64,000 bases of DNA from Psilocybe cubensis. Its lineage: Eukaryota. Shown in pieces: positions 1 to 64,000 of this stretch (its first letter is position 1; each line of letters opens with the position of its first letter). The stretch spans positions 2,294,001 to 2,358,000 of the forward strand of contig CM039003.1 of assembly GCA_017499595.2 (NCBI GenBank), in the 5' to 3' direction. The notes below the pieces were generated by a model, which made no database searches, had not been told where the DNA came from, and saw nothing but the letters and a program-made list of their open reading frames with translations. The translations under genes and the position numbers were made by a program.

Positions 1-254
1 CCATAGATGCTTGTTTTTTCTGTCCTTCTTGACTCCCCTTTCCTGCACCCTTTCCCCAGGGCGTGTCTCCGTACGTCCGCTGTTGTCTGCTTATTGTCTC
101 ATAACTTCCCTGGTTTTCGCTGTTATCACCGACCTCAGGCATCCCTCAACGTTAGATGTCGTCGGATGTACTGTGTCGCGCGTTTCCGTGTGTTTCTCAA
201 ATTTATGCTTTCATGCCACCTTCAAATCTTTTCTTCAACCATCATACCTCCTTA

Positions 255-847
255 CCGCTTTTTTGTACCTCCCGCAGTCGTTACACATTTTTTAGAGTAC
301 AAACTGCGCAAATACATCTCTTTTCTTTTTGCAGACGCCGCTGCTGATCACAGGGCGGGCGTCGTGCACCATCTACACAACATCGGGTGACCGTGCTTGA
401 GAACATCTGAAAGCGTGATTAGTCGAGTTTAGATAATGTTTATTTACACAAGTCTAATCACGCCGAAGACCCGCTCGTTTCAGGGAGCCTCACCTCTCTG
501 ACCGCTTCCAGTTCAACAAACACCAACATTCAAGGGTGGGCTCCCCCCAGTTGTCGACCCAACATGTACCACCCGACATGAATGTTTGAGCTTTGTCTGA
601 ACAGGAGAACCGCGCTCGCATGCTTTGCAGCCTTTTCTCCGACACGTCTTGTCTCTGCAACAAGAAGTGCATCTCGACGCACCTCAGCATAAAAGACCGC
701 CTGGAGAATCTGGTTCTCGCACTTTTGCGTCCCCCGCTCTCCAGGTAAGCTTTTACTGCTCGAAACTCGCTCGACTTCATCACCGCTGACCTCTGTTTTG
801 CGTCCCCCGCTCTCCAGATCACGGTCACCCGAGTCTCTCTGCTCTCT
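255..847. repeat. 593-bp direct repeat, copy 1
   Basis: 255-847 recurs at 1340-1932 (offset 1085); no differences were seen where compared by eye. It contains an internal repeat TTTTGCGTCCCCCGCTCTCCAG and a 10-bp inverted repeat (413-422/454-463). Confidence 0.93.
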
Positions 848-890
848 ACCTACCATCCATCCCTACAGTCACCACCTCTCTCAAACAATC

Positions 891-1274
891 ATGGCTTTGC
901 CCGCTAGCGCTTACAGTGTCTCTCAAGACACCCGGATGCCCAAGTGCTCACCACGTCCCACATCCGTTCGGGCATCTCCCGCGTTCAGCTACGATTTACC
1001 TACACCCAACAATTCCGTCATACACCGTTACGGGCAGCGCACACCAACAGCGGGCGAACTCCTCGTACTACGCGAAGAACTAGAGGAGCAATTTAGGGAC
1101 ATGCCTGACATGGAGCTATTGGTTTACCTATTCGATTCCGTGTTATCGTGCCACTCAGAGTGGGGTTGGCGCGGTCGTTTCATTCGCCAGTTCTTTTATG
1201 ACCTATTCTACGAAATGCGTCGCCTAGGCTACTCCGAGTACGAATTGCTACGCTCTCTATTCCTGGCGCCCTGA
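891..1274 (+). CDS. orphan intronless ORF (127 aa) between the two direct repeats
   Basis: Good start context (ACAATC ATG); MALPASAYS...LLRSLFLAP with a helical-looking C-terminal half; no family recognised. Confidence 0.4.
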   Translation: MALPASAYSVSQDTRMPKCSPRPTSVRASPAFSYDLPTPNNSVIHRYGQRTPTAGELLVLREELEEQFRDMPDMELLVYLFDSVLSCHSEWGWRGRFIRQFFYDLFYEMRRLGYSEYELLRSLFLAP

Positions 1275-1339
1275 CGTACCCCAGATTTGCATGCGTTTCT
1301 TAGTACACACTGTCCCTTCACGCGTGCTACTCTTTTGTC

Positions 1340-1932
1340 CCGCTTTTTTGTACCTCCCGCAGTCGTTACACATTTTTTAGAGTACAAACTGCGCAAATAC
1401 ATCTCTTTTCTTTTTGCAGACGCCGCTGCTGATCACAGGGCGGGCGTCGTGCACCATCTACACAACATCGGGTGACCGTGCTTGAGAACATCTGAAAGCG
1501 TGATTAGTCGAGTTTAGATAATGTTTATTTACACAAGTCTAATCACGCCGAAGACCCGCTCGTTTCAGGGAGCCTCACCTCTCTGACCGCTTCCAGTTCA
1601 ACAAACACCAACATTCAAGGGTGGGCTCCCCCCAGTTGTCGACCCAACATGTACCACCCGACATGAATGTTTGAGCTTTGTCTGAACAGGAGAACCGCGC
1701 TCGCATGCTTTGCAGCCTTTTCTCCGACACGTCTTGTCTCTGCAACAAGAAGTGCATCTCGACGCACCTCAGCATAAAAGACCGCCTGGAGAATCTGGTT
1801 CTCGCACTTTTGCGTCCCCCGCTCTCCAGGTAAGCTTTTACTGCTCGAAACTCGCTCGACTTCATCACCGCTGACCTCTGTTTTGCGTCCCCCGCTCTCC
1901 AGATCACGGTCACCCGAGTCTCTCTGCTCTCT
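1340..1932. repeat. 593-bp direct repeat, copy 2
   Basis: Matches 255-847. Confidence 0.93.
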
Positions 1933-2168
1933 TCAAGCAGAAACTCAAGATACATGCTACACAGTAAATAGAGTAATTTCCTCATTATCCAGGTTCAAAC
2001 TTGAAAACAACACACAAAGTTCCTCACGTCATACCTCATGCTACTCGAAACTGCTGAGTGAAAACTGAGAGCCTAAAATTGCTTTATAACAAGATTGATT
2101 GCCACTGCAGAACGAATTAACGATATACAAGTGGTAGGAAGAGCAGTGAGGGCGATATACAACATCTC

Positions 2169-2712
2169 TTAGGCAGAGATGGTGACCTCGACCTCGACAC
2201 CGGGCTCCAAGCTGATGCTGGTCTGTGATAAAAATATTGAGAATACAATAGAAAAAGAGAAGCTAAGTGAACGCATACAATCTGCTTGACGATCTCGCTG
2301 GAGGAGTGCAAGTCGATGAGGCGCTTGTGGATCTTCAATTCATAACGATCCCAGGTCTTGGAGCCCTCACCGCAAGGCTGCATTCGAACGAATCAGATGA
2401 CATATATTGACAAGATACAGTGAAATTCAGGCTCACGGTTTTGCGGGTTGTGATCTTGAGGACCTTGGTGGGGAGACGGACGGGACCCTTGACGCGAAGC
2501 TGCTTGTCCTTAGCACGGTTAATGAGGTCAGTAGAGACTACAAAAAAGATCAGCACAACAGCACAAAAACAGCATAGAAAAGACAATGTACACTTCTCAA
2601 GGTTCTTTACGTTGCTGCTCGTGAGGGTGATACGGATTTTGTGAATTTTGGCTCCAGGGACTGGGGCACCTGTAGCGTCGTATTCTTTTTCTCCTTTGGC
2701 GACGTAGCTCAT
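2169..2712 (-). CDS. RPS20: 40S ribosomal protein S20 (uS10), 4 coding exons plus a probable 5'-UTR intron (2741-2796)
   Basis: Spliced product MSYVAKGEK...[20 protein letters not shown]...[41 protein letters not shown]...[13 protein letters not shown], with canonical GT-AG introns. Confidence 0.97.
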
Positions 2713-3241
2713 TTTGAATGCAGATATGAGTCAGCGGTGACTGTTAAATGTTTAGAACAGAAATTTAGTAAAGAAATAGCTCGATTTCGGACTCACCCAA
2801 AGATTGCAAGTTGTGTTGACGAAGAAAGAGGTTTTGGAAAATAAGGTTCAAGGACAATGCCACGTTACGTAACCAGGCACGTGCTCGCGAGCCCATTGTG
2901 CGCTGCCGGAATTCAGTCATTGGGGAATTCTCATTCATCTCCTAGCTTCGTCCTCGCTGTTCCTCCCCCAGCGCGACCGGCCAACCATATTACCGAGAAC
3001 AGACACATACTCTGTAACATTAACGACGGAGACCACACTAACCATATTTTCTTTCATTCAATATCTGTCGTTATACTCTTCTTCCTTGTTCGCGAGTCTC
3101 AAGGCGTTTGAAGGCAATATTTTGTAGGATGTTCTCTTTCACTTGGACCTGAATCTACCAACCAACTAATCTATCCTTATTGCTAATACAAGCTTCTATA
3201 CCTCTATACTCCCCCGCGACGGACGCTGAACGACCTTCGCC

Positions 3242-6200
3242 ATGATGAAAACGCGAAGGAAATCGAAGGCTGCGGCTGCTGAACAGAGTAGCGATGGCCC
3301 AGAAGCACCCCAAACGCTTCACATCGTACTTCCAGATGATGTGGACGAAGATACTCTGACAGATTTATTGCCTGACGTCAATTTGACTGCCTTGTCGACT
3401 GAAGATGTTGTAAATCTATACCGCGCGCTCATCACACAAGCTGTCAACCTCGATGCCACCGAACGGGAGCGCGATGAAGTTAAAGCTGACTTGGAGAGGA
3501 AGGATGTTGAATTGGATCAGGCCTTGCAAGACAAGGAGAGTTCCAGTAAAGACTTGGAGTCGACAGTCGAAAAGATTCAGGAGGAACTTGAGAAGTCCCA
3601 GGCGGAGCGTTCTAAGCTGGGTATGTAATGTCAACAGTCAGACGTGCCCACCATTACTCACCGCCAATCCATTCATTCCCTAGCTGAGGAAAAGATGGAA
3701 TTGGAAAGCCAACTGACCAGATTGTCTACCTCTCAATCATCATCCTCAACCGAGGTTGAAAATCTCAAACGACGAGTAGACGATACTGAGAGAGAGAAAC
3801 GCGAATTAGTGGGAGTGATCAGCCGCTTGAAGGACGAAGGTTCGCAAAGAGATGGTGCGTACGTCAACACGACTTAACTTGCTTTTAGCTGACTTTGTCC
3901 AGAGGAGATACAAGCTCTTCGAGCTAATCTCAAGGAAGCGCGGCAAGAACATCAGTTTTTGGAGGGGCAAGTTCGCGAATTGCGGTCTACGGAGACAGCG
4001 ACTAAGGTATTTTCGCGCATACGTATATTGCATCCCATTGCTAATACTTCTGTAGTTCAAGATCGATTCCCTCACCCAGCAGCTTCAACTGGCGCAAGCA
4101 GAAGCCGAACGAGCTAACAATGAACTGACTGCCAAATCCGAGGAATTTGCTAAGTACAGACGATCTAAACACGCAGAAATCGCGACACTCCAAGCCTCGT
4201 ATGACTCTGCTACTCAATCCCAATCGTCTTTGGAAGCGTCGTTTAAGGCACTACAATCTTCGCATACTAGTCAGGGACACCAACTTTCGCAGGCATTAAA
4301 TAAGGTCCAAACATTGACAGGGCAGTTGGCTGAACAAGAAGCCCGATATTCCAATGAGGCCGATGGACTAAAACGCCTTGTATCGATGATGGAGGAACGG
4401 GAAAAACAGGCGAAAGACATCGTAGAAAGCATTGAGCGCGAATGGGCGACAGTTGGTGAAAAGGCCGAGAAGCGAGAATTCAAGCTTAGGGAAGAGATTG
4501 AAAGGGAAAAGAGGCGCCGAGAGGAAGCTGAGAAACGACTTGAAGAACTGGAAGGCGTTTTGGAGAGAATTGGTCGAGGAGAGCTACCTACTCCTGGCAG
4601 AACTGTCCCTTCCCCGCCTTTCAGAACACCTGGGACCGCAGACATGAGCATTGACGGCATCATGGGTCTCAGTCCTACAGTGGCCATGGCCAGCAGGTCA
4701 CAGCGTAGCGGAAAGACTTTCACTGAAGTCTACGCCGACTATGTGCGTCTACAAGAAGAATATGCAAAGAAGTGTGCTGAAAATGACCACATGGATCGTA
4801 CACTGTCTGCAGTTCTTGCTCAGATAGAGGAGCGGGTGAGTGCAAACGAGTTATTGAACTGAAAAATTCAAACTAATGCATTGTAACAGGCACCTATCCT
4901 TTCTCAACAACGCATTGAATACGAACGCCTCCAGGTCGAAGCATCACAATTGGGATCTCAACTTTCTCAGGCAATTGCAGACCGGGACTCGCAGGCAAAT
5001 CTTGCCCAGGAGCAGACCCAGAAATTGAACAAGCTCACCCGCGAAAACCAGTTGTTTGAAAAGCAACTTGAAGATCTCGGTCGACAAGTCCAGGCTCTTA
5101 CTCGTGAACTTACGCGTCGCGACGACCCTACGATACCTCCAGACGACTACATTGAAAATCTTCCTCCTTCTAGTGAATCTGATACCCAGACGCTCATTAC
5201 GGAAAACCTTGTGGTCTTCCGATCTATATCCCAATTACAGACGCAAAATCAGCGTCTCTTACGGATTGTGAGGGATTTGGGAGAGAAATTGGAAAGCGAG
5301 GAAAGGGATTATCGTGAGGCCATGGAGAAGGAACAGGCAGAAGCCATTCGCGAAGCCCATGAAGCTATGCAAGACTTAGCTGCTCAATTGGAACGGCAAA
5401 AGCAGAGCAGTGAAGGAATTATCCAAGCCTACGTCAAGGAACGAGATACCCTTAAAGCTATGCTTGCTAGGCAAGAGAAAATGACGGGTTCGAGCACTCT
5501 GGCCATCACCAACGGCGATAGTTCGCATCCCCCTGAGACCGAACTTGCAAAAGAGCTGCAAGAAATCCAGAGCCAGTTCGAGGCATACAAAACTGAAACT
5601 GACGTCGATTCTGGACGCCTGCGTGACCAGCTCGCCAATTCGCAGCGTGAAGTAAACTCTTTGGGGGCTTCTCTCGCTAAAGCCAATGCAAAGATCGAAT
5701 ACATTTCAAGTGAAGTTTTGCGTTTTGCGTTTAGTTATTTATTTTACTGACGCTGTCCTCAGGTCGTCTTCGCAATGCCGAGGAACAATTCGAGGTTCAC
5801 AACCGCGAAATCAACGATCTTGGCAAGAGAAATTCTCAATTGCATGAACAAAATATTCGGTTTGACATTGAATGCAACCGTCTCTCGGAGGAGCTTCAAG
5901 ACGCCCTCGGTAGCTTGGAACAATTCCGTAATGAGTGTGCTAATCTTCGCGCAGAGAAAAAAATATGGGAGGTACGTTTCTGGTTCTTCTCATTCACATA
6001 TACGGATCTTACATTTGTTCCAGAGCGTTCAAGGCAGACTCATTGAGGAGAACCGCTCGCTTGCTATGGAACGATCGCACCTATCCGATCTCATGAGCAA
6101 TGTCCAAAAGATGCACAACGACTTGGAAAGGTCTGGTGAAAATGATCGTCGCCGTCTTGAAGGCCAATTGCAGCTATTAGAAAGTCAGACGTAAGTTTTT

Positions 6201-9200
6201 TTTTCGTCAGTGCGTGCTTCTTAAGTTGACAATCTTATTTTGTCCAGTCAAGACCTTCGTGCACAGGTTGTACAAGAACGTGATTCACTCCGCCATTTGA
6301 CACTTCAGAAAGATCTTGAGCTCAAAGAGCTTCAGAATCGCCTTGAGAAAAAGGTTTGTTTAAACTCTTCAATAATTCTGGAAATTTTTTTGAATGTTTT
6401 GTAGTCCCAGGAATGCTCAACTACCCGGGAAAGTCTTGTAGAAGCACAGACAAGCCGCAAGCATCTTGAAGAAAAGGTAGAAGATTTGGCCAAACAACTC
6501 AAAGGAAATGAAGAAAAACTTGCTGTATACGAGCGCCGACCTAGTGCAGCAGGTGCCGCCCAACCTGTGGACCAAGATGCCAGTCGTGAGCAACAGCTTG
6601 AGACGGAAGTCGCAGAACTTCGGTATTTTTTTTACCACCTTCCTGTGTTTTCGAGACTAACTTTTTTTTACTCCAGCGCAACTTTGAAGGTCACTGAAGT
6701 TGACCTTGCAGCGGCTAGGAGTCACAGAGATCAGTATCAAGAAATTAGCCAAGCAAGTGAAGCCGCTTTGGCATCACTGAACTCAACGTTCGACGAATAT
6801 AAAGCATCCTCAGAAGCTCAAATCACTCGTCAAGAGGTAAGTGTTTTTTCTTGTTTTATAACAGTGAGACTCATTTTATGTAGTCTGAAATTAAAGCTCT
6901 GCAAGAAAGATTGGACCAAGCTACTCAAGAACTTGCTACTATTAGGACTCAACTCAATGATGCTCAGAAATCGTTTGAAGCTGAGCGAACTTCATGGATC
7001 AATGACAAGAAGACATTAGAGGACACTATCGTCGATATGAGTACTTCGGAGAAACATTCGGAGAGTGATCGAAACTCCAGGGAGCACGAACTTCGAAACC
7101 TCGAAGATCGAGCTAAAGTGCGTAGATTTCCGTTGAATCTGTTCCTCATTGAAGTCTAAATTTGCCCGAACTTCAGGCTGCTGAAGAGCGATATTCCCAT
7201 GAGATCATTGCACATGCAGAGTCGATGAAAACGATCGAAGGGCTCAAGAAAGAAGTATCGAAGGGTCAAGCCGCTGTTCGCGAGCATATTACTGCTGCCG
7301 AAACTGCTAAGGCCAAACTTGCATCCTCGGAGAATAGCTGGAGGCAACAAAAGGATGCCTTAGATAAAGAAGTTGCTGATTTGAACGCCCGGTGATTATT
7401 CTACCAAATTATAATTTTTCATGCCACTTACCTTGATAATTAGCTGCCAGGACCTTTCACAGCAAAATACGATATTGCATGAACACCTTGAATCTGTCAG
7501 CGCACAGGCGGCTCGTATACGTCAAGCCGCTGATGCTCCTATCGAAACAACAGAAGGCGATACCCCCGTTACTGACAAAAAAGTGTCAGAGTTGATGTCT
7601 GTCCTTACATATCTTCGTAAAGAGAAAGGCATAGTCGATCTTCAACTTGAGATGAGCAAACGCGAGAATGAGGTTCTCAAAAGTCAGATTAATCGTGTCA
7701 CCCAGACTTTGGAGGAGACTCGTGCAACACTTGCCGAGGTAAGGAATTGCTTGTGATTAATGTTGCATTTAGATTCTTTCTGATTTATGTTATACAGGAA
7801 CGGGAGCGAGCAGTTGAAAATACTGCTTCGGCGGCACAGCACGCGGAACTTGTGGAAAGGATCAACCAACTCAACATTCTTCGTGAGAGCAATGCTACTT
7901 TGAGAGCAGAGTGTGAAAGTGCATCGAAGAAGGCCCGCGACCTGGAAACCAAGCTCAATCAACTTTCACAAGAGCTTGAACCGGCCAAAGAGCAAGCGCG
8001 TTCTGCGCAAGCCGAGCTCGAGATTACGAGGGGGCAGATGCAAAGGCTTGAACAGGAGTCAAGGAGATGGCAAGAAAGAAATACACAGCTACTCAGCAAG
8101 GTATTTGGCGATCTTTACTTCGTTAATAGTATTTACTAACCATACCGAAGTATGACCGAATTGACCCTTCTGAAGTTCAGGCACTTAAAGATGAGATCGC
8201 CCAGCTTAAGTCAGCCTCTTCCTCCTCTGACGAGAAGGTCAAGGAGAAAGATGCAGAAATTTTAACCTTGTCCACTAGGGTAAGTAATCATCTTATTGGC
8301 GCAAGAACATATTTAATACTTTAACCTTTAGATTGAAGCATTAGAACAGAACCTACGTGCCCACAGGGACAGTGCCAGCAAGAATACGCAAGCGTTCAGG
8401 GCAAAACTTGGGGAACTTAACCAAGCGAAGTCAGCATTAACGGAAGAGAAACGACAGCTGGAAGCAAAGGTGGCCTCTTTGGAACAAGAATGCAATGTTT
8501 TAAAGACGTCAAAACCCGAGGCTGCTCCAACATCAACCGCTCAGACCGAAGAACTTCAAAAGGCGAATGCTCTCATTGTAAGTGCGATATATTTACACAT
8601 ACTATTCATAGGCTGAAAGTTCTTTTCAGACAACACTGCAGGCGGAACGCGATCGACTGCTTGCCGAAAAAGAGGCGCAGAGCAAAACGCTTACATCTAC
8701 TGATGCTCAAACTCCGGCGGCCAACTGGGAAGCTGAAAAGGCTCAGCTTGTTCAAGCTCGCGATGAAGCTATCGAAAAACTCAAGGTACGTTTTACATTC
8801 TTGGATTAGTGGAAAACTAATTGATCATATATTGTTATAGACCGCCAATGCTGAAGTGCAGAAAGCCAACAATGAAACCAGAAGCATTAAGTTCCAGAAC
8901 GTGAGTTATCGCAATGAATAGCATCATTATACAATACTAAAGGTCGAACCTAGGACAAATTCCAAGCTCGTATTCAAGATCTTATGAAAACTAAAGCTGC
9001 CGACGCTGAGAAACAAGCTGCTCTTGTCTCTGAAGTTGAAAAGGCAAAGGCTGACTTAGCCAGCGGTACAGAATCTTCTGTTCAAGAAGAGCTAAAGAAA
9101 CGCCATGCCGATGAATTGAAAGCGCTGGAAGATCAGCTTAAAGTCAAGCATGAAGCAGAAATGAAAGCTCGGATTGATTCTGCTGTGAAGGAAGCTCTCC

Positions 9201-9976
9201 AGTCACAACCACCGCCCCAGTCTGCTCCTACCGATCCCAAAGACCAACAGGCGGCGATAGATGCTGCTCTTGCTCAGTACAAAAAAGAACTTGAGGCTCA
9301 ACATGCCGCGGAAATCGCTTCCGCTGTTGATCGTGGACGCATGGAGGCGGCAACCAAAGGGAAACTCAAGGACTCTCAATTAGTGAGAGCGCAGAAGAGA
9401 GTCAAAGATCTTGAAGCGCAAATTCAAGAATGGCAAGCTGCTGGAATTGTTTTACCGCAGATCATCGCCACATCTCCTGCTGCCCCACCCCCCGCTGGCG
9501 CTCAAGCGACTCAAACGGTACCTACCGCACCCACGGCGTCGACTTCGGCTGCTACTACGACAGCCCCAGCTACCCAGGCCCCTCCTAATGCTCCTCAGGC
9601 TCGACCAACGCCCGTGGGACCTGCTGCTACTGCGCCTAATCCTCCTGCCAATGCCAACGCTGCCAACCTTCCAAGACGACCTCCGAACCCTGCTATGTCA
9701 GGTGCTTTAGGCGGAAGAGGAGGACCCATTCGTGGCATGGGAAGAGGAGGCCCTCCTCTTGGAGCAGGCCGTGGAGCACCGTTACGAACCGCACCTGTAA
9801 AACCCCAACCTTCTGCACCAATCAGCGGGGGAGTATCTATTATGGGCGCAGCGAAGAGGCCTCGCGAAGAACCAGCTGCAGCGACTGAGGATTCTCTTGC
9901 AAAACGCCTCAAACCAGCAGAACCAGCAGCTCGTGCAAACACTCCTGTCAGGAGGCCACCTGGTGCTGATCAATAA
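3242..9976 (+). CDS. MLP1: nuclear basket nucleoporin TPR/Mlp1-like coiled-coil protein (multi-exon)
   Basis: Very long coiled coil with TPR/Mlp motifs (LSPT...GKTFTEVY, ITENLVVFRSISQLQTQNQRLL, ERYSHEIIAHAE, QNTILHEHLE, LRKEKGIVD, NQLNILRESNATLR) and a Pro/Gly/RGG-rich C-terminus. Confidence 0.92.
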
Positions 9977-11209
9977 TCTTTATTTCTTTCTTGTAACCTG
10001 CAATTGCTGTACTATTCATCATATACTTGCCTTTTCGTGTATCATTCATCATTTTTTTCTAACTTTTTTATATAATGCATTCTCTCGGGCATCCATGTAT
10101 TTACTTTCATCATCCTGCGAAATTTCTCGGAATTCATCCGACCCGCGAGGTTCTGGTGCCATGCATGCGCGAAGTTCTTTTATGTGTTTGCTGTACTCTC
10201 GTAAGTGTGATTGAAGGCTTCGACTGAAGTTGAACGTTTCTTCCGTCAACTTCGTCGCAATCACCGTTTGCCATAGTGCTCTTGCGCCATGTGCTCTGGC
10301 ATTGGATCGCGCACCTGCGTGATTTATCTGCGAATGTAAAGTAGCACCCACATGGCCTGAGGCGCTATTAGTCTTCATTCGTGTGTCTCATGGAGACCTT
10401 TGCGTATTAAGTGGAGCTCGATTTACTCAATACAGTACGCAACACGAACGTTCTGTAAATATACTGCACCGAAATCGTATTCTTATTACATGGATAAAAG
10501 TACTCAATTACGAATAGATAGGGAGGCGTCTATTTTTATTGCCTTGGCAAACGCCGCAAAAAGACACAGCCAGGTGTGTGAGCAACGTCTAGCTAGCTCA
10601 AATCCGCGTGAGAATTCTGTTCGTCTTTTGCTCTGCGCATCCACCATCACCGCGAATAGCTCGCATTTGGAGCACACCACACGAACGGTATAGCTATTCA
10701 TATCCATTTATGCGAGGCTGAGAAACACTGAATAACCAAGGCCTACATATCCACTTTCGAAAGCTCGTTTTTCAGTTTCCCCGAACCCGGCGGCTCCTAA
10801 GCGAACCCAAATTCATTGAACGACCATGCTCATCCGAGTTTCGAGACTCTATGTGCAGCGTAATGGAGCACGCATATGTTCAACGTTAAACTTAGGCAGT
10901 TTGCGCCGATGCCGGTTGATGAGACACTAAAGCCGGACTGCTATGGACTTATCAACCCTTGGTCGCATATGGTTGCCTTATGTACCTCGTTCTCATCTGG
11001 TCTTAGTCACACATGCACCATGCTATCCTGCCCCTTCATGGGGTCTGACTATCTCAGAGCACGGAATAGTTTCCTGGTCATGGTTCCGGAGTTTATATTG
11101 AGGCTTCTCCACATCTGTCCCCTATTTAATCTTTGTCCCACTGGCAATGTAGGGATTGCTATCCGTCTTTGACTACCCCTCCTTTTCCACTGTGTGTACC
11201 TTGTAGGCA

Positions 11210-12964
11210 ATGTCTACTGTCAGTCTTCCGTCATATATCGCTCCCTCTGTACATCGCGCGCCGTCGTACTCTGCCGAGCCCAACCAATACGAGCAGAGAC
11301 TAGCATTCGTTGACCGTCTACGGGCCCGACCATCTAGCGATTTCGTAAAAGAATCCAAAGGGGGTGGAGTGCGCCTACGGTTATCAGCTCAGGACGACAA
11401 CGCTTCACTTCCTGTTTATGGCTTGTCTGACGTGGTGGAAGGCACTGTCGAGCTTACGAAAACCGAGGCTGTAACCTGTGTGGAAGTGAAGGTAAGCATT
11501 TTCTCCTCACCTTCCAGCCGCTCAATAGATTTCTCACCGGTCCAGTTTTGCTATTCTTGCTGCTGTAAAATATAGATTGAAGGTCGGTTAAAGCTAAAAG
11601 AAATTGCTGAGGGTGGTACGGCAATCGCAAAATTGTGCTTGGATACTGCATTGCTTTGGGTTAAAGACCAATCGCGTACCGAATGTCCGACGTCCCTTCA
11701 ATTTGCCTTGGCTCTACCTAGCACTTTTGAGTACGAAGAAAAGACTTATGTGAGTCAAGAATATTATTAGGATGGCTTGAGATTCGACTCACTTTTATAT
11801 AGCCTCTGCCTCCTACCTTTGGAGTAAAACTGTCGGGTCTACCGGGATTTGTGGCTACAATTGATGTGAGTCTGGTTAAAGCCATTTTGAATACGACACA
11901 ATCCCTAACCTACCTTTTAGTACACTGTAACGGCAATTGTCGAAAAACCAAATGGTGCTCCTGTCAAGTTGAAATCGAAAGCTCTGGGGATTCATGTAGG
12001 AACGACGTACGTTCAAGATGAGGCAAGAATATCGATTCCAATGATAAACTGACAGATATATTCAGGCATGTTACAACTCCCTTTGTCTACTTCCCACGAA
12101 GTCGTCCCGCTTCTCCGATACCACATCCACTTCAGTATACACCAAATGGGTTTGTTAATACACCAGATTGGAAGCTATTCGAGTCCGTGCTGTATTCTAA
12201 ATCCCCTGCCCGGCCAAACATCAACGTAAAATTCTACATTCCTGCAGCACGTGTGTTTTGCATGACCAAATCAATCCCTTTCCATCTTTCACTCGAGTCT
12301 TCTTCCGTTTCCCTTGCTGCGTTTCTACCTCTTAGCCCGAGTGCGAACACGATTGGACGCAAAGCCACGCGTGTGCAATTGATGAGACAAACAACGGTCG
12401 ACGTCCGGTAAGTTATTTAAGTGTATACTGATATCCGCAGTCGGTTTCCAATTACTCATGCGAACTCCTCATCGCCTTCAGGAACACAGTCATTGCTGGT
12501 GTGAAGACAGACATGTGGAGAGTTGACTGCATTGGGGAAGGGATATTTAAACACGCGGTGGTACGTTAATTATGAAGTATCCACATTCATTGTGTATAAC
12601 TGTGCTAACCATTCAAATTTTATGCTTTACAGGGGGATGCACCAACGTGTATATCGTACAGCGGGGAAATCCCCCTGACAGGTGATGATATCAAAGTCCC
12701 GGGATTCAAAGCGGCCGGTCTCAGTGTCAAGGTAATTCCTCCCATATTTTTAAACTAGCACGAGCTAATTTTTATTCATCTTAGGATTGTGTGCTCTTGA
12801 CTATGAACCCAACTGACCCATCAAAATCGCCCTTCTCTGAAATACGAGAGGTCATCCCTGTTCGACTCTCTACAGATCCTTGGATGGCCAACGGGTCTGG
12901 TCTCGGAGCTCGGCGAGAATCATTACTCCAACCCCCGACACCGCCAACACCATCTTCTGACTAA
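11210..12964 (+). CDS. arrestin-like domain protein (Agaricomycete family), multi-exon
   Basis: LPVYG...VEGTVEL...VEVKIEGRL, FALALPSTF, YPLPPTF, IDYTVTA arrestin-N-like strands; the exons splice in frame to TAA at 12964. Confidence 0.75.
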
Positions 12965-13184
12965 CGGTTTCTGGGATATCTTGGAGTTTTATGCTACCTT
13001 TGGTGCAGTAGCATTTTACCTTTTGCACCAACGGCTGCGGGGTATGGGGTCAGTGACGTCATAAGCAATTATATTCCATGACATCATTGGTGTATTTACT
13101 TGGTATTGCATTGTACAATAGTTATATAAAATGGTATCAAAGTCATTGGTTGCTCTAACAATCGCTGTAAGCCTCAACTGAATC

Positions 13185-13688
13185 ATGTCACTCTCAAACA
13201 ACGTAAACCTGAATAGCTCTACACCGGAGCCTTTCGAGGTTGCACAACTTCCTTCAAAGACGGCCGCACCGACAAAGGTCAACACTTTACCACAACAGGG
13301 TAAGCTCCCCAAGTTCAGCGGTACAGTCATCGTCCTAAGAAAAAAGAAAACAAAACAAAAAAGGTTCTACTAGTCCCGGTGATGGCAAGGAATTTAATTC
13401 ACAACCAACTGGCGCAACAGACCAAGTGCCTTTCAAGGAACGAGTTATTGGTGTTGCTCAGGTAAGATTTAAATTTAATGCCACACGATGAGTTGGAAGT
13501 TGTCTGACAGTGAATGATTTAATATCAACACAATAGAAAACCCGGGGAACGGTATGTAAAATCATAAGCACAAACCAGATATGATATTGATTATGGCTTA
13601 GCTTCTAGGAAACCAAGGGTTAAAAGAACACGGAGAAAAGATCCTTGAAGGCAAAACTACGCACGAGCAAGATCGTGGATACCCTTGA
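13185..13688 (+). CDS. small hydrophilic uncharacterised protein (4 exons)
   Basis: Splices to MSLSNNV...VPFKERVIGVAQKTRGTLLGNQGLKEHGEKILEGKTTHEQDRGYP*; the first intron requires an AAG acceptor at about 13363. Confidence 0.65.
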
Positions 13689-14186
13689 AAATGTACGTTT
13701 GACTGCGTATACCGCGGATAATGTAAGACATTCATACTTCTTTTCTCTAGATGACCTTGTTTATCCTCTGCGAATCTAGTATTCGTTTGTTCTAGCTATG
13801 TCTTGAACAATTACGGGACACCACTGTACATAATTGGAATGTATATTATATACTCGAACACGTTCAACATGGGACTTTATTTCTATTCAAACGTGATTTT
13901 ACGTCAAGTAGATGCTAAAACCTTAAGTTAAATGTTAGTGGGAGCCTCGTTCTCGTTTGTGGCGTAACAGACTCAGGGCCGATAAGATAAGATCTTCACA
14001 ATACATTTTCTCGGATCAGATACCGTAATCAATGTCAAAAATTTTGTCGAGGTGTCGAGACAAACCTCCGTTCGATCACTTTTTCGTCACTTGTGTTCAA
14101 CAGGCTTCGTCGCTCCATTCCTATTCTCTTGCTCTGTCAAACTCAAACGAAGGACCAACTGGGACTATCCGGGATACGATTCTGCT

Positions 14187-15819
14187 ATGACTATACCTTT
14201 GAATACCCCTGACCTACTTTCTTTGGCGTCGGTATCTGAAAAATCGGAACAGTGGGCGGCACAAGACAGCATAGATGTTAGAAATCCGGTGGTTGAAAGC
14301 TCAGAGTTTGCCTACAGGGTGATTCCTAGACATGCTACTGGGGCGAACGACGCACAAAGAAGCTAATCCTGATGTTTTCTCGCTATGGTTCTATAGGCAA
14401 CCGATCTGGTTCACATCAATGATGACGGGGTAAAGAACGCTGCGAAGTATGTTAGTATACCTACCCTTTCAATGATGAAAAATGGCTTTCAGTAGCTCTT
14501 ATCCTGCCTCTTATGCGACGCATCACTTTGTAGATTCGTCAGAAGCTTTTGGTTGAAAAGTATACACCGCGGACGTGGCGTACGCATGCCCTTCATATAT
14601 GTCCTTCGGAGCCATACAACCCGGAAGATCCGCTCAATAAATCAGTACTGGATTGGATATTCTTGATTTCATCTCTGAACTTTAGCTTCTGGTCAGAAAA
14701 AGAAGGAAGGCCTGACCGTTATGGTGTTGAATGGCGAGCCGGCTGGGACTCGGTGGAGACAAAAATCTGGACTGGCTACTGGTCTCTGGTCGCAGCTCTC
14801 AACCGAGGTAAGAGAAACAAATTTATTTCATGCTATAAAAAGTGTTCTGAGATTTTGGGTCGATAGCACTTGAGGAAGATATTCCTATAACAGACCCTCA
14901 TTTCTACTCCTCGGAGACGCTATGCCCAGACAGTTTGATTGAGCACGTATTCCGCAAAGCCCCTCAATCAACTGAATCGATCCCACTCCTTAAAGAACGA
15001 ATTGCCGTTATGCGTGAAGTAGGTTTCATCTTGTGCAATGTACGTTATATTTCCCTTCTTGCCCAGTGTGCTCCGGGTATTGCTCGAGTTCTGATAATAT
15101 TACGAAAGGGTTACGGTGGTTCGTTCAAAGGTTTTCTGGATGACTTCCAAAGGCAGCACGATGGTCAAGGTACTTCGCTTGACTTGGCGACCATGGTGGC
15201 AAATACTTTTCCTAGCTTCCGAGATGAAGTCTATTACGAGGGCACCAAAGGTATGATACTTTCCATGTTAAGATTTTGAGTCGTTTACGCACGCTCATCG
15301 TGCAAAAAATACGTCAATCTCACGACAGTCTGCTTGTGGAAACGCGCCCAGATACTTGTCGCGGAGACATGGGCGGCGTTCTATCCACCCTCTCCTGCAG
15401 AGCCCCACCCACTCTTCCCAGGTTCTCAGGGCCCACAAATTAGCCGCCTGACGATGTTTGCCGACTACCGCGTCCCGCAAATTTTGCACCATTTGTGCAT
15501 CCTCACATACCCCGCATCCCTTCTCCGCAAGCTACACGCGCATACCCCTCTTGCTCCAGGGTCGCGGGAGGAGATCAGTCTCCGCGCATCTAGTATCATT
15601 GCCGTCGAGCGCGTTCGCGAAGAGATTCTCCGATTGATCAAACACGAAGAAGGCGGAGACAGTGACACGGTGTCGAGAGCTGGCGTGGTAAGCAGTGTCG
15701 TGATTGATTTCTATCTTTGGGATTTGGCGAAAAAGGTGGAGAGTGGGGAGCAGAAAATCGAAAACATAGACACCGCAGAAATGGTCCCCATTCATCGGAC
15801 GAGGAGTATCTGGTACTAG
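14187..15819 (+). CDS. QNG1: queuosine salvage protein (Q_salvage/DUF2419, queuosine-nucleotide N-glycosylase)
   Basis: Family motifs WIFLISSLNFSFW, GYWSLVAALNRA, FPSFRD, KRAQILVAETW, LTMFADYRVPQIL, IDFYLW, PIHRTRSIWY. Confidence 0.93.
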
Positions 15820-16593
15820 ACTGTAGAGTATCATGATATTCTTTCTTTTGGTTTACCTTTTGACATTCATATGCAACGTGCAGCCACGTCATCTTCTCTG
15901 ATTTCTTCTTCGATCTCTTGAATCCCTCTTCGGCTTTGTCCACTGTGTTTCCATTCCATACCCAATCTTTTGTATTTCATCGACCATCCACTATGTATTG
16001 GGAAAAATATAGAAGATTCCCCTAGATTTCTGTTATCCTATTGGCTCCTTCAAGGCTCCTGCGGTCAACAATCGGCTCCAGTAAGATAGCCTACAGTATT
16101 TCCACTACCTTTCCTTTGGGTTTAGAAAAGATTACGGAAAATTATGGACAATTATCTTCTACCATGACATGTATAGAGGCTCCTAGATTGTCTCTGCACA
16201 CGGTGATTCAGGATTTAGACAAATCACCATCAAGGGAACAATCTGGGTCTAGGTCCTATCGATGCAAAAGGTTGCCGAGAGTGTTCACCGTGTATATCAC
16301 CGATATTCATCCTTTCCGAGCCGTCCATTGACAGAAACACATATGAAAATCCCTACAGGGAAATGTAATTCCCAAATGCAGCGATGCTGTAAATAGCCCC
16401 TTATCTATCCCTGAACGCCACGCATTGCTATCAATTGAGGCGTTCGAAAACCTTTCTAGGTATGGAATCCGCAAAGATCCCTTTGGTGAAAACCCACGAT
16501 AGGTGCGCCCGGGGTATCAATTCCAACAAGGCGGCCGACAAGCCAAATGCTGCTTTGCGGGGAAGCGAATAACGATGTTGTACACCGTATGAC

Positions 16594-19500
16594 TCAGTTC
16601 AAAAACATTCGTATTCTTGGGAAGACTTCTTCTCCGCTGATGTCCAGCAATAATGTATCCGAGTCGTCGTCTTCATCTTCTTCGTCATTATCTTCGTCCG
16701 ACGAGTCTTCGCCGTCCGATCTCCATGGTCGTGTCTCGAAACAATCGACCTGTCCTTCTTCTCGGATGATACTAGAAAAATGAAGAAAAAGGAGGTAAGT
16801 AACGGTGTTAATTTATCATTTGCTTGATGGCGATGACCACCACAACGTGGGCCACGCGACGGAAGACCCGATGGAATGGAAACGGAAATACGAGCTTAAC
16901 TGATCAAACATTCTCAAAGTCCGTCTCTCATTCCTTTCAATAGCCTCATTGTCTTCTGCGTGCGGGGAATGAGCGCCAAGGAGAGTCCTGTAGTATAGCC
17001 GTCGGTCCTCTTCTGCATCTTCGTCTTTCAGCACTCGCACATTTTCTGGAGATCGTTGTAGATTTTGGGTGCAAGGGGATGACGGCGTTGGACTGTGTAA
17101 TAGGATACTGTTTTCCACGCCAGCAGTGACGATATGGAGAAAATGGGGATGAAATAGGGTGGTGTTGACGATCGAATTGTGCCCTAGATTTTTGTAAATG
17201 ATGAATGTGTAAGAAGACACCTTTAGCATAACAGTCTATTTTGATTGCACCCACCTGTTAAACGATCTAGAGGTGTCGAGAGCTCGACTGGAGCTATCTT
17301 TGGTTCATGGCGACCTTCCGTGAATGCTGTTGCGCCAAACGAAAAAAAAAAAACCAGCACAGTTATTGTAACCGGTTTACCCAGGTTTTCACGTTGCATA
17401 TGTAGCTTACCAATTGTAGATGCATCACCATAGACGCTCCATCTTTTTTCAGTATAAATTTCCCTTTGATCCATTAATTGGGGAAGAGGTGGTATTCTCC
17501 AAATATAACAATAGAAGTCATCAGAACCTGCAGCGTACATATCATCGTTATCGAGACCAGGCCCACCGAACGAGCCATGCTACATGTGCGTTACATATCA
17601 ACGATAACCTCATTGGCGGTGAATGTTCTTACCTTCATGGTACACGAATTCGAATAAGTCGTCTGATTGGAAGGAACTGGAGTTCCATCTGGGAGGTTCT
17701 TTCCACTCAAGACGGCCAGAGGATTGGGGTCCGAAACGGAGAATATGGTAGGCAAGTAATGCTGCCATTCGAATACAGTCAATTCCACGCTCAAGAGAAA
17801 GAAGTAGGCCAAGCTCAGAAACTGCATACCAAGAAAGTAACAGCCAATTTCAACCCTAAATTGAAAAAACGAGTTCAGTGGCGCGTGAAATACGAGAACA
17901 GACTACGAGGAGACAACTACCATCTTTGTCAAACGTGATGCTGCTAGCCTCCGGATGGCTTAAATGAGAATATGTCTTTTTTGTCAGCTTGGTGTTATAC
18001 TGTTTAATTAAAAAAAAGGGCAAGGGGGGGTCAGACCCGGCCAGACCCTCGTACAGTCTCCATTGGTAGCAAGCGCACATACCCGTCGCACAATCCCTTC
18101 GTTGCTTCTTTTTGGAAGAGAGCCAAAGGCCATCCTTGAATCTCGTAAGAACACCCTTCCTGATCCATCGCTGTCGGCAAATAGATGCTCCATAGTCGGG
18201 TGAAACTTGACATCTGTTACTTCGTTTTCTGTCTGGATGATGTCTTGGGAGGAGGGTGGTGCACCACCCTGCCTCCAATCATACCGACGTATCGTCCCAT
18301 CTTCGCTGATTGCCCGTTCAGATTTCAATAGAAGCATACTCTTAGGACGGTTTGGCAAGTACCTTGCGCTCATGAGCAGGTCGTCTTGTACAGGATGACA
18401 AGTTAGTGACCGTATGCTGTCCTATTGCGGCATATCAGCAGGCTTCAGATGGTTGCAAGAACTTTTTTTCGTTACTTCATTGTCATGATATGCATGGTCA
18501 AAACTTCGATCGGTCTTCATAGACGCACCGGCTGGCGTTCCTAAGTAGGCGACATCGTATTGGTATATTGTTTTACAGAGTCCACCACTGACATGTCTTT
18601 GAATTCCTATTTCAGACTTCTGTGTGATATGCCACCGAACTCACGCGTATAGGAACTTGTTGGTAGCAGAAAAACCGAGACTGAAAATATTGCTCTGTCA
18701 TGTAGACAAAACTCGAATAAGCCATACTCGTAGATCTCTGGAGAGAAGAGAAAAAGAAAAATTACACTGGGTCCTCTGTACGTATACGATATAGTCTTGA
18801 CGTCATCTTGATAAAAATCCCACAGGCGTATGGAAGTGTCTATCGTTCGTTTTCAAAGAGAAGAAAAAAAAGCACCAGGCCGCGCGGGCGTGTCGATCAT
18901 TCAGCACGAGGAGCGTACGCGATAAAAATAACAGAAAAAGAGAGAGAGAGAGACATACCGTCTCCGCCGCTGGCGAGGAACCGCCCATCTTTAGACGAGA
19001 ACGCGAGTGCGTTCACACATCCTGTGTGCACCTCGAGTTTCCTGTGCCCATGGACCCGTCAGCACGCGCCGTCGAGATTAGAGACACATCTTCATCGGAA
19101 ATTCCTCTCGGAATCTTAGCAGGAAATAGAAGAGCCTGAGGACTCTTTCTTTCCGAAGACAGCTGGGCAAAGCAAGCCCCGTTCCCATTCCATTTCCACC
19201 CGTCCGTCCGTGATCCATCCAACCCCTAATCGATTCGAGTTCTCGCACCCCAGATTTTTGTCGAGATACATGGATACAAGGATGCTCACAAGCAGAGTAG
19301 AAGAGAGCCTCCCTCCCTCCCTCGCGCTCGCTCGCGAAACTTAACGGAGCTGAAAGGGGAGACAAACAGAGAGAGACAGAGAGGTAACAATCACCTTACC
19401 TTGAATAAGGAAACCCATGTGCGCTGTCCACGATCGCATGGCTCATGTCCTGTCTGCGCGTCTCCATTGGCAGTACACCACGCGCGCTGAGCAGATGCCG

Positions 19501-19653
19501 TCTTTGCTGTCTGGGAAATCCATAGCTTGGACTGGTAGGAAAGCGAGTCCCCGTGCGCTCCGGCTCCGACGAGGTTTGGACATGGGAGGCGCCAGAGAGG
19601 CGACGGCCGCCGCCGTCATCAGCTTCACTCGCAGAGTCCCGATGGCGCTTCAT
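16594..19653 (-). CDS. WD40-repeat protein, DCAF5/WDR22-like (probable CUL4-DDB1 substrate receptor)
   Basis: Spliced RKLEVHTGCVNALAFSSKDGRFLASGGDD, SNIFSLGFS, AAGSDDF, GHNSIVNTTLFHP...TAGVEN and an acidic C-terminus. The first intron is unusually long (~355 nt). Confidence 0.8.
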
Positions 19654-19699
19654 TGAAGTGGTTTTTCGTTTTTTTTAGGGATCGCGGGGTTGTATGAGG

Positions 19700-22600
19700 G
19701 ACCTGTATGTGTTATTGTATGATCATGTACTTTGGAAAGAAAAGCGAGCTCTGACTCCGACTCCGACTCCGAGGTCCAACGCCGCCCTCAGTAGCAAATG
19801 CGCTGTGAATGGGGAGAGAGCCGCGCGCCACCCCACAACCAGCCCAGCCCCTGAATGCCTTAGCCTAAAGGAGGCAACGCTTATCTAATCGCAAACCCGA
19901 ACCCCAGGGCCCAAAACGCCCCCACACCCCCCGTTAAGTCCGTCGCGTTGCGAATGTTAATGATGGCTTCGTCTTCCCTTTTCGTCATGTTTTGATGATT
20001 GAGATCTTCGATCATCCCCCACTACTTGACCAACGAATCTTGAGCTTGAGTCTTTGACTTGACTTGAACAAGAAATTGTCGGTGCAGTGCTTATGTTTCG
20101 CATTTCGTGATTTGCCGAAAAACAAGAACAAAAAAAACACAGCAACATACATCTCCGAGCCTTCGTCTATGAATCTGATCAACTAGAACCAGAGTCACTC
20201 TTTCCATCCATCTCTGAATCCGAATCGCTTGACTGTCTAGTTTGCACAACGCTACAAGCACACATAACTTTGTTTGCAGTATGTACGATTTGGATACCCA
20301 GACGACAGAATAATCCCCAAGAAAGATCCGTTCATCGAAATCTATCATTACCATTACCCATTGCCTCATTAACAACCCACCCCACGCACCAGTACAATAC
20401 CTCCCCTCCCAAGGCCAAGGACCCAAATTACAGTCGGGATCCCTCGGCGGCGCCCGTGGGGGTGGGGTCGGGGCGGAGAAAGGGGGGTGCAAACAGCAAA
20501 AGTGGTTGCACGCATATGCATGATGCATGATGTATGTATGTATGTATGTACACCACTCCGAGTCAGACACTCAGAGAAAGGGGAATTCTCGGGAGACGCC
20601 TCTGTCTCGTACGGGCAAACTCAACTCTAACGTATGGTATGGCATTGCAGTGATTGCACCCAGCTACAGTGCCACATTGCAGGGGCTCTGTTTGTCCTGG
20701 ATGCTGATCCAGTATACTGTATCCAGTATCCAACGTCCAATCAATGGCTAGGAGGGACCTTACCTACCTGACTTTGTCTGACCTGACCTTGACCTTGGCC
20801 GCGGGGTACATACGGTATAATATAATATAATGCAATACGCATGCGCCTGCACGACGCTGCTAGCCGGCTTTCTGGGCTCTGGCGAAACCTGTTACCTGAT
20901 TAATGACTCTTTAGTTGGGGTTTAGACACTGGCGTGTCGTTTGCATTCGCGATTAATTAATTATGTACCCTTTCTTTCTTTCTTTCTTTCTTTACTTACT
21001 TACTAATTATGAGTTCCAGAAATAACTTGGTGAATCTGATGTATACTTTAAGTACCACGTAGCGTAGTGACATATCTACATACATACATATAATTAATAG
21101 CAGGTAATTCTAATACTAATAGTCCCTTTTCGGAATCGTAGTACTGATGAATTATAGATATGGTACACCGTCAAAGAAATAAATTTAGAAAACAAATCGA
21201 AGACCCTTCGAAATTCGAATCCTCCACAAGTGCTGGTGGTATATAATTAGTATAGTCGCTGTAGTATATACAGCAGCTAAAGCCAAGTTGAGTAGTGTAA
21301 AGGAGAAACCCGATACTTCGTTGACGTTCTTCTCTTCGCTGTTTTCTTAGTTCTTAGTTCTTCTCTTCGTTCTACGTTTCTTTTTTTGTCGGCGGTATGT
21401 TAAACGACACCATGGCCGACACGCAAAAGCGGAGATACCCAGAAGGCAAAGTTCAAACATCCTTGTATGGGATAGCGTGGCTGCGAGCCATTGACATTAC
21501 CACCCACCCACTTACTTACTTACCTAGAGAGAGAGAGGGAGGGAGGGAGAGAGATCGCTGCTGCTGCCAGTGGTGCTGCGCGGCGTCCATGCTTGCGTTC
21601 CCGCAGTCACGATCACGACCCCGTTCCATGGGGCAGGGATAAGGGCAAATAAGTAGACAGCTCAGTAAGCTCACGCAGACGCAGTGCTCACGCGCCGCAC
21701 CGGGCATCTGATCTGCGGCTGCCTACGTGTAGCACCGTCGATCGTGTCATGTCGAGAAGTATGCAGGCCAGTTAGGTCGAGTTCTGTCCGCCCCATCTCC
21801 ATCAGCATCTCCATCTAGCTAATCGACAAAACAAAAAAACGCAAATGACAAAATTAAAACACATGCAATGCATCGCCCGCTGTATTGGGCTACATATTTC
21901 GCACAAGCACAAGCAAAAAAAAGTAAAAGCGCCACTGTACAGTCACAGTGTAGAGAGGCGCCTAACGCCGAACGGGTGCGGTGGCTGTGTCTACGTTGAG
22001 ATTCGCGGCTATGCGTAATCGTATAGATTAGTAGCCCCAGCCACCCAAGAAAAGAAAAAAGAAGTGGGGTTGGTTGTTTTCAAGCTTCAAGTTAATTACC
22101 CACCCACCCACTACCTCTACCCGTTTCCACTACCTTCTTTAGTTCTCAGGCTAGGCTATCAAATATTATTATCAATCCACATCTGACACGTATTGTCGTA
22201 CCCCGCAAAGTGCATAATCATAAGCGTAAGCGTGAAGTAAGCGCGGAGGCGGTGAAGACCGATTGTCATTGTCAATGAATGGGATTCTGGGGATTCTGGG
22301 GATCTCCGAGTACTTGTGCTTGTCCTGTTCATGTGCGAGTGCTTGACATGCTCCTGGTCCCCACAAGCCTCCGACAAAGGATTGGCTTGGGGCTTACTTT
22401 ACTTACTTACTTACTTACTTTGAATGTCGGGTTGAGTTGAGATTGCAGTCCCACTTTCTCCGCCGCTCGTTTGTGTACGTGTACGTGTGTGTGTGCCTAA
22501 CTGGTAACGCTGAATCGCTTCAGGGTGTAGGTACGGATGTACGTACGCGGGGTTTGACTGCCATTCAGGGCGGACTTGCGAATTGCGACTGGTAAGCGTA

Positions 22601-23400
22601 ACTATAACTGTGACTTGCGGCGCTCAGATGCGCCCGGGGACATGGACACTGGACAGTTGCAACAGACAACAGACAACAGACGACAGTCGCGATCTGACCT
22701 TACCTTGACCCGCGAGCCTTCAACCCAAAACACTAAATACAATACAATACATGAAGAAGAAGAAGAATTGAAGCTGTCCCCGGACTCTGCCCTGGCAACC
22801 CTTCTCGAGGTCGATCTCCACCGCAACTGACGTTTGGATCACACGGACACGGACACGGACATGGACACATATAACTTGCATTGCATTGTTCATCAACTTG
22901 AACTTGGAGTTGTATAAAACTGATGGAGGGATCGAGCTCTCGAGCGCCAAACCCCGCGCGCCGGCGGTATTATGTATGTCTGTACACACTGCTAGATATA
23001 CAAGTAGAGAGTGGATTGCATTCCGGCGTCTTGGATAAGAGTTATAAATGCAAAGGGTAGATTACCGTTTGAGTGCGAGTGCGAGTGCAAGTGCGAGTTC
23101 TCGTTCTCGTCCAAGCGAGATACGGCGATCTATTAGAAGCACAGGGAATGGCCGTGGGGTTGTTTTTGGAAGAGGGCCCTCGATTTGGGATTTCATTGTG
23201 GACTTGTCGAATGAGGGTGTATGGACAAACCTAGGCGGATTGAGAAGGTGGGGGAATTGACCTGAGGGATTTGCCGTTGATGGAGACCGGCGGCGACAGA
23301 TGATTGTTTCGGGGCGGGTGGTTGATTCGAGGCAGGGGCTGGATCTGGGCATGCAGCGTTGGTAGATCTGAGAAAGAGGCTCAGTGTCGATCAGCGAGTC
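19700..23400. repeat. microsatellite/low-complexity intergenic tract between the divergent WD40 and cre1 genes
   Basis: (TATG)n, (CTTT)n, (ACTT)n, (GGACAC)n and (GAGTGC)n runs; no credible ORF. Confidence 0.7.
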
Positions 23401-23476
23401 GGGGGGGTCTGTTCGACCGACAATGATCCAGCAGATGGGGGAGTCGGGCCGACCGAAAAGAAGGAAAAAAAAAAAT

Positions 23477-25825
<2,349 letters not shown>

Positions 25826-26049
25826 TTGTGATGGAGTCGCGATTTTGGTCCCTCTTGATTTACATTTTTTTAATGACCCACCCACCCACCGTTCAGCTCT
25901 TTGTTCTTTTTTTCATTGCTGTTTCCCGCCTCAAAACATCCCCTCCTCTCATATCCTATCCGATATATCCCGTTTTTCCCTGTTTTGCAAGCTCTCGAAC
26001 ACTCTCGACATTCTCGATGATATTAACAGCGCATATACAGTACAGTTAA

Positions 26050-27097
26050 CTTGGTTACTTGGTTACTTTTTTTTCTTACTTTTACTTCTTTTACTTTTAC
26101 TTCTTTTACATTTTACTTTTACTTCTTTTACTTTCTACGTTTACTTTTTACTTTTACTTTTACTTACTCTTTTATTACACCATTACACCGTTACACCATT
26201 ACATACATACATCATACATACAGACATACATACATACATACACAGTTCACTTTGTGTTTTTTCTCCAGTTGTTTTTGTTTTTGTTTTTGCATAGACTTAT
26301 AGACATCTCTCCTCTCCTCTCTCATCTCTCTTGCTTTCTATGCCTCTGTATGTTCTCTTATTTTCGTGGTGATGGTGATGATGGTGATGGTGAATGCGTA
26401 TGGGCGTTTATGCAAATGGCTTGATATTATTTATGTTGGGTTTTTGCGTATTCGTTCGTTCGTTCGTTCGTTCGTTGTGTCGTTGCTTATTCGCTCATTG
26501 CTCGTTGCGTATTCGCGAAGTTTGCGTTATTGCTTCGTCGTATGATGTGATGAGAGCGATACGACCTTCGTCTTCGCCGCCGTTGCCCATATGCTAGCAC
26601 TATATGCTCTATATGCTCTATGGTATATGCTCGACCTCGTATCACATCACCTCATCATCTCACATCGCATTATAATCCACCACCCACCCACCCACCACTC
26701 AATCCGCCCTTTTTTTCTTTTTCTTCTTTTTTTTTTTACCTTGAACGGCGAAGTTGTGGACTTTGTAGAGGTATTGTTATTTTTTCTTTTCCTTGTTTCT
26801 TTTTTTCTTTCTTTTCTTTTCTTTTTTTCGTTTCTTCTTTTACTGTTCGTTCGTTCGTTCGTTCGTTTGTTTGTTTGTTAACACCACACCACACCTCGCC
26901 TCGCCTCGCCTCGCATATATACATATAGACGCTGCACAATCTCTGCAGCACACACCCACCCACACCCACGCGCGCCCACACCCACACCCACCCACGCCCA
27001 CACCCACGCCTACATCCAGAGCATGTAAGAGCGTATGGGCACATTTTTAGACGGGCTTAGACGGGCCTGGATACCACGACACCAAACACCACCACCA

Positions 27098-27133
<36 letters not shown>

Positions 27134-27495
27134 ACAACACCACCGACGACAGTCACATTGCCATACACACAAGCATACACACACGCATACGCATATGGAT
27201 TATATATTTCTTTTTCTTTGTGTGTAGTTCTGTACTATGTGTTTTTACGACCATGACTTTCCGCGAACGCTATGACTTTGACGTTGACTTTGATTATGCC
27301 TTAACCTCCTCTCTCTCTCTCTCCTTCTCTTTTATACACTTCCTTTTCCTTTTTCCTTTTTCTTTCTTCAGTATATGACTCCGTCTCCGTCTCCGTCTCG
27401 TCTCTCGTTTCGCATACATTCTCAATTCTCATTTTTTACTTTTAGTATACTATAGTACAGTACGTATTAGTATTACATGTCTATGTCTATGTGTC

Positions 27496-27530
<35 letters not shown>

Positions 27531-28860
27531 CTGTTTCTGTTTTTTTTGGCAATATACGATATACGGACTTGGATTGACACTTGAAAGTTTGGATTACTAT
27601 ATGGCCATCGTCATTAGGTCGTTAAGTTGTGGTTGGTAAGTTGGCGTATGCCCGAATTGCGGAGGCATACAGGCCGAGTTCAAGACGCAAGAGTTCAGGC
27701 TGATCTTGCGCCGGTGGTAACTGGTAACTGATAACTGGTAAGACTAAGTACCGTCGCGGTCAATCAATTTTCAATTTTCAATTATCAGCCCTCAACAAAG
27801 GCAAAGGCCCGACCCTCCGAAGGCGCGTACGCGTACGACTGTCGATTGTCGACAACGTGCTACGCTTACGCGTTCTTGTGTTTTGTCTTGTGCTATAGCG
27901 TGTGTCAATGTATTATGATATGAATAATGACGCGATTGACGCGATTGAGATAGGAAAACTCATTTTTCCCCTCCTTCTCCCCTTTCGCAAGGTGAAGGCT
28001 CACAAGGCTCACACCCCTCCGAGGCCTCAGGCCTTCAGGCGTTAGCGTTATCTATGAGTCCGAGTCGTATTCGATTTTCGTCATTTTTCGTATCGGATAA
28101 GAACTTGGGATTCAGGAGGCGCAGATGATAAGATAGGTTGGTTGTTCGTGGTTCGTGTTCCGACGCGTTCGTGGTTCGTCAAAGTGACCCGGACATTTAT
28201 TTTTTAAAAAAAAAAACAAAGAGATAAAGATAAAGGTACCAGTCCGACGGTGCTCGGGTCGGGAGCTGTATACGTACGCGTACACAACGCGACGCAGTAA
28301 GCACTGACTACTGAGCAGTGAGCAATGATCACACACACACACGCATACGCACCAAAGATACACATTATTACCATCATCATTATCGTTATCACCGTCATTG
28401 TTCGAGCTTCGAAGTTTGCATCTTCTGATTAACCACACTGCATAAACTGTTTTCGAGGCTTGATCCCGAGTTTAGCCAGCCATACGAACGGACGAACGGG
28501 GGTGTGAGAGGAGGAGCTGGAGGAGTCCAGGTTGGCCACGGTCGCGGTCGCGGTCGCAGTCATAGTCTTCGACTCTTCCCCCACCCCTTCTCTTCTCACC
28601 CTCACCCCGTACCCGTGCCCCCGCGCGGTACCGCGTTTTTCCACTCCACGACAGACCGACGTTGTACAGCTTCCTCTTCTTTCAGTTGCTTGTTTTTTTT
28701 TTTTGATTCTTTTTTAGTTCTTCTTTCTTCTTCATATTATTTTATTTTGAGGGTTCCCAGCGCTTCCCCGTTGGGATAGCTTTGGTGATGTAGTGCAGGT
28801 GCAGGTGCATGTAGATGCAGATGTAGATGCAGATTGTAAAATAGACTGCGTTGCTCCTGT
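26050..28860. repeat. microsatellite-rich tract downstream of cre1
   Basis: (TTTTAC)n, (TACA)n, (TTCG)n, (CCG)n, (ACG)n and (CT)n arrays. Confidence 0.8.
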
Positions 28861-31122
28861 CCTAGCCCAACGGAAGACCGGGGTCGGGGTACTGGGGCAA
28901 CCGCATTGCTATACAGAAGCAACCCCAACCCCCAGCCCCAAAAACATTCCAACCCCCAGATTGACGTTTCCAGACACGTCGCAGTAATTATCCTCCGGGG
29001 GCGCGGAGATGGAGGGCGGAGGGGGCGGAGACAAACGTGCGCCATGGGGCACTGGCATGAGTCATTCCTATAACGCCATAGCACTGGGCCTGACGACTGC
29101 GATAATGGCACAATGAAATGCACCTGAGCAATGAGCACGCAGATGGTATCCTTAACCCCGGATTGCAACGTCGAATTTTTTCAAGGGCTAAAAACAACAC
29201 GTCAGTCTTGACAACTTCAGACGGCGATGGGGTTTGCACCGGAACCCCCCTTTGCCCCCTGCCCCATTGTCCGTTTGCCTCCTGCACCCCCCCTGCTTTA
29301 GTGTCCGTCAGTCCAGGACGCGTGCAAGGGTTCATGATCATCCATCCTTCCATTGTATTGCATCGTTGGAACTTGGACGGAAGCCCAGGCGCGTTTCGTT
29401 CCGTGGGCATTGATAGCAATTTGGGTCGTTGCACTTGGCCAAAAACGTGTGTATGAGCTCGCGGTTCTTTTCTCCTTTTTCCGGAAAGTGATGGGCGATA
29501 ATGATGCCCATGGGTCGCGAAAGGAAACCAAAAAAACGAACAAAAAATAAACACGCAAGCAGTGTTTTGATCAACACAATCAAAACGGAACAGCGCGCGC
29601 TTAAAAATAGAACACGGTGTCATAGCGGAAAATTCAACGAGGGTCTAAAAAAAGAAAGACAAAACCTTACCCTTGCCCATTTCGCTTTTTGATTTTTCCC
29701 CTCAGTTAATTTGCCACTCGATGCCGTTCCGTCGTGACATCGATAAGTAGCTTGACTCGAGGCAGCCTCGAGGGCTCAATGATCAGGGTAAGGTTGGAGT
29801 GACGAATCGCACATGACTCCTTGATTCTAGGAGCCCCAGTTTCAATCTCGGACATAAGATGCCAATTGATTAAACTAACCATCGTGAAATGAAGACAACA
29901 CCCTGCAGGCTGTCCACTGGCAGGGCAGTGGCATCCATGCATGTTGGATGGTCGCGTGTTGCGGGGGTGTATGTGGCCCTTGGCCCCATGGGCACTGGGC
30001 AACTTGAAGTTGGTTCCTTCGTGGCAGGCGTGCGGCCCTTTTTGGCGATCATCGATATGGCCTAAAGAATCGACTCTCGGAGGTCTTGCTGCTCACTGCT
30101 CAGGAGCGCAAACCGGAACTCACAGTATGTATCTCGGAAATGGGAAAGCTAGTTGACGTGGATGGGAAGTGAAGATGGCGATCAGCGTCATCATGACGAG
30201 GGTTTTAGGGTGTAACTTCAGTCTTCGGAAGGCTGAAAGGCAGAAGCATGCAATCTTGCCTCTTGTGTATTTTAAGGCTCTTCTTAGTAGCGCTGCAACC
30301 ATAGACAAATCAGCTACTAATCCAGTGCCGCAATCACTTACGCCACGCTATATCATCGTGCGACGGGTGCGAAGCTGTTAAAAATGTTTTTTTTACTGAT
30401 CGAATACGCTGGCATGTTCTCCCCAAGTGAATGGATGACTCACGACGATTCAATGTTCAAGCTGCGATTCGGCTTTGCGTTCCACGGTACCAGCACAATT
30501 CCGAGGATTGCGTCTAGCATGCATAGATGAACATGTCCATGGATGCGTCACAGATGTGTATCTTGATTTGTGATGTCCTCTGTGATGAACACGGAATTAC
30601 ATTCAACATCCATCATCCACCCTCCAGCAGACCCCCCTGTCGAAATTATCATCGAAGTATTGTCAACTGAGAGAAAATGCAGGCAGGCCGCAGGACGCTC
30701 ATGTGAGATGCGCCGCGATCATACATATTCATGTTTGTCTGTCGATCGTCACGACCATCCCCGTCCAACTCTTTGAATGATGGCTGTGGAGGCAGTTGAT
30801 GAACAATCTTCTGTTCGGGCACAAAATAGCCCGTGGGGCAGGGAGTCGAGGAAAGATCTCGATCCAATAGCGGGGTATAGCGACTAATATGCGAGTGTTG
30901 GCGATAAAAAAGATGTGGAGTGGTTCTGCTGTTGCTATCCAAAACTTGGCTCTGTGAGGCTTCCAAAGATATCTGAGACGCAGGCCAATGGCATCCGACG
31001 TTGAACGCAGTGGCCTATCAAACAGACAACGTGAAATGAATCAAAAATGATACTGAGGAAGATTGGTTGCATTATAATGGGGTTTATGGATCACAAGCAA
31101 ATATTAATAAAATACAGAATGT

Positions 31123-33032
31123 TCACCTCCGCCTGTGACTGCGCACCGAACTCTGGAACTTAGACGTCTCTCTCCTGAGTCGTCTGTAAGGAGAATTAAC
31201 ACTATAGCCAGAATATTAATATAAGGACGTATACGCACCTGGTAGCCCGTTCTCTCTCGTTCTCCCTCCTCTCGATTTCCTCAGCAGTCAACTCCTCAAA
31301 AGTCGTCTTGAATTCTTCTGCTTCTGCCCAATCCCTCCATACACTCTTCAACGTTTTGGGTCCACGGCCATCTCTTGGCGCTCGGCCCCACCCAAGACCC
31401 AAACCAGTTTTGTCCTTCATCAACCCAAATCCACTACGATCTCGCTTTTCTCCAGTTGCCGCGGGCTCCTCACCCCTCTCGTCTCTATCTCCACCAATAA
31501 CACCCCACTCGATCGCATCCTTTTTATGTTTCATGAGTTCTTCGTGCACTGCATGTGCAACGAGAGGCACGGCTTCGCCCGTAAGGCCTAATTCTGCACA
31601 TAGTTTGATCGAAAATGCTTCTGGAGTGAGAGGCGATAGTAGATCCCATTCGATGTGGTCCATCAGATGATGGTTTGCTATCTGGACGTCAATCTATTGC
31701 AGGTCGACTGAGTTGAATGCATATTTTAAAGAAATAAAGGCACGCACGCTGAGAATAACACGGCATTCAGGTAGCTGCTCCCCATTTGGCGGTGCGGCAT
31801 CTACATCCAACGCGCCGTCCTGCCCCAGCTCCATTGTCGCGACTCCTTCGTGATCTTCCAGCTGAGCCCGTATCTGAGCAGCGACGGTGTCCGCCCATAC
31901 GGCTGAAGGAATGTCCAAATCGTCGCAGAAAATTTTGGCAAAGTTTTCGGGCTTGATCAGAGTTTCATTTATATTCCAAGTAAAGCAATCTCTTATTCGA
32001 TGGGTTTCTGTTTCGAATTCGACACGGATTGGTACTAGAGATGTCCTATTTCTCGCATGATGTTCCATCACGTCAGGCGGCCTTTCGAGGTGCAAGCAAG
32101 TAAGCCGATGGTCAAGTTTATGACAATTGAAAAACTTACGGATACTCGTGAGCGGTTGGAGGCATCACTCGTGATTTTATAAATCTTGCCGGAGGAACGA
32201 GGCCTAGGTAGCTTTGATCAACTTCAGACTTTTGAAGGCGCGGAGATGCAGCGCCTGCCCGAGGTGTTGATGCTCCTGTTACCGCATTATAAACATTCAT
32301 GGAGACATTGCTGCGATTTCTTGACTGTCTGATAGACGTCCGTGTGCCCCCACTCGCCACAAAGTCTGAGTCATCTGTATCCAGTGCACCAGCATCAGGA
32401 ATGTCGTCTCCCGAGCCTGGATCAGCATAATTGATGACCCCTCCTCGTCTAGTTGCCCTCGTGAGATTGGAAGTCGAGGTTGAAGCGAAGATAGGTTGCA
32501 CAAGCAATGATACACCTGTTCTTAGTCTGGAGGCATATGTGGAATGCAGCGCTTGGACACAAGTTGGAAGAGGAGCGCGGGGCGGATTTGGGACCGCGAC
32601 CGGCATCGCAGGGACGATGGGCGCTGGACGCTGGTACACTGATGATTGTGGATACAAAGGAGGCGCGGTGGTGGCCATGGTAGGACGTGCGTTACGTGTT
32701 CTTGTGCTGCGAGCAGTACTTGTGGGATTTTTAGGCGGGGGAGTGGTTGAAGTCGACCAGTTTTGCAGATTCTTCTGGTATGCTATGAATACAAACGCAA
32801 ATAAGCTTCTTTTCTAATGAAAAAGACAAAAGAATGAACGCGATGACGAACTCTTTGAATGGGCGGCCTGGGGTGCGGGGGATACATAGGCAGCACTTGC
32901 TGCCGTTGATAATTGATTTAAAGTTTGGCGAAACTGGGAATCGGTCATGTTTCGATTTATGTCAAATGCAGTAGTTGCCGCGAAAGTCGTCGCAGGATAC
33001 GGCGAGCCCGATGCCCTCGCATTATCGGTCAT
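31123..33032 (-). CDS. SFH1: RSC chromatin remodelling subunit Sfh1 (SNF5 domain)
   Basis: TYASRLRTG, INYAD, LVPIRVEFE...RIRDCFTWNINE, DHIEWDL...TPEAF...ELGL, EEIERRENERER...RRLRRET. Confidence 0.9.
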
Positions 33033-33338
33033 TATGCTGAACGCTTCCTGGGAGTCTTAAAAAAATCGACTAGAAGATTATTGAAGGGCGAATAAGAAGT
33101 TCAGGGTCGCCTTGAATAAGAAAAAGCGGAAAACAGAGGAGGAGCGTTTATTTCAAAGTCCAAGACAGAGCCGCTTGCACTCAGAAACGCGAGCCGTCAC
33201 ATTTGTGATTACTGTCACATATATTTGCTCCCGCTCAATGTCGCCTGCGACCATCGTTTCTGCATCACTATCAGTCTCATTTTCTACCAACGAGCTAAGC
33301 ATTCTTTGATTTAGCGCTCTTTATTTCATGGCAAGCGG

Positions 33339-35036
33339 ATGCTCGCCCGCCACTCCTTTTTTACACGCTATAATGCTTCTCTGCTCGGAAACCAGGCATT
33401 TACACGCAAATCTTCTACTCTGCTAAAAAGTAGCGTCAATCAACCTATCATAGACCTACTGAACAAACGTATGAACCTGAGCCTTTGAGTTTGCCATTTC
33501 TCTGGCTAACTATATGCGAAGCAGACCGGGAAGTTGAGCAAAACAAGCCGGCATCCAATATTTTCAGAATACAGGCATACGACAACGCTATCCTCGCCAT
33601 CTCGCAACTTCAAATACCAATTCGCTCTGCCAATGATGTTCTTAAAGTGTGACGCATTTTCACAGTCTCATAATAATTTATTGATCTATCCAGGTTCAAG
33701 GCATAGGACCCGGTATTGCTGCTAGAATCAACGAACATTTTCTGAAGGATCAAACTTTGTCAGAAATTGGTGCGTCACACTGTAGACAGCAGAGACTTTG
33801 ATACTTACGATGCGTAGACCCACCACTTTATCAAGAAATGCTGAAAGCTCGTGCTATGAAGGAGATTAGCGCTTTACCTGGAATCGGGTACTTAACAACA
33901 TCTTAATTAGATATCACAATACGCTAACTTCTGGAATTCTAGGTCTGCTACCGCCAAAAAGCTTGTTGAGGCAGGTTGCATGTATCCAGAAGACCTAAAG
34001 CTCCCACAATTCTCGTCTATGTTGAGTTCCAAACAACTTGCCAAAATAAAATATTCCGATTCCTCTACTCCAATTCAACGGCAGGATGCTCAGGATGTCT
34101 TGGTAATTATCCAACTTTTCCTATGGTTCTACTTCTGATCGCCTTTCTCAGAATTTTTGCAGAGATAGCTTGGATTCCCAATACGAATTCACGCTCGTAG
34201 GCGATTAGTATGTGTTCTTCATCTATATCGTGTTGCACCCAATGAATCGATAAAATAGTCGCAGGGGAATTATGACTTTTCCTGAAATTCAGATTATGGT
34301 CACCCATCCACATTTTGTTCACGTTCCACTGCCTACGACCCCACCTCCCGATAGCAATGCATCACCAACCAAAAGACCGCGAAGCAAAACCAAAAAGGTT
34401 GACGAAAATCCAAACCCACTCCATACCTCTATCATTCCTGCCTTGCAACAACGTGGCCTTATCGCAGAAACTTTTACTAGTACCACTAAATCATGGGAAG
34501 GCATCATTCGTTTGCCAGGTCCACAAAGCAATTGGGGATCCATTGCAGACCGTATTGCAGCTATCAACAACACTCAAGGATCGTTCAAGAAAATGAAAAT
34601 CCAGTGAGTGTATAACTGACCTTTTCTGACTTCTGACTTCTTTCTAAAACCTTAATACAGTATCGTTTCTCAAAAGTCTCGAGCTGCCTCGCTCATCTGC
34701 CTTACTGGGGATGGCGATTTCGAAAAAGATATATGCTATCGAGCGCGACACCGAAACATGCTATTTAACGAATATGGTCTCTGGAAATGGACACTATCAC
34801 CTTTGGAAGCGACACCTACACTCATGCCCGCATCTACCTCAGCCCCCACTAGTACCGATTCTAACAGTACTACAAACGACACCCACAGCTTTTGGTCGTT
34901 GGTTAACTGTTCCACAGAGGAAGACATCTTTAAGCAGTTGGGCATGGAGTCCATTGACCCGACTAGAAGAAATTTCTCTTTCATCAACTCGAAACCGCGT
35001 AAAAAACGGACTAGTGTTCCTCCTTCAACATATTGA
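33339..35036 (+). CDS. X-family DNA polymerase (Pol beta-like) homologue, predicted catalytically inactive
   Basis: HhH motifs VQGIGPGIAARINE and LPGIG; palm GDYRRG...THP; LTGD; LFNEYGLW; TEEDIFKQLGM..IDPTRRN. The exons splice without stop codons. Confidence 0.85.
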
Positions 35037-35897
35037 TCGTTATTTTCTTGGTTGGATCCGTCTTTCTATTCCTTTTGTTTTTAAACCTTTGTGTACATTG
35101 TTTATATGCATTGCGGTTTTCGTTTAAAGTACAGTATTTTGTAATCTTATGCTATCCACTTTTTTTTGTTTAGAACTACATATCCTACTTCTTCAGCGCA
35201 ACGCCATGTTTTATAACAAATGAATTATTTTTGCCTCTTCGCCAAGATTCTGTAAAAATAGATGGTATATGTGGCATAATTTGGCGTACTGCTTAGACAT
35301 TGGTACGCTGGTTAATTTCTTTTCGCATTCGTATCAATGACATGCTTTACTAATTTTTTTCAAACTGTTCAACCATTCTGAGCACCAAAAAATCGCGCTG
35401 ACACAGCCTGGATGTCCACGGACTGAAAGAGCCCGCCAAGATTTGGCCAAGATCGCCAATCAAGTACAGTTAATTAAGACTTGGTCAAGACTCAGCTACG
35501 TAAAAAAATGAAGCAGGTCATTTGAAGCTATCTCAAAGCCAGTAGTGATTGAGTATGTGACCTGAATTCAGACATTCGTTGACGTTTACCACTAAAGGCT
35601 TCTGCCGAGCTGCCGCACTTGGGAAGACAATCATGAGAACGATGACCGCACTTTGCACCGATTACTTTGTGGCAAGTACGTATCCTTCAATCCCTCCTTC
35701 CGCCTTGCACTTCCTTTGACGACATCTTCTCGAGATCAATTCTAAACACAGAATATTTGAATCAATCGTAACCAAAAATCTATCCACATTTCCTCAGGTC
35801 ACGGTGCAGCGGCAGTACGCTCACCACACCATCACGGCGAGGCGTTTGCGAAGAAGCGCGCTGCTTGTTATATTCGGGACCCAGGATCAGTCTCGAT

Positions 35898-37280
35898 ATG
35901 TCACAAAACTCTTCACGGGAGACCCACTCAGGGTTGACAAGACGTATACGACAACAGTCCATCCTGAGCAATGACACTGCAACCACCCGACTTGCTCCTA
36001 ATCCTTTTGAAAATATTCCAATCGAGATTTTCAACGAAATCGTAACAATGGTGCTACAACTTGAGGCGCAGTCTTCGCCACTGTTTATTTCACAAGTCTC
36101 AAGGTCATGGAGGGAAGTTGTGCATAATAATCCTTCTATGTGGGATAGCCTTGTGCTTACACACCGACGCCCAGGAGCAAAGGCTCAATTCTGGATGGCG
36201 AGGACTCAAGGAAAGCTCAGGGTCCTCACAGTGCGGTCCGCCGCTGCCACAAAGGCAAGAATTGAAGCTTGGGAGCCAGTCTTACAGCAGCTGCACTGGG
36301 AATCACTACAAGCACTCAGGGTACAAAGATGGTTCGTAGTCGACTATCTCAGGCGCATCGGCAAGGTCGATGCATTGGTCAGCCTCCAAGTTCTTGAACT
36401 TGACCGCACCAATTCTTTTTCCTCATTCCGTTCAATACAAAGCTCATTGGATTCTTCCCTACGGCATCTCACAATTCTTTCTCAGGGTCCATGGTTGGCT
36501 AATACCTCGATTCAAGCTCGAAATCTCACTACTTTGAGCCTCAATCAAGTGTCTGTTCAAGCCGGACATTTCTACGACCTACTTTTGGCCAACCCTCTCC
36601 TCGTACATCTATCCTTGGATAGCGTTTGTTACAATGGTATGCCCAAAAACATAACAATGCATCATTTAAAATCTCTTCGCCTATGCAACTATGCCCACGT
36701 TCCAGTTGACGGGCTTAAACTGCCAGCGCTCGAGGCTTTCCAAGCCGAACGATTTAATGTTACCATGCGCGAGAATAACTTTTTGGCTCGTCTCGCTAGC
36801 GGATACAGCGGTGTACTGCTAACGGTCCTCATCTTTAGTTCATGCCATGCCTATTTCAACGTCCAGGATGTTATCCCCTTTTTACTCTCTTCGCCGAATC
36901 TCAAAAACCTCGAGGTAACGGATACGCCTTCCGGGGGTGTTACATCGTTGATAGAATTCCTATCTGCACCTTACCAACCAAGTATTGTCCAATCCGACCA
37001 TGCTTCTTCATTTCTTGTATGTCCTCAATTGACGTATGTCAATTTTTCTGGGTGCTCAGGAGTACAAACTGGACCCATCATGCGCTTGGTGAAGTCCCGC
37101 CTTACGGTAACCGACCAACACGGCAATAAGTTTGGATGGGATGGACATTCTCCTGCTCCACAAGCCGAGCCAATACTTTCAGTTATAATTGACTTTTGCC
37201 CTCAAATTGACCCCTCATGGGTATCATGGCTGCGTTATCGAGTTCCTAGGGTTAGCTATATACTTGCAGGAGACAATTGA
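35898..37280 (+). CDS. F-box/LRR protein, paralogue of the downstream gene but lacking the TPR domain
   Basis: F-box-like FENIPIEIFNEI...ISQVSRSWREVV..NPSMW, LRR-like repeats and a CPQLTYVNFSGC..VQTGPIMRLVKSR C-terminus shared with the next gene. Confidence 0.8.
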   Translation: MSQNSSRETHSGLTRRIRQQSILSNDTATTRLAPNPFENIPIEIFNEIVTMVLQLEAQSSPLFISQVSRSWREVVHNNPSMWDSLVLTHRRPGAKAQFWMARTQGKLRVLTVRSAAATKARIEAWEPVLQQLHWESLQALRVQRWFVVDYLRRIGKVDALVSLQVLELDRTNSFSSFRSIQSSLDSSLRHLTILSQGPWLANTSIQARNLTTLSLNQVSVQAGHFYDLLLANPLLVHLSLDSVCYNGMPKNITMHHLKSLRLCNYAHVPVDGLKLPALEAFQAERFNVTMRENNFLARLASGYSGVLLTVLIFSSCHAYFNVQDVIPFLLSSPNLKNLEVTDTPSGGVTSLIEFLSAPYQPSIVQSDHASSFLVCPQLTYVNFSGCSGVQTGPIMRLVKSRLTVTDQHGNKFGWDGHSPAPQAEPILSVIIDFCPQIDPSWVSWLRYRVPRVSYILAGDN

Positions 37281-37742
37281 GTCTGCTGATAGTTGCCAAT
37301 GGCACAAGCAATTCTCGATCAAATTGTTCCTATAAGCATGACTTCGCTCGCATATGAACCTATGATATTGAGCATGGAAATCCCACTGGAAGCATGGCCA
37401 ATGTTCAATACAAATGCAGGTTTGTAGGAAGTTTATTGACCGAGTATGCCCTAATGAGTTAGATGTAAAGCGAAACAAAATCAGTGGAACGGGTATAAGA
37501 AAATAAAACTGGTGTGAAACTGTGTAAATCAAGTGGAAATACATTATATGGTATTCACCGATTGTTGACATTGGAATTAGGTTAGAATATCAATCTGGAA
37601 ACGCGTCTCGGACGCGACGCGACCGCGATGGTTTATATTTATTACGCCACGTGATACAAACATAATTCTGGAGACCGTGTTGGCCGATTGTTGAGTCCCT
37701 TCCTTTTATCAACCACCATTGTCCATCTGGAATCATATATAT

Positions 37743-39493
37743 ATGTCCCGCAAGCACTTTCAACTTGGCTTGAGCTACTATAAAAAAGGAGACTATCAGA
37801 ATGCTCTGCAACAATTCACTGAGGTAATGAGTGTGCTTCGTGATGTAATATTCAAGTTGACTGAAAATCACCATGCTCTCAGGCCTTGAAGCATGACGGA
37901 CACAACAAATATCTCATTCTGGATTCTCGCTCAGCTGTTTATCTCAAACTTGAGGACACAAAAGCAGCACTGAAAGATGCGAAAGCAACGATAGAGGCTG
38001 CCCCAGATCGGTGGCAAGGCTATGCACGCGCTGCACGCGTTTTTTTCGAAGCCAAGAAACTAGACGCGTCGCTAACAATGATATCCGGGGCACTTGATAG
38101 ACTGAGGCCAGAAGAGACACAGAGACGCGAGTCTTTACATATTTTACGATGCGAAGTGGAGGCGGCAAAGTTAGAAGTGGAGCGAAGACGTAGGCTTTCG
38201 GAGGACAATATGTTCAAACTTCCTATCGAACTCTTCTCGGAAATCGCGAAGTTGGCCATCCAAGACAATGACACAAGTCCAATCACACTGTCCCATGTCT
38301 CGAAAAACTGGAGGAATGTTGTAGTCCATCTTCCCCAACTTTGGGGCTCTTTGATACTTACACGAAGGCATCCAGCGAAAAAGGCCAAACTGTGGATTAA
38401 ACGGTCAAAAGGAAAAATCAAAGAACTTTCAATCCGAGCGTCTGTCATGGAGGTTCCTCATTGGGCGGGTGATTGTCTCGACACACTGTCTTGGGAATAC
38501 CTTCGCGTTTTCAAGGTTCAACAATGGGACGTGGTTTCTTTTCTGCGTAATATTGACAGACTGGACACATTGACCAATATCGAACATTTTGAATCAGATC
38601 AAGCCTTGTCTATTCATATGTTTCCCTTTGGCAGAGAAGGATTTGTAACCAACTTACGACACCTGATAATCTCTCCTACTTCCTCGTTCAGGATGTCTGA
38701 AACTCGCCCTCTTGCTCTACAGTCCTTGTTTACTTTGTCCCTACACAGCGTCATCGTATCCAACCAAAACTTTCTCGACGTACTTCGAGCAAACCCTCTA
38801 TTAGAGAGTCTAACTTTACAAAACGTGCACTTTGATCCCGTCGTGGTGGACGACCAAAACATGGAGCATCTCCGCCTCAAGCGATTATCATTGAAAGCCA
38901 ATGTACCGGACATAATATTTGAATTCAGGTTCCCAGCATTGGAAGCTATTCGAGTCGAAAATAACCAATCATCAGCGCTAGATCGATTTCTGGGGAGACT
39001 CGCAGACGTTCCCTCGACGTGTTTAATAGACATCGCCCTTTGCTCCTGCCTATGTTCACCGGAACCTCTTGTTTTACTTCTACGCGCATCCCCAAGCCTC
39101 CAGCGCCTGGAGATAAACAATATTTCTCGGTTAGCTTCCCTTGCAATAGAAGCTCTGGCAGAAACCTCTTCCTCCTCCGCAAAGTCCAAGGAGGGCACTA
39201 TTATTACGCACACCTCGATTCCTACCTGCCCGAAACTAACATACATAGATTTTTCAAGGTGTCCTGACGTACATACTGGACCTCTTGTTCGGTTAATCAA
39301 AAGCCATCGCTCAGCAGTTCCGGAATCGATTATAGAAGGTGCTGAGCAACATTCTGGGCCTTGCTCGGAGATAACCTCGTTGCGCATTGATGAATGCCCT
39401 CACGTTGATTCTGCATGGCTGCCTTGGTTGAGGCAAAGAGTCGCCAATGTCAGTTGTGTGTACATGCGGAAAAATGCCAAATTTAGACATTGA
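37743..39493 (+). CDS. TPR + F-box + LRR protein (Dia2/Pof3-like SCF substrate adaptor)
   Basis: N-terminal TPRs (GLSYYKKGDYQNALQQFTEAL...LDSRSAVY...ALKDAK...GYARAA), F-box KLPIELFSEI, LRRs; one intron at about 37824-37882. Confidence 0.85.
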
Positions 39494-40195
39494 TTACATT
39501 GGTGACCTCGTAATTGAAGCAGGTAAAAATTTTGTGCGGCTGTCATATTAAAAAAAATATCTAACTCTTGTTAATGATCTCAACTCAGCATTTTTTCAGG
39601 GTGGAATGCCTGGACTGTTCCCGCCACTTCGATTGAAAGACTTACAGCCAACCATCCATGTCTATGTTCAACCAAAGCCACTTTCCTCTCGTTTGCTTTT
39701 CAAATTTCGAATCTTCTATCCACCAGGCTTAGTGCTCCACTAGTCTGCTGGGGCCAGTGTTCCATCTGTGCCCCAATAGGGCCATCATTGCGGTTGAATA
39801 TTCTAGTAAGCATGTCTTACTCTTAAGCTGGCCAAAGCACATTACGACGTCATTTCAACCTCCGGAGACCTCCATAATCATGTACTCGATGCCTTTGCCT
39901 GCATTACACTACAAATGTTGGCGCCTGTGTATCTGCAGATGCTGGCCTCAAGGTCGGCCTGCATCCCCGAGGGTCCGTCCATGGCACGTTGCTTAGCGAG
40001 TTGCCGTCTCTCTACTCCCTCGCAACCAAATATGCAGCATTTTCTAGTCAATACGGACAATTCATTCTATTATACCCAAATCCCAATTGTTTTTCTTAAT
40101 TCTTAACAAAAGGATAAATAGCGATGTCCTGCTCATGCGCGGCAGAAACAAACCTCCCACACTCCCTGGCAGAAGTGTACACTACTTACAACAAC

Positions 40196-40300
40196 ATGGA
40201 TCAATTCGTCGAATATTCTGCTCAAGAGACAACCCTTATCGCTATCTCTGATGAAGAGAGAAATGGGACGGCCGGCAATGCGTACTGCATCGTTACTTGA
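40196..40300 (+). CDS. lipopeptide pheromone(-like) precursor A, 34 aa
   Basis: MDQFVEYSAQETTLIAISDEERNGTAGNAYCIVT*: MDxF start, ER dipeptide, C-terminal CaaX; TATA-like GATAAATA at 40113. Confidence 0.85.
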   Translation: MDQFVEYSAQETTLIAISDEERNGTAGNAYCIVT

Positions 40301-41553
40301 TCCTTTACATTTCGAACTGTGCACCTCATGAAACATCATTGTAACTGCAAACAAATCGACACGATCCTTTACCCGGCATTCGGTCTTCTCATTACCCCTC
40401 TTTTGCCTTACACTTCGATAGGCCAATGATTGACATCTGGTATATCGATCATGTCTTCGTAAGTTACTCATAATTTTTCTACAATGAATAAGTTTCTTAT
40501 ACCTCCAAACTAAGGTTCGGACATCAGTCCTATATACCATTCTTATATACTGTTTATTTGCTATATCCTTTACCCATATCCGAAATACTTGCCATTATCT
40601 TTCACTCGGCCAGCGCCTATTTAGTTTCATGCCATTCTATTTATAACTTGATTATACGTTGAAATTTGCAGTTTGTCGCACGCACGGTGACTTTATGCCA
40701 TCACAAGGGCTAATTCTTCCTAATCAACTGAATGGTGAAAAAAACTCTCCAAAAGCTTTATAAAAAAATATTGTTGTTTGAAATTGTTATTGCTAGTGGG
40801 CATCTGTGTTGAAAAGCAGTGATGTACGAAGCGCGAGAAGGCTGTATGTATTGGTGTCTCTAATGGCCCTGTCTCGGGTTGTCCAGACCTTGAGGGTCCA
40901 AAGGTGCTAGTAGTGAGCGTTGGGGTAAATACTGGGACAAAGGACACTCCAACAGACGGAGAAACCGTGTTACAAGCACCAACTTAAGGTGTTATTAAAA
41001 AAAATATCAACTGTGATGCCGTGGTTCAATTTTGGAAAATAGTGCTGATGGCACTGAGTCAGCATTGACAGCCGCCGAATGGGTAACGTCATGACCGCTT
41101 AGTATAAACAGTCACTAACCGTCTCTGACTTTGATGCTAACCGTAACTTTTATGACCGTCATCCATGGGCTGACCGCCCACCACTGGCATGATCTGTTGT
41201 TCCAAAGAAGCTCCTTTGAGTAGTAGCCTTGGGAGGAAAAACCAAATTATTAATAGCCACTGGCAGTGTTGGAATCGATCCTCCTATCCGACTCCTATTT
41301 TGAATCACGTTGAGCAGGAACGACAGTGGGAATTCCACCGACAATGTCTACGACCATCATCATCTTTCCATGCGTGAGATAGGCACCCGGCTTCTCTGAA
41401 ACGCTATCACCACATAAACAACTCACAAAAAATACATCACCAAGCGTTGCAGTGGATCACGATTCCTACCATATTGAAGCTTAACGCCCCCAATATTCAA
41501 CACTCATCAAGTCCAACGTCGTAGGCTGTTTCATTTTCGGCATCCTCTACGCG

Positions 41554-42976
41554 ATGGGAGTTCTTGTATCGGTAATCCGTCAAGGATATCCTCCTAAAAG
41601 TCGCTTCTCAGTGGGCGACATTCCAGACTTGTCCGGAAAGGTTATGATTGTAACGGGAGGAAGTGTCGGTAAGCATTGAAGCATTGTCTTTATGTCTATT
41701 TTCAAAGTTCGGTATTGACTCTTAAATTCATAGGAATTGGAAGGGAGACCGTGAAGGTGAGCATTTCAATAGTTCAGCAGCTTCAATAAATTCATCTTAC
41801 ATTTGCGATATCAAAGGCCCTATTGCATCATAACGCAAAAGTGTATATCGCTGCCCGCAATGAGGAAGCTTCTAGGAAAACAATTGAAGAGCTAAAAAAT
41901 GAGACAGACAAAGAGGCCGTCTTTCTCAAGTTAGATTTGGGTGACTTTCAGTCAATCAAGGCGGCGGTGACGGAGTTTCAGAGGTAAACCGAATGGTTAC
42001 CTGTTGATTTGTACTGGGCTGCACGCTAATACGCTATATCCAGCAAGGAATCTAAACTTGACGTGCTCTTCAACAATGCGTATGTTGAAGTTCCCGTTCC
42101 ACATTTCAGACAGAACGGAGACGCTAAACACACGGCGATCATAGGGGCGTAATGGCACCTCCTGTTGACCTTGTCACTGCTCAAGGATATGACCTTCAGT
42201 TTGGAACAAACACGTTAGGTGCGTGCTTTTAGTACTGATGGGCAGATCTTGGTGACCGGATATATCTGACCTGCTGTTGAAACAGGTCATTTCTATTTTA
42301 CCACCCTCCTCCTTCCTCAGCTCTTCGCCGGAGCAAAGTCAAGCCCAGACAACAAAGCAAGGGTCATCAACACTGCATCAGCAGGTGCAGAACTAGCCAG
42401 TGGTATTGACTTTGATACAATCAAAGATGGCCCTAAACGCAAGAAGAAAGGTACTCATAGGCTCTACCTCCAGAGTAAGCTTGTGCGTTTCTTATCCAGT
42501 ATGCAGTATGCTTCTTGAATTGATGATATCTAGGGAAATGTCGTCTTCTCCAATGAGCTGGCTCGAAGGTACGGCGACAAAGGGATCGTATCGGTCGCTC
42601 TTAACCCTGGAAACATCGAATCCAATCTTCAACGTCATCTGGGCTACTGGGATGGCTTACTTGTCGTAAGTGTCGAACTTGATCAGAATTGACAATGCCT
42701 GTTTAATATTTGACATGATATATCTTCAGAAATCAATCTTGTGGCCCCTTCAATACGGTGCATTGACTCAGCTATACGCTGGAACAACTCCTGAAGGTGC
42801 AGAATTAAACGGAAAGGTATGCATCTTTCACACTCAAGTCATGTAGCTTGGTAGATTTATTGGTTTTTTAGTATCTAATTCCTTGGGCACGCATTGGAAA
42901 TAACCTTGCTACAGCCACACCTAAACTTGGAGAAGAACTTTGGAACTTCATGGAGGAGCAAATCAAGGACGTATGA
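41554..42976 (+). CDS. short-chain dehydrogenase/reductase (retinol dehydrogenase-like), multi-exon
   Basis: IPDLSGKVMIVTGGSVGIG, LDVLFNNAGVM, GYDLQFGTNTLGHF, YLQSK (YxxxK), LNPG. Confidence 0.92.
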
Positions 42977-43222
42977 AATTAGCGTGATTAAATATGGTAT
43001 GAAGCAATAGCAGCAATCATCACATCCGATTATATTATTGGAGTCAAGCGAACGAGTGGGTGGGTTGGATATGGTAGAAGAGCAGTTATAGCATGGTAGT
43101 GGTATATTAGATGTTGACTATATTACATGCATTTCCATAGTAAATATTGTGGTGTGCAATCCTCGATCTATCTACTCTAGTAAGGGTGCGGGTACTAATT
43201 AAGAGGTATCAATTTACCGCGT

Positions 43223-44674
43223 TCAAGATTGTATAAGGTGCAATATCGATTTTACGAGAGGCAGGACGATGAGTCTAGTGGGGCTCAAGATAGGAGGGAT
43301 AACTAATCCTCCCCCCAATCCACGTCGGTGCCATGCATTAACTTTGGTGTGACAGTCAGCGAAGGTTATAATGAGCGTTGAAAGAAGACATACTCATAGG
43401 TTGGGCGAGAATGAACATATCAAAGTAGACCCATAGACGACCTGGCCACCCGCCAACCTTTTTGCCAGTGAACCGCCTCCATAACCGTTCAATGATCAAG
43501 ATGGGACCTTGCATGGCAAAGAACAACGTCGGAAAATGATCAAACCCCCTGCCCATAGAGTACATGGCGCATTCGTGGAACAAACCGGATGCAATGAAAG
43601 CACCAAATAACATTCCGACGTTCCCTGCCAGCCACTTACCTGGGTATCCACCGAATACGAGGAATGTTTGCCGCAGCAGCTGATGCCACCTTTTAGCCCA
43701 AAATTCGTGCATGGATTCAGAGATCCATGGGTTTTCCATGACAGGAGGCCAGGAAAGAGGTGATCCGTCCATAAGGCCTACAGCAATGAGAGTGATAAGG
43801 TCGTAGACCATGCCAAACCCAGAAAGTAGTGCTGATCCGGTAAGAAGGTGAATTATTGTAGAAACAGTGTATCGAGCAACTGGTGCGAGTTCTGGATAAA
43901 ACATGCTTCCTCCCAGTGGTTCACCGACGCCAGGAAAAAGCTTCAGTAGAGATTCCAAAAAGTCGAGTACGAGGAAATTTTTGATAAAGGAGTCTAAAGT
44001 TGCCTTGAGGAAAGCCGAGCGCTCGAGCGGACGTGTATGCTTGGGAATATGTACTCCCTGGCCGAATTTCCACTGGAGGCCTCGAAGTGTGTGTGCGACT
44101 TCCATTGCATCGTAGAACCAGGTGGCAACGTATGGATGTCCGGCAGACTCGATTGCGTACCCATTTACAGTTCCATTCAGAGTGTCCTTAGCCTTTCCCT
44201 TCTTGACTCCAGGACGACTTTCGCCAACCTTCAACATTCCCTCTTTATTGAGGGCAAATTCGAGAGATTTAGCAATAGCAACAGCTGCAAATAAACCTAT
44301 GAAAAATTTTCGGTTATTCTAGTTCACAAATAATGTGACTGGGACGAACATTGACCCCAATTATAAACATTGAGTTCAGGTATTGTCCATGTAAACCGGT
44401 ATGCAGCAACAAGTATCGACGTAATGACACTTGGCAGCATGAGGAGACGAATGGTATAGGTGTCAGGTCTCCGTGTTAGATATGCCAGAAAAACAAATGG
44501 TGCATAGCAAAGGACAGGATATACTGCAGTACTCCATTTGATTGGTATTCGGTGCTGTGGTTCTGGCACTATAGTCCGGAACGCTTCAGATGCGCCCCAA
44601 ATAAGCCTGCAACACAATGTCAGAATATATCTGCAGCGAAAGAAATACACATACTGGTGCTTGAGAGAAAGCAT
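43223..44674 (-). CDS. membrane-bound O-acyltransferase (MBOAT_2, wax synthase-like)
   Basis: LRGLQW, WPPVMENPW, EFWAKRWHQLLRQTF, AFIASGLFHE (catalytic His), FFAMQG. Confidence 0.9.
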
Positions 44675-44972
44675 GTGTAGTTAGGATGTTGCTGAGGGAG
44701 AAACAGGCGAACAAGGCATGTTTATTTGCTTTCTAAGGAAGAATCATCATAACCGTCACCGAAGGCCCACCGTATTGCATACCGCTTCGCTAAAACCGGT
44801 CAATGACTAAGCATAATTATCATTCCTTGGCATGTGATCTTCGCGCGATGATTGGTCTATCCTGATTGACTTGCCAGACGAATGGCTCGCGATAAAAGAT
44901 TTGAGGCTAAGAACTGTGAGATAGCGTCTGCTTGCTTGCCTCTCTATTCCACTCTTCAGTGTGTGTTGGATC

Positions 44973-47069
44973 ATGAGAACACCTAGATTGACGCTGTTTG
45001 GGCGCTCAGTTTTGTTGGTTACTTGCGAGTAAGCATGTCTCTTAGTTGATTTGGAGGGGTATCAAATCAAATCAAAGCCCCTGATCTACCCACTATCTCA
45101 GAATCGCGGCCAATGCCATCTGTTGGATCGTAGCAGCCATATTGTTTAGGAAACATAACGAGAGTCATTCGATTTTAGGTTTAGCCTTATTGGCGTGGGT
45201 GAGGTCTAACTTTTTGTGTTGCAAGTTTCCAATTCCTTACTATACTGTGACCTCCAACAGACCCTGGGATTAAGGCATGGTAGGAGAAATCAGTTCATTG
45301 ACTGCTGATGACTAGAATGTAATCTATAATATCTACCGCAGCGTTAGATGCTGATCATATCAGGTAATTTATGATCGTCTATCTGTTTATGTGTGAGTCT
45401 CGCCATTTTTATAGGCTCACAGTACTCAAAAAAAGGAATTACAAGGCATACCTTTACTGCTTACGATAAAGTGCAATCGATAATGCTACAAGAGGGCTGA
45501 TAAACATTGGGCAACTTTCAGTGACTTGTGGATTGTTTTTCTCCCTTGGACATAGTACCATCGTTATCATTGTGGTAAGGATTTACTTACGATAAAATGC
45601 GAGTAATAGCACAGCTGATCTGTATGATACCAGAATATTGCCATCGCTATCTCTGCTGATGTTTACAACAGAATAAACGGTGTTGGAGAGGTCGGAGGAA
45701 TTGTCGGTAAGTCCCTTTGATGCATTGTCGAGGCATTAAGATATCACATCAAAAATTTAGGCGCGGCTGTATCCGGCTCATTCCTGTTTATTGTCGGTCT
45801 TGCTAATACAGTGATACTATGGAGAATCATCAGGCGCCGGAAGCAGGTACGCTGTTACGTTGTTTTTAGCTGTTCTTCAAAGCATAAGCTTATGTCTTTA
45901 ATCTCAGCAAAAGATTCTCGAGAAACGAAGGCAGAATGGAGAAGAAGTTGAAGACATTAACCACAATCCTAAACACGATCATATGCTTATGATGCGTATC
46001 CTGGGACCTATAATCACATTTGTCAACCGGCCGTGGAAGGTATGCAAAGGTTGATCAAATTGTCAAAGCCATGATCTTATCAGATTTTTTCTACAGATGT
46101 ACCCCGTTGGAGTGCTTTTCGGATTCGGTAAGATTGTAGAAAAGCAATGTCATGCATACTAATTCAACAAACATCATCAGGATTTGATACGGCTTCTTCA
46201 ATCGCTCTAATCGCAGTGTCCGCACTCGCAAAAAAAAGATCTGATGGGTCCTCTATACCAAGCGGACAAATTATTATACTTCCTGTAAGGATGAAACTTT
46301 TGTGTCAACTTTCAATGATGACTGATGATAAGCAATGTGATACAGCTTCTCTTTACAGCAGGAATGACTCTGGTCGACTCAGTCGACTCTATCCTGATGC
46401 TCTATTCGTACACGGGATTCCCTGAGCGCACCTTACTCATCTTCGCGCCAACTTCAAAGGAAAATTCCACTGAGGCCACTCTTCAAAGTGAAAAAACCGA
46501 TGCAATCAAGGAGAAATCGGCCGAGATAGTGCAACAGGCTGAAGAAAAAACATCGACGGATAATAATAGCCGTCCTTCTGTTGAGCTGGAGACCGACAGC
46601 ACCGTAGAGCGGGATACACGTGTAAAGATGAATGTGATGTCTGGGCTTAGTATCATTCTCACCCTCATGAGCATTCTAGTGGCATTCAGGTAAGCGCCCA
46701 CTGGCAAGGCATCACAATGACATATTAAGGTTAACCATCCCCGCATGCTTATAGTATCTCATTGATAACTATTATGAGCCTTATTGGAGAGCAGTGTGGT
46801 GCCTGTGTTTCTGCCGCAGAGGCGGATGATGGTCATGGAGGCGGCCTCGCAGGACGTTGGTGGAGGGGATGGGCGCAGGTAAAATGTCCTCTAACATGTC
46901 CAAGAGCATTGACGTCAATTCGACCCCGTGATAGGCAAGTGAACAGTCAGGGTACATCGGAATCGCTATCGTCGGCGCTTTCCTTGTAATTGTTGTGGGT
47001 TGGTATTCCACTCGTTGGGTGGCGCGGAAATTCAAAAGTGAGGCGTTGCCTCCGAGCTTGCATGCCTAG
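44973..47069 (+). CDS. high-affinity nickel/cobalt transporter (NiCoT, Nic1-like)
   Basis: LGLRHALDADHISAID (HX4DH signature), FFSLGHST, MYPVGVLFGFGFDTAS, LFTAGMTLVDS. Confidence 0.93.
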
Positions 47070-47428
47070 ATTCTCTCTCGGAACAATCGAAAATTAAATC
47101 GAGAATACAATTCAAAGGGACCGTTATACAACTCTCATTTGGAATGCGCGATGTTAAAATATACACCAGTTTGGAGTAATGGAAAAATTGGATAAAAAGT
47201 CTTTCTCAAGCGCCATGGATACTTGAGAGAAGCTGAAAATTATAAAGAACGAAGATAAATGCGATTCCATCCGAGGCCGGATTCCATTGGAAATTACTTC
47301 GGAGTTGAGCTGGGATACAACTGACGCATAGATAGAGTTTGAGCGTTAGTGGTGGAAGCCAAACAATTAAATAACTCACTGATGATATGACGGGTAAAGT
47401 GGACCCAGTTCTTTAATGGACTTGAAAT

Positions 47429-47536
47429 TTAAGCCACGATACAGAACGAGTTTCCGGCACCACCAGTTCTCTCGCCGTCAGAGGGGGTAGAAACGACGAC
47501 GTCACCGGAGCAATTGAAGTTGGTGAAGGAATCCAT
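47429..47536 (-). CDS. lipopeptide pheromone(-like) precursor B, 35 aa
   Basis: MDSFTNFNCSGDVVVSTPSDGERTGGAGNSFCIVA*: ER plus CaaX; TATA at 47616-47624. Confidence 0.92.
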   Translation of the reverse strand: MDSFTNFNCSGDVVVSTPSDGERTGGAGNSFCIVA

Positions 47537-48772
47537 TGAAGTTGTTGGGTGTAGAAGGTTGCCTATATGTTGTAATAGTGCTGCCTGGATCCCAACACAT
47601 AGTATCTAGAGGGTATTTTATATACCTGAGGACAATAGCTGATGGAAAGATCCTTTACACGTCCATAAAACCTTTCCAGTCGCGCCCGCTACAATACTCA
47701 CACTAAAAGGCCATCGCAGAATGGTTCGTTGAAGCGTTTTGATTGTTTAACCATCGACCTCACTAGTACCATATGGCCATAAACCGTTCCAGGCCGAATT
47801 ACAAATCTTGTTTACCAGCCCAACAGGGCACAGCAAAGTTGAAGTTTTTATGGTATAAATTACATACAATAAAGAGGAAAGTTGTTAATTTAATTTTTAA
47901 ACACGTGCAATTCTGGCGGAATGGAGAGCGTATTATTCAATAATTGTTGTTAGGTACCTTGGATCGCTTTTGCATGGAGCTGTTGGACCTACAATGACCT
48001 AATTTGGAAGTTCTTGTGTCTCCGTACCATGGTGTGTGAACTTAATAAAGACGTCCTTGATCTGTCAAAGGTTGACAAATTCATATGATCATGGTCGGAT
48101 CACAGCCACAATAAGACCTAGGATCAAACTTCAGAACAGCCCCTCAACTTACCTCCCATGGGCAGGTATTGTTCAGGTACATAATTTCTTAACTGTAATC
48201 TCGGCGAAGCCGTCTTTTCGAATCAGGAATTTCGTATCTAAAGCTTTGAATTAAGTTTTGATGGCTCAAGTGCTTTTGTAATACAGAACCCGGGCTTTGC
48301 TGCGTAGGTACGCTTGATTGATAACTGTATACACTGATCCTGGGATTTTGAACTTGAATGCAAGGTTCTGCATCACAGCTTCCTTGAACATGCTTAGATC
48401 TGCTTTGATTAAGTTCCAAGTATTCGGATTCAAATAAATTTAATGAACAACCGAATGTAAGGTATTTCTAAATAACTACCAAAGTGGAACAAGGTAAATT
48501 CAAAAATAAGACCAATCTGGAGTAAAGAAAGGATCTGATTAAAAACTTTCCTCAAGCGCCATGGATACTTGAGAGAAGCTGAATAACATATAGAACGAAG
48601 ATAATTGCGATTTGGGTCCGGGCCATTAAATATAGGCAATTTAAGGTGAATCGGAATGGCTTTAATACAAGTATAGTTTGAGTTTGGTGCAACTAAATAA
48701 GACAACTAAATAACTCACGATGATATGATGGGTAAAATGAACCGAGGTATGTCATTGTGAATGGCATACAAT

Positions 48773-48880
48773 TCAAGCTACGACGCAGTATGCGTTTCCG
48801 GCGGTCCCATTTCTTTCGCCGTCGGAAGGGGTAGAGACGACGACATCGCCGGAGAAGTTAAGGTTGGTGAAGGAATCCAT
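48773..48880 (-). CDS. lipopeptide pheromone(-like) precursor C, 35 aa
   Basis: MDSFTNLNFSGDVVVSTPSDGERNGTAGNAYCVVA*: ER plus CaaX; TATA at about 48956-48962. Confidence 0.92.
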   Translation of the reverse strand: MDSFTNLNFSGDVVVSTPSDGERNGTAGNAYCVVA

Positions 48881-49491
48881 TGAATTTGTGGTGTGAGAGA
48901 GGTTGGATCAGGTCGATAACAATGCTACCTGCACACGCTTGGTTACTGGGGGTTATTTTATACCTTGAGCACAATAGCTCGATGGAAGATCCTTTACAGG
49001 GCCACTCACTATCGGGGCTCGGTCTGTCGAGGTCTGCTTGGTAATCTCGTTAACAACGATACCAACAAAAACCATACCGATACTTACAACGATGTACACA
49101 AAAGGCCGACTGAGAAATGGTTCGCAGGATGGAGCGCCTTGATTGTGTACCCTCGACCTCGCCAGAAAACAATTATCATACAACATTCCCTCCGCGCAAA
49201 TCAGTCCAACGGGCCACTGCAAAACTGAACTTTTTGTATTTAACATGAAGCCTTGGTCAGAGCTCTTGGACCTCAGACCATGACCTATTTTAGAAGTTAT
49301 GACATATAAGGTGTTCCGTGCCATGAGAAAATGCAGACGGCGTATTAGGCGTATGTGTAATGCTGCGGCTGCGGTGTTGTGAATAATTATATCTTATCAG
49401 ATAACAACGTGACTGGGAAAGAATATCATCAACAGAAATGATAAGGAATTATGAGAATCACACACAGTAAACTTCGCCCTTGCTTCCCACC

Positions 49492-50265
49492 ATGCCTGTC
49501 GTGGAATTTGTGTGGTGGAATGGGACGGAGGAATTCCTTGGAAATCTGGATGCTTTATTCAAGCCCACCATAAACCATGTTTCAAAGGCTGATGGATGCC
49601 TTCGGTGAGTTGCCTACAATTCCTATATTAGGAGAAGCATGCCCCAAATTGAAACGATTCTGTTTGGAGGATCCTTTTTGGCGTTCAAGAAAACAAAAGC
49701 ATTTTTTGGATGATTGTCGGTACTGCACAATTAGGATTTCTCGGCCATTTAGAAGACCTGCTGACGTGAGCCTAGTTTGGCAGAGTCATGAACACCATCA
49801 AGCGATGATGGATCGTCCAGATTATCCACAAATGGTTGCCCGATTAACGCCCTACCTCAACGGGGAATTAAAGATGAATCACGTCGAATTCAATTCTGAT
49901 ACAGACATTGCGTTCAATTCGCCTAGAACTGGGATTTTGTTTTTGTCGTTGAAGGAAGGTAGCGCGAGTAATGAAATGGAGCGCGCATTGGAACTTTGGG
50001 TGGACACAACTGCCTCGAGTAAAAATGCCAGTCCACCGATTACATGGGGCCCGACGCACGAAGACCCAAACAAATGGATGGTGCTTATTGGGTGGGGTGA
50101 TAATTATGTAAGTTGTAGTTGTTTCTGATCTCTTGTGTAGAGCAATTCTGATCACCTTTGGCCCTTCAGACTGGGGGGGACCTTGCGATTAGTGACAAAT
50201 TAAGGGATTTACATTCCTTTGCGGATATAGAAGTACTGCACCTGAAATTACGAGGTCCAGAATAA
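49492..50265 (+). CDS. dimeric alpha-beta barrel (Dabb/ABM-like) protein, copy 1
   Basis: MPVVEFVWW...GCL, VWQSHEHHQAMMDRPDYP, MNHVEF, SPRT, WG...LIGW; same intron positions as copies 2 and 3. Confidence 0.75.
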
Positions 50266-50792
50266 AGAGAAACTTCAAGTTTATTCTGGATAAATCGTTC
50301 GCGATTTAATTGGTGTCGAGGTGTGCTTTGGGTGTGCTCAACTAGAAAATAATTGGTGACCAGGGAAAAGTGAAGCAGGCCGTCACGCCGATTCAAGACT
50401 GTATTCCCACGGTTTCCCAACACAATTAGTCGAAGACTCGACACTCTGGTTGCACTCTGGAAGTGAAGTCAACAAGATGACCTGAAATTTCTGAGTTGAC
50501 CTATGGTCCTGGACTGTTTTGGACACAATCCTTTTTCACCAATTGCCAGTCTTAATCAAGTTGACTGTAGTTCATAGGTGTCTCTTATGACAGTGTCTGA
50601 TGTTCAATTGCTACTAACTAACCGGCCGCTAGCCTTTGTAGGCACCTATGTTCACTATCTGTCATCGGGTTTGGATGCCACGCAAAACTCATTCTGTTTA
50701 TGTGAGTATATTACTTTTATTAGTAGTATTAAAGTACATTAAAACCTAAAGATTTTCTAAAAGTCTAGATTGGAGGGGGAAATATGTCTATA

Positions 50793-52099
50793 TCACTCTT
50801 TGTGGATTTCCAGTCCCGCTGGAGCACCAAGCGCTGTACGGATATTGGATCATCAATAAATGAAGTCTGGATCATAGCGGCTCGATGGAAATGTTACGCA
50901 CCATCTTTAATAGCACCATACATCAGGAATTGCGACGATACAAGACCAGCAGTCATGATCATCCTAGGGCCAAGGCCCGCAAACAATCCTTTGAAGCCTG
51001 CTTCTCGTGCAAGGACCGTTAGCCGATGAGCCATAGACCCAGTTGGACCATGTCCCTTATTAATTTGCGATAGAAGAGTATCGGCAGGCTAAAGGATTTG
51101 TTAGGGGCATACTTGTGTAGGAAATAAGACGATGCACGTACGTGACTGAGGATTGCAGCTGCAAAGCCGGCAATAATCCCGCTTCCAAGAGAGATACCGA
51201 ATCGCAAGGTACTCGACTCTGCTATCCTACGCTTTTGGTCTTCCGTTGTACTTCGCAGCACAAGTTCGTGGCAAAATTCATTTACTGTGAATTGACCAAC
51301 AGCGTACGGTATTTGTCTAGTGATCGGGTCAACACATGTTGGATAGTATCAGGGTTGGATTCGAATTGAGACTCACTTGCAGAGGATGGGCAAGAACCCT
51401 GCATATAGCTCACGTATACCTCCTTCTCTGGCTATCCGCGTGAAGCCGGAAACAAGGCCTGTTGCAAACCCCCTCTCAGAAACTAGTCGGATTCGAGTCG
51501 CTTCTAGTGGAGTTAACAGGATATCTGCAAAAAACCTTCACTCAGCTGAATAAGTGATTCGATTTCATCAGGTTTGAAACCGCAAAGCTCACTCCGCAAC
51601 TACAGCCGCTCCTAAATATATCGCAGTACGGTTTGCGACGGCGTTCTCCTGACTTCCGGCAACTTGCACAAATGTCTTCTTCCAGTATTCGTACCCCGCG
51701 AATTTGGCACCTCCTTGGGCAAGGTATCCAACAGCTGTAGGACCAAATCCTGTGAGAAAACCACGAGGTCCCTCTGCTGCTAGGAGCTTCCGTGAACCAG
51801 AAACGAAGGAGTGCCCTTTGAACGTCGGGTCTATTTGAATACGCGTTTTAACGACATCAATGGCTACGAATGTGATTGAGTAAATGCTTTAAGCTACTAT
51901 AGGATGTACACATACGAGTCATAGCTCCATGGCTTATTCTGAAATGCAAATTGAAGTGGTGAGGTAGAAAATCCAACAAATCTTGAATGATGACGTACGT
52001 GCAACATAGTGCTCCTGCTAGGAAGAACGAGGTATAATCCTTGCCTGTAAATTGAGGAACGAAGAATGGGTGGGGGGTCGATATCTTGGAATCTGCCAT
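50793..52099 (-). CDS. mitochondrial phosphate carrier (SLC25, Mir1/Pic2 family)
   Basis: [73 protein letters not shown]. Confidence 0.92.
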
Positions 52100-52640
52100 T
52101 GGAGAATAGGTACTTGGGGTATGATGAGGGAATACATGGTTCGAATGCTCTCCTTTTCAGCAAATCCAAGAAAAGACGTGCATGGCGTTTGACCGTTTGA
52201 CGTCACTCTTCAATTGCCCTCCCGCGTTCTCGTCGGTCCGGTAAACATCGGCCCTGAGGCCTCAGTGCATTTCCCACCGACCTTTGTGTAAGGCCACTTG
52301 ACAAACGTCGTCAAAGTTAAAGCGAGCACTGACGGGCGCATAGCGAGCTGCAATGCCTTTCAATTGATTCAGTCTAGTCGGGCATAAATGGTGTCTACGA
52401 CCGAATTTTTGCCCCGGAACGCTTGTTCCGTACCTTGTCCGTACCGCGTTTTTGCAGAATCTTGTACTACATTAACAAATGGTTTTAGACTATAACGGAA
52501 GACAAAATCGTGAGCTTATTAACAACATGAGGGTATCCTTATCACTTGTGTTACACAAAATCAAAACAATCCGATGGTAATACACGCACTCAAACAAATC
52601 GATTCATATCCATTCCCCGCTTCCTTGCACTATGCAGACT

Positions 52641-55330
52641 TCAGAAATCATCCTCCTCATCATCGTCTCCGTGCCAATCAACGCTCTCCAGAAGCTCATC
52701 GCCTTCACTGTACAATTTATCCAACCCGGTTAGCGTTTCTAAATATTTCGCATCGTTAAAGGCTTCCAAAAGCATGGAAAAACCGCGTGTTTCGTATGCC
52801 TTCAAAACCTGGTAGAAATCGACCTATGAGATACATTTAGTGATAAAGCAATGAATCTTACCGTTTCACTACACCCCGTACACCTATCATACGCAGCACC
52901 GACAAGGGGCATCGTTTTAAATTGACCCAAGAAGCCACGCAATTGATGAGGCACTACGCCCAGCACGCCGTTCAATCCCTCGTCAGGTTCAGAATTCGAC
53001 GAATTGTTGGTATTTGGGGGCGGTGCTGGGGCGAAAAGTCTATACACAGTCATAATGCATTTCAGTCGACCTTGGGTTGAGATAATGAAGGGTACCTATC
53101 GGGATGCTGAAGAAGAGAGGCAAGCAACTCCACGGCCGTTGCTGCTGCAATGGGTGCCAAACCTGGTCTAGTTACAGTGCACATTTGGTCAAGGGTCCGG
53201 TCGGTAAGGGACTATAAAAATATCATTCGTCAAATCATCAAAAAGGTGCACAGGAAGGCGTTACTGACATCAGCAGGGGCGACGATGTCGTTGCAATAGT
53301 AGCACCCCAATTTCTGGTGGGGTTTCCCGTCCTTGCCTATGGATAGCGAAGAAGCGCGAGCGCCATGCCGCATGACAAGGTAAGAGTCAAACCCCAGAGC
53401 AGCATTCAGCACTATCTACATGGAATTTTAAGATCAACTCATTTTAACTAATAGATATTTATTGTAAAGAAACGGCGTACCTTCCCTTTCGACGCCGAGA
53501 TCACAGTAGGAAGCCATCTGCTTTCTCTGGAGTCCATGAGAAGAAAGACGGCGTCGTGGTCATCGATCAACTTTTCCATTTTTGCGACATCTGCTATAGC
53601 CTGCGCCATAGATGCAGCATTTGATGAAATAGGGTGTCCTGGCATAGGTATAGAAATGGTGTGGCCGGTGGCATTCTGCAATTAAACAAGATCTGAACTG
53701 AAGTGCTTGATGATTATTGAAAGATATCCCTTACAATTCCAGGAAATATCCTTTTCAATGCTTCGGCTGCAGCTTCTGCCTTGGGCTTTCCTCCCTCCAA
53801 GCAGTCTGAAAACTCGAACAACGGTTGTCGGACTGGATTTGAAAACGACACCTTTCCTGAATCAACAAATGTAATAGTGCGTACACCCCAACCCTTTGAA
53901 GAATTAGCCTACAAGAATCTGAGCTTTGTAAATGGAATACCATTAATGCCCTTGCTACATAACATCCGAGTGTGCCAGCCCCCAAAAGCAAGCATCGAGT
54001 TGACGAGATTTTATCTAGGTCAAGAGAAGGCAAAATGCGCCATCGCATGAGTTTTAAATTCAAGTCAACAGCTTGAGAAGCCAGCCTTGGAATAATGAAA
54101 TGTGATCAACACCTAAGGATAGACAGTAAAGTAGTACGTAGATACCTTGATGGGTCCATCATGGGTGCCAAATCGGCTACACGAGGTCCAAGTTTCCCTT
54201 GGGGATTCTTCTCCCAACCCACGGCAGACGGTCGAAGAGTAGTTTCTGTTGCAGCCTTTGACTCGGCGCCTTCGACGGTAAGAAGTCCAATTTGACTTTT
54301 CCAGGTTGAATTGGGAGATGGGATTTCGGTATCACGCCAGCGCAATATACGAATCGTCGACGTAGCCTCGGGATACAAAGCACGCAAGTACGCAAGAAGG
54401 TTTCTTAGAGGCCATCCAGGATTGTGTGGATCTGAAGAGGGATCAACGAAACCAATTGTGCGCTGTTGAAGATACCATAAGATAATTTATTTGATAAATC
54501 CAACAAGATTACCTCTTGATGAGGGGTGGATGCGTAAAATTGTTCATATTCCTCTACTGGTGAAACCACGATGTTGCCTTCATTTTGCTTCAAGAGAAAG
54601 TATGGCAGTGGGTTATTGTGCGATCTTAATTGCGAATGAATGGAAGAGAGCTAACACCGAGTCGTTAGCATGCAAATTAGAAAAAGAAAAAAGGCTTGTT
54701 ACTCACAGTGTCTCCACCGATCTCTTCCTCGGCGTTCTTCCACCCATCTTCGTGTATCTCCCATGCTGGTTTGGAGACGAAAGCTGGGAACGCGAACCAA
54801 TAATAATACTTGTATTTCTTGAGATCAGCGAACGTAATGACAAAGAATCTGTTAAGTTGGCTTGTATCACGCGTCTTTAGGATATGATCCCAGATCTAAA
54901 ATAGAGACAAGGTAAGGCGGGAAAGCTAATGGATGCAAATCCTTACCAGCTGGGCTTCTTGGTTGAACAGTGCTGTTTTATCGGCTGCTTTGAACTCCTC
55001 GATGGTATTATAGTTCTTGAGAGTACCATGGGCAGACACCGAACCGTGTGGAGGTCTAGAGGTCGTACGTGAGGATTATACAACTACATCCAATTTCGTA
55101 ACTCACTTGAAATGGGTATCAAAAGACTCTGTTCCAACTGTTAGATTGCATGGCAGGGTGATCTCTTGTCCAGTTTCTCTATCAATCACTGTCCTTCCAA
55201 TAGAATAAGATCCGGTTATAGGTACGGCAACGTCAGAAAGCTTCAAAACATCGATCTTGAGATCTGATAGCTTGTGCCACAAAGACGGCTGCACAAGGGA
55301 TGAAAATGGCGCAAATTGTAGGATTGGCAT
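52641..55330 (-). CDS. ATG7: ubiquitin-like modifier-activating enzyme ATG7
   Basis: [94 protein letters not shown]. Confidence 0.97.
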
Positions 55331-56157
55331 TATGAACAATTAATTTCGTTAAGCTGTTAAAGCAAAAGCTATTAACATGAGGCTCTTCAGGAAATATGAC
55401 TGAAAGGCTCACCAAATAGACTTCGCGATACTATGATCTAGATATCAACAGTTTGGTTCAGTGGTGTAGGATGAATGCCAAGTTTCGTTCAGAGGAAAAA
55501 CAATTCGTGATATATGAAAGTTGTGGGATATGCAAAAGAGCTCAAATGGTAGGTATCTGTGTTGTTGCTATGGCGTGTATCAGAGCAAAACAGGGTGAAA
55601 GGAGAGGGAACTTTGTATGAACTAGCATGAGTCTGGACTCGTACTATGCTGCTCGGCATCTGATCTTATCTAATCTGGCCAGTCGCAATGTCAACAAAGC
55701 AACACTTGGCGTCGCTTTACGTTTTTAAACTCCTTGGCTTTTGACTGCAAATTAAACTTTACACATGTTCCTCTGTTGCGTTCATAGCACCCCAAAACGA
55801 GCTCAAAGTCGATAATTGGATTCATAGACAAGTTGACTGTCTGACGTGACGGTGGATATACAGTTGCAGCGTAATGGGAACCCACCTTTTTTAGTCCATG
55901 GTCGATCCCCGTGTCTGTAAATACGATGCTGACTGAAACTCCAAGAAACCCGACATCCAAACAGGGAGGATTATTTGGAGATTACTCTTTCTTGCCGTTC
56001 CACGCTCTAATGCTCTAGAACCTGATGGTCAAGTTCCCATATTGCTTGCGCGGTATGTACTTAAATCAAATTTGCTCATGCTTTCCCTTCTCACATACAC
56101 TGCACTAGCCTTTCTTCCAGATCCTCGTATTGTTGAAGGAAATCGATTCGATTTGGC

Positions 56158-56900
56158 ACGCCCATTGTTGAAATAGTTTCATGGTCGAATTCAAACGTGT
56201 ATACTGCATATCCTGCCGTATTTAACCTGGCCTTCAGAATTTCTCGCCAACGGGAATGAAAGCCCTATATACGCACGTTTTTTAAAAGGATGATACACTG
56301 TTATACCTGGTTTATATGGACGGAGTGCATTCCGGTCTGGCTGAAGAAGATAAAAAGGACAAGTTTCACAGGTTAGTACTGGAAACCATATGGCAAAATA
56401 ATGTATATGGGCGCTCACGACATGCGCACACAGTTTGGGAAACAATGGGACACCATCTAGCCCTCCTGAATCATCCTGAATACCCTCTGATTTTTTGGCT
56501 TGGCTTTTTTTCGGAGACGATGGTTTGCATATGAACCATGTCCACTTTTTGCAGGACCATACGTCCACCTTCACTACAGGCATCACGAAAGAAGAATTGA
56601 TGAATGCATTCAGTCCCAAACAGTCCCCCTGGCCTGGGATCCAACTTCGGAAGACGTTGATAAGTTTGTTTCTTAGCAATTGGATGGGACACTCGCAGCT
56701 CTCAGGTAAGAATTCCCCAATTTATAACATGCTTGCCTACAAACACATCGACCTTTAGGTTCGTCGAAAGATCAGGGACCAACCCTCATCTCATCCTTTT
56801 CTTTCAGATTTACGTAGGGCGGCCGTGCTCAAAATATTTTATGTCAATTTTTCCAGACACCTTTGAAGGACAGGAATGTTTTTGTTACTCCTGTATCAGT
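56158..56900 (+). pseudogene. degenerate Dabb-family copy
   Basis: ACG CCC ATT GTT GAA ATA corresponds to MPIVEI with the start mutated to ACG. SGLAEED, VWETMGHH..HPEYP and MNHVHF fall in different frames with stops. The end coordinate is approximate. Confidence 0.7.
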
Positions 56901-57267
56901 AACTGTACCAAACACTATATCGGACCAACGTTCACCCGGAACACATTTCGCAAACATCAATTCGTACAGTCAATTTCAACTCTGACTAGGACATTTCAAA
57001 TGTTCTAACACTGAAGTCGTGCTTGCAAGGCTCGACAGAAATCAGGTCTAAACTTCTTCGTCACTCGCCCCAACATCTTAAGACGGCAATGCGGAACACG
57101 ACCGTTGATGACGAAACCTTGTCTCATGTAGGTTAAACATGTCCCTCGAGTCTCTGAAACATACCCCACAGCGATGGCCCGTATAAGAGGTGATCGTCTA
57201 CCAACGACTCTTTTGCATCCTCCCGTACACCTCATCTCCAAACGAGCTTATTTACCGTGTCATCAAA

Positions 57268-58066
57268 ATGCCTATTGTCGAAATTGCTCACTGGGCCGCT
57301 GTGAAGAATGTCAAGGAAAATGGTTGCAAGTTGTTGAAGCCAGCTTTGGAAACCTTGAAGAAACAAAAAGGTTGTCTTGGGTGCGTTTCTCCCTGTGCCA
57401 CCGCGGGCTTATTTCGTATCTTATATGTGTTTGGTGATAGGGTTCGCTACGGTTTTGTCGAAGAGCATCATAAACTTTTTGTTTATCTCTTTGTTGGTCA
57501 GTTCGCTCAACCTATTACTATGACCTACGTATCCTGATCATCGATATGGGGTGCTTCTAGTATGGGATAAATACGAGGACCATGCAGCTTTTATGAAGCA
57601 ACCTGATTACCCAGGTGTCCTTGGCATCGAGCAATGCATTAGCGAAGGCGGAATCGACGTGAACCATGTCGAATTTACTGGAGACTTTAACAAAGCTCTG
57701 AATGCACCTGTCATGGAAGTATCCGTTATCAACACGAAGAAAGGCACGGTTAAAGAACTAGTCATTGGATACATCGACACACTCGCGGCCAAGGTTGCGG
57801 CCAAAAATGTCAAATACGAGCCGACCTGGGGAACTGCGAGGGAAAACGACAATAGGTTTTATGTTCTCATTGGATGGGACAGCGTAGACGTTCGTGTTTC
57901 CTCCCTCTTTACTCTTTATTTACGTCTTCTCACTTCGGTATACCAATCCCAGGCTCACAAACACGCGATCAATGATCCCAATTATTTCCATCCATTCGAT
58001 GACGATTTGAAGGCTGCAGCATCTCTCAAAACCTTCCACATCCATTTAGAGAAGGAAAAGACCTGA
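57268..58066 (+). CDS. Dabb/ABM-like protein, copy 2
   Basis: MPIVEIAHW...KGCL, YGFVEE, WDKYEDHAAFMKQPDYP, ALNAPVMEV, WG...LIGWDSV.AH. Confidence 0.8.
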
Positions 58067-58624
58067 TTCATAGCATTTGACGAGGTTTGGTCAAATTTTA
58101 TGTATAAATAACTTGCGATGTATCTAAGCCTCACATCCAATATTGACCCTCATTTATGCATAACACAACCGTGAGCCAGGCAATCGACTTTCTACTCATG
58201 TTCCGACGCGTTCTTTTTCTATTGCGGTCATGTTCACGTATTTTGTGGATTTTGGTAGATGAACAATTAGTAAGTGAGTGAGACGTGTGTAAAATCTTGT
58301 TACGAAGGACGCGCCGGCGCAGTTTTTACATATTACAGTATGTCAAACTTTTCTCTTGTCGAAGTTATCTTAATAATACAACGATGCGAACGAAATTCAG
58401 GGTGCTTCGGTCGATTTCCTGTTTAGGATATCGAGCGGAGAAGGCAATTCTCCGAAGTGTTATCAATATATGTCATCGTTGACTATATAAACACTTGGAT
58501 TTCTCCACAAACTACTGGCTATCCTCAATTCTACACCTGTGAGTACCTAACGGCCCTCAAACCTTCTCTCTCGTTGATGTGATCATACAGATCAGTTACA
58601 GTTGTATAGTGATCACATTCCAGT

Positions 58625-59404
58625 ATGCCCGTCGTCGAGATAGTAAAGGTGTCTGCATCCGAAGCATACAAAGCCGATCCATCGATATTAAATCCAGTAG
58701 CAAAATTTCTGTCGACAGTAGATGGATGCATTGGGCAAGTTTCCCCACATCTGCTTTATGCTATCCTAGTTTTTTGACTCCGTTTAGGTCATACTCTGGC
58801 TTGGCAGAAGAAGACGGAGTGACACTTTATCTCCTCGTCGGTTAGTTCTTTCAATATTTCATTGCTGAGAATATCTTGACTTATTATTTATATGAAGTAT
58901 GGGAGACTCTTGAGCATCACAGAGCACTACAAAGAAGGCCCGGGTATCCTCAAATCGTTGGCCTCGGCCCAGCCATCGATGGTGAACTCCAAATGCACCA
59001 TGTGGAATTTAACAAAGATATATCAAGTGCCCTAAATGCACCTGTCACAGAGATTGTGCGCCTGGCTCTAAAGCCAGGGGTTCAGACTGCTACAAAGGAG
59101 CGTTTATACGAGCTTTTAAAAGACGGCGGGGAAAAGATTGATGCAAAGAATACACACGTACCAGCTATCTGGGGACAATCTACGGAGGATACTCAAGTAT
59201 TTTGGTTTCTTTGTGGATGGGATAGCGTGAAGGTAAATAGTTTTTCCCTTGCTAATGGTCAGCCTTATGAACTTTTTATCGAAGGTTCATACCGATATTA
59301 TTCACGGCGATCTGGCTAATTTCGCGCCTTTTATCGGTGGGATAAATGAAATCGGAGACACAACGGTATTGCATGCTAAGCTGTTAAAGCACAGCACAGA
59401 CTAG
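58625..59404 (+). CDS. Dabb/ABM-like protein, copy 3 (first intron GC-AG)
   Basis: MPVVEIV...DGCI, YSGLAEED, WETLEHH...PGYP, ALNAPVTEI, GWDSV; donor GCAAGT at 58735. Confidence 0.8.
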
Positions 59405-59770
59405 GGATTTGAAAGCTTATTGGATAAATATGACGGCTTTTGGTTGGACTTCCAACTGCCATTTGCCTGGAAGTTGATGTATATAACAATCGAAAAATAT
59501 CTGGTTACTAAGGTTCATAAAAAATTGATGTTGATATATCTCAGCTCTCACTTTCTGTCTCATGTGAGGTTTTATTGGCGGACGTTTGTCCTGGGCCATT
59601 GAGTTCCTAACGCCTTTTGGATTTTGTCGCGTCGCGTCTGCAGTTAAGGTCACGTGCGTTAGATAATTGGTCACGCTGTTTGCTGGCCATTTTCAACACT
59701 GACTGCCTGGCTTGCATTTGACCGCCTCAATTGAATCTTTCTATTGGACTTTGAAGCATTGGCAGGCTTA

Positions 59771-59971
59771 GGCCCCGTTCGGTAACCCTGTTAGAGTCGG
59801 TTAGGTTAGGTTTTCCCCCGCCAAATTTTGCGCCAAGCCGAGCCAAGTCGGTTACCTCTGGTTACGTCTGTCACGCTATGTCACTTTTTGGCAGGCAAAA
59901 CCGTGACAAATCGTGACAAAACCTGACTTAACCTAACCTAACCGACTTTAACAGGGTTACCAAACGGGGCC
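59771..59971. mobile_element. 201-bp MITE, PIF/Harbinger (Tourist-like)
   Basis: TIRs of ~42 bp (GGCCCCGTTCGGTAACCCTGTTAGAGTCGGTTAGGTTAGGTT / AACCTAACCTAACCGACTTTAACAGGGTTACCAAACGGGGCC, 2 mismatches) with a TTA target-site duplication at 59768-59770 and 59972-59974; no coding capacity. Confidence 0.9.
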
Positions 59972-60299
59972 TTAGTAGTCAACTTCATGGATGTGCATCT
60001 TGCATAACTTGGATTCGGAGCAATGCCAGCAACATAACATCCCCCTTTTTTCCGCTGAATTAGACGCTCAACGTCACCTTGAAAGCGCCCGACCTGACAT
60101 TTCGGGTTACTCGGACAAATTTTTTTAGTCATTTCCCAACTTCAAAGAATAATACGAGGTCTTCTTTCAAATGGATTACGAATGGGTTCGGGTATACGGA
60201 CCCCATCCTATCCATCCTCAAGTACGGATATAGTCGTGTTCTGATACTTAAATCGTTATTTCTCATTCACCGGAATAAATAGTGATGACTCATTAATAG

Positions 60300-61096
60300 A
60301 GGTGTAATGGCGCCTCCAGTCGACCTCCTGACTGCACAAGGATATGATCTTCAATTCGGGACAAACACACTTGGTAAGCTTTGTTTCGCAATTCTGGCAC
60401 GGTCAGCCTTAATTTATGTGTGTCAGGTCATTTCGATCTCACCAATCTTCTTCTTCCTCAACTCCTGGCAGGTGCAAAATCAAGCCCGGACGGTCATTCA
60501 AAGGTTATAAATACAGCATCATCGAGTGCAGAACTCACCAATAAAATTTGATTTCGATATCATCAAAGATACCCCCAAACGTAGAAAGACGGGAGCACAA
60601 AGCCTCTATGCACAAAGCAAACTCGTGAGCTCGCTTCATCTGGCAAATTTATAATTGGTTTAACCATCGTTCACCGCGTAGGGGAATGTTCTTTTCTCGA
60701 ATGAACTAGCTCGCAGATATGGTGACCAGGGAATTGTATCAGTCAAGTCTTCAACGTCATCTAGGCCCTCTTGAGGCTAGAATAGTCGTACGTGTTAAGT
60801 CAAGCAGCCTGATGTTCTGGCCTTCTGAACAGCCGTACTATATTTCAGAAAGCAATCACAAGGCCTCTCAAATTTGGTGCGTTAACACAATTATACGCTG
60901 GAACAACATCCGCAGGCGCAAAATTGAACGGAAAGGTGTGTAGCCGTGTCTATATTGCGTAGGCAAATTACTCACAAGCCTTTTTTTGTAGTATTTGATT
61001 CCTTGGGCCCGAGTTGGAAAAAATCTCTCTGCTGCCACACCGAAGCTTGGAAAGCAGCTGTGGGATTTTATGGAGGAACAAGTTCAAGGCTTATAG
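60300..61096 (+). pseudogene. 5'-truncated, disrupted paralogue of the SDR at 41554-42976
   Basis: GVMAPPVDLLTAQGYDLQFGTNTLG is nearly identical with the same introns. The Rossmann-fold exons are missing, the LNPGNI segment is deleted and there are apparent indels. Confidence 0.8.
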
Positions 61097-61615
61097 CGAC
61101 GATACAGAGTATAATTTCTGTCAACCTTATTTGGATATTGCTTGAATACATCCATTGTACTACATTACCAAGTCTGGTCAGTCGCGCATGACCTATCGCG
61201 TCGCGTGCATAGGTACTGATAAAAAGGAAGGAATATCTTTGGCGTAAAGACGTTGAACGAGTCTAACGGTCACTTAAATGGTTCACATTTGATATACAGT
61301 TATTTCATTTGTTAATACAATGTACAAATTCCAAACGGCTTATTGTAATTTTTGACCCGGGTAATAGTAGTATAGAAGCCATATTGGAGTGAAAGAATCC
61401 AAAAAGAACAACTCAACTCAAGCGCCGTGGACGGGCATCTGAGATGTGCTGACATAAATGAAGAACGAATAAATTAATAATTGGTGGAAGTTGTGTTTGT
61501 GTGCGGTGACTGTACCGGAGCAACATGAGGATTTGACTGAAAGATAGGTATACGAGCGGCTTACTGATGGTATGCCGAGTGGTGCGACAGTGTTATGATA
61601 GATGAGTTGGAGTAC

Positions 61616-61723
61616 TCAAGCCACGACGCAGTAGGCGTTTCCAGCCGTACCTCCGTGCTCGTTATCGGAGGGAGTAGAGACGACAATGTCGTCGGAGAAG
61701 TTTACGTTGGTGAAAGAATCCAT
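61616..61723 (-). CDS. lipopeptide pheromone(-like) precursor D, 35 aa
   Basis: MDSFTNVNFSDDIVVSTPSDNEHGGTAGNAYCVVA*: EH in place of ER, plus CaaX; TATA at about 61797-61804. Confidence 0.9.
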   Translation of the reverse strand: MDSFTNVNFSDDIVVSTPSDNEHGGTAGNAYCVVA

Positions 61724-64000
61724 TTGATGTGGGTGTGGTGTGGTGGTAAGGCTGCTAGTGAGGCTTCCTGGCCATCTTCCAGCGCATACAGGCCAATTTT
61801 TATAGATGAGAAAGACAATAAGATTCTAAGAAAAAAAGGTGTCCCCCTTCAAAGGAGGAGAAGAAAGAGCGCTGTGCCCATTATCTAGTTTTATTCTTCT
61901 GTTCACAAAAAGTCTTCTCTGAAAATGGCGCAGGGAGCGGAGACCGTTTGAATGTGCGTCTGGATAAGTACTATACCAACTTCCTTGGATAATAGATAAG
62001 GTGCACCGGTCCCGAGCAATATCGGACAAAGCCAAGAATTTAAAATCCATACAAATTAACTGAATGTATGAAAAATGAGATTTTCCAACCCCACTTTTGC
62101 TCGGACCCGTTGTTTCGTATAGAATGGCGCAGGTGATGTACACGCCATCTAACTCAAAAAAATCAGAGTTTGGATAATCCTGCCAGGCTAAAGAAGATAC
62201 AATCTAAAATTACCTTCGTACAAAGGCTACTTCACGAAATCGTGGTGAGGTACAGTTATACTGCATTACCCAGCGAGAGCACACACGCGTTTAGGGGCTA
62301 CGGCACGTCGCGTCTACCCCTGAGAACGTTCCTATTAAAGTCACGTGTGCGTTCGAGAGAAGTAAAGGGGAATTCAAAAGGTCCACGAACCTAAAAACGC
62401 AATGATGCCATTCATTCGGAGTCCATTCCCAGCTTAACACTTTTCTTCTCGAATGGTATTCCGGTACCGCGTTGGCTATTTTTAAACATTGCCGAGCTTG
62501 CGTCTCGGTAGCGTCTCGGAGCCTTCAAGTTCGAGCGCCAGCAAGATGGGGTCTGTGTAGAGAGTACGTTAAATATCTGATTTTTGCGAGATCTAACTTG
62601 AAATATCCAGTTGCAAGACCTACACGGTAATTGCAAACAACGATTGATTAATGAATTCACCAACACAAGTCCTCCGAGCCTATTCAACTTGAAGTCCCCC
62701 CATTCAATTTCACCTACTACGACTCAATTGAAGCGCGTGATTCCTCCTCAAATTCTTCAACTCCACCCATAAATTGAACGCATTGTAAAGTAAAACACAC
62801 ACACAGCCTGATTGAATACCCATAGCAAAAAACAACCATTTATTGTCGTTTACATTCCTTCTTCTCCTGCGGCTATTTTTAGAATACGCATCTTTCCACG
62901 TATTTTTTATGTTATTTGTTATTTGAGGGTTTGGGGAGGTTGATTCGTTCCCGGTACCGAATATTGGAATGGTTGGATTGAATGGATTGATGATTTAAGA
63001 TTGCATTTGTATGATCGGCCTGCTTGGGCCATTTGAATCCGCCTGTGCTTATTGAGAAAAGTGATCGGTGTGGTATTTATATTGGACGGATGACGTCGTT
63101 TCTTGTGGTATTTTTGGATTTGAGGGTGGTTTTGGAGGATGAAAAAACTTGAAACTGAGGCAGAGAGTACTTGAGTTTTTGATTGGGGGGTTAGTAGGCT
63201 GTAACCACGTTTATCAGGATTCAGAGGGTATCTGTAGCTCTGGTAATTACACAAACCCTCCCACTTTACCGTCACTTTTACAACAACTTGCTTATGAACT
63301 CGAACTCGAGCTCGGTTCACATATCCGGTGTCCCTGTATCGCTTTTATCAGCCTCTATCCCAAGTAGTCCGGTCGCCTTGTAATATTATTATTGAGTGTT
63401 ACATGTGTACTACATATGTTTATGTCAAGGTTCATGATCGCGATAGGGCCTCGTGCCGGAACCACGGATTGTGTGTTATCCTGGTTTATCACTTTTACCT
63501 ACTTGCAGTTACAAGTTTATCCGATTCCGAACGGTGGCTTTTGTATTATTGTAGGCGTGGGCTGACAATTTGAGTTCTGTCGAGGTGTTTTTACTGGTGT
63601 GAATGTAAGGCGTGAATTACAATTTACAGCGTAACGCAGGGAGAGAATTGGTACTGGTATGTACTGGTAATAGTAATATTAAACGATCAGGCAATTAATG
63701 AAGAGCTAATGTCGATAAATATAGAGTCGCTTGTAATGTTAAATTGTTAATAGCAGCAATGCCAGTGCGGATACGGATAGACGCAGACGGTAAATACTCG
63801 TCGATTCTTATGTAGTTGATTTGTTACTGGGTAGAAAAAGCGGGGTTGTGTAATACGACTTTAGTAATTTGCCTTTGTCTAGTGGTGGTTGTAGGAGTAG
63901 GAGTAGGAGTAGTAGAAGGAGTAATCGGTCGGAAGGTGTTGGTTTCTTTGTATGTTGTGTAAGCCCCTGCGATAATATAATATGGGGAAACGCGTCAAAG

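Follow-up and report, generated by a model that had tools for sequence, protein, structure and literature searches.

Identification of four small CaaX precursor genes

The window analysed here, a 64-kb stretch (64,000 nt) of Psilocybe cubensis contig CM039003.1, contains four short open reading frames that had been proposed to encode a-factor-type pheromone precursors. The question raised by this locus is whether these genes form the edge of a B mating-type locus or belong to a receptor-unlinked peptide family without a role in mating. The translations of all four frames agreed with the proposed coordinates and with the reading as CaaX precursors, and the genes, hereafter phl1 to phl4, are as follows (the slash marks the predicted cleavage site):

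40196..40300, + strand: phl1, 34 codons, MDQF...EER/NGTAGNAYC-IVT, translation MDQFVEYSAQETTLIAISDEERNGTAGNAYCIVT
47429..47536, − strand: phl2, 35 codons, MDSF...GER/TGGAGNSFC-IVA, translation MDSFTNFNCSGDVVVSTPSDGERTGGAGNSFCIVA
48773..48880, − strand: phl3, 35 codons, MDSF...GER/NGTAGNAYC-VVA, translation MDSFTNLNFSGDVVVSTPSDGERNGTAGNAYCVVA
61616..61723, − strand: phl4, 35 codons, MDSF...NEH/GGTAGNAYC-VVA, translation MDSFTNVNFSDDIVVSTPSDNEHGGTAGNAYCVVA

The pattern MD(S/Q)F...E(R/H)-xGxAGNx(Y/F)-C-aaX-stop was shared by all four genes. An N-terminal motif of the MDS/AF type was present in each (MDSF in three, MDQF in one), a charged dipeptide lay 12–13 residues from the C-terminus (ER in three, EH in one), and the CaaX boxes CIVT, CIVA, CVVA, and CVVA of phl1 to phl4 were immediately followed by a stop codon, so that the a-factor-type architecture was borne out in every copy. 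The dipeptides accepted for such precursors (ER, EH, DR, and others) are listed in PMC8305134, and their expected position is about 10–15 residues before the C-terminus. Among 160 stop-terminated C-x-x-x tails in the six frames of the window, the AGN core was found only in those of phl1–4, and a looser motif scan allowing internal copies again returned these four genes and nothing else in the window. When the window was simulated 200 times with an order-2 Markov model, the tail motif turned up 0.005 times and the full motif 0.000 times per 64 kb, compared to four observed.

None of the four peptides was present in the protein collection, as had been anticipated for genes that annotation would miss. 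Precursor genes of 35 residues sit under most gene-calling cut-offs, and four conserved, selected genes absent from the deposited annotation are a concrete case of such a loss by pipelines.

Selection and conserved flanking elements

Pairwise identity among phl1–4 was 63–80% in the coding sequences and 48–69% in the flanks, and peptide identity to phl3 was 80%, 83%, and 50% across the other three paralogs, phl1 being the most diverged of the four genes. Among phl2–4, pN/pS was 0.20–0.37 (0.20 for phl2 versus phl3, and 0.23–0.37 for phl4 versus phl3 and phl2) with pS of 0.51–0.55, indicating that these genes are old duplicates under purifying selection; their reading frames were intact although about half of the synonymous sites had changed. 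The predicted mature core was the same in phl1 and phl3, where the coding sequences differed by four synonymous changes, while the pro-regions of the two genes, unlike this 9-residue core, differed.

The predicted TATA-like box of each gene was recovered in the alignment of all four copies, 81–88 nt upstream of the ATG:

40114..40120, + strand: TATA-like box of phl1, ATAAATA, at −82
47619..47624, − strand: TATA-like box of phl2, TATATA, at −88
48957..48962, − strand: TATA box of phl3, TATAAA, at −82
61799..61804, − strand: TATA box of phl4, TATAAA, at −81

An ATTGT element was conserved directly upstream of each TATA box in phl1–4.

Downstream of the coding sequences, splice-site-like motifs were conserved 50–55 nt past the stop codon in phl2–4, where they would delimit introns in the 3ʹ untranslated region (UTR), and a 33-nt block was shared by the 3ʹ UTRs of phl2 and phl3:

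47233..47379, − strand: putative 3ʹ-UTR intron of phl2, GTGAGT...TTTTCAG, 147 nt
48579..48718, − strand: putative 3ʹ-UTR intron of phl3, GTGAGT...TTATTCAG, 140 nt
61439..61564, − strand: putative 3ʹ-UTR intron of phl4, GTAAGC...CAG, with the 3ʹ end at 61439 or 61450
47205..47237, − strand: 33-nt 3ʹ-UTR block of phl2, identical to the phl3 block at 48551–48583

An intron in the 3ʹ UTR has been described for phl transcripts of Agaricus in the portion of PMC8305134 at hand. Among the read contigs listed, none carried a splice joint at the putative introns of phl2–4. Only the core GGCGCTTGAG of the 33-nt block is retained by phl4, at 61417–61426. The contigs of every run break at 47208/47234 and 48554/48580, because phl2 and phl3 share this identical block.

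Genomic context and search for a STE3 receptor

The four genes span 21.5 kb and are interleaved with housekeeping genes. In line with the metabolic and housekeeping surroundings described in the original prediction, adh_short, MBOAT_2, NicO, Mito_carr, and ATG7 matches were found between the four ORFs, and the best delimited neighbours are:

41485..42850 (approximate limits), + strand: short-chain dehydrogenase gene, adh_short 33.9 bits in exon 41790–41984
43226..44680, − strand: MBOAT_2 or wax-synthase-like gene, PF13813, E 1.7e-15, spliced X10 contig, 100% identical to a Psilocybe cubensis protein
52489..55413, − strand: ATG7 gene, ATG7_N and ThiF matches, 12 spliced introns in X10

A total of 443 window ORFs were scanned for the receptor. 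The STE3 model (PF02076) matched none of the 293 stop-to-stop ORFs of at least 70 aa and none of the 150 most hydrophobic of the 1088 ORFs sized 30–69 aa, which upheld the claim that the window holds no 7TM receptor of this kind. The same scan recognized a NicO membrane protein from an exon fragment of 41 aa, which serves as a control of sensitivity. Clusters of transmembrane segments were absent from the window except for a microsatellite-rich stretch at 26–27.5 kb. Judged by these 443 ORFs, the window lacks STE3 over the 40.2 kb ahead of phl1 and onwards to its end, 2.3 kb past phl4, and STE3 was absent for at least 15 kb on each side of phl1–3, with phl4 covered on one side only. No Pfam protein-kinase match was obtained with the window ORFs, and therefore a CLA4-type kinase was not seen there.

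Relatives and probable assignment to the non-mating-type Phl class

A phmmer search among 1.84 billion representatives gave 10 proteins at E ≤ 1e-3, the best at 1.8e-7. The named relatives came from Hypholoma sublateritium (UniRef name "Pheromone"), Pholiota molesta, and Hebeloma cylindrosporum, and all nine short relatives fetched read MDSF...E.GG.GN.YCVVA, with cores such as GGGSGNAYC, GGGAGNSYC, and TGGAGNGYC. In an alignment of 10 family members, M1, D2, and F4 were invariant. The relatives from these three species and from environmental contigs (P0005–P0014) have the same start as phl1–4 and share the block TP.D.E..GG.GN.YCVVA, with 46–60% identity to phl3. The core occurs twice in all nine short relatives fetched, once internally with C-x-x-x and once at the end with the CaaX box, whereas it occurs once in phl1–4 and at four of the six soil-metagenome loci found, where complete single-unit precursors were present. 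Considering that gene callers tend to discard ORFs of less than about 50 aa (PMC10282164), the excess of two-unit proteins in the library may be a sampling artefact. The Pfam Pheromone model (PF08015) gave 13.1 and 14.1 bits on two of the four peptides, below its cut-off of 22 bits, and no match on the other two; precursors of this sort are often missed by Pfam and BLAST, according to papers including the available sections of PMC4101180. In the ESM Atlas, PF08015 is annotated on 22% of the 134 members of the closest cluster (score 0.90), which is a lead only.

Non-mating-type pheromone-like (Phl) precursors are known from Coprinopsis cinerea, Laccaria bicolor, Agaricus bisporus, and Pycnoporus cinnabarinus. 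According to excerpts of PMC8305134 and PMC4101180, their cores are glycine-rich, the precursors of one genome resemble each other, and the genes are dispersed away from STE3. In the excerpt of PMC8305134, the non-mating-type consensus is GGGSGNGAYC or GGGSGNNAYC, and the genes are scattered off STE3 and almost identical across strains; in that of PMC4101180, pheromone-like precursors are alike whereas B-type ones are very distinct. Two of these features were found here. The cores NGTAGNAYC (twice), GGTAGNAYC, and TGGAGNSFC are glycine-rich like GGGSGN(G/N)AYC, and phl1–4 resemble one another within the genome, the property by which the class is recognized in the quoted part of PMC4101180. As in published Phl genes, there is an MDS/AF-type start, a charged dipeptide site, a glycine-rich GN.AYC core, and a CaaX end, and the paralogs are alike, have no STE3 match beside them among the 443 window ORFs, and show small allelic difference over phl2 and phl3 in three other strains. 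The genes differ from published ones in being shorter (34–35 aa, compared to 44–54 aa in Agaricus and 39–65 aa in Pycnoporus), in having T/A for G/S and one residue fewer than 10 in the core when compared with the quoted consensus, in one copy (phl1) that starts with MDQF and ends with CIVT, and in the presence of four copies in 21.5 kb among housekeeping genes.

We consider it probable that phl1–4 are genuine, expressed or expressible, a-factor-like lipopeptide precursor genes of the known non-mating-type Phl class that have gone unannotated. Of the two alternatives originally offered, a non-mating family unlinked to receptors agrees better with the evidence than the edge of a B locus does. 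The novelty implied by that prediction did not stand, since the Phl class has already been described in four mushrooms in the cited parts of PMC8305134 and PMC4101180. As genes of this type have been published before, together with their architecture and their location apart from receptors, these loci extend a known family and do not constitute a new system; phl1–4 are new, unannotated members of the already described Phl family.

Transcription and variation between strains

Run X10 was identified as RNA, because one contig spliced out 12 ATG7 introns (12 CT..AC joints in this single contig) and three of 30 bins were empty; the DNA runs X7, X9, and X8 covered 30 of 30 bins. The RNA-seq check that had been suggested gave a partial answer: an X10 contig covered position 48841 within the phl3 coding sequence, and among phl2–4 cover was seen in this one gene of the three. 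At 48841 this contig carried C>A, which changes V14 to F in the phl3 pro-region and was the sole difference among the matches listed, while X7, X9, and X8 carried the reference base.

The DNA contigs of X7, X9, and X8 covered phl2 with 3–9 differences per 818–1373 nt. The differences amounted to 9 in 1373 nt and 5 in 1844 nt for X7, 5 in 1373 nt and 16 in 8850 nt for X9, and 3 in 818 nt for X8 in the phl2/phl3 region; an X8 contig (60248–61899) also extended over phl4. Over phl2 and phl3, the divergence of three other strains of unstated mating type was 0.3–0.7%. This low polymorphism speaks weakly against mating-type alleles; the evidence is weak because the cultivars are inbred. Inbreeding and close relationship of P. 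cubensis cultivars are noted in the consulted part of a review (PMC11856550).

Alternative explanations

If phl1–4 were mating-type-specific pheromones of the B (P/R) locus, they would form the outer part of an unusually spread-out or rearranged matB with receptors past the window end. Their precursor architecture is the same as that of B pheromones such as FvPP1-3 of Flammulina velutipes, PHB1-3 of Hypsizygus marmoreus, and php-1/2 of Pleurotus ostreatus; in both groups an E lies about 10 residues ahead of the CaaX box, and maturation is presumably common. Four copies in 21.5 kb also resemble a multi-gene sublocus, matB reaches 100–177 kb in other Agaricales (the receptors are 103 kb apart in P. 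ostreatus and the subloci 177 kb apart in Flammulina), and phl4 lies only 2.3 kb from the window end, so a receptor just outside is possible. However, the mating-type pheromone genes of Flammulina are 0.3–2.1 kb from the receptor, whereas phl1–3 have at least 15 kb without STE3, including the 5 kb on either side used in Hypsizygus searches. More generally, B pheromone genes lie 0.3–5 kb from STE3, are mutually very different, and vary with mating type, whereas phl1–4 are alike and barely vary among the three other strains. No mating-type STE3 was found within a few kb of phl1–3, or of phl4 on the one side covered, and in place of strongly divergent alleles or paralogs there was a shared core and more than 99% identity between strains, the cultivars being inbred. 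B pheromones of one genome are described as very distinct in the excerpted source, whereas phl1–4 share a near-identical, non-mating-type glycine-rich core; three strains differed by only 0.3–0.7% over phl2 and phl3; and the CLA4-type kinase reported as linked to the B locus was not seen in the window by Pfam. We therefore regard a B-locus origin as unlikely.

It is likewise improbable that the products are CaaX-processed lipopeptides acting without STE3, whether secreted to act on other fungi, surface-active or antimicrobial, or intracellular and prenylated. Conservation of the core shows selection without naming the target, but the family grades into true basidiomycete pheromone precursors (start, dipeptide, CaaX box, and sub-threshold PF08015). 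STE3-like non-mating receptors lacking known ligands occur in the same fungi (PMC10282164 and, in its accessible part, PMC8305134), and are therefore the simplest candidate partners of the phl peptides. That phl1–4 are non-functional, either as open frames that arose by chance or as decaying relics, seems very improbable. The ORFs are very short, missing from the annotation, and covered by RNA in just one of phl2–4, but four copies stand against about 0.005 expected, the frames are intact with about half of the synonymous sites changed and pN/pS of 0.2–0.37, conservation extends to the TATA boxes and the UTR blocks, and relatives exist in several Agaricales genera and soil metagenomes.

Proposed maturation and signalling

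For the Phl reading, a maturation route for phl1–4 as a whole can be proposed from the established CaaX/a-factor pathway. In the terminal C-(I/V)-V-(A/T), the cysteine would receive a farnesyl group, the three residues that follow it would be trimmed off, and the cysteine thereby exposed at the C-terminus would be carboxymethylated, while the N-terminal pro-region would be cleaved downstream of the acidic-basic ER or EH pair, which is conserved. The predicted products are 9-residue lipopeptides, NGTAGNAYC from phl1 and phl3, GGTAGNAYC from phl4, and TGGAGNSFC from phl2, which may be exported by a Ste6-type ABC transporter and sensed by STE3-type receptors whose genes lie in other parts of the genome. 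The a-factor of Saccharomyces cerevisiae (MFA1/MFA2) is comparable in its short precursor, C-terminal CaaX box, N-terminal trimming, and sensing by Ste3 (established knowledge and a review), but it is mating-type specific and has no detectable sequence similarity to phl1–4.

As the peptides appear near-invariant across strains and are unpaired with a receptor gene, they would be mating-type-independent self or developmental signals without mate discrimination. A more specific and quite tentative proposal, which we hold to be possible rather than likely, is that the cluster supplies a constitutive, mating-type-independent self-signal. Its farnesylated nonapeptides, one of them made by two genes, would be autocrine or paracrine ligands of an orphan non-mating STE3-like receptor and would drive a developmental process (for example hyphal communication, dikaryon maintenance, or fruiting) in place of mate choice, with the ATTGT element placing the genes under one HMG-box regulator. 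The cluster of four genes with three distinct predicted peptides is a handy start for synthesis, receptor assays, and knock-outs. If this self-signal reading is true, the role of non-mating pheromone-like peptides and receptors becomes directly testable in a cultivable mushroom.

Four short CaaX-precursor ORFs in the window

The original prediction had placed four ORFs of 34–35 codons in the window, each for a CaaX lipopeptide precursor of the a-factor type (here phl1–phl4, for pheromone-like) and each with a TATA-like box. All four were present at exactly the predicted coordinates, as their translations confirmed:

40196-40300, + strand, phl1, translation MDQFVEYSAQETTLIAISDEERNGTAGNAYCIVT
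47429-47536, − strand, phl2, translation MDSFTNFNCSGDVVVSTPSDGERTGGAGNSFCIVA
48773-48880, − strand, phl3, translation MDSFTNLNFSGDVVVSTPSDGERNGTAGNAYCVVA
61616-61723, − strand, phl4, translation MDSFTNVNFSDDIVVSTPSDNEHGGTAGNAYCVVA

When all six frames of the whole window were searched, 160 stop-terminated C-x-x-x tails were found, and the AGN core occurred in four of them, phl1–phl4 only. A looser motif scan, in which internal copies were permitted, returned the same four ORFs and no further match in the window. The window was simulated 200 times with an order-2 Markov model. In these simulations, the tail motif arose 0.005 times per 64 kb and the complete MD.F...core-CaaX-stop motif not once, compared to four observed. 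A chance origin of the phl1–phl4 motif is excluded. An antisense ORF of 153 aa over phl1 (40133-40594) was rejected as a gene, with no Pfam match and an implausible composition.

Conservation of the coding and flanking sequences

Between pairs of phl2–phl4, synonymous differences were 0.51–0.55 and non-synonymous differences 0.10–0.20, giving pN/pS values of 0.20–0.37; judged by sequence, these three genes are old duplicates with their frames and peptides preserved. The pro-regions of phl1 and phl3 were very different, whereas the nine residues before aaX were identical and the stretch encoding them differed synonymously only. Pairwise identity among the four genes was 63–80% in the coding regions, compared to 48–69% in the 300-nt flanks.

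The predicted TATA-like box was found 81–88 nt upstream of the ATG in all four genes. All four also have an ATTGT between −95 and −110 relative to the ATG, which places it from a few nucleotides to about 25 nt ahead of the TATA box. An HMG-box binding site would fit this motif, which at only 5 nt may also have arisen by chance. Downstream, phl2–phl4 had in common GT(G/A)AG(T/C) 50–55 nt past the stop, followed about 125–147 nt further on by a pyrimidine-CAG, an arrangement that looks like a 3ʹ-UTR intron:

40086, + strand, ATTGT upstream of a phl ATG (an example, as are the next three)
47636, − strand, ATTGT upstream of a phl ATG
48975, − strand, ATTGT upstream of a phl ATG
61819, − strand, ATTGT upstream of a phl ATG
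47233-47379, − strand, putative 3ʹ-UTR intron of phl2, splice-site-like motifs
48579-48718, − strand, putative 3ʹ-UTR intron of phl3, splice-site-like motifs
about 61439-61564, − strand, putative 3ʹ-UTR intron of phl4, splice-site-like motifs

A 3ʹ-UTR intron is reported for Agaricus phl transcripts in the available text of PMC8305134. The pyrimidine-CAG was followed by a conserved block, a 33-nt exact repeat shared by phl2 (47205-47237) and phl3 (48551-48583), of which phl4 retains the core GGCGCTTGAG at 61417-61426. This block was conserved above the level of the surrounding UTR.

Class assignment and relatives

For Agaricus bisporus, the available text of PMC8305134 describes four "pheromone-like peptide precursors" with an MDS/AF start, a charged processing dipeptide (ER/DR/EH/NH/EE/DE), a CaaX end and glycine-rich mature parts of 11–13 residues, three of the peptides resembling the non-mating-type consensus GGGSGNGAYC (Coprinopsis) or GGGSGNNAYC (Laccaria). 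According to the same text, the Agaricus phl genes are dispersed, unlinked to STE3 (the 7TM pheromone receptor, PF02076) and near-identical between varieties, and the class was first defined in Laccaria by Niculita-Hirzel et al. 2008. Every sequence feature of this Phl class was present in phl1–phl4, and the two features peculiar to B pheromones, an adjacent receptor gene and strongly divergent sequences, were lacking as far as they are testable. On these sequence grounds, the class of phl1–phl4 is settled by the literature as Phl, and the four genes are previously unannotated members of a described class. The reading given in the original prediction is upheld in part, in that its non-mating alternative is favoured; its suggestion of novelty does not hold, as the class was already known.

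When phl3 was compared by phmmer with 1.84 billion representative proteins, 10 matches reached E<=1e-3, and the lowest value was 1.8e-7. Nine short matches were retrieved, and all nine read MDSF...E.GG.GN.YCVVA; the named cluster members came from Hypholoma sublateritium (UniRef name "Pheromone"), Pholiota molesta and Hebeloma cylindrosporum. The invariant positions in an alignment of 10 sequences were M1, D2, F4, E22, G25, N29, C32 and V34. The phl genes of the window are single-unit, whereas all nine short relatives (within P0005-P0014, from Hypholoma, Pholiota, Hebeloma and environmental contigs) carried two tandem core units, with an internal G.GN.YC-x-x-x, then another pro-like spacer and, at the C-terminus, a CaaX copy. 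In a scan of soil-metagenome contigs, relatives were found at six loci (L001-L006), four of which held complete single-unit precursors as in the window. The surplus of two-unit forms in the protein libraries may therefore reflect gene-caller length cut-offs, which are noted as a problem in the available text of PMC10282164. None of the 29 ORFs of the six loci matched STE3, on contigs of 1.5–5.1 kb that are too short to inform on receptor linkage. Beside the single-unit relative on the 5.1-kb contig (L002), an integrase core domain (rva_4, E 2.8e-28) was observed at 4486-5141 on the − strand, which suggests that a transposable element adjoins this pheromone-like gene.

The Pfam Pheromone model PF08015 scored 13–14 bits on two of the four phl peptides, below its cut-off of 22; it was found on 22% of the members of the closest ESM Atlas cluster (score 0.90), which is a lead only. 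Exact look-up found none of the four peptides in a 15-billion-protein collection, and as far as this collection shows, phl1–phl4 are unannotated, in agreement with the expectation that annotation pipelines would miss them. The 44-aa stop-to-stop ORF of phl3 was also used in a word search, which gave no candidate with three words in common, and the core and CaaX strings had no match in a full-text literature search.

Receptor search and neighbouring genes

STE3 (PF02076) matched none of the 293 stop-to-stop ORFs of at least 70 aa in the whole window and none of the 150 most hydrophobic among its 1088 ORFs of 30–69 aa, which bears out the predicted lack of a receptor in the window. A NicO transporter was identified from a 41-aa piece in the same PF02076/Pfam scan, so membrane exons can be picked up even when short. 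Outside 25.8–27.6 kb, a scan for hydrophobicity showed no runs of transmembrane segments in the window, and a multi-pass membrane protein at that site was rejected, as it consists of T/C-rich microsatellite-like arrays with no Pfam match. Dense T/C-rich and CA-rich arrays of this kind occupy 26055-27526 and contain long hydrophobic pseudo-ORFs in several frames.

The predicted mixture with metabolic and housekeeping genes was likewise found. Pfam matches identified ordinary genes around and between phl1–phl4 (adh_short, MBOAT_2, NicO, Mito_carr and ATG7) and, further left, SNF5, a DNA polymerase beta-like gene, two F-box-like genes, Q_salvage, a TPR/Mlp nucleoporin and RPS20. The MBOAT ORF matched a Psilocybe cubensis protein at 100% identity and the P. 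cyanescens counterpart at 85%, which places the window in the former species or in a strain nearly identical to it. SNF5, autophagy, nickel and mitochondrial carrier genes are not mentioned in two published descriptions of matB (the mushroom B mating-type locus), which is uninformative either way. Two adjoining long single-exon ORFs on the + strand, of 502 aa (35772-37277) and 542 aa (37865-39490), had weak F-box-like or LRR matches under the Pfam thresholds and could represent two F-box proteins in tandem. Between 61.8 and 64 kb, there was no convincing coding frame.

Strain variation, favoured reading and alternative explanations

Reads of four runs were compared with the window as contigs over one 20-kb stretch (41900-61899, 30 bins), which holds phl2–phl4 with phl1 outside. 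The DNA runs X7, X8 and X9, from other strains in other studies or under other labels, covered 30/30 bins. Across phl2 and phl3, the differences from the window were 9/1373 and 5/1844 in X7, 5/1373 and 16/8850 in X9, and 3/818 in X8, far less than alleles of a mating-type locus would be expected to differ. This argues only weakly against the possibility that phl1–phl4 are the edge of a B locus, because the strains are of unspecified mating type, the cultivars are inbred and closely related, as described in the available text of PMC11856550, and 373 further rows of differences lie outside those listed. That possibility is unlikely, and it retains some probability because phl4 lies only 2.3 kb from the window end and matB can extend over long distances: according to published text, receptors lie 103 kb apart in Pleurotus ostreatus and subloci 177 kb apart in Flammulina. 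A literature search found no description of the P. cubensis P/R (matB) locus; the species may be tetrapolar according to the available text of the review PMC11856550.

A non-mating function is favoured over the edge of a B locus. By analogy with the established a-factor/CaaX pathway, the cysteine would be farnesylated, the aaX residues cleaved away and the cysteine carboxymethylated, after which the pro-region would be cut off after ER/EH and the product exported by an ABC transporter. The predicted products are NGTAGNAYC (phl1 and phl3), GGTAGNAYC and TGGAGNSFC, and they would be sensed by STE3-type receptors encoded elsewhere. As the peptides seem invariant and have no paired receptor, their signal would not depend on mating type. 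A role of the peptides that is independent of receptors is about as unlikely as the edge of a B locus, and that the four genes are non-functional is very unlikely.

RNA cover and local insertions

RNA evidence had been proposed as a check on the genes, and the phl3 coding sequence was indeed covered by a contig of X10, a spliced RNA run in which 12 ATG7 introns were removed in one contig. The phl3 contig (depth 14.2) covers 48841 and has one difference among those listed, C>A at this position, which results in V14F in the pro-region. Three of the 30 bins were empty in X10 (47236-47902, with phl2; 47903-48569; and 61243-61899, with phl4). As the 33-nt phl2/phl3 repeat breaks contigs at both sites in every run, the empty bins allow no inference on expression.

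At 60738, all four runs had 26 extra bases compared to the window, which points either to an omission in the assembly or to an indel found in the window's strain alone. At 59767-59975 lies an element (about 209 bp) whose 46-nt terminal inverted repeats are 93% complementary; contigs of X9 and X10 pass over it (59766->59971). In the comparison of the four runs, it had loose ends at its borders in X7, X9 and X8, and its bin was covered about 2–3 times as deeply as the neighbouring ones. It resembles a MITE-type insertion present in multiple copies, with polymorphism between strains.
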